A stretch of DNA of 64,000 nt, from contig JAPMXV010000045.1 of NCBI GenBank assembly GCA_026936335.1, positions 443,214 to 507,213 of the forward strand, given 5' to 3'. The position numbers were made by a program, and so were the translations under genes. Source of the DNA: Mantamonas sphyraenae STR306 (taxonomy: Eukaryota; Protista; CRuMs). The notes beneath the pieces are model-generated. The model searched no databases. It was not told the origin of the DNA and saw only the letters and a list, made by a program, of their open reading frames with translations. Positions 1-64,000 of this stretch are shown here, one piece after another. Numbering within the stretch: position 1 is the first letter of the stretch; each line of letters begins with the position of its first letter.

Positions 1-656
1 GATTTTACAGTCGGGTTCCTCTGCCTTGACCTCGTCGATCCAAGTCTGTGCGTCGGCAAAGGAAGAGGCGCTGGTGATGTCGAAGCACACCAGGGCGGCA
101 CCAGCAGAGCGGAAGTAGATGCGACTCATGGCTTTGTAGCGTTCGGATCCGGCCGTGTCCTGCAGGTGGGAGGAGAATGAGAACGTGATCGGAGCACGGA
201 GGGCGTCAACAAAGGGCGGAGAGCGGATAGAGTGGGGAGCACGGTTTTGTCGGGCGGGAAATCGACGTACCCAAACGCCCAGGGTGACTGACGAGCCGGA
301 TGTGCGGACTTTCTTTGCACTGCGTGTGTGCGTGTGTGTGTGCAAGAGGTGGGAGGTGGGAGCGAGGGTGTATGAGGCGTAATTACGCGGTAATTGAGCG
401 CGTGGTGTAAGAGTTTGTGCAGGACGGAATGGCGGCGAGTTGTGGCTGGAACAGAAGAAAGAGCGACGGGGGAGAACACAGGACAACGGTAATAGTGATT
501 TGGGGCACACAATACGACGACGTACCCAAAGGCGGCGCCGACGGTGGGGTTGTTGCTCTCGTCGTAGCGTCCGTGCAAAAAGCGTTCACAAAGGCAAGTT
601 TTGCCAGAGTTGGCAGCACCCAGCATGACGACCTTGACGTCCACCTGACTGGACAT
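1..656 (-). CDS. RAB24: Rab24-like small GTPase (exons 656-526, 319-272, 159-<1; 3' end outside window)
   Basis: GT-AG splicing gives MSSQVDVKVVMLGAANSGKTCLCERFLHGRY..TVGAAFG|AKKVRTSGSSVTLGVW|DTAGSERYKAMSRIYFRSAGAALVCFD. P-loop and WDTAG present. WDTAGSERYxAMSRIY and the VDVKVVMLG start are typical of Rab24. Confidence 0.85.
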
Positions 657-731
657 GAGATCTCTGTACAACGGGGTGTGCGAGGTGTGGGCTGGTGTGG
701 TTTGTGCTGGGCGCGGCGGAGCAGGCAAAAG

Positions 732-2511
732 ATGTCGCTGGGCAACAGCGTGCAACGAGGTGGCAGCATGGTCAGCGTGCTGATAGGAGAGGGGGACATC
801 TGTGTGTTTGATTCGGAGAGTGTGGGAGAAAGAGAGGTGCAGCGGTTGGAGTACGAGGCGGACAACCGGCCGCAGGCACAAGGTTGGTCCGAAGACGGAC
901 GCGTGCTGGCCGTGGCATGCCGCTGGACGATACAGGTGCTGGCAAAGGGTGTAGAGGGCATTTTGAGCGAAGAGCATACTTGGCAAGTGAAGGAAGATGT
1001 CAAGGGGGTGGCCGTAGTCGGGGCAAACGAGGAGGAGACGTACTGTGTGTACGTAGCAGGAGCAAGTGGGGTCAAGGAGCACAGGGTGCAACTCGGCAAA
1101 GAAGTGACGACGACAAGTGTGCTGGACGGAGTCAGTGTGTGTTCACTGATGGTCGACCGGGACGGCGAAAGGTTGGTCATGGCGACTTTGGATGGTCACG
1201 TGGTGGTGTGTGCTTTGCAAGCGCACCAGCGCATGGCCTACTGCACAGTGGGCAAGGACAGGGTTGTAGACATGTGCATGGTGTGCAGCGGCGTGCTCCT
1301 GGTGGCCACTTGGGATGGTCGTGTGCACGTGGTCCAGGTGGAAGGCCACGTGGACTCGATCCAGGCCGTCACGAGTGTGTGGGGGGACATTGAGGCGGGG
1401 GTGAAAGCAGATTACGAACGCAATGGCCCTCTCATGGCCCTTGTCGCACCAGGGGTGGTGATCTACACGAGGCCAAGCACAGGAGAGCTGATGTGCTTGG
1501 ATCTGCAAAGAGGTGATCAGGAGCTGCTGAACGAGGCCGTGTGCGTCGTGGGACAGTATGAGGGCGATGCAAAGGGGTTGATGGTGAAACGAGAATCTGA
1601 AGGGACGGGCTGGATGGTGCACACGGTGGACTTGGAGGGCAAATGGACGCAATTGGCGGTGGCTGAAGTGGTGGTGCAGCGGGAACAAAGGCAATTTGCG
1701 GTGCTGCACGCAGATATGGTGGAAGGCTGTATGGCGTGCGTCCATGGATGCCAAATACGGTCAAGACACCTGTTTGGAGGAGCTGGAGCCGGAACACAGC
1801 TGTTGTGCTTGTGGGAGTGGGAACAGTGGCAGGTGGTGGAGGTGCCGTTTGTAGACGTGGATCGGGAAGAGGAGACAAGAGTGTGGATCAGCAAGCATGG
1901 CGTGGTGGTGGCCATGTGCGGGGAGCCACAGGTGTTTGTGTTCAGCCGTGACACGGGCGAGTGGAACAGCGTGGAGCTGGATTGGGACAGGGAGGCAGTG
2001 CACGCGGTGTGGACGGGCAGAGATGAGGAGAGACCAGAAGGCACCTTGCTTCTACTTCAGGACAATGGGTGTGTGGTGAGAGTGTGTGCAGATACTGGCG
2101 AGGTGAGTGAGGCCGAAACGGTGGAAGGACAGACACAGATGGTGTGGGATGGCTCGCAGGCACGGGCCGTGGAAGAGTCGTCGTGTGTGCTGGGTGCTGT
2201 AGGCACTCGAGTGTGGAGGCAGGGGAAGGAGTGTGCCATGGCACCAGTGTGCCCTGGCAGAGGTGCTGGAGGGGACAGTGGAGGTGTGCGTGAACGCGGA
2301 GGATGTACAGGAGAACGAGAGAGTGGTATGCGAGTGCAGGCTAGGGTTCGGAGAGACCACCAGCGGCTGGGTGGAAGAGTTGGTGCGTGTGTGTGGGCGG
2401 GAGGTGCGTATGGATGCAGGGGCGCTTGTGCTTCCGGCTGCGTTGAGCCGGGCCGACCTGCTTCGACGCATGCACGAGGCATTGGGAGTTCCCAATGTAA
2501 GAGAGGAATGA
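732..2511 (+). CDS. Uncharacterised WD40/beta-propeller-like protein, apparent frameshift near 2203-2240
   Basis: Long ORF from ATG 732 with repeated beta-strand motifs (WSEDGRVLAVA, VDRDGERLVMATLDGHVVV, LLVATWDGRVHVV). Coding-like sequence switches to the 2233..2511 frame, which stops 38 nt from the COX17 stop. Confidence 0.55.
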
Positions 2512-2549
2512 TACAGCATGAAACGACAGAATCCATTGGTGCAGTGCCC

Positions 2550-2901
2550 CTAGACGTCAAAGCCGAGCGTTCGGAGGCACGCCTTGTGTGCTTCGATCTC
2601 CTTTGTACAGTTTTCCTCGCCATTGAGCACCACGCACTCGTCGCGGATCTTCTTGGTGTCGGGACAGGAGCAGCAGATCTTGGGCTTGCCGTCCTTGCCG
2701 AGCACGGCTGTGCGGAACGAAAAGCACGGGTGCAAGTGTGAGCGGAATATCCGCAGAAAGGCCCAGGGTGCGTCTGGGAGGGCCGCACAGGCATGCTCAC
2801 GTACCATTGGGGTTCTTGCTCCAGTCGATTTCCTGGCCAGGTGCGTTTGCGGCAGGTGTGGAAGGTGCCGGGGCTGCGGGGGTGGAGTCGGAGTTGCCCA
2901 T
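2550..2901 (-). CDS. COX17: Cytochrome c oxidase copper chaperone COX17 (exons 2901-2805, 2707-2550)
   Basis: Spliced product MGNSDSTPAAP..DWSKNPNAVLGKDGKPKICCSCPDTKKIRDECVVLNGEENCTKEIEAHKACLRTLGFDV has the CCxC copper site and twin CX9C motif. Intron GTACGT..CACAG is phase-consistent. Confidence 0.93.
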
Positions 2902-3129
2902 CGAGAGTGCTCAGCTGCTTGTGGGTTGGATTCGGTGGCGTCGATTGCGCATGGCCTCCAGGGCAGCAACGCATGCAGAAGGATGTGTGGAACAGCTGAA
3001 CAGCTGAACGTACGAGAGTGGAGACATGTGTCAGCTGCAGGTGGATGTGACAAGCATGTATGGCCCAGGGTCGCCCGGTTTTCATTCGCTGTTCCCGAAA
3101 CGAGCGTTGGCGGCCCGGTGGCCACTGCC

Positions 3130-3699
3130 TCAGTGTCCGGGCTCGTCCGAGTGGTTGTGTGTGTACCAAGACATGTACGTGGACCATACCACAGAGGTGA
3201 CGTTGCCTGCAAGGGGGCGGAAATGGAGTGGGACAAAGCGAAAGTTGAGGCCGTTGGCAACGCTCCAGAGCTTCCAGCAGTTGACGACTGCTGTGGGGTA
3301 CTTGATGACCAGCTGCTCCTGGATTTCCGATACAGAGGCACCCTCGAGGGCGTTTGTCCAGGCAATGATACTGAAGGTCATCAGAGGGCCGCTGACGGTT
3401 TGGTCGGCCAGGATCTTCTTCAGCACGGTCTGCAAGTTGCGGCCGGTGCCGATATGCTTTTCCAAGAAGGCAAACCAGAAGTGGCCCCAGGGGGTAAGGA
3501 AACCCGCACCCAGCACAGCCAAGTTCAGTGTGCGGCGCAGCTCAACTTGTTCCCACGTCTTGTCTTCGATGAGCATCTGCGCATTGAGGTCGCCCGAGCT
3601 CCACAGCACAAAGGCTGTGGCCGACTTTGTGCGCAGAGGCGCAGACAGGAGTGCTGCTTCATAGCGGTGAAAGATTCGGCCCGGCAGGCTCTGGCTCAT
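3130..3699 (-). CDS. Mpv17/PMP22 (Sym1-like) family membrane protein, paralog 1
   Basis: PLRTKSATAFVLWSSGDLNAQ, HFWFAFLE, KKILADQ, WSVANGLNFRFVPLHFR, VWSTYMSW match Mpv17/PMP22 family signatures. Confidence 0.9.
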   Translation of the reverse strand: MSQSLPGRIFHRYEAALLSAPLRTKSATAFVLWSSGDLNAQMLIEDKTWEQVELRRTLNLAVLGAGFLTPWGHFWFAFLEKHIGTGRNLQTVLKKILADQTVSGPLMTFSIIAWTNALEGASVSEIQEQLVIKYPTAVVNCWKLWSVANGLNFRFVPLHFRPLAGNVTSVVWSTYMSWYTHNHSDEPGH

Positions 3700-3796
3700 G
3701 CCCGGGGGGGGGAAGGGGGGAGGGGGGTGTGTGGCGGTTGGGATTGATCAACTGGATGCAATGGCGGCAAGGTGATGCGTTGCATTTTCGGGTGGC

Positions 3797-4387
3797 TCAA
3801 GTGTCCGGCACAACGTGTGCAGGGGCAATCGGCTGTGCGTTGAACCAGGACAGGTAGGTGTTCCAGACTACAGAAACGCAGTTGGCGAAGAGCGGGCGGA
3901 AGTGCAAGGGCACGAGGCCAAAGTTGAGCAGATTGGCAACCGGCCACAGCTTCCAGCAATTGACGAGTGCAGTGGGATACTTGTCCTCCAGCTTGGCACG
4001 GATGGCCTGCGGTGACTCAAAGTGGAAGACCGAGGTGAAGGTGAGGGTGGCGCCTACCATGACCGGGGCGGCAACCAGCTGGTCGGCCAGCAGCTTCTTG
4101 GCCACCACAGACACAGTACGAGCGGAACCAAAGCGGCTGTCGAGGAAGCCGAACCAGAAATGGCCGAAAGGAGCCCCGATGCAAAAGCCGACCGCGGCCA
4201 AACGTGCGGCTCGGTACCAATCCACCTGGCTGAATTGGGTGTCTTCGATGTTCACCTGTGCGTTTAGATCAGCCAGAGTCATGAGGACGGCAGCGGAACA
4301 CATCTTGGTGGGCAGCGGTTTGCTGTGCAGGAGCAGCTCGTACCGGTGCAGGATGCGTCCAGGCAGCGAAGTCGAGCCAAGTGACAT
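3797..4387 (-). CDS. Mpv17/PMP22 family membrane protein, paralog 2
   Basis: From ATG 4387 (MSLGSTSLPGRILHRYE): PLPTK..ADLNAQ, HFWFGFLD, KKLLADQ, WPVANLLNFGLVPLHFRPLF, VWNTYLSW. Aligns end to end with paralog 1. Confidence 0.9.
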   Translation of the reverse strand: MSLGSTSLPGRILHRYELLLHSKPLPTKMCSAAVLMTLADLNAQVNIEDTQFSQVDWYRAARLAAVGFCIGAPFGHFWFGFLDSRFGSARTVSVVAKKLLADQLVAAPVMVGATLTFTSVFHFESPQAIRAKLEDKYPTALVNCWKLWPVANLLNFGLVPLHFRPLFANCVSVVWNTYLSWFNAQPIAPAHVVPDT

Positions 4388-4550
4388 GGCAGTGCGAGCA
4401 CGGGTTGGGCAAAGAGTAGAGAGTGGGTTCGGTGGATGGGCTTTGAAGTCCCGAGGGAGAGGAGGGTTGGAAAGGGTGGGTGGGGCGGGATGGGGTGCCG
4501 CAGACAGGGCGCACTGCCCTGCACGCGAGGAGCCAAACGATCCTGAACAG

Positions 4551-4930
4551 ATGAGTCTTGCATGGGGCTCGGCCACAAGCCAGCAGACCCAAGCCAAGCA
4601 CCATCAGATTGTGAGTCGATATGAAGAGGCAAAGCGGCTGATGGAAGAGGACGACATGGAGCATGCGGCGTCGATCTTGCGCAAGCAGCTCGAGCAATTG
4701 GACAGCCTGCGACACACGGCAGGGGCTCTGGACGAGTCGACTGCTCTTGTGTCTCGCCGTCTCCGGTACTTGTGTCACAAGGCGTTGGGCGAGTGCTACA
4801 AGGAGGTGCGCAAGGAGAGGGAGGCCGTGGACCACTATTTGAAGGTGAGGAGCAAGCGGGTGATCAGGTGATCAGCACGACGACATCAAGGGGAGTGGCG
4901 AAGCAAGCACGGAGCGCGCTGACACACAAC

Positions 4931-4967
<37 letters not shown>

Positions 4968-7900
4968 GCGCATGCACATGCAGGCAAGCGAACTGGACGA
5001 GTCGGACGTGGCACTGTGGCTGGAGCTGGGCGAGGTTGCCCGCAGCGAAGAGGAGTGCAATCTGGATCTGGCCCGGTTTGCGTTTGAGAGCGGCCTGAGA
5101 GTGGCGCCGGACAACTGGCTGTGTCGCGAGGCACTGTGTCAGGTGTTGTACGAACTGGAAGACTGGCAAGCGTGTATGGAGCACACAGAGCGAGCCATTG
5201 CGCTGGACAAGTCGTTTGCGCTGGGCCACCTGATTGCCCAGAGGGTGCGGCAGGAGCAGGGCAACATGAGGCACAAGCGACGTGCAAGCGCAAGCCTGGA
5301 CCATTTGGCACAGCAGGACTCGTTTGATAGCATGTGGATCCCGTCTGCACACAAGCAGCGATTTGTGGAGCTGGAGGAAGCACGGGTGAAAGGCAAGCGG
5401 GCACGCCACAGCGATGCAGCGGCATCTGAACCGAGCAGGGGCAGTCACAGACGAATGGACAAGGAGAGGGAACTGTTGACCCTGCCAGAGGCCAGCGTGG
5501 ATTCGCTGTGCGTGGAACTGGCAAGGTATGTGCGCAGCAAACGGTCTCTGGACGCGGTGCTTTGCATCGAAGTGGCAGAGGCAGCTGCTCCGGAGCGAGT
5601 GGAAGAAGACGGTGTCGGGGAGAAGGAACAGGAAGAGGGTGTGGTGAGGGAGAACGAGGTGGGGGAGAGCGTGGCCATGGACGTGGAAGTCGGATCGGGG
5701 AACAATGCGAAACCCGAGGACAAGAGAGGCAAACAAGAGGCAGAGGACGGACGAGCGCGCAAATCACTGCGTCAAGTGGAACAGAAGGAGGAAGAGAAGC
5801 GCAGCGGGACGCAGCTGGAGTATGCTCAGGCAATGTTCGAACTTGTGTTTGGCGACCGGCAAGTGGACGAGGAAGAGCGGGCTCTGTATGAGGCGGAAGA
5901 CTCGGCGCCTAGGGAGCCTGTGGAGAGCGGAAACACAGAGACGCAGCGCGAGAGTCACGGGGGAGAGCTTGGGGTACTCGGGAGCAGCGGGGGTGCGAGA
6001 AAGGCATACAAGTACGGGAAGCACGGGAAAAGCGAGCAGAGCGGCAAGCAGGGCGTGGAGGAAGAGGAACAGCACGGAGACGTGACGATGGACGACGTGC
6101 TGCGCATGCAGAAGGATTTGCTGTTGCGCAAGAAGCAGGACGAGGCAACTCGCATGCGAACATTCCACAGGCAGCTGAACGAGTTTATGGAGGCACACGG
6201 CGTGTCAGTGAGTGCACAGGAGGCACAGGAAGAGCAGAGCATGGTGCAAGCGTTTGCAGACGGATGCCGGTCGCTTGAGAGCGCGGTGGAGGTGATGCGG
6301 GAAGCAATTCGACTTGCAAACCAGCTCGTGCACGTGGCCAAACTGACGTTGCATGGCAAACGTGCACTGGTCCATCTATGCGAATGTGTGGATGCATACA
6401 CTCAAGGCACAGAGGATGCACCATGGCAGAGCGAGCGAGACCTCGTGCAAGCGGAGCAACGCATGGATTTGGCGTGGCATGCAGCGAAGCGTCGTCACGC
6501 GGGCGAGAACGGTGTCGACAACGCCGATGGGGACGACGAGCATCAGCAAGCAGAAGCCGAGGACGAGGATGTGGCGTTTGTCCTGGTGCAACAGCTGCGA
6601 CAGGAAGGGCGGCAAGGGATGACAGAAGGGATGCGCAAACGAGCCGAGTTGTTGGAGCTGAAGGCATTGCTGCTGGTGGACGACGTCCACGGAGCAAAGG
6701 AACTTGCAAAAGCGTTGTGTGAGGACGGCCGCTTTGACGAGGCTGTGTGCGTGGCAGGAACGGCGCAGATGGGCAAGGTGGACACGGATGTGTTGCGTGC
6801 GCTGGCATCGTTTGCAGAGTCGATGAGCGAGCTGGAGGGTATGGTGGAGCTGATGAACAGTGGCCAATGGGTCAAGGCTGTGGCGCAGCTGGTTGAGTCG
6901 GTCGGGTTGGCGGACGAGGACCGTGCAAGGCGAATGCTGCGTACGCAGCATCAGATGGACAACATGGACAACCTGAACGCGTGTGCATGGCAAGTTGTGG
7001 TGGACGAGTACGGCACGGAGGACAGTGTGGTGGCTGTTGTGTCGGAGGATATGAACGTGGAGGCGAAGGAAACCAGTGCCGTGTTGGACGAGCTGTTGGG
7101 CGGCATCGTGCAGGTGGCCGTGCAAAGCAGCGTGCTGCTGCTAGAGCGCTACGTGGACGGCCTGGAGGAGGCAGATGCGCCGGAACCAGATTCTCCGGCC
7201 AGCAAGGCGACGGCGGCGTCCGTCATTTCCGCCTCCGATCCGCTCGCGTCGCTGATGGCCACTGCAAACCAGAGCCAAAGCGAAGGCGGGATGAAGTGGG
7301 TGAAGGAGGTTTTGCGCGTGCAGCAAGCGCTGCAGCGTGTGCAGATGGCGTACGAACGGTGCGGCAATGGCTACGATGCCGCGGCAATGTGGAGGCCCCT
7401 TTGTGGGGCAGGTGGGCTGCTGGTGCGTCTGCGTGCGCTCGTTGCACGTGCGCTGCAACGTGTGCGCAGCTGTGTGAGCCACTACGGCATGTGCTCAAAC
7501 TACAGCCGGCACGAGACAAAGATGCTGCAGACGGGATGGGTGCTACTGCTGCAGCTGAACTTTGCCGAATTCTGCCACAGCGTGGAGCCGTCGTCGTTCC
7601 GACCTGAGCACGCAGTGGCGCTGGCCAACCGAGTGGACTTTGTGCACTGGGAACTGGGCCGGCTGGGCATTTGCAAGCTGGACCACGGTGTGTGTTTGCG
7701 CGGGATGGCGGGCGTGCTGATGGCCATGCGTGACCAGTACGCAGAGATGCTTGTGCCGGGCAACGACGAGGCCGTGGACGAAATCGATATGGGCGACGTG
7801 GATCTGCCTGTGACTGATGCGCCGAAGAAACCCGAGCCGAGAGTGTCTCGGACGGCGGAAGAACAGCAAAGCAGGACGACAACGACGGCGCAGCACAAAC

Positions 7901-10900
7901 ACGAAAAGCCACGAGAGGCGACAAAGAAGCAGAAGGACGGCAACCTGCTGAGCATGTTTAGCGCCATGTCGCCGCCCAAGAAGCAGCAGCACGACAAGCC
8001 GGCGGAGAGCGTGATGGAGGTGGAGGGGACGGTGGAGACGAGCTCAAGCACAAGCACGAGTGTGGAAACACCAAGCAAACAAGTGGCCGGCGGGACGGAC
8101 GCGGTGGTGTCTGCACAGGAGGTTGCACGGCAGTCCCACGAGGAGCGGCAGGAGAAGCTGGAGCAGATGCGAGAGGAAGTGCTGGACGTGCTGCGACGTG
8201 TGTTTCACTGTCTGTTTGACCGTTTCATGGTGGAAGTGCGCGGCATGCGACTTGAGGAGGGGGCATCTGTTGGCCACGAGGCGTCGTATGCGGACGGCGA
8301 GCGCAAGCAGAGTCTGTCCACGATCACGCGGCTGCAGGCAGCACACTACTTTGACATTCTGTACAAGCACTATGCGTCGAACAGCAGACGCATAGGGAAA
8401 AAGGAGTACAAGAACACGTACCAGCATGTGTACGAGCACTTTGTACCGGAGCTGCGTGAAATCAGTCGCCGCATCGGCGACATGAACGACAAGGAACTTT
8501 CTGCTCAGGTGAAAGCAGTGGGCAAGCGAGATTTGTACTATTGGGCAGGGACGCACTATCTGAGCATGGATCCGTCGATGGGATCGCAGCTAAAGGCGCT
8601 GTACTGCTTCTGGATGGACGAGCGAGTGCACAGTGGCAAGGACAGCAGCGTGAGCAGCGCCAGCAGCAGCCGGGGCGCAGACGGCATCGGGGAGACACAA
8701 AATATGCTGGCACAGCTGTACAAACAGTTTGTCGAAGCTGCGCTGAATGCACAAGCGGCTGGTGAAGAATTTGACCGCGACCTGGCGTCGATGTTCAAGC
8801 TTGTGGAGAAGATGGAGCGGCGCGTGGAGAGTCTGTCTGGCGTGAGTGGCCAGAAACAACAGGACGGGCGTGAGGGCGCAGTGGAGCGGCTGGTGATGGA
8901 TGGGCAACGCGACTTTTGGGAGGAGCACCGGGCGAGCGTGCAGCAGCTCATCCAGTTGGCGGTGGACAAGTACGCATGTGCCGCGCAGAGTGCACGCACG
9001 GGAAGGACAGCTGCACAGGGTGTGCGAGACGGGAGCAAGCGCGTGTCGACGCTGCAGCAGTATGAGGACGACGTGTTGTTTTCGTTGTACGAGCTGTGCA
9101 TGGTGCGCGTGCGTCACCGTTTATACCTGCAAGAGGGCGCACAGACATTGGAGGCAATGGTGAGCGAACTGCCGCCACGGTTTGCGGAGTGGGTGCCTGC
9201 GAAGGAGGAGGACGAGGAGCGGCTGGTGCGCACAAAGGACATTCTGCTGCTGGACTACTTGGCCAAGTTGAATTACAGCAAGAAGGAGCTGGAGAAGAAG
9301 CAGCGCATCAACTGGAAGCTGTCATTTATCAACGCACGTCTGCACGAACGTCTGAGCAGGCACAATGCACATCCAGATGTGGCGCTGCACTGCTACGCGA
9401 GCGCCATCGACGTGACGGTGACCAAGGGCGGGAGGACAAGCAAGGGGAAACGCAACCTGGGTCAAGAGGCTCTGCTGGCACGCATGAACTGTGCACGGAG
9501 CCGGTTGCTGATGCGAATGTGGCGCCTGGAAGACGACGGGAGCAAAGCCGCCGTGGCAGAGGCCAAGCGGCTGGACCATGTGCTGCATGCATTCAACTAT
9601 GACGTGGAAAGCAACACGTTTGGTCACCCAGAGGGAGCGTATCGCTTTCGCAAGAAGCTGTTTGCACAAACTGGGTTGAGACTGCAAATGCCAGCCACCA
9701 AGACGCCCGTGGCGGCAGTGGCGGCAGTGGCGGCAGCACCGACGACAACAGCCGAGAGTGAGGACGACGACCACGCATTCCAAGACGATGTGGGGATGGA
9801 TGATGACACCAAGGGGCTGCGACGATCAAGTCGGTCAACAAGGGCCCAACGCCGGCCGTATCTTGACGGGGGCGGCGACGGCGAGGACGGAGACGAGGAA
9901 GGGGAAGAGGAGGAAGAGGAAGAGGGAGATGACTTGGGCCAGTTGGAGGTACAGTTTGTGGGCAAGGTGGTGGCAAAGAAAGAAGGAGCAGGAGGCGTGG
10001 CGCAGGAACAGGTGGAGGCCAAGTTGGAGGGCCCCGTGGCAGACAAGGACGTAGGGATGAACATTTTTGGGGCGCTGGCTGCAGTGGATAAGGACAACAA
10101 TATGCTGGGTGAAAGCCGAATGGCTCTGGCCAAGTTGCTTCTGCATGAGAGGGTGGGCAACGTGATGTTGGCTCGAAAGTATGCCGAGGGCTTGTTCAAC
10201 GCCAAGGGGGGAGCAGCAGCGAGCAGCCGCAACGTGTACACCTTTCTGATGACATGGAAGGACGCCAAGGTGGCCAGCGACAAGGCTGAACGGATGAAGG
10301 TGAAGTACGCAACGATGTACGCAGAGGCGATGCTTGCGTGCGACGCAGTGGACGTCAAGGAGGCGAACAGGCGCAACAAGGAGAGAGCGGGTCATCAAGG
10401 GTCGCTGGAGGAGCTGGAGCGGCTGGAGGCCCTTCCGTGTGACCGACACGAGGTTGTGCCAGCGCTGCAGGAGGTGATGGACGTGCTTGTGGCTGTGCAC
10501 AAGGCGGACCGCTCAACGCGAGCGGTGGAAGTGCTTGCACAGGCGTTGGTGGAGAGCATGGAGAAGGAGGTGGCACTTGTGGAGCGCGTTGGCAAGGCCA
10601 AGGTGAGCAGTGCGCGATGGGCACAGCTGGAATCGATGGGTGTGTCGCTGTGCGAGGCCGGCATGGCAGTGGAGCTGGAACGGAGTGGGATGCACGTGGA
10701 TGTGGCCAACACGGGTATGGCGTTGTCCATGTCATCGTCATCATCATCATCGTCGTCGTCGTCGTCGTCGTCGGCTGTTGGGGAGGGTGGCACGGGACGA
10801 GGCGAGCGATGGGCCGAGTTGCAGTTGCGGCTGCTGGACACTGTGCACAGTGTGGGGGCAAAGCGACGTGGCAAGGGACGAGGCGGTAGCAAGACAAAGG

Positions 10901-10989
10901 CAAACGAGAGCCAGGGAGGAGTGTCTGAAGAAGAAGAGGTCAGTGAGAGGGAGAAGATTTTGGCAGCGCAGACTCAATGGACCCTGTAA
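4551..10989 (+). CDS. CABIN1: CABIN1/Hir3-like TPR subunit of the HIRA histone chaperone complex (exons 4551-4844, 4984-10989; ~2,100 aa)
   Basis: N-terminal TPR block LRYLCHKALG..EAVDHYLK|ASELDESDVALWLELG..LARFAFESGLRVAPDNWLCREALCQVLYELED resembles the CABIN1 motif (A..LD..DV.LW..G..LAR.AFE.GL...P..W.C). Internal ..DFVHWELGRLGICKLDHG also fits. Phase-0 GT-AG intron. Confidence 0.78.
4933..4965 (+). repeat. (CA)n microsatellite near the 3' end of the CABIN1 intron
   Basis: Directly visible. Similar sense-strand CA tracts at 320-343, 14560-14586, 17381-17399 and 45644-45662. Confidence 0.9.
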
Positions 10990-11033
10990 TGTTGATGGCG
11001 CGGGCTGTGTATTCCTGTACGATGCTGAAGTGG

Positions 11034-12101
11034 TCACCCCTTGAACGCACTGCGACTTTGGCGCAAATAAGCCATCATTTCGATGTCGTCGTGGCAGCTG
11101 TGGGCTTGTTTGAGCTCATTCGGCCGGAGGAACGGATTGAGCCTTCGTTCGGTGGCCATGGTGGTGGGTTCAAAGGGCTGGGAATCATCGTGAGCCTGTT
11201 GGGCGAGGACAGCTTGCTCGGCAAGATCTTTGTTGGTGGGATCGATGGTGAGGGCCCATCGAGTGTTCTTGAGGGCGTACTCGTGGCCAGTGAACACAAT
11301 GGCGTCGTCGGGCACGGAAGCGAGGGTGTTCAGGAGAGCAGTGTGCATCTGGGGTGCTGTGCCCTCAAAAAAGCGACCACAGCCGTTGACAAACAGGGTG
11401 TCGCCAGTGAAGAGGAGGTGGATGTTGTTGGGCAGATCGTGAAGGTGGAAACAGGCGTCGGAGAGTGTGTGGCAGGGGACGTGGATGCAGGTGACAGACA
11501 TGTGCAGGGAGAGTTCCATGGTGACGTTGTGGGAGATGCAGAGGGTGGCAGCAGGCACCTTTTGCTCTTTGCAGTCGCTGGAGACGACTTCGACGGCTGC
11601 TCGGCCAAAGAGGCTTGCGTACTCGCGCTCGAAGCGCTCCTTGAGCTCGGCATTGCCTCCAGAGTGGTCCCAATGGTAATGGGTGCAGAGAATATGGGTC
11701 AGCTGAGGGATTCGTTCGAGTTGCATGTCCCGTTGAAAGGCAACAAGGGCCTGGAGAACCGCTTCGGGATCAGCAGGGTCCACGGCAAAGCAGACGGGGT
11801 TTCCGTCGGCTGTGTCTGTGTCAACTACGACGTAGCTATAGTTGTCTACGAGGACAGGCACGACAAGAACATGGAGGCTGTCGCCAAAGTGGTGGACTGT
11901 GCCTGCGTTGTGTGGCTTGTCTTTGCCAGCACGCCTGAAGCGCTTGACAAGCATGTGGCCCAAATCGGTCTTTGTAAAGAGATAGTATGCGAGGGCAAAG
12001 CCATAGTGCATCACGAGGCCTCGTCCTGCCTTTGTGCCCAGAAGGAGAGCGAGGAGGAGGACGCCGACGAGAAAGGTCTCGGAGAAGGGCAGCTCAGGCA
12101 T
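11034..12101 (-). CDS. Metallo-beta-lactamase-fold hydroxyacylglutathione hydrolase family protein, PNKD-like, with N-terminal hydrophobic segment
   Basis: VPVLVDNYSY, THYHWDHSGGN, PCHT, LFTGDTLFVNGCGRFFEG, GHEY, ERRLNPFLR. The hydrophobic N-terminus plus 'YYLFTKTDLGHML' resembles PNKD long isoforms more than cytosolic GLO2. Confidence 0.85.
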   Translation of the reverse strand: MPELPFSETFLVGVLLLALLLGTKAGRGLVMHYGFALAYYLFTKTDLGHMLVKRFRRAGKDKPHNAGTVHHFGDSLHVLVVPVLVDNYSYVVVDTDTADGNPVCFAVDPADPEAVLQALVAFQRDMQLERIPQLTHILCTHYHWDHSGGNAELKERFEREYASLFGRAAVEVVSSDCKEQKVPAATLCISHNVTMELSLHMSVTCIHVPCHTLSDACFHLHDLPNNIHLLFTGDTLFVNGCGRFFEGTAPQMHTALLNTLASVPDDAIVFTGHEYALKNTRWALTIDPTNKDLAEQAVLAQQAHDDSQPFEPTTMATERRLNPFLRPNELKQAHSCHDDIEMMAYLRQSRSAFKG

Positions 12102-12368
12102 GTTTGCGTTGGCGGAGAGAAGGGGAGGGGAGAGAAGGGGAAGGGGGAGGGGGGTTGAGGGGACGGGGGGTTGACGTCAAGAGATCAAGAGGAGGTGGGT
12201 TGGTCAGATTGCATGTCCGTCTGCGGCTGTTTGGCCACCAAAACACCAAGTGTGCGTAGGGGAGCGGTCGGCGACGGGATGGATGGCAGATGGGAGGGAG
12301 ATAGATGATGGATTGGACAACAACTTGGGAGGAGTGTGGCGTGGCTGACACGGCGTGAGGGGCTGCAG

Positions 12369-12813
12369 ATGTCTGATTTCGAGATTGCTGCCGAAGAAGT
12401 GAAGAACCTGGACTCTGAGCCGTCGAACGAGGAGAAGCTCAAGCTGTACGCTCTGTTCAAGCAGGCGACGGTGGGCGACTGCAACACCGGTAGGTGATGG
12501 GGGACGTGAAGAGAGGGAGACCGCGCACATGCAGCGGAGGGGGCCGGGTGACGTGGCAAGGCTGTGGGAGGGAAATTTGCGTCGGTGGAAAACGCAACCT
12601 GGTTGTAGTTGTTCCAAAGCGGCAGAGTAGGAGAGAAACGAAGCTGACACGCAGGTGGCCGCACACAAAGAGCGCCCGGGCTTCTTTGACCAGACCGGCC
12701 GCTACAAGTGGGACGCCTGGGACGCGGAGAAGGGCACGTCCAAGGACGACGCTGAGAAGGCGTACGTCGAGCTCGTGGGCACGCTGAAGGAGTCCTATGG
12801 CTACTCCGGCTAA
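12369..12813 (+). CDS. ACBP: Acyl-CoA-binding protein (exons 12369-12489, 12671-12813); probable 5'UTR intron ending at 12368
   Basis: Not in ORF track. Spliced: [87 protein letters not shown]. Contains the ACBP motifs [12 protein letters not shown] and KWDAW. Confidence 0.95.
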
Positions 12814-12878
12814 GCAACAGCTTGCTTTGGACACAAAGACAGAAAAAGTGGGCATGGAATGAACATTGCATTCGGTGC

Positions 12879-15296
12879 TCACTTGAGCAGGTCTGCAAAG
12901 GGATCGGCTTTGCTTGCGTTGTCACTCGTGCCGTTGTTGTTGTTCTGGTTGTTGTTGCTTTGGGCAAATGGATTGAATGGGTTGTTGTTGGTTTGCTGTT
13001 GCTGGTGGCCAGAGGTGTTGCCAAACGGGTTGGTGTTGTCTCGCGTGCGGTTGGGCGAACGGCTGCGGCTGCGGCTTCGGCTACGATGCTGGGCACGCAC
13101 ATTGTCAAAGACGGCGTATGGGTCGTCAGAGCCTTTGGTTTGCGACTGCTGAGCAGGAGCGGATGTGGTCATGCCTCCTCCACCGCCCAGCACCAGTCCT
13201 TCCAGGCCGTTCCCTGAGCCTGCACTGGTGGACGTGTTGTTGTCGCTTCCTCCTCCCAGAGTCAGCGGCTGGTCGCCAAAGTAACCCAACGGGCTGGAGC
13301 GCTTGTTTCGCTGCGGGCTGGCTCGGGGCGACTTGTTGTTGGACGGGCTGACCGTGCTGCCGCCAACGGAGCGGGAGCGCTCGTTGAAAAAGTCATCAAA
13401 CCCATCGTCGTCGTCGTTGGTGTTGTTGTTGTTGTTGTTGTTGTTGTCAGAGCCACCAAAGACGTCAAAGAGAGCCTGGGACGGCGAGGAGCTACGCTTG
13501 TCAGCTTCAGGCGATGCGCTGTTTTCGCGACTGCCGGTTGATCCGGGCCGACCACGTCGACGCGGAGAACGGGAGCGGGACGAGCGTCGTCCTGCACTGA
13601 GGCCACCTGTGCTGCCACCGGAGGGGCTACGACCACGTCCACGGCGTCCGCGGCTGCCACTGCGAGGCTGGTCCAGGAAGGACGAGTCGATGCGCGAGCC
13701 TGTGTTTGCGCCGCGTGCACTGTCTGTTTGCTCAACCACAAGTTTCGGCGTGCCTGGCTGGGCCTGCTCTGTGTTTCGTGAATCGATCAAGCCTCCCTCT
13801 TCGTCATCGTCGTCGTTCCCGTCGCTGCCGACGTTGCCCGAGATTGCGGTCGTGGTCGTGGTGCCACCGCTGTTGTTGCTGCTGCTTCCACCCGACAGCA
13901 TCGAGAAGAAGTCGTTGTTTGCCGAAGCATGGCTTGAGTTGGTTGTGCTGGTTGTGGTGTTGCCACTGTTGCTGCTGTTGCCACTGCTGCTGCCAAGGCC
14001 CAAAAAGTCCACCTCTTCGGGCTCGGGCATCTCCTCGACCTCTGGGTTCACGCGCACCTCGTACATGTTGATGGCCTTGAGGAGCTTGCTGTGGATGTAC
14101 AGAATGCTGTTGAGGGCGGTCTCGTTACCAGCGCTGGTGAGCTCTTCTACCAGGCGCTGCATCGCCTTGTCCTTCTGCCTCATCGACTCCACCAGCTGCG
14201 AGATCATCGGATCCTGTGACAGGTCTGCGCCCTCGTCGCTCGCTCCAATCATCTCCACAGTCAGTGCGCTGAGCTCCTTGACCTCTTCCACCAGCGTGCT
14301 GTCGGCCTTGTCCAACTGGAGGGCTGCGTTCTCCTGGGGAGTGAAAATGGGAGCCAGATCCTCGCCGCTCTGAGGCGGAAAGTCAATGCCGTCAGCGAGC
14401 AACGACTCGTAGGTGGCAATGATGTTGGGGAAGCGCTGCTGCATCTGCTTGAACTCTTGAGCCCACGACTCGATCGTCACCAACACCTTTTCCTCCAATA
14501 GGTCACGGTAGAGGTTTTCGGACGAGTCCAACCTGTGCATACCCTTCTTGGGCTTGCGCTGTGTGTGTGTGTGTGTGTGTGTGTGTGAGCAACTGAGCAA
14601 CAGGGTCGTGTGTGGGAGCGGAGGCGAGGTGAGAACAGCGGGGGTCCACACAAAACTCACGCGTTCGACCAACTTGCACAGCACCGCGAGGAACTTGGAC
14701 TCGTTGATTTCCTTGTGAAACTCGCCACTGGTGTTCTTGACACACGAGTCGAGCACCTATTGACAACAGAAAGACACGATCGAGGACGCCGGGAAGGGTG
14801 AGCATGGGCGAAGGAGTTTGCGTGAAGAAGGCCGGAGGGACGCAAACTCACAATCATCGTCAGCAGCTTCTCCTTGTCGGACACCTTTTTTGCACTCAGA
14901 CGCTTCTTGACGATGTCTGCAAGGTCCTTGGGACTGGCGGGGGAGGGAAACGGGGAAGGTGGGGGCGAACGGAGCACAGGTCAGTGTGTGTGAGCATCGC
15001 AAAGGGCGGTGGGACGGAAAAAGGGAGAGGATCAACGTACGCTTGCGGACGTGTGTTGAGCAGGTCACAGATCTGTGTGTGGGAAAGATTCCATGGGCGT
15101 TGGTCACCCACGGAGAAGCAGGTGTATGGTGAAGAGATGGCAGGAACGTCAGCAAGCAGTGGTTCCCAAAAGACCTCTGCTGGGGGCAACCTACGTTGAA
15201 GATATTCTGGTAGTCCGGCTCATCGACAGCCCTCTCCTCTTTGGTAGCATCCAGCAGGAGGTTCTGCATGCGCGTAGCATCATAGTGTCCGGCCAT
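12879..15296 (-). CDS. TOM1-like VHS-GAT endosomal adaptor (exons 15296-15195, 15072-15041, 14933-14852, 14756-14661, 14558-12879)
   Basis: All introns GT-AG and phase-consistent. VHS: DATKE..DEPDYQNIFNICDLLN..IVKKRL..LLTMIVLDSCVKNTSGEFHKEI..IESW..YESLLADGIDFP; APIFTP linker; GAT-like helical region. Disordered tail carries NPF x3, DPF and GFDDFF endocytic motifs. Confidence 0.85.
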
Positions 15297-15497
15297 TGTG
15301 GAGTTGTGTGGTTCTGGTTTCGTTGGCTGGGCATGAGAACGGGTTGTGGCTGCACTGCACATGTGCACGACGTGTGTTCATCAAGAGAGAAGGCTCGGTG
15401 GAAGGTCAGTCGTGAGACACGGGGCCACGGGACAAGGACTGTGCAGAGGAATCGCGGCCAGCGAGCCACGCCAACAAGAATTTCCACTTCCTCGCAG

Positions 15498-16031
15498 CTC
15501 TTTGCAGCCATCTCGGATGGAGACGCAGACGCTGTGAGGGCTCTGTTGGCTTCTGGCGTGTCTCCGAATCAGCAGCTGATTCTTGGGACGCCGCCTCTGA
15601 TGCTGGCGGCGTCCAAGGGGTTTCCGGACACTGCCGCGGCACTGCTGGAAGGAGGAGCTGCGGTGGATGTACGTGGGGCCACTGGCATGACGCCGCTTAT
15701 GCTTGCAGCACGGAACGGGCACGCGGAAGCCGTTCTGGTCTTCCTGGCGCACGGAGCAGACGTTCACGCCGACGACGGCAAATCCTGGACGGCCGTGGCC
15801 AAGGCAGCGGCAAGAGGGCACACAGAGACGGTGTGGGTGTTGGTGGAAGCAGGGGCAGACCTGAACACCTGCCGTGCACTTGACGATGTGCAGCAGGAGC
15901 GGCTGAACGATGAAGGTGTTGAACGAATTTTTGGGGTTGCATCCCGGCAGGGAGCGAAGAGAGACTGCATTCGTGTGATCGCGCTCAGGCCGCAGCGTCC
16001 ACCAGGACAGGCAGGGTGTGGGCGTACCTCA
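15498..16031 (+). pseudogene. Ankyrin-repeat coding segment (~4 repeats) with no clear start and no stop before the convergent alpha-tubulin
   Basis: LFAAISDGDADAVRALLASG, GTPPLMLAASKG, GMTPLMLAARNGHAEAV..LAHGADVH, WTAVAKAAARGHTETV..GADLN. Frame stays open antisense through tubulin to 17495. Could be a functional gene with unresolved structure. Confidence 0.5.
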
Positions 16032-17767
<1,736 letters not shown>

Positions 17768-18567
17768 TGTTGTTGTTTGGTAGTTGTTTCTGTACACACG
17801 TGCACACACAGAGTCAGCATACGCATGCGTAGACACGGATGGGAGCCGTTTTTGGCGGGCGCCACATGTGACCGTTGCTGTGCGCGCAAAAAGCTGCACG
17901 CACGTCGCGGCCACACACGACACACACGGCACACACGACACAACATGCACGCACTCAAACACACCTTTAAAAAGAAGAGTTTGGTTGTTGGTTGAGTTTT
18001 GTTCGCTTCGAGTGTTTCTTTGACTGTTTTGAAGTCGGTCAAGGAAGTCCTTCGAGTTTTGGCTCTTTGGTTTGTGTTGGTCGGGCGCGAGCGTCGGCGC
18101 CGCATCGGCTTTTGACCGCATCCGAGGCGTTTTTGAACGTTGCACTTGTGCATGCACATCCATGTTGGAAGGAGGGTGTGTGGATGCATGGAGTGCACGG
18201 CAGGCGCTAGCAGAGACGATATGGGACTGCTGATCGTAGTGCACGCAAGATTCCGCCCGCCATCGCACCGTACCCCATGGTCGCATCAAGCATTGCCCAC
18301 AGGGAAGGGGGGGGAGGGGAAGAAAAATGGAAGAAGACGCCAGGTGTAGGTGTATGGGAATCCATTCACATGTGCCCACGCTCGGAGCGCAAACCAATCA
18401 CGCCGCAACAACAACAACAAGTGCTTGCCCGCTCACCAAACCAGCGCGGGCTCCGACTGCTTCTTCTTGGCTGCTGCCATGTCCAGGATGTGAGGGTGCG
18501 ACAAAGACAATGGCAATCGGCTCAGATTTCATTCCGCGCAACTCAACTGCTGACAAAGGGCATCATC

Positions 18568-21500
18568 CTATCCCCGTTTCCGCGATCGAAGCACAACAGC
18601 TGCTGTAGTGTTTGTGAAATCCTTGACTTGCAGCGCAGAGAAACGCTTTGCCGAAGAGTCGTATTTGTAAAACTGGTGCACGAGTGATTTGTCCAAACGC
18701 TCCGGTCCCGTGCCGTGTAGCTTGACACCTTGGCCGTATGTGTGGTCAAAGGAGTACAGAGCACGGTAGGCCAGAGAAGAACGCTGCAGAAGCACGACAA
18801 AGTAGTTCAGCTCCTTGTCCTCCAGCTCTTGCAGCACCTCCTTGCGGATTTCTTGGTTGATGTACCCGGCGAGGCAAACGTGCGTGATCGCATTCTTCAT
18901 CAAACGACGGTTGGACTTGCCTGCACCCATTCCTGTGCGTACCTTGCGCTCACGTGGTGTGTACTCTCCGTACTCATGAGTCTCGGGCATACTTGCCAGC
19001 CGTTCGTACCGCCTCAGCTCAGCTTCGCGGTGCTTTTGGTCCAGCAGCCGCTTCTGCTCCTCTTCCTTGCCCTTGAGCATTTCTTGTTTGCGCTGCATCA
19101 GCTCTTCTTTGCGTTTCTTTGCCTCCTCGACCTTGCGCTTCCGCAACTCCAGAAATCGCGCCCGTTTTCGCTCCAATTCCTCCAATTTGTCTGTGCGCGC
19201 CTCCTCCGTCATCACCACAAACCGCTGATTGTGTTCGTGCGGCGACCCGTTGTTGCCCTCGTCCATGACTCCTACACTCACCACAGCACCCGATGCCTCG
19301 TGCACGTCCCCCTTTCTCTTTGGCGGAGTGAACTCCACGTTTGCCCATCCGTCCTCTTGCACGGCCACCACGTGTGCAGAATCGCCGCCTGATGAGGTGC
19401 TTGTTGTGGTGGTTGACAAACTCCGCGCCTGCTGTCCGTACCCATGCCCTTCGACCGACTTATCCGTCTTGCGGAGCTGGTTCACGGGCGTGCGATCAAA
19501 CCACTTTTTGCGCCCACCAACACTGCGCGGTGTCTCCTCCTCTTCTTCTTCTCCCTCCTGCACCTTATGATCAACAATTTCATCACCTTTGTCAAACGAC
19601 CATTCGAGGTGCAGGTCAGCTTCCTCCTCCAGCGCCGGTGCATCCTCCTCTCCCGCTCGTCTCGTCGTCCCCATACTCGTCCTCATCCACAATCTCTTCG
19701 TCCTCTTCGTGTTCGTCGTCGTCCAGTACATACTCTGTGCTGCGCTGTATGGCGTCGATGGCGTCCGGAACGTCCATGTCGTTCTGTTGGAGCACCATGT
19801 CCATCACCTGCAGCCCCATAGTCCGCTTCTCGGCTTTCACCGCTTGCATCACTCTTTGCCGTTCCTCCTCCAGCAACTTGCGTTGACGCTCCAGCTCGAA
19901 ACGCAACATCATATTCTCCTGCTGCAGCTCTGCTGCGGTGCGCAATCCAATAATCGGTTGGCCCGCAGCCTCTGCTTCCTCCACATCCCCCATGGGCGGG
20001 TACATTGCGTTTGTGTCCAACAAGAAGCGCCCCGATGACCCGGGAGTTCCTGGATCCTGTTGCTTCAGCACCGATGTGCTCTGAGAAAGGAAGCGCATCG
20101 CACGCCGATCCTCAGCAACATCCAGCGGCCCCGGTTTTGGTTTGGATGCTGTTCTGGACTCTGCAGGCGGAGACAGAGACTTGACAGACACCTGGTTGGA
20201 GAATGCCACGTGAAGCTTGGGCGGCGGGGGCCCCATTCCGTCGTCCTCGTCGTCCTCGTTCTCGTATTCTTCTTCGTCCTCATCCCCGAGCACAGGACTG
20301 TCCTCATCCTCAAGGGAAGGCCTTGAGTGCATTGTGGGTCGCGTTGGCAACGTGTCATCGAGGGGTGCCACGCTTCCGCGTTGGCCCTCCATGTAGTCTT
20401 CGTCCTCTGTTTCGTCTTCTTCGTCCTCGTCCTCATCGTCCTCGTCTTCTTCGTCGCTGGCTTGCAAAGGCATATCTTGCTCCTCGATACTGGCGCTCTC
20501 GTTGGAGGCACGGGACAGACGATGAAGCATGTGCGTCAGGTCCATGGACTGTTGCAAAGAGGCCACGCTCTGCATCAACGGCTCCTCGCTGCGTGAAGCA
20601 TGGATGGACGATTCCATCTGTGGCGCTTGCGACACCACTGGCCTTTCAGATTCGTCTTCCTCGCCAAGGTCGTCATCTTCAAACGCAGAGGGGGGGAGGG
20701 AGAAGCGCTGTGAAGGCATCGCTGGCGTCGGTGGAGTCCTCCGCTGCACCAGCGCTGCATCCTGCTCCTCCTCTCCATCCATCAGGTCGCTGTCATCCAA
20801 AGTATGCCCCAAGAGCACATCATCCGACTCCATGAGGCCGTTGGCGATCTGTTCGTCCGAGACAATGGCCACCGTCGCCGGCTCAGCATCGACGGCAGTG
20901 CGCGAATACAGCACCGGCATCCTTTTGCCGCTGCTGCGTACACTCGACGTGGTCGCTTGTCCGATCTCGTCTGTTTTTGTCAACGATTTCAAGTTGCTCT
21001 TGCGGGTTGGCGGCGTTGGCCACAATTGCGGATCGACACCGGTCAACTTTGGGCTCGAGCTCCTCACCGTTTCTGACGTTGCAAACAGCCCAGGTGTCGA
21101 CTGCCTCACACCTTCATCACCATCGTCCTGTCCTCCATCCACCCCACTTCGCACAACCATCGATTGTCGCACCGATGGGTGCGGCCCGTGAAACGCACTA
21201 AGGTCCACCTCTTGCCCGCCATGCACCGTTTCTGACGTTGCAAACAGCCCAGGTGTCGACTGCCTCACACCGCCGTCACCATCGTCCTCTACCCCATCCA
21301 CCCCACTTCGCACAACCATCGATTGTCGCACCGATGGGTGCGGCCCGTGAAACGCACTCAAGTCCACCTCTTGCCCGCCATGCACCGTTTCTGACGTTGC
21401 AAACAGCCCAGGTGTTGACTGCCTTACACCTTCATCACCATCGTCCTGTCCTCCATCCACTCCACTTCGCACAACCATCGATTGACGCATCGATGGGTGC

Positions 21501-23662
21501 GGCCCGTGAAACGCACTCAAGTCCACCTCTTGCCCGCCATGCACCGTTTCTGACGTTGCAAACAGCCCAGGTGTTGACTGCCTTACACCTTCATCACCAT
21601 CGTCCTGTCCTCCATCCACTCCACTTCGCACAACCATCGATTGTCGCACCGATGGGTGCGGCCCGTGAAACGCACTAAGGTCCACCTCTTGCCCGCCATG
21701 CACCGTTTCTGACGTTGCAAACAGCCCAGGTGTCGACTGCCTCACACCGCCGTCACCATCGTCCTCTACCCCATCCACCCCACTTCGCACAACCATCGAT
21801 TGTCGCACCGATGGGTGCGGCCCGTGAAACGCACTCAAGTCCGCCTCTTGCCCGCCATGCACCGTTTCTGACGTTGCAAACAGCCCAGGTGTCGACTGTC
21901 TCACACCTTCATCACCATCGTCCTGTCCTCCATCCACTCCACTTCGCACAACCATCGATTGTCGCACCGGTGGGTGCGGCCCGTGAAACGCTCGTTCCGG
22001 TTCCTCTGTGCTTACCTTGACGCTGACGATGGCATCTTTCTCCACATGTTCCACCACTTGTGCTCGTTTCTCCAATTCCGCCTCTAATTTCCGCAGCCGC
22101 TGTTCATCTGCCTCGATTTTCTCCAGTCGCTTCTTCGTGTCCCTTTCTCCGCCCTTCTCCTTCTTCTTTTTCCTCTTTTTCTTCTTTAACTTCTTTGTTT
22201 TTCCCTTGACCACGTTTTCCTTGTCACCATTGTCCATTCCCCCGTTTCCTGTGTCTTTGAGCAAGGCGTCGTCGTTCGAGGCCTCGTCCACAGTACTCAC
22301 AGCCACCTCTTCCACCTCGGCACGCCTCACCGTGACGGTACGCCTTGTCTTGTTCTTCTTGGGATTGCTTGTCGCGTGCTTGACCTCCCCGGTGCTGGTA
22401 CTACTACTGCTGCTCTGCTCCTGTTGATCTTCCGCGACTGGACCGTGCTCCACCTGCTCCATTTCCGCTTCAATCTCGTTCACCATTTGCTTGCTTAGGC
22501 TCGTGTACGCCTTGTTGACCAGGGACACCAGCAAACTCTTGTAGTGCAGCGCAAATGCAGAGCCAAACGTTGCTAGTTGTTCGGCGCTCAGCGAACTGTA
22601 CATGCGGAGCTTCGTCAATGCTTTGACGACCAATCCATGATTGTATGTGCTCTCTTGCTGCGTATGCACCTTGTCGGTGCTCTTGCTGACCACAGCGTAG
22701 CCAAAGGGCAGTTGTTTGGGAAAGTAGTATCCCAACACCGCACAAAGCACCTGGCCGTCCTGCAGGCTCTGTGGGATCCCTTCGACTTGGGGCACCACCT
22801 TTTTCTTGCGAAACATCGTCTCTGAGACCACACGCAGCCACAGCAGCAAGCATGCGTCCCAGCTGTGCGGCACCACCAGCCGCGCTTCCTCATCTTTGTC
22901 TTGCTGCGCGGCGTGTACAAGCACCTGCACACGCTCTACCCTTGCCTTGTGTGTCACAAATATGCCCACCAACAGATCGATCACGGCCACGTGCACAGAG
23001 GCAAACATCGGCTGCGCAAACGCGAGCTCCTCCGGAATGACGAGCGTGTGAGTCTCGCTGTCGATCGCCTTGAGTGAATACTGCGCAAGCCAATCCAACA
23101 CTGTGGCCATGCGGTGTGCCGCCAGACTTTCCATGCTCTGGTTCGATGCTTGCCCCTCGATTCCAGCCGGCGGCTGCTCTTCAAACAACAGTTCGCACGC
23201 GATCAAGTACAGCTCTCCGCTGGGCAGCAATGCATTCATCTGTGTGTCTGTGCACGGATCCTCCATCTGCGTGTACATCACAACATACACCACACGTGGT
23301 GCACATCCACATCCACGTCCCACAACCGGTGTGTCAGCATTCTACACTCACGGCTGCGCGCGCAAAAACGGCTGCCAGCAACCCCACTCCGTGGGGCACA
23401 GCCTGCCTAATCCAAGCGTCCATGCACACACGGTCCCAGAATACCACAAAAGCACCATCGTGTGTCCTCCATATTGCTCTTTGTTCGCCTCTCTTTCCCG
23501 TTTGCGCGCGCCGCACCCACTCACCTCGTCCAATCTCCCCAGCGCGGTCGCACACTCGGTTGCCAGCGCCTTGAGCCGTTGGTTGTCTGATATGTCCCTA
23601 TGACTCACCGCCAACTGCAGGAGCCAGCGTATGGACACCCGAAACTTTGTGTCCACGTCCAT
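18568..23662 (-). CDS. CAMSAP/Patronin-like microtubule minus-end protein (exon 1 23662-23525, exon 2 from 23266; frameshift ~19650)
   Basis: N-terminal KFRVSIRWLL and LLPSGELY; CAMSAP-type CH domain (DACLLLWL..SLQDGQVLCAVLGYYFP); coiled coils; C-terminal CKK domain (KSNRRLMKNAITHVCLAG..YFVVLL..YRALY..GTGPERL..FYKYDSSAKRF). Confidence 0.82.
21065..21991. repeat. Coding tandem repeat, 159 bp (53 aa) x ~5.8, near-identical
   Basis: caccgtttctgacgttgcaaacagcccagg recurs at 21065, 21224, 21383, 21542, 21701, 21860. Confidence 0.97.
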
Positions 23663-23796
23663 TCCTGCCTCTGGCGTCCGTTTGCCGCGGCCGCGCAGCT
23701 TACTGTATGCCAATTGCATTGCAAAGAATGGGCCATCCCATGTCCATTTTGTTCACACCCACCACTCCTTCCATCATCTTCATTCCGCGTCGTTCA

Positions 23797-26700
23797 TCAG
23801 TCCGCGTCGATTTCTGCGCAGTACGTGAACGAGTAGCGAAGGCGTTCGGCCAACACCTCCTTGCTGCTGTACCTCGGCAGGTCCAGCTGGAACGAACACG
23901 TATGCGCCACAGGAAGCGCCTGGTCCGAGTTGCGGTACGACGTGCTGATGGTGAACGTGTACGACAGGCCATCGCTTCCAGAGATCGGCAGACGCGAACG
24001 GCCCCAAACGAAGCGCAGGAACGACTGGCGTTCCTCGGGCGTAAACTCCTCCATCGCCTGCCAGAAGTTTTCGATCAGAGCGTCCGTGCGCGAGTGTCCC
24101 GAGTAGGATGTGTGTCGCTTCAGCGTCTCCACATCCACGTCGGGGATGCCGCACACACGCACTTGAAGATCTTGCCAGGTCATCAGCGAAAACAGTCGCG
24201 TCGGCACCATTGCGTTGAGGCCCTCTCGGATCCACTCGATCTGCTGGTCACACTCTGTCATACGGTACTGTTCCACCAACTCCACCCACTCGTGCCTGTT
24301 CTCAAAGGTCACACGCTTGTTTGCCCCTCCAGGCACAAGTTCCACCGTCTTGCCGTCCGAGTTGGTCGTCACAAAACGCTCGTCAATTGTGTACTGAAAC
24401 ATTTCTGCGTCTACTCCCTGCTCGTCGATGTGCAAGATGCTGTCGTTGCACTGCACCGTGCTAATGTCGATCGCCTCCAGGTCGCTGCGTGTCACAGCAA
24501 AGTTCACCAGCTTCTTCCACACAATGCTAGGGAAGCGCAGGTCCATTGCCATGGCCTGGTGCAGACCACAACCAATCAGCTTGCCGAGGAATTGGAAGAA
24601 GAGTTTGTGCTCGTCGCTCGTCAGCGACGGGTTCGGGATAAACTTGTCGCGGTTCTGGCCCAGCGAATTGTTGCTCTTGCTGTTCGGCACCGGGATGAGC
24701 AAGTAGATGTGCGGCGCATGGATCTCCTTCAACATCTCTGTGAAGGTCTCGCGGTAGGGGCCTCCAGCGTCGATGGAGTTTTCACCCGCAAAGTCCACGT
24801 GCCACGCCTGCTGGTCGGGACGCTGGCGCAGCGACTTGACTTCGTTCACCAACGCCTTGGAAATCTGACCAAACACACTTGTGCGCAGCGTGTGGTCGCT
24901 CGGCTCTTGATCCCACAGCGGCACCGTCTTGAGGCGGTCGATGTTGATGTTCGGTCGGTAGTCTCCCGTGTGTGCGAGCTTCATGCCCTCCTCCCACAGC
25001 ACCAGCTTGGGTTTCAGGAAAACCAGGCCGCGTACCTGGCTAAAGTCGTTGGCCAATGAAAACTTCTGCTCGATCTGCGTCAGGTCCACAAGCGGCAGGA
25101 ACACATTCATGCTCTCGTTCACAGTCTGCAACACAATCAGACGCCTCTGCAGCGCATGCACATCCAAGTGGTTGATCGCACGATACGGCAACAAGTCATC
25201 CTTGGTGGGCATAAACTCGTCCAGTGGGTTCACAATGTCGCTTGGGTCGCCCTCTGGCTTGCTGCGACGCACCAACGTCGTCGCCAATTCCACCAACTGC
25301 TGGTCCATAATGCGGTTGTAAGCACGCTGCTCCTTGCAGAACGCTTCAAACTCGTCTTGGCGCGTCTCCACAGCCGCCTCGGCTCCCGACGGTGTGTAGG
25401 CAGCAGGCTCGACTGTGAAGGACACACCGTGCTTCTGCACAGTGCGCGACGAATCGGACACGTCCAGTTCGCTCACAAAAGTCACGCTGTCGCCCCTGTC
25501 GTACAGGGACACGGCTGGGAAGAGCTCCTCCTGGATGCCTGCCAGTCCCTCCGTGTACGCCTTGCCCAGGTCCTTGCCGTTGCGCTCAAACTGCAGCCAG
25601 CCTTCATCTGTGTCGATGGTTACCTTGATCAAATCGTTGGTGGCCATCTTTTCGCCGTAGCTGCTGCTGCTGCCGTTGTGGTAGCGGTATCCGCTCGACG
25701 AGCCGTAGTACGACCAAGCGGACACGCCGCTGCTTCCTCCAACATAGTACGACAATGACTGCGCACGCGAACTCACGCCAATCATGATGTTGGCCGACGA
25801 ACTGGTGCTGTTGATGCGCACCGTCCACGACTGACGCCCGACCAGGCGCGTCTTGCCCAGCACTGTGCGCCACGTGGTCGAGTAGCTGTTGTTGGCCGTG
25901 GCCGTGGCCCCATCGTCGGTCAGGTCGATCTTGCCGTCGCACCAGTCGCTGTCCATCACGTAGGCGGGCTTGGACGGGAAGTGCCAGTAGAAGCGGCCGG
26001 CTGGCAGCATCAGGGTGTGCGACACAGCCTTGCCCGCCTCCTGCTCGTACGTCCAGCTGCCGAGCAGATTCTTGCCCTCGGCATCGTGGGTAAACACAAT
26101 GTGGTCGTTCAGCTCCATGTCGCAATCGTCGTCGAAGCGCACACGCACCGCGGTGACCTCGTCCATCTCCACCAGATCCGTCGTCTTGACGCTGCTGTAC
26201 GGATGTGCGCTCTCGAAGCGCACCTGTTGATCTTCGCTGCCCAGTTTCAGCAGGCACTTGATGACCAGCGAGTTGGGCAGATCGCGTTTGTACAGGGTGC
26301 TGTGGATAAAGTCGGCCACCTCGCCCACGTCGTCAAACCACTGTTCCTCTTCCTGCTGCTTGATTGCGGCGCGGCCCTTTTTGCCGCGTCGCTTGCTGCT
26401 TTCGTCGCCAGCCACCTTGAGGTGGCGCGTGGCAAGCATGAGCTCGACCAGAACCTGCAGGTACGCAGGGGGCAACGACACTTGCCACCTTCTGTGCTGG
26501 GTCGGTTCTCCATGTACAGCTTGTGCATCAGCTTGCGCATCTTGCTGATGGCCCGGATGTCCACCTCGCCACTCAGCTTGCGCAGCACCACAGCCATCAG
26601 GCGCATCACGCGCACTGTGTACGAGTTGCTCTTCTGGCCCAGGAACGTAAACATGCACGCGGCGAGACGGCCTGCGTCGTCGCTGTGCACGTCGTGCTTG

Positions 26701-29700
26701 TCGTTGGCAAACAGAGTCTCGGCCAACCAGCAGGCGAGGTCGGTGTTGGGCTTGGTCAGCGCGTCCTTGTCGTTGAGCAGCTCCACTTCGTCGGTGCTGC
26801 TCATCTTGCGCGCAACATCGACGTACTTGAAGAAGGCAGACACAATCTCCACAATGATGGCCTGTTTCAACTCCTCTGCACTCTGCTTGTGCTGCGGCAG
26901 CAGCTTCAGCAGACGGCGCTTCATCACGCTCACGGGACTGGTCGACAGCGCCAACTCTCGGTCCGACAGCTCCAGCTCGTCGTGGTTCTCCGCCGCACAC
27001 ACCTTGAGCATGGTGGCAAACACCTTTGCGCCGCCCATGGCGTCCAGGGTGAGTTCGCGGGCCTCGGATGGCCAATTTTCCATCAGGGCAAAGTAGCTCT
27101 TGCGCGCAAACATGGTGCACACCGCGTCCACGGTGTTTGTGAACTGCATGCGCAGCACATAGTCCCACGAAGGACCTCCTGCCTTGAACGTGCCGTTGAA
27201 TGGCTGTTTGCCCTTCTTGTTGCTCTTCTTGCTCTTGTCGTCGGTCTTTTCGTCCTTGTTGTTGGCCGTGCCCACAGGCAACGGGCCCGGCGAATCAAGC
27301 ACGCTGAACGCCTCGTTCTTGCCCATGTCCGGCAGCGAGCCGATGTCAAAGTCCGGCGACAGGTCGTCCTCCATGAGCTCGTCTTCGCCGTCGAGTGAGA
27401 TGTCGCCGCTGAGCGCACGCTGCAGACCGCCCTCCTCGTGTGCGTGGTCAAACAGCCAGTTGATGACCAGGTCCTGGTCGTAATCATTTTCTGGCAGGAT
27501 GTTGTTTTCGGCCAGGGCGCGGCGGCAAAGCGAAACAGGGAAGCCCAGGCAGGCGAGTTCGCTCACGCGAGCTCGTGTGATCATCTCCGGGTTGCCAAAC
27601 ACAAGGTTGGTCGAGTCCAAACTGCTGCTGGTGCTCTCCATGAAGGTGACTTGATCGTCGGCGCTGTAGAGGCTGACCGCAGGGTACACGGTGCGTCCAC
27701 ACAGATCCTTCCACACAACCTTGCCCAGGTCCGTGCCGTCGTTGTTGAAGCGCATCCAGCCCTCGTCCATGTGTACCTCCACAACGATTGTCTGGCCTGT
27801 GGCCATCGGCTTGCCGTAGTATTCGCTCGAGCTGTTGTGGTACGTGTATCCGCTGGATGAGCCGTAGTACGACCAGCCGTAGTAGGACGACGAGCCACCC
27901 AGGTAGTTGGTGCGGTCGTGGTTGGTCTCACACACGCCGATCATGATGGTGCCGCTGTACGTCTTGTCGATGTGCACCTTGAACGAATTGTACCCGCTGG
28001 TCAGGCCTTCCTTGCACCAGATGGTGCGCCAGTACGAGTAGGCCTTGTTCTTCACTGTGCGTCCGTCGTTGCTGACTTCCAAATCTGCATGCTTTCCCGT
28101 CTCGTCGAGCTTCAGTGAGGGCGCCGCGTTGCTCGCCACGCGGCGCACGGACGACGAGCCGTAACCAATGCCGTTGTGCACAACACCGCGCAGCGTGTTG
28201 CCACTCATGTCAAAGGCAATGTCACCGGAGCCCTCTTCGAAGCGGAGCAGCACACCGAGGTTCGGTGCGCCACTGAGCATGGCGCGGTAGTCGCCCATGA
28301 TGTCTTCGATCTTGCGGGCGTCGGTCCACACGCGCACCTCGTCCACCTGGCCCACAAAACCAAAGTTGATGGGCCTGCGTTCACGCTGCTCGGCCTCGCG
28401 CTGTGCGTCTTCGCTGAGCTGTTTGCGAGAGATGTCGCAGCCTTCGTCCTTGGAGCCACAGTCGCAGTAGAAGTTTGCTGCGCGGGGCGTCAGCTCGTGT
28501 CCCTGGTGACACGTCTCGGCGCAGGCCTCGCACACTCCCTTGCCACTGGTCAGCTGGCAGGTGCGGCATTCGTAGAATTCCTGGTAGACAAACTCCTTGC
28601 CCGTTTTGACAAACGTGCACACGGGCTCCGCCTCGGTGTCCTCCAGGCTTTCGTCGCCGATAAGGCCTCCGACAATCCAGTGGGAGGTCTTGACGGCGGT
28701 GAGCTTGTTGTCGGTCTTTGTGGAGTGCATGAGGTCACCGTTCTTCCAAATGCTCCAGTCGCCGTCGTAGCGGGAGGCGAGATGGATCCAGCGGCCGACA
28801 TCGCGTGTCTCGACGGGGGTAGACGCGTATGCGTGGTGGTCCTCTGCACCAGGCTTTGTGATGCCCGTCTGGAACTCGCCGTCTTGCACACGCAGAAAGT
28901 AGACAAAATTGTCGGAAATCTTGCCGCGGGACACAATGTACATGGGCTGAGTGGGCATCTCGTCCATGCGCACCCAGGTTTCGACGAGCATGGACTGGCG
29001 CGGGTCAGCAACAGCGGGCTTGCCGAGGTCGACGTACGTGTCCTGGGCGAGGTTGAGGCACATGCCCTGCTTGAAGGCGAGGAGCTCAATTGTGCGGGAC
29101 TTGGAGGCGCCAGCGACGGAGCCAACGATGCGCTCGTCGTCGAGAACCTGACACTTGTAGGTGGCAGGCACCTCCCAGTTCTTGGGGCCACGTTTGACAG
29201 AAACCTCGCGGAACTCGAGCTGGTTGCGCACGCCTACGGTGCCTTCCATGACGCAGACACACTTTTGCATGGGCCACTCGACAAGGCCCTCGAAACGCTT
29301 GTCGCCGACGCGGCGCTTGGTGATTTTGAGGACCATGGGAACGGGCAGAGCCGAGCCGTCGCGGAAGAGGCCGTTGTACTGGGTGCCCTGACGAAGGACG
29401 TCGGTGGGCACTGTCTGTGTCTGCACGCCCGTGGACGTGTCAAACAAGAGGGAGGACGGGTCATCGGGCACGAGAGCAACGTCCGCGTCGCCCACGGTCC
29501 AGACCGTGGCAAAGTACTTGCCGGGCTCGAGGACAAAGACACCGCCGAGGTAGGAGCCGTTGTGTGTGACAAAGACCTCGTTGTTGCGGTAGTTGAGTCC
29601 AAAACCAACGACGTCGCCCTCGACAATGGGTGGGATGTCAAGGTTCTCGTTGAGGGTGCCTGTGCCAGAGCCGAAGCCGCCCGAGTCCTTGGAGAAGGAG

Positions 29701-32700
29701 TAGGCGACGCGCTGGAGGGCGCCGGTGTGGTGGTAGACAAAGGAGACACGCGGGGTGGGACGTTTCTCCCTGGGATCATCCTGCCATTCGTCGCCGACGC
29801 GTTTGCGAGAGCGGAGACGGTTGGAAAGTCCGATGGCGAGTTGGGCGTGTTTGTCGAGCTTGTTGACGCGCATTTCAAAGTAGTCGATGGGCAGGCACTG
29901 GCATTGGCGCCAGCGGTCATCTGCAACAACAGCACACTTGCACGTAAGGTGCTTCATCCACTTTTGGTAGTGGACATCGTGGCCGACGTGGCACTTCTTG
30001 ATGCAGGCCTCGCAGCAGTCGAGGTCGCAGGTATTGCAGCGGTAGTTGTGCCCAGGCTGGGTGATTCCAGCGGGAGCCTTACAGTCTGCGCGAAGCGGGA
30101 AGCTGTGGTCAGCCTGGGTTGCGGTGAGGGCAGCGTCGGAGCCGCGCACAACTCGCTGCCACACATGCTGCATGTCATCGAAAGCAAGCGCGGGCACGGC
30201 GTTGTCCTCGAGCTCCGCTTCGATGGTCATGCGCTGGACGTTGGCGAGCACGCGGTCGACAACGCGTTGCTTGTTCTGCAAGCCGACGTCATCGGGAAAG
30301 CCCGGCAACAGGGTGGCGCGAGTGGCAATCTTCATGAGCAGGGGCATGTAGCCCGAGTTGATGAAGAGGGCAGCGGTCTCCTGGTTGTGCAGCATGCTGA
30401 CGAGCGCCTTCATGCCGACGGCCTGGATGACCATGAGGCTGTGGGACAGCTCGCCGTGCAGCTTGCGGTTGGCTGCGTCCATGGAGGTAAAGGGAGCAGG
30501 GCTGCTGGAAGTGGAGCTGGAAGTGGAGCTGGAAGTGGCCTTGGCCTTGCCCTTGGTGTCCACGACAGGAGTGGATACGGCAGAAGCGGACGTCTCTTCG
30601 TTGCTGAGCACGTTCTCGAGGAGGGCGGCGAAGGAGCGAAGACAGGAGTCGTCGAGAGGCAAGTCGTGAGTCTGCAGGCCGGTGTCACCGTCGAGAACGG
30701 GCTGGACGTCGGTAAGAAGGACCTGGACGGGCTGAGGGAGGACTTGTGCGGTTGCGGTGTAGCTGTCGTCAAAGAGCACGGAAACAAAGTACTCGTTGCC
30801 ACGGTAGGGGCTGCACCACTGCACGGTGGCCTCCTTGTTGACGGTGACGCCATCCTTGGTGGAGGCGACGTGGACGCGTGCGCCTGTGCGCACAATGTCC
30901 GTGAGGCCACCCATGGTGCAAAGGGCTCCGATGCATTGCTTGACCTGGTCGTCGACGAGGTACTTGTCGTTGCCGAGGGTTGCGCACAGGTCGGGCAGTG
31001 TGTCAAGGGTGGCACGGAGGGAGCCAAAGACGGCCTGCTTCCATGTGTCGCTTGTGAGGAGGGAGCGGAGGAGGCCGACCTGTTCGGCGGCAATGGCGAA
31101 GCGGTAGTCTGCGGTGTGCAACCAATTGTCGTGCGTGTGTGTGGACAGGACGTAGGCGTCGCCGATGCGTGTGAGGATGGTGCGCACCATGTCATCGACA
31201 GAGGAGGCGCCGACAGCAGCGGCGACGGTGCCCGGGTCGCCGTGCACAAAGGCGCGACGGCAGAGGCGCAGAAGGAGCACCTGGACGTCGATGTTGTCTA
31301 GGCTAGACCAGTGGCGTCCGTCATGGTTGATGAGGCGGTCGACGAGGGTGGCCCATGCAGGCTGTGCGACGATGTTTGCAGCGGCGGTGTGCTGGGTGGC
31401 GAGGAGCACGAGCTGGAGCAGGCGCTTGCAGGGGACGTCGATGTCGTCGACGAGGGCCTGGTCGGGTTGATCGGGGCAGGTTGCGGAATAGTCGACGGCA
31501 GCGAGCTGCTCCGCGGAAAGAGCACCGGGCTGGGTGCTAAAGCCGCTCAGGAAACCGTGCATGCCTGCAGCCGAGCTGTTTGCACCTCCTTGAGTGCTGT
31601 TGGAGTGGACGACGATGGGGCGTGCGCCAAGGTGCATGGGAAACCTGTGGAAGCGAATATCGATGAAATCGTAGCGGTTGCGCTTCTTGTTGGTTTTTTC
31701 GGAGCCGACGAGCTCGCCGTTCATGTAGATGGAGCAGGTGTCGTCGTCGGTGCGGGTGAAAGCGAGGTGAGTCCAGCGATGGTATTTGATGGGCCGCTTG
31801 CTGGTCACTTCTGTGGAGGAGCAGACGTTGAAGATGACGACGCCCTTGCGGTCGATGCAGGCCTGGACGGCGTAGATGTTCTGCAGGTAGGCACTGCGAT
31901 TTGTGAAAATGACACCCTGGTCGGGAGTGGGAAGCGGGTACACCCAGCAGGAGAAGGTGAAGGCCCTGCCGATGGTGGATGGGAGATGAGGGACAATGAC
32001 ACCGGGCTGCTTGGGTTCGAGCCAGATGCGCTGGGGCAACAGGAGTTGGCCTCCAAGCACACAGGTGTCAGGAACGTGGGCATCGGCGGGTGCGCAGACG
32101 CTGGCAAAGGTCGTGAGTTCGTCTTTGACCTGATCGAGCAGCGTGGACTGGAACTCAGCGCTGCTGGGTTGGCCGTGCGGGTTGAAGCGCACAGCCTGGA
32201 GGGCCATGATGTTGTATGCGTACCAAGAGGCGTCTGCGAGGGCGAGCCTGTGGCGCGTGCGAGCATGGAGGTGGTTGCCGGTATTGGCCATGCGGACGAC
32301 GGCAAGAGAGCTTGCGTGGGAGGCCGAGTTTTCTTGCAGAAAGTCGTCGATGAGCTTCTGGTCACGCTGGTGGGACGTGGATTGCCACTTGTCGCCGAGG
32401 GCACGCAAAATGCCGCTGGCAAGGAGGAACTGATGGTCCTCTGAGCGAAAGTCGATGGAGAGACAGCGAAGGGCCTGCATGTGGACGGCAGTCTCGAGAG
32501 ACATGCGAGATGAGTCGTAGAGCTCTGCGTAGGTGCCGTCGAGGACGAGCGGGTCGCTGGGGGTCTCGGCAAGGACTGTGGCGAGGGTGCCAACCAGGGA
32601 AAAGAAGGCGTTGGTGACCTCGGCACAGAGGGATTCGCCGCTGCCCTCGAGGGAGTGGAGGTAATGGAGCATCTTGGGGAAGGCCTGCTCGGTGAAGGGC

Positions 32701-35700
32701 AGGTCGTCGTCGATCTTGGGACGGGTGGAGAGAGAGTCGGCAAAGAAGCGCAGGAGCATGGCGCGGCTTTCGATGCTGACAGTGTTGCGCAGGAAGGAGG
32801 CGCCCGGATGGTCGGATGCAGCTGCCGAGGCAAAGGCGGGGCCGCGAGTGCAGGCGGCGAGGAGCTGAGAGAGGGCAGAGAGGCCTGTGGTGCGAATGAC
32901 GGCGCGTGCCTGGCGGGTGATGAGGACGTCGCGCAAGCGGCTGAGCTGGACGTCGGCCTGGACAAACTCGAGGACACGGCGTGCGGTCATGGCATCCTGC
33001 TGGGTGCTGCCGGTGCCGTCCAGGACGTCGCGGCGCTCCTTCATGAGCATCTTGAGCTTGTCGAGGGCCTCCTTGGCGTTGGAGACCTGGAGCCAAGGGG
33101 AGGCGGACCCGTCTGTAAAGTCGTCGTCTGTGGAGGCCATGGAGGCAGCTAGATCGGCGGCAGAGGAAGAGAGGGTGGTTGCAACCGAGCGGCGCGGAAG
33201 GAGTCGGTTGTGGCTTTCTGTGGGGGCGATGGTGAGGAGAAACTCTGCGCGCGTGCGGATACGTTCGGCGAGGTGGATGTACTGGCGGCGGTGGAGGTCA
33301 TCGGCACTCTCGTTGGCAGACGGGGCAGGACCTGCATCGACGCCTTTTTGGCGTTCAGAGACCATCCAGCGGACGAGCTTGTTGGCAAGCTTGTAGAGGA
33401 GCTTGAGGTTGTCTGGGCACTCTTCGTCGTCGGGGGTGCGCAGAAAGGCGATGGCGGCTGCCGTGAGGCCTTCGTGCTTGAGCATGCATGCAAAGACGGT
33501 GCGAATGGCGCGTTGGACGTGCTCCTTGGCCAGTTTGGAAGCCTTGGAGCGATCTGCGGGCAGACCCTTGGCGACGCGTACAACGAGGGGATGTGCGTCG
33601 TCCTCGATGAGCTCGACAATAAAGGTGTCACTTTCTGTGACCGCAGAGACGGTGCGCGCGATGGGCATGCGCTTGAACTGCTTCTGCGGGCGGCCTCCGT
33701 GGCGAAGGTACTCGAGCATGGGGTCCATGTCTGCAAAGCCGCCTGCAAAGAGACCATTTTGGAGCCACTTTGCAAACTGGGCTTCCTGCTTTGTGACCTT
33801 GCCACCGTGGACGAGAGTGCTTGCACACTTGCCGGTGAGCCAGGCGAGGGTCATTTGGATTTCGTTTGTGCGTCTGATGGCGCCCTCCATGGCAAATGCG
33901 ACGTTGGACAACTTGACGGAGCCGAAAAAGGCGTGCTCAGACGGGTTGACCGCGTCTGTGTTGGGTGGGTTGCTGAGAACGCGCAGATACAGACGCCCAT
34001 CTTGGGTGGAGACGCGGACCTTTGCGCTGCCGGGGCCCTCGAGGACGGCCAAGGGTCGTCGGAGCAGTCCTGGGCGAGGTGAAGCGAGACGGCGTTGTCC
34101 TTGCGATTGGAGGAGGATGAGGAGGATGAGGAGGAGGATGAGGAGGATGAGCTGGTTGGGACGGGGCCGCCGTCGAGGCGCTGGTACGTGCGCGGCGTTT
34201 GGGTGCCGACTCGTTCAAATTCGACTCCGTCGGTGTCTTCGTGGACAATGTGGCACTGGTCACACATGTCTCGCGAGGCCCAGGCGGAGGAGCGGACGTG
34301 CCAGCGGTACCCGACGATGGGTTTGACGGAGCACTCGTCACATCGGTAGCCTGTGTGGATGGTGTCTGCGGCGTCATCGGGGGAGCCAGAAGAGATTGTG
34401 TTTGTGGTGTTTGCGAGCTCGTTGAGACCGATGACGACGGTGAGGGAGGAGGCAAACGGGACGTGGATGGGCAAGATGCGGTCGAATTGCTGGAGGCCCA
34501 TGGCGTCGGGCAAGGGGATGGTCTCTGAGTGGACGGCGTTGGTCTTGATGCGAGGGGCATCGGAGCCGCGCGGAGTGACGAGGGAGCGGTCGTCGAGACG
34601 CGGGAGCTGGGCGTTGATGCGGTTCAGCTGCTGGAGGAGGGAGACAAGAGGGCCGAGGGCGCGGCTGCTGAACATGACATGAGAGGCATACAAGCAGAGG
34701 GCCGAGGTGAGGGGGAGGAGGAGCTGGCCGACGAAGCAGGCGTCGAGAAACTCGAGAATGGCCGGGTGGAGGCCCTTGTGCCACTGGCCATCCTGGAGGG
34801 AGTCGTTGATGGCCAAGGCCTGCTCAAAAATGTGCCCGGCAGAGTGTGCAAACTGCTCGACGTAGTGGACGAGGAGCTCAAGGCTTGTGTTTGGGTTCTG
34901 AACGTGCGACAGGACGGCTGAAGTGGCGGACGCCGTGTCTGCGGAGGCGGGTGCACCTGTGTCCTCTGGAGTGGCCTTGAAAAGAAGTTGCTTTTGGAGG
35001 GCAGAAAGGACTGCGAGGGATTGAGAGACGCCGATGTTGAGCTTTGCGGAGGGCACGCCGTCCTGAAAGTGTGCTTGCAAGGTCTCGCCGGTTTCCTGGC
35101 GCACGACAGAGACGAGGGTGGTGACAAAGGTGGCCACTGCGGTTGTGGATGAGGACGAGGCAGCGCCGGCGTGCGTGGACGGGGTAGCCGGGGAGGAGGA
35201 GGAGGAGGAGGAGGAGGAGGAAGAGGGGTCCTGTTGGTCGGAGCGGGCGACGTCGGTGGAGAGGAGTTTGTCGACGGTCTTGTAGGAGGAAAAGTGTCCC
35301 AGCAGATTGTCGAGGAAAGTGGCCTTTGTGGCAGAAAACTTGTCCGGGTTTTCGGAGCGGGCCTGAAGGAGGTCGGAGAGCATGGTGCCCTGCTCGACGA
35401 TGCTGGGGTAGAAGACGTTGAGGGTGCTTGTGACGGTGCGTGCGGCCTCGCGCTGGATGTCACGGATTGTCTGTGCGACGGCGGACGGGAGATCGGAGGC
35501 GGAGAATTCGAGGTTGATGATGTGCCAGAGGGTGGTGCGGATGCGGACGGCAAGGGAGTGCTCGCCGCGTGCACGGAGCCCCAGGCGCGGATCGGTTACG
35601 TCGCCGCTCTCCTGGAGGTGGTATGCGTTTGTGGCGAGCATGCCGAGGAGGGCCTTGATCTCGTAGAGGCGGAGGGACCAGGTGTGGAGCAGTTGCGGGT

Positions 35701-38700
35701 CTTGTTCGGACGAGCAGGGGTTGTCAAGGTGGCAGAGTTTTGCGGAAAGAAGGGTGTAGAGGGATTGGAAGGACTCCTTTGTGGCCTCGTATGCGTAGGG
35801 GACGTTTGTGCCAAAGGATGGTTGTTTTGTGGCGAGTGCGGGCTTGTAGGCACGCGAGAGGCGGTCGAGGCAGGCGATGAGGTAGAGGGAGAGGTTGGCC
35901 GGGTCGTCGCGTGCATGGAGGAGGACCTGCTCGGAGGAAAAGGTAGAGTCGGAGGTGGGCAGGGAGTAGGGGAGGGAGGAAAGGATGCTGTGGTTCTGGA
36001 AGGCCTTGAGCTGGGTGGAGTCGACATCGAACTGCCAGACGGCGTTGTGTGTAAAGTCGTAGGCTGACGGGAGGGCGCGTGAGACGTTGTCGCCGTGGAT
36101 GTACTCCCAGGAGGCAAGGTAGCCCGAGTCGAGGCTGAAGTTGAGGGTGATGCAGCCGCGAAGGGAGCCCATGTTGCGTGTGTAGAGGCCGCGAAGTTTG
36201 TTTGCGCGCATGGTACAGGCTACGTAGTGGCCGTTGGTGACCCAGGAAGCCATGGCCAGGGCGGTGGGAGGGAGGTCGACGAGAGGCTTGCGTGCGCCCG
36301 CCGGGTCGAGGCGTTCGACAGAGATGGCGGAGAGGCAGGGAGAGCCGACGGAGGCGATGAGTTCGAGGTCGATGTGCTGTGCGTTGTGGATGACGACGGG
36401 GAAGGAGAGGGTGTGTGCCTGGTTGTTTGCGTGCTTGTACATGTCCCAGGCACGGACGGTGCGGCGGTTCTGGACGTAGACGTCAAAGACGCGCGCTTCG
36501 GCACGGGAACACGTGTTTTCGCGGAGGTAGAGGGTGACGAGGAATGCGCCCGGGCTGGAAAGGGGCAAACGGTAGTGGAGCTTGCGTGTGTCGTCGAGGC
36601 CAAGGCGTGCGGTTTGGAAAAGGGCAAGCTCGGAGGAGGAGACGGAGGAGTCTTTGTGGAGGGTGATGTTTGCCGGGCTGCGCCAGTCGATGTCGGACTC
36701 GTTGTAGCCGAAATCAGCGGCAAAGGTGCCTTTGGAAGTCACGTGTGCGAGGGCGCCACAGTTGACGGCGACTTCGAGGGAGAGGATGTCCGCAAGGGGA
36801 CCTGTAAGGGCGAGGGTGCGGAGGAGGGCGTTTGCGGCGAGCGGGTCGTGGATGTCGATGGCAAAGGCCGGCGGGGGCGTGGAGGATGAGGAAGAGGCGT
36901 CCTGTGGTGCCTGCTCGGTGGCGTTTGCGTCGTAGGCAAGGTAGAGATGGCGGCCGTCGGAAAAGAGGGGCGAGGCAAGAGCCATGGCGTCTGGGGAGGC
37001 GTCGGGGACAGAGGCAAGGGGACCTTGCTGGAGCTGTGCGAGGCGGGAGTCCTGGGGCAGGGCCAGAAGGGGCGCAATGTCTGTGTCGTGGACGTCGTGG
37101 AGGAGAGCGAGGTCTGAGGCACGCACGAGGAGGAAGGGCTGATCGATGGCGTGGGAGCGGAAGTAGAGGTGGCCATTGACGTGTGCAAGGGTGCCGTGTG
37201 CGCCTGGGGCGACGTGGTCGTTGGAGGCGTAGAGGCGACCCTGGATGGAATTGCGTCCTGAGCCGATCTTCATGAGGCCTCTGTTGGAGGTGTGGAGATA
37301 GACATATGTGCCGTCTGAAGCGATGGCGATGCCAGCTTGTGCGTCGGAGGAGGGGTTGGCCTGCTGATCGTCTGTTTCGAGGACGGGAGAGAGTTCCGGG
37401 GTAAAGTCGTTTGCGTTGTCGTGCTTGCCGAGAGCATTGAGGTCCTGGAGGATGGGCATGTGTGCGAGGTGTGCGAGCTTGGCGATGTCTTGCGCCGGGT
37501 CGACGCCGTGGAGTAGATCCGTGGAGGCGTCGAGGGCGGCAGCGAGGCTGAGGAGGTTCTGGAAAGAGTGTCGGGCAAGGCTGATATCGACGACGATGCG
37601 AAAGAGGGTGGCACGTGCAGAGGAGGAGAGGTGTGGCTTGGCGAGCATGGCGAGGATGCTTTCGTGGAGGGAGTCCATGGCGGCGTCGACGCCCGGAGAA
37701 AATGTGTGTCCGGCTTCGACGAGGTCGTTCATCTGGTCTGTGAGGTCTGTGAGGACGTCGAGCATGTCGTCAAAGTCGGCAGTGTCTGTGTGCTTTGCTG
37801 CAGAGGCCATCATGCGAAGAACGAGGCGGACGGTGTGCTTGACGACAGAGTTGGAGAGGGAGGTAGAGTCGGGGGTGGAGGAGGGAGTGGCTGCGGAGGA
37901 TGAGGAGGAGGATGAAGAGGAGGATGATGATGAGGAGGAGGGGTTGAGTTTTGCACGTTCGGCTTCGCGAAGGAGAGCGAGCTGGACGCGTTTGATGATG
38001 GCAAGGCGGCGGTTGATGGACTGGGAGGCAAAGGTGTCGGCGGTGCGCTTTGCACGGAGATCAAGGGACTGGGAGAGGTGGGAGAGGATGGGAACGTAGG
38101 TGTCGATGGGTTGGGAGGAGGCGGAGGAGGAATAGAGGTCGTCGGAGCTGGGGAGGCCGTCTGGAATGAGGGCAGGCGCGATGGAGTCGGTGGGGAGGAG
38201 GCCGAGGACAGAGGAAGAGCCATCGACGAGAGAAGCCTGAGAGTCGAGAAAGACGGAGAGCTTGTCGAGGCGCTCGTTGAGGGTTTCCGAGTCGACGAGG
38301 TCGTCGTCCTTGGGCAGGCCGGTGTTTGAGGAGGTGGAACGGAAGGTGACCATGTCGTTGCGGTGGTAGAGGGAGACGGCAGGGTAAAGCTCGCGCCCGA
38401 GGAGATCCGAGGTGAAAGCCTTGCCGAGGTCGTCGCCGTTGTGGGTGTAGGAGAGGTAGCCCTCCTTGAGGTTGAGCTCGACGCCGACAATGTCGCCAGT
38501 CTTGACGTACTTGCCGTAGGAGGAGCTGCTACCGTTGTGGTAGGTGTAGGGGTAGCTTGTGCCGTAGTAGGACCAGCCGTTGTAGGAGGAGGAGCCGCCA
38601 AGGTAATAGGTGTTTGAGTGGTTGCTTTCGCAAACGCCGATCATGATGGTGCCGGAGGAGGTCTTGTCGATGACAATCTCCCATTTGTAGACGGCGGGGC

Positions 38701-39310
38701 GCTTCATGGGCTTGTTGGCCCAGACCGTGGACCAGGTGTCGCTGCTGCTTGTGGCCTGGCATGTATGGTTGGAATTGGAGAGGGTCATGGAGCTCGGGGC
38801 CGTCTTTGGATCAAGTTCGACGTCTGGGGGGAAGGGCAGCAAGGGGGGTTCAGGTGTGAGTGAGAGCAAAGGGGGGGCGGGAAAGGGGTAGGGTGGAGGA
38901 TGGAGAAAGATAAGGGGCGGGTGGAGGAGAACGGGGCCAAGGAAGGGAGTGGGGAATTGCGCACGTGGGAGGGCGTGCACAATGTTTGCGAGGAAAGGGA
39001 GAGGGAAGGGGTGGGGGGAGCACATGGGGCATGGAAAGTGGAAGAGAAGGGATGGTTGGAGGAGGGAGGGTGCGGGGCAGTTTGGGATTGGAGAGCGGGT
39101 GGAGGGAGAGGCGGAATGGTGGAGGGACGTACAGCTCGGGGCGGAAAAGGAGAGGTTTGGCATTTGCGCGAGGGCAAAGTTGTCGTCGAGGAGCTGCGAG
39201 TCGGAGAGACGCAGCCATGCGCGATCGTCTTCGGCTGTGTCTTCGAGAGCTCGCTCGTCAATGGCGCCTGTGTCTTCGTCTCGCAAAGCGAGGGACAAGG
39301 AGCTTCCCAT
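23797..39310 (-). CDS. Giant multi-SPRY/malectin/LamG/ZZ/UBR/UBA HECT E3 ubiquitin ligase, paralog A (~5,070 aa; exon 1 39310-39133, exon 2 38823-23797; two 1-nt frameshifts at ~34052 and ~26481)
   Basis: ORFs 33851..39310, 26247..34052 and 23797..27168 join into one protein collinear with paralog B. HECT motifs WHVDFAGENSIDAGGPYRE, FLRFVWGRSRLP and catalytic AHTCSFQLDLPRY. Confidence 0.88.
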
Positions 39311-39392
39311 GGGGTGTTTTGAGTTGTTGCTGAGAAGCCGGTTTTTGGGTGACGGGGCTCGCGGGGGAACGCAAGGGAATCCTGGTTGGGTG

Positions 39393-42300
39393 ATGTCATT
39401 GTCGTCATCTTCATCTTCATCTTCATCTTCATCGTCGTCGTCGTCGTCGTCGGCGGCGGCAACAGCGCATCATGGAGCGGAGGTGGCGCTGGTGGAGCCT
39501 CTCGGGAGCAACGAAGAACTGCTGAATGATCCGCTGGTGCGGATGGGCGTACCAAAGCACCTGCTGAAAAAGTATGTGCGGGAGCGGTCTGCACCGCAAA
39601 AGATTGCAAGCATCCAGTTTGGGGTGCTGTCGGAGGAGGAGATGGCGCGGATGAGTGAGATCCAGGTGGTGAACAACATGATCATCAACGCACAGACGCG
39701 AAAGCCGATCGCATACGGCCCGCTGGACCCGAGGCTGGGCACGGCGAACAAGAACTATCGGTGCGAGACATGTGGGGAAGAGCTGGAGCTGTGTGCAGGA
39801 CACTTTGGGTATGTGCGGCTGGCGTTGCCGGTGTTCCACGGCGGGTTCTTTCGGCTGATCAAGCAGATTCTGGAGTGCATTTGCAAGGTAAGGGGGATCA
39901 GAGACGGGATAGCGGGAGCGTGCACACCGAAGAGACGTGCATGTTGAGGGTGTTGCCGTGCCGGTGGGCGGAGGTGGGGTGGGTCTTGGACTTGGGGACA
40001 GGTGCATTTTTTTTTTTGGCGAGGCCAAATTCGCGGGAAGACGGACGGCTGACACGAGGACGATGGGGCGGTGTACACGGACATGTGTGCGCGACGTACG
40101 GGGCACATGGCACGTGGCACGTGGCTGTACCACACAGAACTGTGCACGTGTGCTGCTGCAGCCGTCGGAGCACGAAAAGTTCCTGAGCCAGATGCGACGT
40201 CGAAAGAACGAGGCGACGGCGCGTCAGCGCACGCTGAAGGCAGTGATTGTGGCGTGCAAAAAGGTGAAGGAGTGCCCGCACTGTGGGGACATGAACGGGA
40301 ACGTACGCAAGATCGGGCCGCTGAAGCTGGTGCACGAGAAGTACAAGGACGGGGAGGAGAAGAGTGCGTGGACTCGAGCAAACATGACGGACGCGCGCAG
40401 GCTGGTCAAGGACCTGGAAACGAAGCATCTTGCAAACGTGCAGGAGGATCTGAATCCGCAGCAGGTGCACTCATTGTTTTCACGCATGTTGACGGAAGAC
40501 ATCGAGCTTCTGGACATCAACCCACAGTTTACGCACCCGAAAGACCTGCTGTTGAACTCTGTGCTCGTGCCGCCGGCGGTGATCAGGCCGTCGCAGTCGA
40601 CGGATCCGTCGTCGGCAGGGTCGGACGATGACCTAACGCTGATTGTGGCGTCGATTGTGGGCACAAACAACCACCTGCGGCAGGCGCTGGAGAACGGGGC
40701 GACCATGACGGACGTGATGAGCAGGTGGGATTCGCTGCAGTCGCAGACGGCGCTGTACATCAACAGCGACCAGCCGGGCGTGGACCAGCCGACAAGCGGA
40801 GGCGGATACTCGAGCACACGACACACAAGTGGAATTGCGCAGCGGCTGAAGGGCAAGCACGGGCGGTTCCGAGGGAACCTGTCGGGCAAGCGGGTGGACT
40901 TTTCGTCACGTACTGTGATTTCGCCGGATCCGAACCTGGAAATCGACCAAGTGGCGGTGCCCGAACTGGTTGCGTGCGTGCTGACATACCCGGAGAGCGT
41001 GACGATGCTGAACCGGGAGCGGCTGCAGCGGCTGATCACGTCGGGGTCGCAATACCCAGGCGCAAACTACGTGCTGACGTCGCGTGGCAAGTTTTCGCTG
41101 GAACACATGAGCCGTAGCCAGAGGGAAAAGACGGCGAATGGCCTGAAGCCGGGGGATATTGTGGAGAGGCACTTGCAGGACGGGGACATTGTGCTTTTCA
41201 ACAGGCAGCCGTCGCTGCACAAGCAATCGATCATGTCGCACCGTGCTGTGGTGAAGCCGTGGCGTACGTTTCGGTTCAACTTGTGTGCGTGCACGCCGTA
41301 CAACGCAGATTTTGACGGCGACGAGATGAACCTGCACGTGCCGCAAACGGAAGAGGCGCGGGCGGAGGCACTGGTGCTGATGAATGTGAAGCAGAACATC
41401 ATGACGCCGAAGAACGGAGAGCCACTGATTGCAGCGCTGCAGGACTTTCTGACAGCGGCGTACCTTGTGACCAAGAAGGATGCGTTTTTCGATCGGGCGC
41501 AGTTTGCGACACTGTGCTCGTACATGGTGGACCCGGAGGAGCGAGTGGATCTGCCGATGCCGAGTGTGGTGAAGCCGATGGAGCTGTGGACGGGCAAGCA
41601 GATCTTTGAGGTGCTGTTGTCGCGGCGGCGGTTTGCGTCGAGCCGGATCAACGTGTGCTTCGAGGCGCAGGGGCGGAACTATGTGGGCAACATGCACATG
41701 GATGTGAACGATGGCTACGTGTGCTTCCATCGCAACCGGCTGATCTGCGGCAACGTGGACAAGAAGATCCTGGGCAGCGGAACAAAGTCGTCGCTGTTTT
41801 ACGTGCTTGTGCGCGACCAGGGTGTGCAGGTGGCGGCGGCGTGCATGGCGCGGCTGGCACGGCTGTGTTCACGGTACATCAGCGAGCAAGGGTTCTCGAT
41901 TGGGATTGGGGACGTGACGCCGTCGAGCGTGGTGCTGACGCAGAAGCAACAGCTTGTGGACAGCGGATACGAAGAGGTGAATGGACACCTGGCTGACTAC
42001 GCGCAGGGGACGATGGAAACAGTGCCCGGGTGTGACGCGGAAGAGTCGCTGGAGATTCATCTGAACGCGGTTCTGAGTGAGATCCGTGAAAAGGCGGGCC
42101 AGGTGTGCTTTGAGAACCTGCATCGGACGAACGCGCCGCTGATTATGGCGCAATGCGGATCGAAGGGGTCGAAGATCAACATCTCGCAGATGGTTGCGTG
42201 CTTGGGCCAGCAGACGATCAGCGGAAAGCGCATCCCGAATGGGTTCGACCAGCGGTCGCTGCCACATTTTCCGCGAGCAAGCAAGGAGCCGCTGGCAAAG

Positions 42301-44379
42301 GGCTTTGTGTTCAACAGCTTCTACACGGGCCTGACGGCGACGGAGTTTTTCTTTCACACAATCGGAGGGCGCGAGGGCCTGGTGGACACGGCAGTCAAGA
42401 CGGCGGAGACGGGATACATGCAGAGGCGGCTGATGAAAGCGCTGGAGGATCTTGCGGTGCAGTACGACAACACGGTGCGCAACTCGTTGAGTCACATTGT
42501 GCAGTTTCGGTACGGAGACGACGGGCTGGATCCGGCGAGCATGGAGCACGGCGGGCCGGTGGACTTTGAGCGCGTGTGGCGGTCGTGCACAGTGGTGGAC
42601 GCGAGCGAAGGCAAGGGACGAGAAGAGGAGATGTTGATGCCATACGAGGTGGCTGTGGAGGCGTGGGAAATGATGAAGGGGCCAAAGTGGGAGCGATTCT
42701 GGGAGGACGGAGGGCAGCTGGAGCTGATGGCAGGGATGGAGGATGAGGAGGAGGAGGAGGAGGAGGGAGGCGAGCAGGGTGTGGCGGAAAAGGGGATGGA
42801 TGTGGAGAATGGAGAGGCGGGGCCGAGCGGAGATGTGGGCGAGGCCGTGTTGAGCAGGAGCAGGGAGGAGAAGCCGGAATGGCCTGTGTTTCAGCACGAG
42901 CTGTGGCGATTCCTGATGATGCGTGCGGAGGGGACGCACAGGGTGATGCGCGGGATGGGGGTGTTGAACAAGTCGCAACAGGTTTCGCCTGCACACGCGT
43001 TTGCAAACGGAGGAGAGGCGGGGCTTCGGCAAGCGGCAAGCGTGGCGGGGGAAGAGGGACTGCATGCAGCAGCAGAGGCAGCAGAGGGGGAAGAGGCTGC
43101 AGCGTGGCGGCTGGTGAGTAACACGGGAGAGGTTACGCGTGCGCAGCTGAAGCGGTTTGTGGAGGAGTGCCGAGTGCGATACCAGCGGGCGTTGATTGAG
43201 CCTGGAGAAGCTGTGGGGGCGGTCGGGGCTCAGTCGATTGGAGAGCCGGGCACGCAGATGACGTTGAAGACATTCCATTTTGCTGGGGTGGCGTCGATGA
43301 ACATTACGTTGGGAGTGCCGCGGATCAAGGAGATCATCAACGCGAGCAAGACGATTTCGACGCCGATTATCGACGCGTACCTGGAGCGAGATGACGACGA
43401 GATTGCAGCCAAGATGGCCAAGGCAGAAATTGAGATTACGCGTCTGCGGGATGTGGTGAAGGAGGTGCGGGAGGTTGTGCGTCCTTCGGGGACGCACCTG
43501 ACGTTTGTGCTGAACATGGAGACGCTTGCAGCGCTGCTGATGACGGAGCGTGTGACGCCGTGGACGATCCGAGAGCACATTGTGGAGCAAACGAAGCTGA
43601 AGCCCGATCGTATCCGGGTGGTGAACAAGCACAAGTTCTACGTGGTGTACGACCAGGGCACGGCGGTGGGAGGGAGCACAGGTCGAGGGCGGCGCGTGGG
43701 CCAGGACGCGATGGAGGAGATGCGTGTGTCGATGGAGCGTGCGCTGTTCCAGATGCAGGCGGACAAGCGAGAGATTCTGGACTGCCGGGTGCATGGGATT
43801 GGGAGTGTGCAGCGCGCGGTGATTTCGTCCGAGAGCGTGTCGCGGAACGGGGTGGAGGGCCGGCTGTACAAGCTCGGGGTGGAAGGGACAGGCCTGCGGG
43901 AGGTGATGTGCACGCGAGGAATCAAGGGCACGCTGTGCAAGTCGAACCACATCATCGAGGTGGAGTCTGTGCTGGGAATCGAGGCTGCACGTCAGAGCAT
44001 CATGGACCAGATCCAGTACACGATGGAGTCACACGGAATGACGATCGACGCGCGGCATATGATGCTCTTGGCGGACCTGATGACGTGCAAGGGCCAGATT
44101 CTGGGCATTACGCGGTTTGGCATTTCGCAGCTGAAGGAGAGCGTGTTGATGCTGGCGTCGTTTGAAAAGACGACGGACCATCTGTTTGAAGGGAGCGGGC
44201 ACACGCGCAACGACAAGATCATTGGGGTGTCTGAATGCATTATCCTGGGCATCCCGGTGCCGCTGGGCACGGGGTTGTTCAAGGTGATGCGGGAGCGTCG
44301 CACAGACGACCCTGCCGAGGCGATTGGGAAGCAGGAACAGAAGAGGCGACACCAGTTGTTGCTGAGGAAGCGGTTCTGA
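39393..44379 (+). CDS. POLR3A: RNA polymerase III largest subunit (exons 39393-39887, 40138-44379; start codon uncertain)
   Basis: CETC..CAGHFG zinc clamp, RLKGKHGRFRGNLSGKRVD, NADFDGD active site. Pol III-type motifs WRTFRFN.C.CTPY, TLKTFHFAGVASMNITLGVPRIKEIINA, GITRFG, SVLMLASFEKTTDHLF. No CTD heptads. Confidence 0.95.
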
Positions 44380-44569
44380 AGGAAAGGAGTTGTGCGCAGA
44401 CGAGAGTGGCCAGCGGAGGTGCTGGCACCCAAATTGCTTTTGCATCGACTTTGAGAACTCCCCACTCAAAACCGCGAAGCAGTGCATTCCGAAAGGATCC
44501 TAAAACACATACATACAAAAGAGACTCTTTTGAACCCACAATCAAGACCCTAAAGACTCAATCGGAATC

Positions 44570-47500
44570 ATGGGAAACTCGCTGAACAAAGCATTGTTGG
44601 ACGAGGACGGAAACTTTGACGAGGAGGCGCTTAGCAGCTCTGTCCAGGATGACCGGGCGTGGCTGAAGCTGGCTGCCAACGACGTGCTGGACGACGAGAC
44701 GGTGGTGAAGAAGGCTGCGTCTGCTGAAGTTGGCGGCGCAGGTTTCGGTGAGTTTTTGGAGCCGGCGGGGGGGGTGGTCACAATTTTTGTGGCGAGGGGA
44801 TTTTTTGTGATGACGTGTTTGCGACGAGTGCGTGCACGGGAGGTTGGAAGGGCGTGTGGAGATGTGGTGGGGACGGGTGCATGGAAGCGAGGTGGGGAGG
44901 ATGTCTATGTGTGGACGGTGGTCACATTGTGCTGGGAAAGTGGAGATGCAGGGAGGAGAGCAAACGCAAACGCGCTCGGGAGGGGAAATCCGTGCACGCA
45001 AGGAGCCGGGCGGCCGCAGCGCGGGGAGTGGGCAAGGAGTGAGGGAAGAGACAGGTGCATGGAGGAGGGTGGTATATGGAGGGTGAGGTTGCGATCGTGG
45101 CGGGTTTGCATGTGTGAAGAGGCCCGGAATGCATGGTGGGAGGGCGGGAAAGGCGAAGAAAGGGCTGGAGAGGGAGCGAGGGCCTTTTTGCGCAAGCGAG
45201 ATGACGGGACAACTGGCTTACACACGAGTGTGCGTGCACACGGCCGGTATGACACATGGACACAGTGCCGCGACTCGACACGAGCACCGGCCCGTACTTT
45301 ATGGAGTACTCGAACAACGACAACACGGTGAAGACGAACAACTACAGCGACTGGTGCACGTGCTGGTCCAAGGCAGTGATGAACAAGGCCCGCGTGTACG
45401 AGTGGGAGGTGCGCATCGATCGCACCGAGTCTGGAACCATCATGATTGGTGTGGGCGAGGCATCGCACTCGAACACGTACTACTTGGGTAAGGAGACAAG
45501 GGGGGTGTGCGCGATGTGTTTTGATCCCGACCGTTTGCGGTTTTGGCGCGCGAGGCACAGGATGGTGTGATGGTGTGATGGTGGGATGGTGGGATGGTGG
45601 GATGAGGGGATGCAGTTGTTGACACAACGATGGGTGGTTGGTACACACACACACACACACACCATGTGACCACAGGTGGCTCGTCGTCGTACGGAGGCTG
45701 GTCGTACTACTGCTGCAGCTACGCGTACCGCTACCACGACGGGTACAGCTACAGCTATGGCGAACAGTGCTACACAGGTGACGTGGTGGGCGTTCGCCTG
45801 GACCTGAAGGCAGGCACGCTGTCGTTCAGCAAGAACGGCGTGGATTTGGGCCAGGCGTACGGCCCGAGCGATGGCCTGCAGGGCAAGGAGCTGTATGCAG
45901 CAGTGTCGCTGTACAGCAAGGACGACCAGGTGACGTTTGTGAAGAAGGGTTCGTCGGGAACTTCGATCTCGGACGAGTTCCTTGTGGACAACAGCTCGGC
46001 GCTGGACGATCTGGACTCGAACTACACTCAGGCGATGATGCTGAGCGCCACCAGCAGCTCGGTGCCGTCCATGGTGCCAGAGAGCATGCAGCCCGAGAGG
46101 AACAACCGTGTGGGTGTGGCGGACCACGGCGTGAGCAACGCTGCACAGGTGGTCGACATGAACCGAGGTCTGTTGACCACGGACACGCGTCTGCTGAGCA
46201 CCAAGGCCGACATGGCCACCATGAGCCAGTTCTTCAACAAGAGCCTGGTGAACAAGTTCAAGGTGATCAAGCGCGTGCAGCTGGCTCTGCTGCGCGAGGA
46301 GGAGCGCGCCAAGCGCAACGGCGGCAGCAGCAGCTCGAGCAGCAGCTCGTCGAGCAGCAGCAGCAGCAGCAGCGGTTCTTCGAGCGGCGTGGGAGCAGCA
46401 GGCGCCGTGGTGCGCTACACCATCCGCCTGGTGCTGCGCCTGGTCAAGAACGCGGCGCAGTCGCCCGAGGAAATGGCCGAAGTGATGGAAATGTTGCAGG
46501 AACTGATGGCACAGATTCGCAGCAGCACCAACAAGGGCGAGAAGCTGTCGCCCATGGTCAACACCGCGCTGGAGACGGTTCAGGAGAACGTGACCAAGTC
46601 GTTTGCTGGCCAGGTGCCGCAGGATTCGCTCGTGCGTCTGCTGCTGGACATCGGCTTCACGCGCGACTCGTTCGCCTCGCTGCTGTCTGTGTGCGAGGTG
46701 CTGTTTGGCCTGGACGGCGAGGTCGACCTCGGCGATGTGGCCGACTCGTTGCTCACCGCCCTGAGCGAGCGCAACGTGCAGCAGCTCAACACGCTGGCAA
46801 GCAACAGCAGCGACGTGACCTTCCCCCTGGAACTGCCCTCGTCATCCTCGACAGAGGAGAACAAGGTGCCCGCCACCATCGCAACCGACGGCACGTACGT
46901 GTATCTGCACCGTGTCGGCCTTGGCCTCATCAAGCTTGGCACCGGCGCCAACGGCTCCGTGGGCGGCCGCGTGTACGCGCACAACTCGGACTACAGCAAC
47001 GAGACACCCGGCTGGCTGGCGTACGCCAACGGCTCGCTGTACTTCCGTTCGTCGCAGACAGCCGAGGGCTTTGAGGCCGTGTCCACCGACTCGCTGACAG
47101 CCAGTGACGCCAAAGGCAAGGCCAACGTCGAGGCCGTGGACGGCCAGCCGCTGTTTAGCGCCGAGTCGACCATTGCAGGCGACAACCCGGGCTCCGCTGA
47201 GGAGGTGAACAACCGCTCGCCGCTGTTTTCGGACGGCCGCTACCTGTATGTGGCTTCCCAGATCGCGCCGGGCAAGAACGACGACCGTGTGGCCAGCGCA
47301 AACGTGTCGGACGAAGGCGCCGCGTCTGCAGCCGGCTCCGGCCAGTATGTGGTGGACGTGCATGACCCTGCGGACGGCATGCGCCAACTGCGCCGCGTGG
47401 TGCTGACCGGAGCCAACCAGGAGGCCGGCAAGACGGTGGTGGCCATCAACTGTGGCGGCCTGCAGGCCACCGGGGCCGACGGTACGGTGTACCAGAGCGA

Positions 47501-50500
47501 CCGCTATTTCAACTACTCGAACGCGATGACGAGCACGCCGTCGGGTCAGAAGGACGACCCGATCTTCTGCAGCACGCGAGAGGCCATGGAGGAGAAGAAC
47601 CTCGAGTACGCCATTCCGTTGGAGGACGGCGACTACATGGTGACGCTGAAGCTGGTGGACAACTCGAGCAGCGCCGGCGCAGGCAAGCGCCAGTTTGACG
47701 TGCGCGCCCAGGGCCGTGTGGTGCTGAAGAAGATGGACCCGTACCTGCTGGACAGCGGCAAGGGAGCCGACGTGACGTTCCCCGTGTCGACGACGTCGCG
47801 CAAGGGCCTTACGCTGGAGTTTGTCAACGTGGAGGGCCAAGCGATGGTGGCAGGCATTGTCATCAAGGAGATGGAGGCATCCGAGCGCTCGCAGCCACTG
47901 TTCCTGCTGAAGGAGGCGCTGACGCAGGGTGCGTTCTTTGCCAACGGCGACTTTGTGGGCCTGACCCTGCCCAACGCCGTGACGCCGCGCACGTACTTCC
48001 CGAAGGGCTCGTCGAACAGCAGCGGGGTGACGCTGACGTTTGACAGCTTCACGGGCGCGCTGGTGAGCACGGAAATGACGCCTTCGGGCGCCGTGGCATT
48101 CGACTACGCGGGCAACTGCGCGTACCAGCTCGAGGAGAGCGACAAGCGCATGCGCCGCAGCCTGAACAACGCCGTGCTGTCGTCCCTGGGCGAGAGCCGC
48201 CCGGCCGGAGTCGTGCAGCCGCTGGAGGCTGGCCAGACGACGCTGGGCGCACGCGAGCTGGGCCTGCAGCTGCTGTGGCACCTGTACGCGCGCAGCCGCC
48301 CGTATGGCCCCACCGACGCAGAAGAGCAGGTCAAGGGAATGTCTCCGTCGTCGCTGGGCACGCACTTTGAGGTGAGCGAAAGCACGTTTGCCTCGTTGCT
48401 GTCGCTGCTGCAGAGCAACTCGGCCGCCTTCTTCTCGGGCGAGGCCGACGACAGCGTGCTGTTTGTGGTGCGCAGCGTGCTGAGCATGCTCTCGACCAAC
48501 TTGTACCACCTGAAGAAGAGCGGCACGAGCTCGGAGAACGCAGGTCTGGCCGCCAGCGGCTCGCTTGTGGCGCCCCTGCGTGAGACGTTGGAGAACATGA
48601 TCAACGAGGGCACGCAGCTGGACTCGAGCGACGCCAAGTATTCGCAGTTTGTCGAGATCCAGCGCACGGCGGTGGTGACGCTGACGAGCGCGTTTGACGT
48701 GTTCTACCCGTCGGCGAAGGAGCAGTGCAACATCCTGTCGGGTCTGCTGCAGCGCCGCACGGACAGCCCGGAGACGTTCAACCAGATCCAGACGGTGTAC
48801 CTGGAGCACCTGCTGGGCCGCTTCTCGTCGTACACGGCTGTGAGCAAGCTGCTCGAGTCGGATGACAGCGCAAACGACAGCGAGAGCGCCGCCGAAGCGC
48901 AAGGCTCCGCAGTGGCCGCGATCATCAACACGCTCGTGAGCGTGGTGTCGCAAGAGACGCAGCAATTCCTGGAGGAGACGTACCAGATGAGCAGCTCGCC
49001 TACCCTGCCGTCGGAGGCGCTGGTGTTCCCGTCGTCGCAGGCGCTGGGTGTGCTGGGTGCGCTGCAGAAGCAGCTGGTGTACAAGGCGACTGCCAAGGAT
49101 GCGGACAGCACCGAGGTGGAGCCGGTGACGCAGAAGCACACTGTGGCCGTGCTGGACGCAGGCAACTCGGACGACACGATTTCGCTCGAGCTGCTCGTGT
49201 TTTACGCAGACACGTTCTGCACGCAGGCTGGCTCGCTGTACCAGAAGATCCTGGACATCAACGAGGCGGTGAACCCCGAGCCTCACTACCTGCACCCGTC
49301 GCTGCTGCAGTTCCTGGACGCGTCGTACATCGGCCAGCTGCTTCCCATGCTTGCAACGACGCTGTGTCTGTTCTCCACCAACCTGGTGTTCTCGTCGCGC
49401 ATGCTGCACATGCTCGTGACCGTGATCAAGCCGCTGGAGTCGCTGACGAACAAGCTGCCCATCATCGCGCAGATGGAGTACCAGGAAGAGGACAAGGGCG
49501 AGCTCAAGGTCGTCGCGGGCGACATTGACGCAAGCGAGACCATGACGCTGCCGGACGGATTTGGCAGCGAGGTCACCGAGGTACGCCGTGAGTTCCGCGC
49601 CCCGTACGCCACATCGCTGCTCGTGTCTGTGGACCTGCAGGAGGCCAAGCTGCAGGACCCGGCCGAGGGCGAGGAAGCACCTGCGCGCGGCAAGTTCCGC
49701 GTGGAGGTGTACGAGGGCACGGGCGAAGGCGTCAAGGAGGTGGTTGTGCTGGAGTCCATGGAGGACGTGAGCAGCAAGGCCGCAGAAGACGTCAAGGTCG
49801 GCGCAGGCTCGGCCACGATTGTGATCAAGTGCACCGAGGCAGGCGCACATGCACTCGTGGGCACGCTTGAGGTCACGGTCGGCTCGCAGAAGAATGTGCG
49901 CCTTGTGCGCAACATGAACAACCTGCTGCTGACGCTGGCGTACCTGGCCGGACGCTGCGCAGGCACGCTTGTGGACGGCGGAGTTGCGCTGAAGAGCGAG
50001 TCCGAAGTCGGCAAGTGGTTGCAGTCGGAGCTGTTCAGCGGTGGCCTTGACGAGCAGGCCAACCCGCCGCCTGCGGAGATCACGCACCTGGTCAACGTGA
50101 CACAGGGCAAGATCTCGTCGTTGCCGGGCAGCCGACGCACGTCTGTGAAGCCTATGCCGCTGAAGCGCTCGCAGAGCGCAATGGTGGAAGTGGACACCTT
50201 CCTGCAGGACCTGATTGCCGACCCCGAGCACGACCTGGTGGTGCGTTGCGCAAAGGGCACCCCGCCGCTGCGTGGCAAGGCCGTGAAGCTGGCCAAGGAT
50301 GAGGTGTTGGGCGCAGTGCGCACTGTGTTTGCCGCCATGCTCAAGCACGAGGGCATGGCCGTGGAGGCCATCACGTTTGCACAAACGCCCAAGGACGAAA
50401 AGGCGCCGAAGAACCTGAAGGAGGTGTACAAGCAGGCCGTCAAGGTTGTGCAGTGGATGCAGACGCAGCGCCAGAAGAAGCTGAGCGCCAACACGGACGT

Positions 50501-53500
50501 GGAGGACGACGCCGAGCTGGAGGACAAGGTGGCCGCGGATTACAAGAAGTACGCGGAGGAAGTGACGGAGAAGGCCAACTTCCTGCTGGGCTTTGCACCC
50601 AGCGCCCGCCGCGCCAACGCCCTGCCTGCGCGCAGCGTGCAGACGACGCTGGCCAGTGCAGCCGGCGCCCTGGGCGGCAGCAGCAGTTCGCTTGGCTCGC
50701 CCGGCAGCCCGAAGCTTGGCGGCAAGTTTGCCAGTGGCTGGAACAAGGTGAAGAACGCCATGGAGGCGATGAAGAGCCTGAAGCAGATGATGAACGAGCG
50801 CGTGCAGCAGCTGAAGGGCCTGAGCGACGACGTGGACACGCTGGCTGTGTCCAAGAGCGTGCTGAGCTTTGTGGAGTCGCGTGACGTGGCGATGGACAAG
50901 CTGACGCAGGCTGTGCGTGCGCGCCAGGCACGCGCGGTGCTGCGCACGGCAGGCTTCGAGGCTGTGTCGAAGCTGCTGGGCTCGCCCGCTGTGAGCGACA
51001 GCGTGCCCCAAGAGGGCACGGACGTGTACCTGAAGAGGAGCCAGACGTCGGAGGTGCAGATCCAGGTGCTGCGTTTCATGGCCGACAAGTTTGAAACGCG
51101 CGTGGAGAACGAGGAGAGTGCAAGCCCTGGCCAGGAGGAGTACAACCACCCGGACATCCTGCACTACCTGCAGGGCGTGGACGCGTGCGGCAACGAGCTC
51201 AACTCCAAGGTGACCAACAGCTACTACAACCTGCTGCAGTCGCTGGTCGACTACATCCGCTCGATGTACCAGCCGCAGCGCCGCGCGGCTTTCGCAGGCA
51301 GCGAGCTGGACGCCCTCGCCGTGGCCCTCAAGGTCATGTGCGTGGACTACCGCGACGAAGACTCGCAGTACCTGAACGACATCGAGGTGCTGGGAGCGCT
51401 GTACCCGTTCCTTTCGTTCGAGGGCGATCTGGAGCGCGAGCAGGTCACACGGGATCTGCGCGCCGAGCGCGACGCCGCCCAGAAGGAGGGCAGCATGAAG
51501 AACGTGAAGGAGGCGCAGCTCAAGTTGGACGATTGGGAGAAGCTGAACGATCAGCTGCAGGACATCCAAGGGCAGGTCACGAGCCTGTTCCGCATCTTGG
51601 CCCTGCTGACCGTGCGCAACGACCCGGCCGGAGCCAAGGACCAGAAGACGGCCATCCACAGCCAGCGCCTGGCCGAGGATGTGTTTGACATCTTCTACAA
51701 GGAGCTGTCTGCACTGAACGAGGCGGGCAACGCGCTGTCGACCGTGCGAAGCGACAACGTGAGCGGTGGCAAGGTTGCCGAGGACTCGCTGCTGTTGCTG
51801 GACCGCGTGGCCTACCTGCATGCCACCAACGAGGGATTGAGCGTGCCGCAGGTTGACGAGGCATTCAACAACGACTTTACGGTCGGCCTGTGGATGTACA
51901 AGATCATGGGCAACAGCGGCGGTCGCATCGTGAGCAACGAGACGCCCGACGGCGACGGCAGCGCTCAGTTCACGCTGAAGCTGTACGGCAACGGCGACGA
52001 CCAAAAGGTGACTGTCGAGTGCGGCGGCCAGAGCGTGGAGAGCAGCGAGTCGATCCCGGATCGCACATGGACGCATGTGGCCGTGTCGCGCAGCGCCACC
52101 AACGGCCTGAAACTGTTCATGAACGGCAAGGAGGTGGGCGCAGCCGAGGGCGGCGAGAAGGAGGTGCCGCTGAAGCTGAGCGACTACCCCATGTACATCG
52201 GCGCCACGCCGGTGCGCATGAACGAGATGTTCACAGGCGTGGTCACGGAAGGCTTCGATGGCTTTGTGACCGAGGTGCGCTTCAGCAAGGGAGCAGCTGC
52301 GGACGAGGAGGCGCTGGGTCTGGGCGAGGGCAAGCCGGCCGAGGTGCCGTTTGCGCTGAGCGTGCCCAACCTGGTGAGCCAGAGCGTGGAGTCTGTCCTG
52401 CAGACGATGCTGCCCCTGCTGGTGCATCCGTCCGCAGCGACCCTTGTGTCCACGGGCCAGTTTGTGCAGCTGCTGCTGAGCATTGTGATGGACAACGACA
52501 TCAGCTCGTCGCCGATCAACACCAGCCTGGACAACACGGTGATGGCCATCCGCGCTTGCCGCAAGGCATTCACACGCCAGCACCCGACCGGCCTGGGCCA
52601 GATGGTGGAGACGTTTGAGGGCGTGCCCACAGTGTCTGCTGACAACCCGGCGGCTGTGCTGATCAACACCCTCCTGTGCGTGGTGGGCAACGCCTTTGCT
52701 CTGGGCGGGCAGGCGGACGCCAAGGTGCAGGTAGCCGCTCGCGCCAAGTACACGGTGGCGGCGGAGCTTGCGCTGCTGCTTCGCTCGCTGCTGTCGTGCG
52801 ACATGTGGGCCGAGGATCTGAAGCAGGCGCTGACCAACGCTCTGGGCGACATCCCGGCCGTGATGGAGAGCGTGAGCAGCGGCTCGTTTGCCATGGGTGA
52901 ACGCGAAGCGATTGTGGTGGGCGCACTCAGCGTGCTGGGTGGCCTGACCGACTGCGTGCGCACAGGCAGCCGTGTGGTGTACACCACCACTGAGGGCGAG
53001 GAGAAGACGGGTACGGTGATGTGGTACAGCGCGACCACGTCGTACGTGCCGGTGCTGCTCGACGAGACGATCAAGGCCGATTCGCAGCTGTTGCCCGAGA
53101 CCCAGCTGCTGGACCTGAGCCAGATCCGCCCCGAACTGGACGGCGACGTGGCCGTGAAGCCCGATGTGTTCCCGCTGACTGCAGGTCTGAGCGAAGCATT
53201 CGGAGCTTTGCTGAAGGCAGCTGTGCAGCGCAAGGAGGGCGAGTCGACCAACAACGGCGACTCGTCTGCGGCCAAGTTCTTCAACATCCTGCTGAGCAAG
53301 GGCCTGAAGGTGCTTTCTCTGATGTTGATCAGCACTCAGAGCGGTGACCAGTTCCTGGCCAGCGACCTGCTGTCGGATCTGATGACGCTGGCGACCAGCG
53401 CAACCAACCTGAACGCATTCCCTGAAGCGGACGTGCTGCTGACCAAGGTGCAGCGTCTGGAGGAGGCGTTGTACAACACGCGCCCTTCGCTCGAGGGCGA

Positions 53501-56500
53501 GGTGGCACGTGTGGCCATCGCGGACAACGTGAGCCGCGAGCTGGTGGTCAACACCGTGAAGAAGGGCGAGACGGAAATCGGCGTGTCGCAGATGGCCCAG
53601 CCGGTGCCGCAGTACATGCAGGGCGACGACGAGCTGCTGGCCAACCGCTACGAGGATCTGACCGCAGGCGAGAAGAACCTGCCGCCTCTGGCAGCGACGC
53701 GCGTGGACCTGTCGCACGATCTGCAGTTCCAGGGCAGCTCGGGCAGCGAGGGTGCCCCGAAGATCACCTGGTGGTCCACGGACTACGTGGAGATCACGGT
53801 GGACTCGCTGGCGGAGGGCAGCCACCTTGCGCTGGGCTATGTCACGGGCAAGATCGGCGAGAAGAAGAGCGAAGAGGACGAGGAGGAAGAGGAGGAAGGC
53901 GAAGAGCGCGTGTCGTACGTGTACGGCAACGACGGCAGCGTGCGCAAGGTGACGTTTACGTCGGATGGACGCGCCGCCGGGTTTGAGCTGACCGAGGAGG
54001 AGGTGACGGCCCTGGGCGAGGGTGCATCGTTCTCTGTGGCGACCTTTGCCGCAGGCGACGTGGTGGGCATCGGCCGCGACTACAAGAACCGTGAGGTGTT
54101 TGTGACCAAGAATGGCGAGAACCTGGGCGCGCAGTTCAGCGAGCCGTGGGGCGCCATGTGGGCGACGGTGTTTACGCAGGGCGAAGGCGTGTCCTTCAGC
54201 GTGAACGACGGCGACGCAGTGCGCTACAACGTGGACTCGCACGTGTCGTCGTCCGATGGCTCGCTGTTCAAGATGCGCCCTGGTGCGCAGTTCAACGGCG
54301 TGTACACGGCGGACGAGGACCTGGCCACCATTGAGCTGAAGATCCAAAAGGTGGACGGCCGCGATTTCTCGGGCGAGCTGAACTGGCCGTCGGAGGAGAC
54401 GGTGGTGAAGATGGAGGGTGAGCTGGGTGTGCACAACAGCCTTGTGTTCCGCGAGGTGGAAGTGCTGGAGGGCCAGAAGAACAACTGGACGTGCGGCGAG
54501 TTCAAGTGCACGATCGACGTCGATGGCAACATCCAGGGTTCGCTGGACGGGGCGGGCGAGAAGACGGTGGAGCTGGCACGCTTTGAGCGTGGCGTTGCGC
54601 TGGACTTTAGCAGCGAGGAGCACGCCTATGTGGATCTGGGCCGCGGATCGAAGCTGAACTCGGACGAGGGCCTGTTTGTGGAGATGTGGGTCAAGTTTGA
54701 CGGCATGCCGGGCGAGAACGAGGCCCAGTACCTGCTGACGCGCGGCACGAAGCACGACGACCGCCTGTTCTTTGTGCGCGTGGCGAAGCGTGAGCTGCAG
54801 TGCGGCACGTCGCGTCCGTCGAAGAAGAGCTTTGTGAAGACGGGCTACATGCTGACGGAGGAGGATGTGGGCGACTGGATGTGCGTGGGTGCCGGCTACG
54901 ACGTGGAGAGCGGCACGTGGAAGCTGTACGTGAACGGCAAGCTCAAGGGCGAAGCCAAGGCGGACAACGAGCTGGACAAGATCAAGGATCAGCGCTGGGT
55001 GGTGGGTGCATACATGGCACCTGAGGGCGAGGAGGGCTCGGACGAGGACCGCGACGCCAAGGAGAAGCACGAGACCAAGTTCAACTTCCGCGGTGTGGTG
55101 GACGAGCTGCGCATCTGGAAGAAGGTGCAACCGGAGCAGGCGATCGAGGACAACCTGCGCGCGTATGTGAAGGGCGACAAGCTGGTGGGCCTGTACTACT
55201 TCAACGAGAACGTGGGCACGACGACGCTGAACCTGGTGAACACCGAGGTGCACGGCTACGTGCATGGTGCGACTTGGTGCACAAGCACGATGAAGCGCGC
55301 GGGCAGCGGCGGATTCGACCCGACCTTCAGGACGGAGAAGCTGCACGGCGAGCTGGAGCTGAGCAACGGCAACTGCACGCTGACGCAGAAGTACACGTAC
55401 AGCGACTGGAGGACGCACCACAGCGCACAGGCCATCGAACCGGGCATGGGCACGGTCTCGTATGAGATGAAGATCGACCAGACGAGCAGTGGTACGATCA
55501 TGATGGGCGTGTGCGAGAAGGACCACAACCAGACGTACTACATCGGTGGATACAGCAACCCGAAGGGCTGGAGCTTCTACGGCTCGTCCAGTGGATACGT
55601 GTACCACGACGGCTACAGTGACTACTACGGACAGGCGATGTCGACGGGCCAGGTGATCACATGCACCGTCAACGTGGACGAGGGCTGGATCCAATGGAAG
55701 ACCAACTCGACGGAGCACCCGAAGAAGACGTACAGCGACTTGACGGGCAAGACGGTGTACGCAGGCGTGAGTCTGTACTCGCCGAACGACAAGGTGACGT
55801 TCCAGCGCGTGGGCGGCGCCGGAGGCGGTGGCGAGTCTGGCAACAAGACGTACGGCTCGCCCGAGCTTATCCGCAAGGCGCGTGTGAACAACCTGCGTGC
55901 GCTGGGCTTTGGCCAGGCGGCAGCGGAGAAGGCGCTGGACGAGGTGTGCCCCGACGTGGACGACGAGTTTGACGTGGAGGGCGTGATTGCGTGGATGATC
56001 GAAAGGAGCGCGGAGCTGGAGAACGTGGAGGACTCGACGGCGCAGGCGGAGGAGGAGGACGCACAGGAGGACCTCGTGTTTGACCTGGGCAGCCTCGGAT
56101 CGATGGGCGAGAACCAGGCGTTTGAGGTGCTGGACGCACCGGGCCAGAGCAAGAAGAAGGAGGAGAAGAAGGAGAAGAAGGAGGGCAAGGAGCGCCCGAC
56201 GCTGACCAAGAGCTTCAACGCAGGCGGACCTCTGTGGAGGACTGTGCTGCTGTCGCAGTTTGCGAGCTCGACCGAGGCACTGTGCGTTGTGTTTGCGCGC
56301 CAGGCGTTCTTTTCGCTGATGAAGAACTGGCCGAGCGCACACACGTTCAGCGTGGAGAAGCTGGGTGGCGTGAGCACGTTTACGCACCTGCTGAAGCTGA
56401 ACGCGGCGGCCTACGAGGACGACCTGGAAATGGGCGACAAGGAGATGGCGCAGTCGACATCGCCGATTGTGCTTCTGCGCAACAAGCTGGTGGAGGTTCT

Positions 56501-59500
56501 GCCGAGCGAAGACGCAGAAGCGATGAAGGTGAAGCAGGCGATTGTGCTGGAGATTGTGAGCAGCCTGATGAAGCTGATCGAGGCGCAGAGCGGCGCCACG
56601 GAGACCCAGATCAACAACGACAAGGACGCGCTGGAGAAGCCGAATGCCGCGCTTGCGTGCTGGCTCGCCGAGACGCTGTTCTCGAAGGAGTCCAACAAGG
56701 TGGCTCCGGAGGATGCACGCCGCGTGGTGAGCGTGCTGTTCACGTACCTTGCACACGGCAGCAACAACATGGGCACCCGCATCATGCGCCTGCTTGCAGT
56801 TGTGTTGCGCAGCGTGACGGGCGAGATCGACCTTCCCGCGATCAAGCAGCTGCGCAAGGCCATGTTTGAGCTGTACAAGGAGAAGGGCCCCAAGCCGGGC
56901 GCCAAGACGTTCACGCTGCCGCCTGCACACCTGCAGGTGCTGGTGGAACTGATGGTGAGCACACGCCATTTGGCAACGGGCAGCAAGAAGGCGGCACCCG
57001 CAGATGTGAAGGGCAAGGGCAAGGCCAGCGAGAGCGAGGCCGAGGTGGAGGTTGTGGAAGTGGAGGTCGAAGGCGGTGAAGGCGCAAGCAGCGGCGGTGC
57101 AAGCAGCGAGAGCGAAGAGAAGCCGAGCAGCAGCAGCGGCGACGACGACGAGACGCAGACGTGGTTTGAGGACGTGGGCGAGGTGGCCGACTTTTTGCAC
57201 GGGTCGCTGAACAACAAGCCGCTGTCGGAGACGGTGGTGGCCAAGGTGCTGATGAGGACGGACACGAGCAACAGCAAGACGTTTGAGAGCGCGCACCCGT
57301 ACAAGAAGGCTCGCAAGGGCAAGAAGATTTCGATGGAGCAGGTGACGAGCGTGAGCGTGACGCTGGACGAGAAGTGCAAGGTCGCGGAGGGCGACTACAT
57401 CTTCTTCACGCGCGACGAAGAGGGCAAGGACATGCTGGGCATGTGGACGAACCCGCCGGATGACCACGACGAGGAGAAGAAGAAGGCCGGTCGCACGTTT
57501 GAGTTTGACACGGGCAAGTTCTACTGGGTGTTCCCGTGCAAGCCGACGGTGCTGTTTGACAAGAGCACGGCACACAACGCACTGCGTGTGAGCGACGACC
57601 TGAAGACGCTGGAGGCAGACGAAAGCTACTGCACGTGGCGCTCGATCATGTGCAAGACACCTGCGCGTGGACGCTTCAGCTTCATTTGCGAGATTGAAAA
57701 GTGCCAGAGCGGCAACATCATGCTGGGCGTGAGCGAGCAGGGCCATGAGCCGAGCTACTGGATTGGCCAGACGTCGTCGACGCAGGCATGGTCGTACTAT
57801 GGCTGCAGCTACAAGTACCACGACGGAAGCAGCTCGTCGTACGGTGGCAGGATGAACAGCGGCGACACGATCACGGTGACGGTGGACGTGGACGAGGGCT
57901 GGATCTCGTTCAAGCACAACGACACGGACTACGGCAAGGCGTACGAGGATCTGCCCACGGACAAGGACCTGTTCCCTGCGATCTCCCTGTACGACGCCGG
58001 AGACAAGGTGATCTTCAAGCCGGCGAGTCTGGGCAAGGAGAACAAGAGCGAGAGCGGCAGCGCCAAGGAGTGGGGCGTGAGCTTCACGGTGAACCCGACT
58101 GGCTACACGAAGGAGGGCGCTTTGGCGGCCATGGAGAACATGAAGGGCGAGTTTGACGCGTTCCAGGAGCGCCACAGCGCGTTTGGCAAGACGGAGGACC
58201 AGCAGCTGGTGGAGGTGGCGACGAACTTTGTGCGCAAGAGCAAGCCCGACGGTGACCCGAGCGACATCAAGGACGTGACGTCGTTTGCACCGAGCAAGGA
58301 GGAGCTGCTTGGCTACCGCGCTCTGTCGGACATGGACACGTCGTTGCTGCAGGAGCGCCTTGTGGTGCTGCAGCAGATCAACGGCTCGATGAACGTGTTC
58401 CTGCCGCTTGTAGACCTGACGCAGATCGACACGCGCTTCAGCCTGGCAAACGACTTTTCGCGTGCGCGCGGCCTTGTGTTTACGGCACCGAAGTTGCAGC
58501 TGTGGCAGCAGGGTATGGACGGCACGTACTGCAGCGACTATCGCCCGGACATCACGATCAACCGCCAGAAGACGGTGGATCTGTGGGACCAGGAGCCGAG
58601 CGAGGAGACGCTGACGGGCAGTGTGTTTGGCCAGATTGCGGCAGCTCTCAAGACGCACGTGAAGAACCTGCGCCAGAGGCCGAGCAGCCAGGCGTGGCAC
58701 GTGGACTTTACCGGCGAGTCGTCGATCGACGCTGGCGGACCGTACCGTGAGACGTTCTCGCAGATGATCCGCGAGATCCAGTCGCCGCACATCGACCTGC
58801 TTGTGCATGTGGGCAACTTTAAGAGCGACAACGGTATGCACCGTGACACGTTTGTGCCGAACCCGAGCGGCAAGGGCCAGGTGTACAAGGACCACTACCA
58901 GTTCCTGGGCAAGCTGATGGGCGTGGGTCTGCGCCAGAACATGACGATGGAGCTTGCGATGTCGCCTGTGTTCTGGAAGAAGCTGGTGCAGTTCCCGGTG
59001 ACGCGTGCGGATCTGGTGGCCATGGACACGATGTGCGTGCAGTGCAACGACGCCATCGTGGACATTGACAAGAAGGGCGTGACGTCGGAGATGTTTGGCG
59101 ACGTGATTGACGAGACGTTCACGACGCATCTGACGGACGGTACAGAGGTGGAGCTTGTGGAGGGTGGCAAGCACAAGAAGGTGACGTTTGAGAACCGCCA
59201 CGAGTACGTGCGCCTTGTGGAACAGGCTCGTCTGAACGAGTTTGACACGCAGGTGGGCTGGATCCGCGAGGGTCTGGCGTGCATGGTGCCGGTGCGCCTG
59301 TTTTCGCTGTTTACGTGGCAGGACATCCAGCTGCGCATGTGCGGTGTTGCCGACGTGCCGGTGGAGCTGCTGAAGAAGCACACGTACTACAGCGGGTACA
59401 CGAAGGACAGCGAGACGGTGAAGATGTTCTGGGAGTGCATGGAGAACTACACGCCGGAGGAGAGGCAGCTGTTCCTGCGCTTTGTGTGGGGCCGATCGCG

Positions 59501-59693
59501 TCTGCCGTTGGGCGAGGACGCGAGCTACACGTTTACGCTGAGCACGGCGTACCGCAACACCGAGACTGCTCTGCCCGAGTCGCACACGTGCTCGTTCCAG
59601 CTGGATCTGCCGAGCTCGTACGGCACCACCGAGGTGATGTCGCAGCGTCTGGCGTACGCGTTCTACAACTGCGCGGATGTGGACAACGACTAA
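44570..59693 (+). CDS. Giant multi-SPRY/malectin/LamG/UBA HECT E3 ubiquitin ligase, paralog B (exons 44570-44747, 45266-45487, 45676-59693; 4,805 aa)
   Basis: Phase-consistent GT-AG splicing gives 14,418 nt. N-terminus MGNSLNKALLDEDG..DDRAWLKL matches paralog A. HECT with WHVDFTGESSIDAGGPYRE, FLRFVWGRSRLP and catalytic SHTCSFQLDLP. Confidence 0.92.
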
Positions 59694-59933
59694 AGCAGTC
59701 GTGTTGTCGAGTGACGTGATGGCAATGGGTTCAAAGTGCTTGCTTTGTGACTTGCATGCCGACATGCTGCGGGCGCGGGTTTGTGGGGAGCGAATGCCGG
59801 GTCGGGTGTGTTGGGTTTTGGTTTGCAAGGGAGCGGGTGCGTGAGGAAAGTGAATGGAAGGGCCGTTTTGCCGACTAGGGATGGTTGGGGAGTTGGTGAG
59901 GAGGGGAGGAGTGGTTGAGTGGGGAGAAATGGT

Positions 59934-62900
59934 TCATTCGAGGCGTTGGCGTTTGGAGGAGGAGGAGGAGGAGGAGGAGGAGGAGGAGGAGGGGTCTTTG
60001 CGCTTGGGGAGGGTGAAGGAGGGGATGGGGTAGGCGTTGACGAGTGCGACTGTGGTGGGGCGGGTGGTGATGTGGGGTGTGATGCGGTCGATGAGAGTGT
60101 GGAGGAGGGTGTGCAGTGTGGCGTCGCTGGGTTTGGGGTTGTCAAGCCAGGCGATCTGGAGGGAGAGGGAGGTGACGCCACGGGTGAGGGATTTGCTGAT
60201 GGCACTTTGCACCTGCAGGCTGGTGAGTCGTGGTCTGAGGAGGCGGACAAAGAAGGCCAGGTCAACAGGTGGCACGCCCACGTTGCCCAGCGCCAGGATG
60301 ATGTGTCGCACCAGGGACTGCTTGCTGCCGTTGTTGACCAGCTCACGCAGTGCATGGTGCTCGTGTGCGTGCTGATGACGAGGGTGCTTGGCTGCGCGTG
60401 CCTTCATGTGTGCCAGCAGAATTTGAAACTCCGCCGCCGTGCAGCTGCCACGCTCGTCGCCGTGATTGTGCGTTGCCCAGCCACTGCGCACAGACTCAGG
60501 AAGCCATTTGTCCACCTGGGTGGTGGTGAGGTGGTGGTCGTAGTCGCATTGTGTCCAGTGTGGGTCGCTGTCGTTGTCAGCAGGGCGTCGTGCTTTCTGC
60601 AGCCAGAGCTGGGTCTGCTCGTGCTTCTTCCAGGTGGTAGGATGGGGCTTGTCGTCGAAAGTGTCCATCTCTGTCAAAATGAGGTGGAGGAGGGCGTAGT
60701 TGGGGTCACCGTGATCGTGTGGCTCCTCCAGCCAGCACACCTTCAACCCAGCCTTTGTCACACCCATGGCCAGACCAGCGTTGTTGATGGCATGTCTGCA
60801 CGCGTTTCGATCCACGTCTCGGCCGAGAAGAGTGAGGCAGAAGGACATGTCGCCCTGGGAGAGTGGAATGTTGCCCAGAGCGAGCTGAATCTGTCGGACG
60901 AGCGTCAACAGAGTGCCATGGCAGACCACAACACGCGCCTGCAGGGTCATGAGGTCGGGGATGTCGTCAATGGGATGCTCGTTGGCCAGAGTGCGCATGT
61001 GGTTCAGCAGTGCCGTGTGCTCCTTCTTGTTGCTGTGGCTGCGCTCGCTCTTGCGCCAGGTTGTCCAGCTACTGCACACAACGCCATCTGGCAGCCCATC
61101 CTCCACGGCCATCATCTCCTCCTCTGTTGGCTCGGGAAGAACAAGATTGGGGATGCGGAGGGCGTTGACGAGTGCGGGAGTGGTGGGGCGGGTGGTGAAG
61201 TGGGGTGTGATGCGGTCGATGAGGATGTGGAGGAGGGTGTGCAGTGTGACGTCGCTGGGTTTGGGGTTGTCGAGCAAGGCGATCTTGAGGGAGAGGGAGG
61301 TGGCGCCGCGGGTGAGGGTGGCGCTGATGGCAACTTGAACCGGCTTATAGTTGAGGCGTGGCCTGAGGAGGCGGACAAAGAAGGCCAGGTCGACGGGCGG
61401 CACGCCAACGTTGCCCAGCGCCAGCATGATGTGCCGCAGCAGGGAGTTCAGGCTGCCGTTGTTAATCAGCTCACGCAGTGCATGGTTCTCGTGTGTGTGC
61501 TTGTGGTGAGGGTACTTGGCTGCGCGTGCCTTCATGTGTGCCAGCAGAATTTGAAACTCCGCCGCCGTGCAGCTGCCACGCTCGTCGTTGTGCCGGTTGG
61601 TGCTCCAGCCACTGCGCACAGGCTCTGGATGCCACTTTTCCACCGTGGTGGTGGTGAGGTGGTGGTCGTAGTCGCATTGTGTCCAGTGTGGGTCGCTGTC
61701 GTTGTCAGCAGGGCGTCGTGCTTCCTGCAGCCACAGCTGGGTCTGCTTGTGCTCCTTCCAGGTGGTGGGATGGGGTCTGTTGCCGAGTGTGTCCATCTCT
61801 GTCATGAGCAGGTGGAGGAGGGCGTAGTTGGGGTCGCCGTGGTCGTGTGGCTCCTCCAGCCAGCACACCTTCAACCCAGTCTTTGTCACACCCATGGCCA
61901 GCCCAGCGTGGAGCATGGCTGCATTCCTGTTGATCAATGTCGTGACCGAGAAGGGTGAGAAAGAAGGCCATGTCGCCCTGGGAGAGGGGAATGTTGCCCA
62001 GAGCGAGCAGGATCTGTCGGACCAGCGTCAACAGGGTGCCATGGCAGACGGCCACACGCGCCTGCAGTGTCATGAGGTCGGGGATGTTGTCGATGGGATG
62101 CTCGTTGGCCAGAGTGCGCATGTGGTTCAGCAGTGCCGTGTGCTCCTTCTTGTTGCTGTGGCTGCGCTCGTCGCTGTGTCCCGCTGTCCACCCTTTGCGC
62201 ACAACACCATCTGGCAACTTGTTCGTCTTGTCCACGCCTGCGTTCCTCCGTGCGCCGGTGTCTCCGTTCTTGGCCATCCTTGCCCGTGTGCTCGACGTTC
62301 CTGTCTCTGTGCCACTGCCAGCCGTGACCCTGAGCCTGCGCTGTCCGGTGCCTTTCATCTTTTGTGGACCACTTCTTCGGCTGGCCAGGCCTCTGCGACG
62401 TCGTGTGTGGCCTCCACTTGTGTGTCTCGGTTGCCATTCGTCCGCGTCCTCCTGCTCCATGTCGTCTTTGTCGTCGTCGCTGTCGTCTTGCGGTATGTAC
62501 TCCTCATCCATGGCATCACCAGTGTCTGCGAAGCTGAGTGCACCCTGAGATTCCAACTCGTCGTCCACGTGCTGCTGGATTGCGTCGTTTGCCTCGCCGT
62601 CTCCTTCGTACACCTCCATCTCTGAGCTGGTCATCCACTCTGTGTTGCTGGTGATTGGCCGTGGTTCACGGTGGCCGAAGTTCAGGAACATCAGGTCCTC
62701 CACGTCGCCGGTGACATGTGTGTGTGTGTCCTGGTCTGCGTCGTCGTCGTCGCTGTCTCCAGTCTGCCGTGTGGCCTGGAGGGAGGAGGACGACGATGTG
62801 GTGGTGGATGTGGTCTGTGTGATGCCGACAAAGGCAGGGCTGATGCGTTTGGGGACACTATTGTGGTTTGTGGTGGGTTGAGCAGGCGGAGGGTGCAACG

Positions 62901-63514
62901 GAGGCTGAGCGAAGTGCATCTGGGCGGTTTGTCGCGGCTGAGGAGGCGGCGGAGGAGGGTAGGCGTAGTATGGGTGGCCCTGATGAGCATATGCGGTGTG
63001 CTGCTGCGGGTAGGTGTTGACAGGGACCCAGATGATGGGTGGTTGTGGGTGCTGGTACGGGTTTTGTACGCCAGGGACGGGCATCATGTTCGGAAACGGC
63101 TGGGCAGCCATGGGAGGGACCATGTACGCGTAGCTGTGGGGAGACGCGGAGGAGCAGGGCGGGGTGGTAACGGTGAGCGGAAGGCGCAGTGGACGCCGTC
63201 AGGGCAGAAGCGGGGTGAAGGGAGGCCGGAACGAGCAAAGAGGGAAACCGGAGGAGATTGGCAGACCGGGAAACTGGCAGCGGGGTGGGCAGTGACAGGG
63301 GAGAGGGGATCGGAGAAGGGCGGAGGTGGCAGCAGCGGTGGTGATGGGGAAGTGCAGATGCAGGCGAGGAGTGCAGGGAAGCGACGGAGGCATGGAGGAG
63401 GCAAGCAAGCGGGAGAAGCGGGCAGTCAGAAAACGGAGTGGAAGGCAGAACGCACACTGGGTAGGTGTTGGGTGTGCGTTGTTGCTTGGGAGTACTTGAG
63501 TAGTCGTTGTCCAT
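59934..63514 (-). CDS. Subtelomeric hypothetical His-rich repeat protein (~1,085 aa; probable exon 1 63514-63456, exon 2 from 63133; frameshift ~61930)
   Basis: ORFs 61705..63123 and 59934..61937 join. GTGCGT..CCACAG intron gives in-frame MDNDYSSTPKQQRTPNTYPVYAYMVPP. P/Q/Y-rich N-terminus, acidic and basic tracts, then a duplicated globular region. Family not recognised. Confidence 0.6.
60025..62215. repeat. Diverged direct repeat, two copies of ~1.13 kb
   Basis: atttgaaactccgccgccgtgcagctgccacgctcgtc at 60421 and 61549 (period 1,128). Protein segments HSNKKEHTALLNHMRTLANEHPID and DERGSCTAAEFQILLAHMKARAAK each occur twice. Confidence 0.93.
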
Positions 63515-63784
63515 GGTGGTGGTGGTGGTAGTGGAGAGTATGTGGACTGTGTTGGACTGGTGGAGGGTGTTGTGGGTGTTGGTGATATTTTGGTTGAAGG
63601 CGGACGGGCAGTGCTGACTGCGCGGCGTTGCAGGACATCGGCCACTCACCAGCAACATTTCCACTCCCACCCTTTGCCCACTGCGGCATGTCACCACCAA
63701 CTCAGCCACCCCACCAGCAGACACAAGCACAACTCACACGACATAGACCGGACTCACCATACCAGGGGAGACACGATACAATAG

Positions 63785-64000
63785 CTAGGGTTAGCATTAG
63801 GGTTAGGGTTAGGGTTAGGGTTAGGGTTAGGGTTAGGGTTAGGGTTAGGGTTAGGGTTAGGGTTAGGGTTAGGGTTAGGGTTAGGGTTAGGGTTAGGGTT
63901 AGGGTTAGGGTTAGGGGTTAGGGTTAGGGTTAGGGTTAGGGTTAGGGTTAGGGTTAGGGTTAGGGTTAGGGTTAGGGTTAGGGTTAGGGTTAGGGTTAGG
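63785..64000 (+). repeat. Telomeric (TTAGGG)n array, chromosome end
   Basis: Continuous TTAGGG to the window end in the correct G-strand polarity. Degenerate proximal units CTAGGG and TTAGCA, and one TTAGGGG at ~63911. Confidence 0.98.

What the first reader, a model, noticed from the sequence alone, without database searches (positions are those of the whole stretch)
23797..59693. Divergent pair of giant, probably myristoylated, lectin-fold plus multi-SPRY HECT ligases flanking RPC1
Seen: two collinear paralogs (~5,070 and 4,805 aa) occupy ~31 kb in opposite orientation. Both have a 178-nt first exon with a phase-1 intron and start MG(S/N)SL..AL.DED..DDRAWL.L. Shared order by eye: SPRY; MYCBP2/HECTD4-like 'SDG.YVYLH..GL.K.G.G' region containing a malectin-like insert; helical scaffold; LamG; divergent SPRY; LamG; SPRY; UBA-like; 'FESAHPY' beta domain; SPRY; HERC-type HECT with catalytic Cys. 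No RCC1-like repeats seen. Established: MGxxxS favours N-myristoylation (A fits, B has N at position 6), malectin and ConA/LamG folds often bind glycans, SPRY domains are substrate or pathogen readers. Inference: a membrane-tethered sensor-ligase family that ubiquitylates targets on exposure of glycans or foreign surfaces to the cytosol (e.g. ruptured food vacuoles, invading bacteria or viruses). I do not recognise this architecture in a characterised protein.
Basis: partly seen in the sequence, partly recalled or inferred. Interest (0 to 1): 0.85.

Follow-up and report, generated by a model that had tools for sequence, protein, structure and literature searches.

The report
Giant malectin-bearing HECT ligase paralogs
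Two real, roughly 5,000-residue ubiquitin ligase genes at a chromosome end of the protist Mantamonas belong to a seven-member family that carries a lectin-type (malectin) domain and a conserved lipid-anchor motif, but their sugar-sensing role is unsupported.

Summary
Gene A (minus strand, 5,068 aa) and gene B (plus strand, 4,805 aa) are collinear paralogs, about 36% identical, flanking an Rpb1-family polymerase gene.

**Domains.** Pfam confirms four SPRY, two Laminin_G_3, Malectin and HECT in both. A also has a UBR box and a weak ZZ. The 'FESAHPY' domain is CUB-like. Malectin sits inside an unnamed beta-rich, propeller-like domain.

**Family.** The genome matches Mantamonas sphyraenae (25.06 Mb, 78 contigs). 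It holds seven malectin-HECT loci. Six start MGxxx[S/T/N] with a shared acidic W/F-L motif, and so does a 6,685-aa environmental homolog. One NMT gene is present, so N-myristoylation is well supported.

**Class.** The C-terminal module is HECTD3-like (class I). No RCC1 or DOC domain is present.

**Glycan sensing.** Unsupported. The domain is truly malectin-homologous (E 1.6e-20), but five of the six sugar-contact residues of Xenopus malectin could be aligned, four are lost, and one is uncertain.

**Gene integrity.** An intron-spliced contig confirms A's 178-nt first exon. One of A's two frame breaks is absent from independent contigs.

**Location.** B ends 4.1 kb from the telomere. 5'-truncated copies of its 3' end lie in at least ten other contigs, near the contig end wherever that could be checked.

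**Verdict.** This is a new variant of a known kind. Other first readers of this scan noted the paralogs elsewhere in the genome.

The parts
23797..39310 (-). Gene A, 5,068 aa: exon 1 39133-39310, intron 38824-39132, exon 2 23797-38823
38824..39132 (-). A intron 1 (309 nt, GT..AG, phase 1), skipped in contig of run X3
   Evidence: table 5
34047..34051 (-). A frame break 1 (assembly lacks one base); contigs of runs X1 and X2 have G>T at 34047 and an extra A after 34050, which restores the frame
26478..26499 (-). A frame break 2 (single base, between ..STEGGK and SLPPAYLQ..); not checked against reads
38345..38689 (-). A SPRY 1
   Evidence: 61.6 bits
35975..37357 (-). A beta-rich propeller-like domain with malectin insert (Malectin 36380-36772)
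34250..34360 (-). A ZZ-type zinc finger, weak (19.5 bits, cut-off 21.4)
31683..32000 (-). A Laminin_G_3 no. 1
29496..29882 (-). A divergent SPRY 2 (24.3 bits, just under cut-off)
28446..29045 (-). A Laminin_G_3 no. 2 (28665-29045) followed by UBR box (28446-28619)
27438..27983 (-). A SPRY 3 (27642-27983) and weak UBA-like (27438-27569)
25873..26232 (-). A CUB-like 'FESAHPY' domain
23815..25830 (-). A SPRY 4 (25474-25830), helical linker, HECT (23815-24660); catalytic Cys codon 23896-23898
39937..44379 (+). Rpb1-family RNA polymerase largest subunit (main ORF; RPC1-like); its 5' end abuts A's ATG, and its stop lies 190 bp before B's ATG
44570..59693 (+). Gene B, 4,805 aa: exons 44570-44747, 45266-45487, 45676-59693
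45300..45938 (+). B SPRY 1, split by intron 45488-45675
46845..48185 (+). B beta-rich propeller-like domain with malectin insert (Malectin 47436-47798)
51828..52298 (+). B Laminin_G_3 no. 1
   Evidence: 63.3 bits
53790..54200 (+). B divergent SPRY 2
   Evidence: 35.7 bits
54621..55139 (+). B Laminin_G_3 no. 2
   Evidence: 33.4 bits
55458..55988 (+). B SPRY 3 (55458-55802) and weak UBA-like (55893-55988)
57267..57626 (+). B CUB-like 'FESAHPY' domain
57690..59672 (+). B SPRY 4 (57690-58013), helical linker, HECT (58764-59672); catalytic Cys codon 59589-59591
59879..64000 (.). Subtelomeric repeat shared with many contig ends (59879-63796) and TTAGGG telomere (63797-64000)

Best explanation
A and B are sister paralogs in a lineage-expanded family of giant class I (HECTD3/HERC1-type) HECT ubiquitin ligases. 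The genome matches the published Mantamonas sphyraenae assembly. It holds seven malectin-HECT loci, and relatives exist in M. plastica and in one unidentified environmental eukaryote.

Shown here:
- Each protein ends in a CUB-like domain, a SPRY, a helical linker and a HECT domain with the catalytic Cys. This module would take ubiquitin from an E2 as a thioester and pass it to bound substrates.
- Upstream, a long helical scaffold carries three more SPRY domains, two ConA-like/LamG domains and a beta-rich propeller-like domain into which a true malectin homolog is inserted.

Inferred:
- These beta-sandwich modules are substrate or adaptor readers.
- The conserved Met-Gly-x-x-x-Ser/Thr/Asn start is N-myristoylated by the single NMT of the genome. 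That would give a weak or switchable membrane anchor, or an intramolecular one (odds about 0.7).
- The malectin domain has lost most of the di-glucose contacts of ER malectin. It more likely binds a protein or a different ligand, as plant malectin-like domains do.
- Paralog-specific zinc modules (UBR box and ZZ in A) diversify target choice.
- A is most likely intact and expressed.
- B is the last gene before the telomere, and chromosome-end copying has spread fragments of it.
For: Gene models and collinearity. Pfam domains above cut-offs. Catalytic motif in all seven paralogs.

C-terminal module: the closest solved relative is HECTD3 by sequence (E 5.7e-56 over 460 residues). It is also closest by fold (model pLDDT 81.9; 9r85 E 2.3e-30). 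In the HECT tree, the malectin-HECT group sits with fish HERC1 and with Thecamonas and oomycete giant HECTs in a clade with SH-aLRT 99. A and B are sisters at 94.

Family: seven Malectin hits, all in giant frames that end in HECT. Four of the five other loci are collinear with B along their whole length. P0154 (6,685 aa; Pfam HECT, LamG3, ZZ, SPRY, Malectin) is collinear with B. A Mantamonas plastica transcript fragment has the same propeller + malectin unit.

Myristoylation: six of six N-termini found, plus P0154, fit G-{EDRKHPFYW}-x2-[STAGCN]-{P} despite 22-36% overall identity. NMT is present once.

Malectin homology: Pfam E 1e-15. Family profile against malectin 2k46, E 1.6e-20. Model top hit is human malectin 9ikp, TM 0.67.

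Expression and integrity of A: a contig with the intron removed, and the frame restored at break 1.

Organism: 25,061,354 bases, 78 contigs, GC about 59%, against PMC10492846.
Against: No biochemical or localisation data exist. Myristoylation is inferred from sequence only, and the residues after the motif are acidic, which does not favour binding to anionic membranes. A's second frame break (about 26490) was not checked against reads, so A could be broken in this strain. No expression evidence was obtained for B. The class I placement rests on a quick tree of about 300 columns with many unresolved forks, and it has no HECTD4, HERC2 or HECTD3 row. The propeller-like domain has no named family, and its model was built from only nine sequences.
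Confidence: 0.8

Rival explanations
1. These are membrane-tethered sensor ligases whose malectin and LamG domains bind glycans that become exposed to the cytosol (ruptured food vacuoles, invading microbes), which triggers ubiquitylation.
For: The malectin and ConA-like folds are genuine. The myristoylation motif is conserved. The organism is a bacterivorous flagellate (PMC10492846). From established knowledge, cytosolic glycan-reading E3 systems exist in animals (SCF-FBXO2/6/27). Family expansion and a subtelomeric position fit a fast-evolving recognition repertoire.
Against: Xenopus malectin contacts Glu87, Tyr89, Tyr116 and Phe117 are replaced by non-equivalent residues in nearly all seven paralogs. 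Tyr67 is uncertain. Plant malectin-like domains with the same losses bind peptides or proteins (FERONIA/ANXUR hits). SPRY, LamG and CUB domains in cytosolic E3s are usually protein binders. There is no localisation or induction data.
Confidence: 0.12
2. Paralog A is a recently inactivated pseudogene with two frameshifts, and only B is functional.
For: Two single-base frame breaks in the assembly. In this GC-rich genome long stop-free frames arise by chance: the antisense ORF of B is 4,328 aa.
Against: At break 1, contigs of two independent runs carry the extra base that restores the frame. A contig with the first intron removed shows that A is transcribed and spliced. The assembly is PacBio/FALCON, where single-base deletions are a common error. 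A keeps 51% identity to B in the C-terminal module, and all catalytic motifs.
Confidence: 0.1
3. They are simply orthologs of an already characterised ligase (HERC1, HECTD3 or HECTD4) with the same domains.
For: The C-terminal module is closest to HECTD3, and fish HERC1 matches at 33-34% over SPRY + HECT.
Against: No RCC1-like, WD40 or DOC/APC10 domain was found. The malectin, LamG3 and CUB-like modules and the myristoylation exon are absent from the Pfam lists of the HERC1 hits. No paper in the library combines HECT and malectin in one protein. HECTD4 itself could not be compared.
Confidence: 0.04

Closest known systems
HECTD3 (human; PDB 9r85)
   Same: It is the closest solved relative of the last 460-800 residues. 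The layout is the same: a beta-sandwich, a helical linker, then HECT with a C-lobe Cys.
   Different: HECTD3 is 861 aa and has a DOC/APC10 sandwich. Here a CUB-like domain and a SPRY take that place, preceded by about 4,000 further residues.
HERC1 and class I 'large HERC-related' HECTs (Grau-Bove et al. 2013, PMC3673628)
   Same: SPRY next to HECT, giant size, and the same HECT clade in the tree.
   Different: No RCC1-like domains or WD40 repeats. Malectin, LamG3, a CUB-like domain and a myristoylation exon are present instead.
Uncharacterised protist class I families HECTEx1 / HECTHe1 (Laminin_G3 + SPRY) and the Thecamonas clade (SPRY, ZZ, zf-UBR)
   Same: The same domain vocabulary, and the same SPRY-HECT C-terminus at 33-41% identity (Aphanomyces, Percolomonas, Thecamonas hits).
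   Different: None of those hits lists Malectin. Oomycete members carry MIB_HERC2. None is characterised. Orthology was not resolved.
Malectin (ER lectin; PDB 2k46, 9ikp) and plant malectin-like receptor kinases
   Same: Homologous domain and fold.
   Different: ER malectin is lumenal and membrane-anchored and binds Glc2-N-glycan through Y67/E87/Y89/Y116/F117/D186. Here the domain is an insert in a cytosolic-type ligase and most of those residues are lost, as in FERONIA/ANXUR.

Membership tests
HECT E3 ubiquitin ligases (PF00632) | HECT domain above the Pfam gathering score | tested here: met
   A 233 bits, B 201 bits against a cut-off of 23.9
HECT E3 ubiquitin ligases (PF00632) | Catalytic cysteine in the C-lobe | tested here: met
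   HTC(S/F/Y)F(Q/T)(L/V)DLP in all seven paralogs
HECT E3 ubiquitin ligases (PF00632) | Ubiquitin thioester formation and transfer | not testable with these tools
   Needs an in vitro assay
Class I HECT (HERC1/HERC2/HECTD3/HECTD4 group) | HECT domain groups with class I members rather than other classes | tested here: inconclusive
   A clade with SH-aLRT 99 includes fish HERC1 and excludes plant UPL1 and eight other Mantamonas HECTs. HECTD3 is by far the best PDB match. No HECTD4, HERC2 or HECTD3 rows were in the tree.
HERC1/HERC2 | RCC1-like domains | tested here: not met
   No RCC1 Pfam match in A or B at E up to 1
HECTD3 | DOC/APC10 domain before HECT | tested here: not met
   No APC10 match. 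A CUB-like domain and a SPRY occupy the position.
HECTD4 (KIAA0614) | Collinear full-length similarity | not tested
   No HECTD4 sequence came up in any search, and none is solved.
Malectin domain (PF11721) | Domain above cut-off and malectin fold | tested here: met
   A 51.8 and B 57.8 bits against a cut-off of 23. Profile E 1.6e-20 to 2k46. Foldseek top hit 9ikp.
Malectin (functional ER lectin) | Sugar-contact residues Y67, E87, Y89, Y116, F117, D186 of Xenopus malectin | tested here: not met
   E87 aligns to T/A/A/G/C/Y/G and Y89 to E/L/M/I/M/Y/A across the seven paralogs. Y116/F117 align to non-aromatic residues in nearly all. Y67 is uncertain and D186 is outside the alignment (residue list from PMC13335976).
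Malectin (functional ER lectin) | Signal peptide and lumenal location | tested here: not met
   The N-terminus is MG plus an acidic stretch. There is no N-terminal hydrophobic segment, and no hydrophobic segment conserved between A and B.
N-myristoylated proteins | Gly2 and the consensus G-{EDRKHPFYW}-x2-[STAGCN]-{P} | tested here: met
   A, B, C74, C61, C51, C54 and P0154 all fit. No such start was found for C46.
N-myristoylated proteins | NMT enzyme in the genome | tested here: met
   One PF01233 match, 244 bits
N-myristoylated proteins | Lipid actually attached | not testable with these tools
   Needs metabolic labelling or mass spectrometry
CUB domain (PF00431) | Match to the CUB profile | tested here: inconclusive
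   No direct Pfam hit in B. hhalign gives 97.7% probability to homologous segments, of which five of six are Pfam CUB. Only the first ~80 columns align.

The most novel reading that the evidence does not exclude
The seven-member family is a myristoyl-anchored, fast-diversifying recognition repertoire. Its malectin, LamG and SPRY modules would read non-self or damage-exposed surfaces (glycans or proteins of prey bacteria, ruptured phagosomes) and mark them with ubiquitin. The subtelomeric position of B, and the spread of its fragments to at least ten other contigs, would reflect contingency-gene-like turnover. If so, this would be a single-chain cytosolic pattern-recognition ligase in a deep-branching eukaryote.
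Probability: 0.12. Interest if true: 0.85.

Novelty: new variant of a known kind. Interest (0 to 1): 0.5.

Why it matters
HECT ligases choose targets through their N-terminal modules. A malectin domain is otherwise known from the ER lumen, plant receptor ectodomains and secreted bacterial enzymes. No paper in the searched library describes one in a HECT ligase, and here it is combined with a conserved lipidation motif. If the domain binds a ligand in the cytosol, it would add a recognition mode to the ubiquitin system. CRuMs branch near the base of Amorphea, so the family also bears on how early giant multi-reader E3s arose. Separately, the chromosome-end copies of B give a clear example of subtelomeric duplication acting on a large gene.

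Tried and rejected
- **Full-length word-based search with B's exon 3.** It gave only three remote hits covering 10% or less.
- **The same tool on the propeller/malectin part.** It gave nothing. Given the word filter, this blank means little.
- **Exhaustive profile search with the propeller + malectin alignment.** It was swamped by multi-malectin proteins that match only the malectin part of the profile. Only P0061 matched the whole profile.
- **Profile of the first two blades against the PDB.** It gave only weak, repeat-driven matches to clostridial cell-wall-binding beta-hairpin repeats, with per-domain E of 1 or more. I reject this as pattern similarity, not homology. Pfam had nothing for this region.
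- **Contig look-ups.** Encoding contigs of P0061 were not on record. P0154 was too long for the tool.
- **Thecamonas trahens as the source organism.** I considered this because of the 2013 survey. Its HECT protein is only 40-43% identical to anything in this genome, so I rejected it.
- **A transmembrane reading.** One hydrophobic window in B (residue 2459, hydropathy 1.91) has no counterpart in A, so I rejected it.
- **Programmed -1 frameshifting at A's breaks.** There is no slippery heptamer, and break 1 is absent from other contigs, so I rejected it.
- **Method limit.** The joined (spliced) protein models of A and B were used only inside local scripts, for coordinates and collinearity. All database, family and structure tools received single exons or open frames by reference, so the exon 1-2 junction was never searched or folded.
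Full report
**1. Is it there?**

Yes. The window is about 60% GC.

Gene B, on the plus strand, starts at ATG 44570. Its first exon is 178 nt and ends before GTGAGT. The next exons are 45266-45487 and 45676-59693. Joined in a local script, they give 4,805 codons with no internal stop.

Gene A, on the minus strand, starts at ATG 39310. Its first exon is also 178 nt and ends before GTACGT. tblastn of B against the A region gives collinear matches from residue 1 to 4805, at 28-56% identity per segment and about 36% overall.

A changes reading frame twice, by one base each time, near 34050 and near 26490. With an N placeholder at each break, the model is 5,068 aa.

The ORF between the two genes has Rpb1 domains 1-5 and no Pol II-specific domains. 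It is 'RPC1-like', but I did not separate it from Pol I.

**2. Independent read-level evidence**

Three public runs hold this stretch. I laid them on 33800-39500.

- A contig of run X3 joins 38823 to 39133 and skips 309 nt. The ends read CT..AC on the plus strand, which is GT..AG on the gene's strand. This is exactly the predicted first intron of A, so A is transcribed and spliced.
- That contig reaches 23 nt upstream of the ATG, and no earlier ATG lies in that stretch.
- Contigs of X1 and X2 read straight through the intron. At frame break 1 they carry G>T at 34047 and an extra A after 34050. With these changes the frame runs on as ..DCSDDPLAVLEGPGSAKV...
- Break 1 is therefore either an assembly error or an allele difference, not a fixed lesion.
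- Break 2 could not be checked.

**3. Organism**

The genome handle has 25,061,354 bases in 78 contigs. That matches the FALCON assembly of Mantamonas sphyraenae: 25.06 Mb, 78 primary contigs, GC 59.19%, PacBio polished with Illumina (PMC10492846). The only protein that matched the whole propeller + malectin profile comes from the Mantamonas plastica transcriptome. A Thecamonas HECT is only 40-43% identical to anything here, which rules out that species.

**4. Anatomy**

Pfam matches above their cut-offs, in both proteins:

- SPRY near the N-terminus
- Malectin
- Laminin_G_3
- a divergent SPRY
- a second Laminin_G_3
- SPRY
- SPRY
- HECT

No RCC1, WD40 or APC10 domain was found. A alone has a UBR box (38.8 bits) directly after its second LamG, and a weak ZZ (19.5 bits, cut-off 21.4). 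UBA-like matches are below the cut-offs in both.

The 'FESAHPY' domain aligns by hhalign at 97.7% probability (E 1.8e-12) with ES.HPY-containing segments of homologous giant HECTs. Five of six of those segments are Pfam CUB. I therefore call it a truncated CUB-like sandwich.

The malectin domain is inserted between blades. An AlphaFold model of B residues 524-970 has pLDDT 76.7 and pTM 0.78. Its top hit is human malectin (TM 0.67 by target). GH2 CBM57 modules and FERONIA/ANXUR follow, then assorted beta-propellers at low TM. This domain has no Pfam family and no meaningful PDB sequence match.

The last 816 residues fold with pLDDT 81.9 as CUB-like sandwich, SPRY, helical linker and HECT. The best match is full-length HECTD3 by fold (E 2.3e-30) and by sequence (E 5.7e-56, extending well upstream of the HECT domain). 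The catalytic motif HTC(S/F/Y)F is present in both genes.

**5. The family**

The genome has about 40 HECT loci. It has seven Malectin hits, and every one lies in a giant frame that ends in HECT: A, B, and loci on contigs C74, C61, C51, C46 and C54.

- C74, C61, C51 and C54 are collinear with B along their whole length. C46 is more divergent.
- In a quick maximum-likelihood tree of the HECT domain, the seven loci and P0154 fall in one group (SH-aLRT 90). That group lies inside a clade (99) that also holds fish HERC1 and the Thecamonas, oomycete, Percolomonas and Blepharisma giant HECTs.
- A and B are sisters (94).
- Outside the genome, P0154 (6,685 aa, JGI/IMG, unknown eukaryote) carries Pfam HECT, Laminin_G_3, ZZ, SPRY and Malectin, and is collinear with B.
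- Other named relatives of the C-terminal module lack malectin. They are oomycete MIB_HERC2 + LamG3 + SPRY proteins, Percolomonas UBA + ZZ + SPRY + UBR proteins, and HERC1.
- The 2013 HECT survey had already listed uncharacterised class I protist families with Laminin_G3 + SPRY, and a Thecamonas clade with SPRY, ZZ and zf-UBR. It did not mention malectin (PMC3673628).
- A full-text search for HECT + malectin + SPRY found no relevant paper.

**6. N-myristoylation**

The start codons found for six paralogs give these N-termini:

| Locus | N-terminus |
|---|---|
| A | MGSSLS |
| B | MGNSLN |
| C74 | MGANNS |
| C61 | MGNTNT |
| C51 | MGNNLT |
| C54 | MGGVSS |

Each is followed by an acidic stretch, and in five of the six (all but C54, whose first exon is shorter) by a (D/E)D..(W/F)L(R/K)(L/M) motif. 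P0154 starts MGNHIT and has DSAWIEM. All fit the PROSITE myristoylation pattern, although the proteins are only 22-36% identical overall. One NMT gene is present. Conservation of this kind is good indirect evidence. Whether the lipid anchors the protein to a membrane is inference, and the acidic neighbourhood argues for at most a weak or regulated anchor.

**7. Is the malectin a lectin here?**

Homology is solid. A profile of the seven domains hits Xenopus malectin at E 1.6e-20, FERONIA at 8e-9 and GH2 CBM57 at 4e-6.

The sugar contacts reported for Xenopus malectin are Tyr67, Glu87, Tyr89, Tyr116, Phe117 and Asp186 (PMC13335976). They map with a constant offset of 23 onto chain 2k46. In the family alignment:

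- Glu87 aligns to T/A/A/G/C/Y/G.
- Tyr89 aligns to E/L/M/I/M/Y/A.
- Tyr116/Phe117 align to non-aromatic residues in nearly all members.
- Tyr67 lies in a loop whose alignment is uncertain.
- Asp186 falls outside the aligned part.

The canonical di-glucose site is therefore not kept. Plant malectin-like domains show the same pattern and bind peptides or proteins.

**8. Chromosome context**

A's ATG lies roughly 100 bp from the start of the polymerase gene, which runs the other way. B starts 190 bp after that gene's stop.

B's stop (59693) is 4.1 kb from a TTAGGG telomere at 63797-64000. The stretch 59879-63796 is a subtelomeric repeat found at many contig ends at 88-91% identity.

5'-truncated copies of B's 3' end lie in at least ten other contigs: C24, C76, C73, C12, C70, C22, C5, C10, C16 and C14. 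They are 96-98% identical, 0.1 to 4.1 kb long, and nearly all share the end point about 155 bp past the stop. Wherever contig lengths or low coordinates allow a check, they sit within about 13 kb of a contig end; for several (C24, C12, C22, C16) the contig length was not seen. Older internal fragments (78-88% identity) occur on C54, C75, C29, C76 and C73. A shared distal end with variable proximal end points fits chromosome-end copying that starts from a B-like end.

**9. Verdict**

- **Shown:** gene structure, domains, catalytic motif, family membership, conservation of the lipidation motif, expression of A, and loss of the malectin sugar contacts.
- **Inferred:** substrate reading by the beta-sandwich modules, lipidation and its role, and the ligand of the malectin insert.

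It works like a class I HECT ligase. It is not a member of HERC1/2 (no RCC1-like domain) or of HECTD3 proper (no DOC domain). I rate it a new variant of a known kind, with interest 0.5.

**10. Method note**

The spliced, joined protein models were built only inside local scripts. Every database, family, structure and homology tool received single exons or open frames by reference. The exon 1-2 junctions were therefore never searched or folded.

Noticed in passing
window 55714-59848; G000 C24:125272-129379, C76:165318-169459, C73:9104-13224, C12:249556-251550, C70:297468-299281, C22:220245-221908, C5:4197-5522, C10:287415-288331, C16:311371-312578, C14:4039-4133: 5'-truncated copies of the 3' end of gene B, 96-98% identical and 0.1-4.1 kb long. 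Nearly all share the same distal end about 155 bp past the stop. Where contig lengths or low coordinates allow a check, they lie next to the terminal subtelomeric block. Some keep an open SPRY-HECT frame (for example 800 aa on C76).
   Followed up: partly
window 59879-63796 and 63797-64000: A block of about 4 kb shared at 88-91% identity by many contig ends, some of them in two tandem copies, followed by a TTAGGG telomere. Gene B is the last unique gene on this chromosome arm.
   Followed up: partly
G000 C54:13460-18219, C75:199831-204614, C29:5823-10724, C76:162462-164804, C73:13738-16080: Older copies (78-88% identity) of the middle of gene B (window about 50147-54996), with internal deletions. 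Several are near contig ends.
   Followed up: no
window 46842-59828, minus strand: A 4,328-aa stop-free ORF lies antisense to gene B. It is most likely a by-product of GC-rich codon usage, and it shows that ORF length alone is no evidence of a gene in this genome.
   Followed up: no
window 34047-34051: The primary assembly differs from short-read contigs of two runs by a substitution plus a one-base deletion. About one substitution per 500 bp separates the runs, which fits a heterozygous diploid. Single-base frame breaks in this assembly should not be read as pseudogenes without checking reads.
   Followed up: yes
window 39311-39450: Gene A and the Rpb1-family polymerase gene start within roughly 100 bp of each other on opposite strands, a likely bidirectional promoter. 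The polymerase gene opens with a GAT/GAC (Asp)-rich run.
   Followed up: no
whole genome G000: About 40 HECT loci in a 25-Mb genome, at least 21 of them with the HECTD3/HERC1-like C-terminal module. This is a large expansion for a small free-living flagellate.
   Followed up: partly
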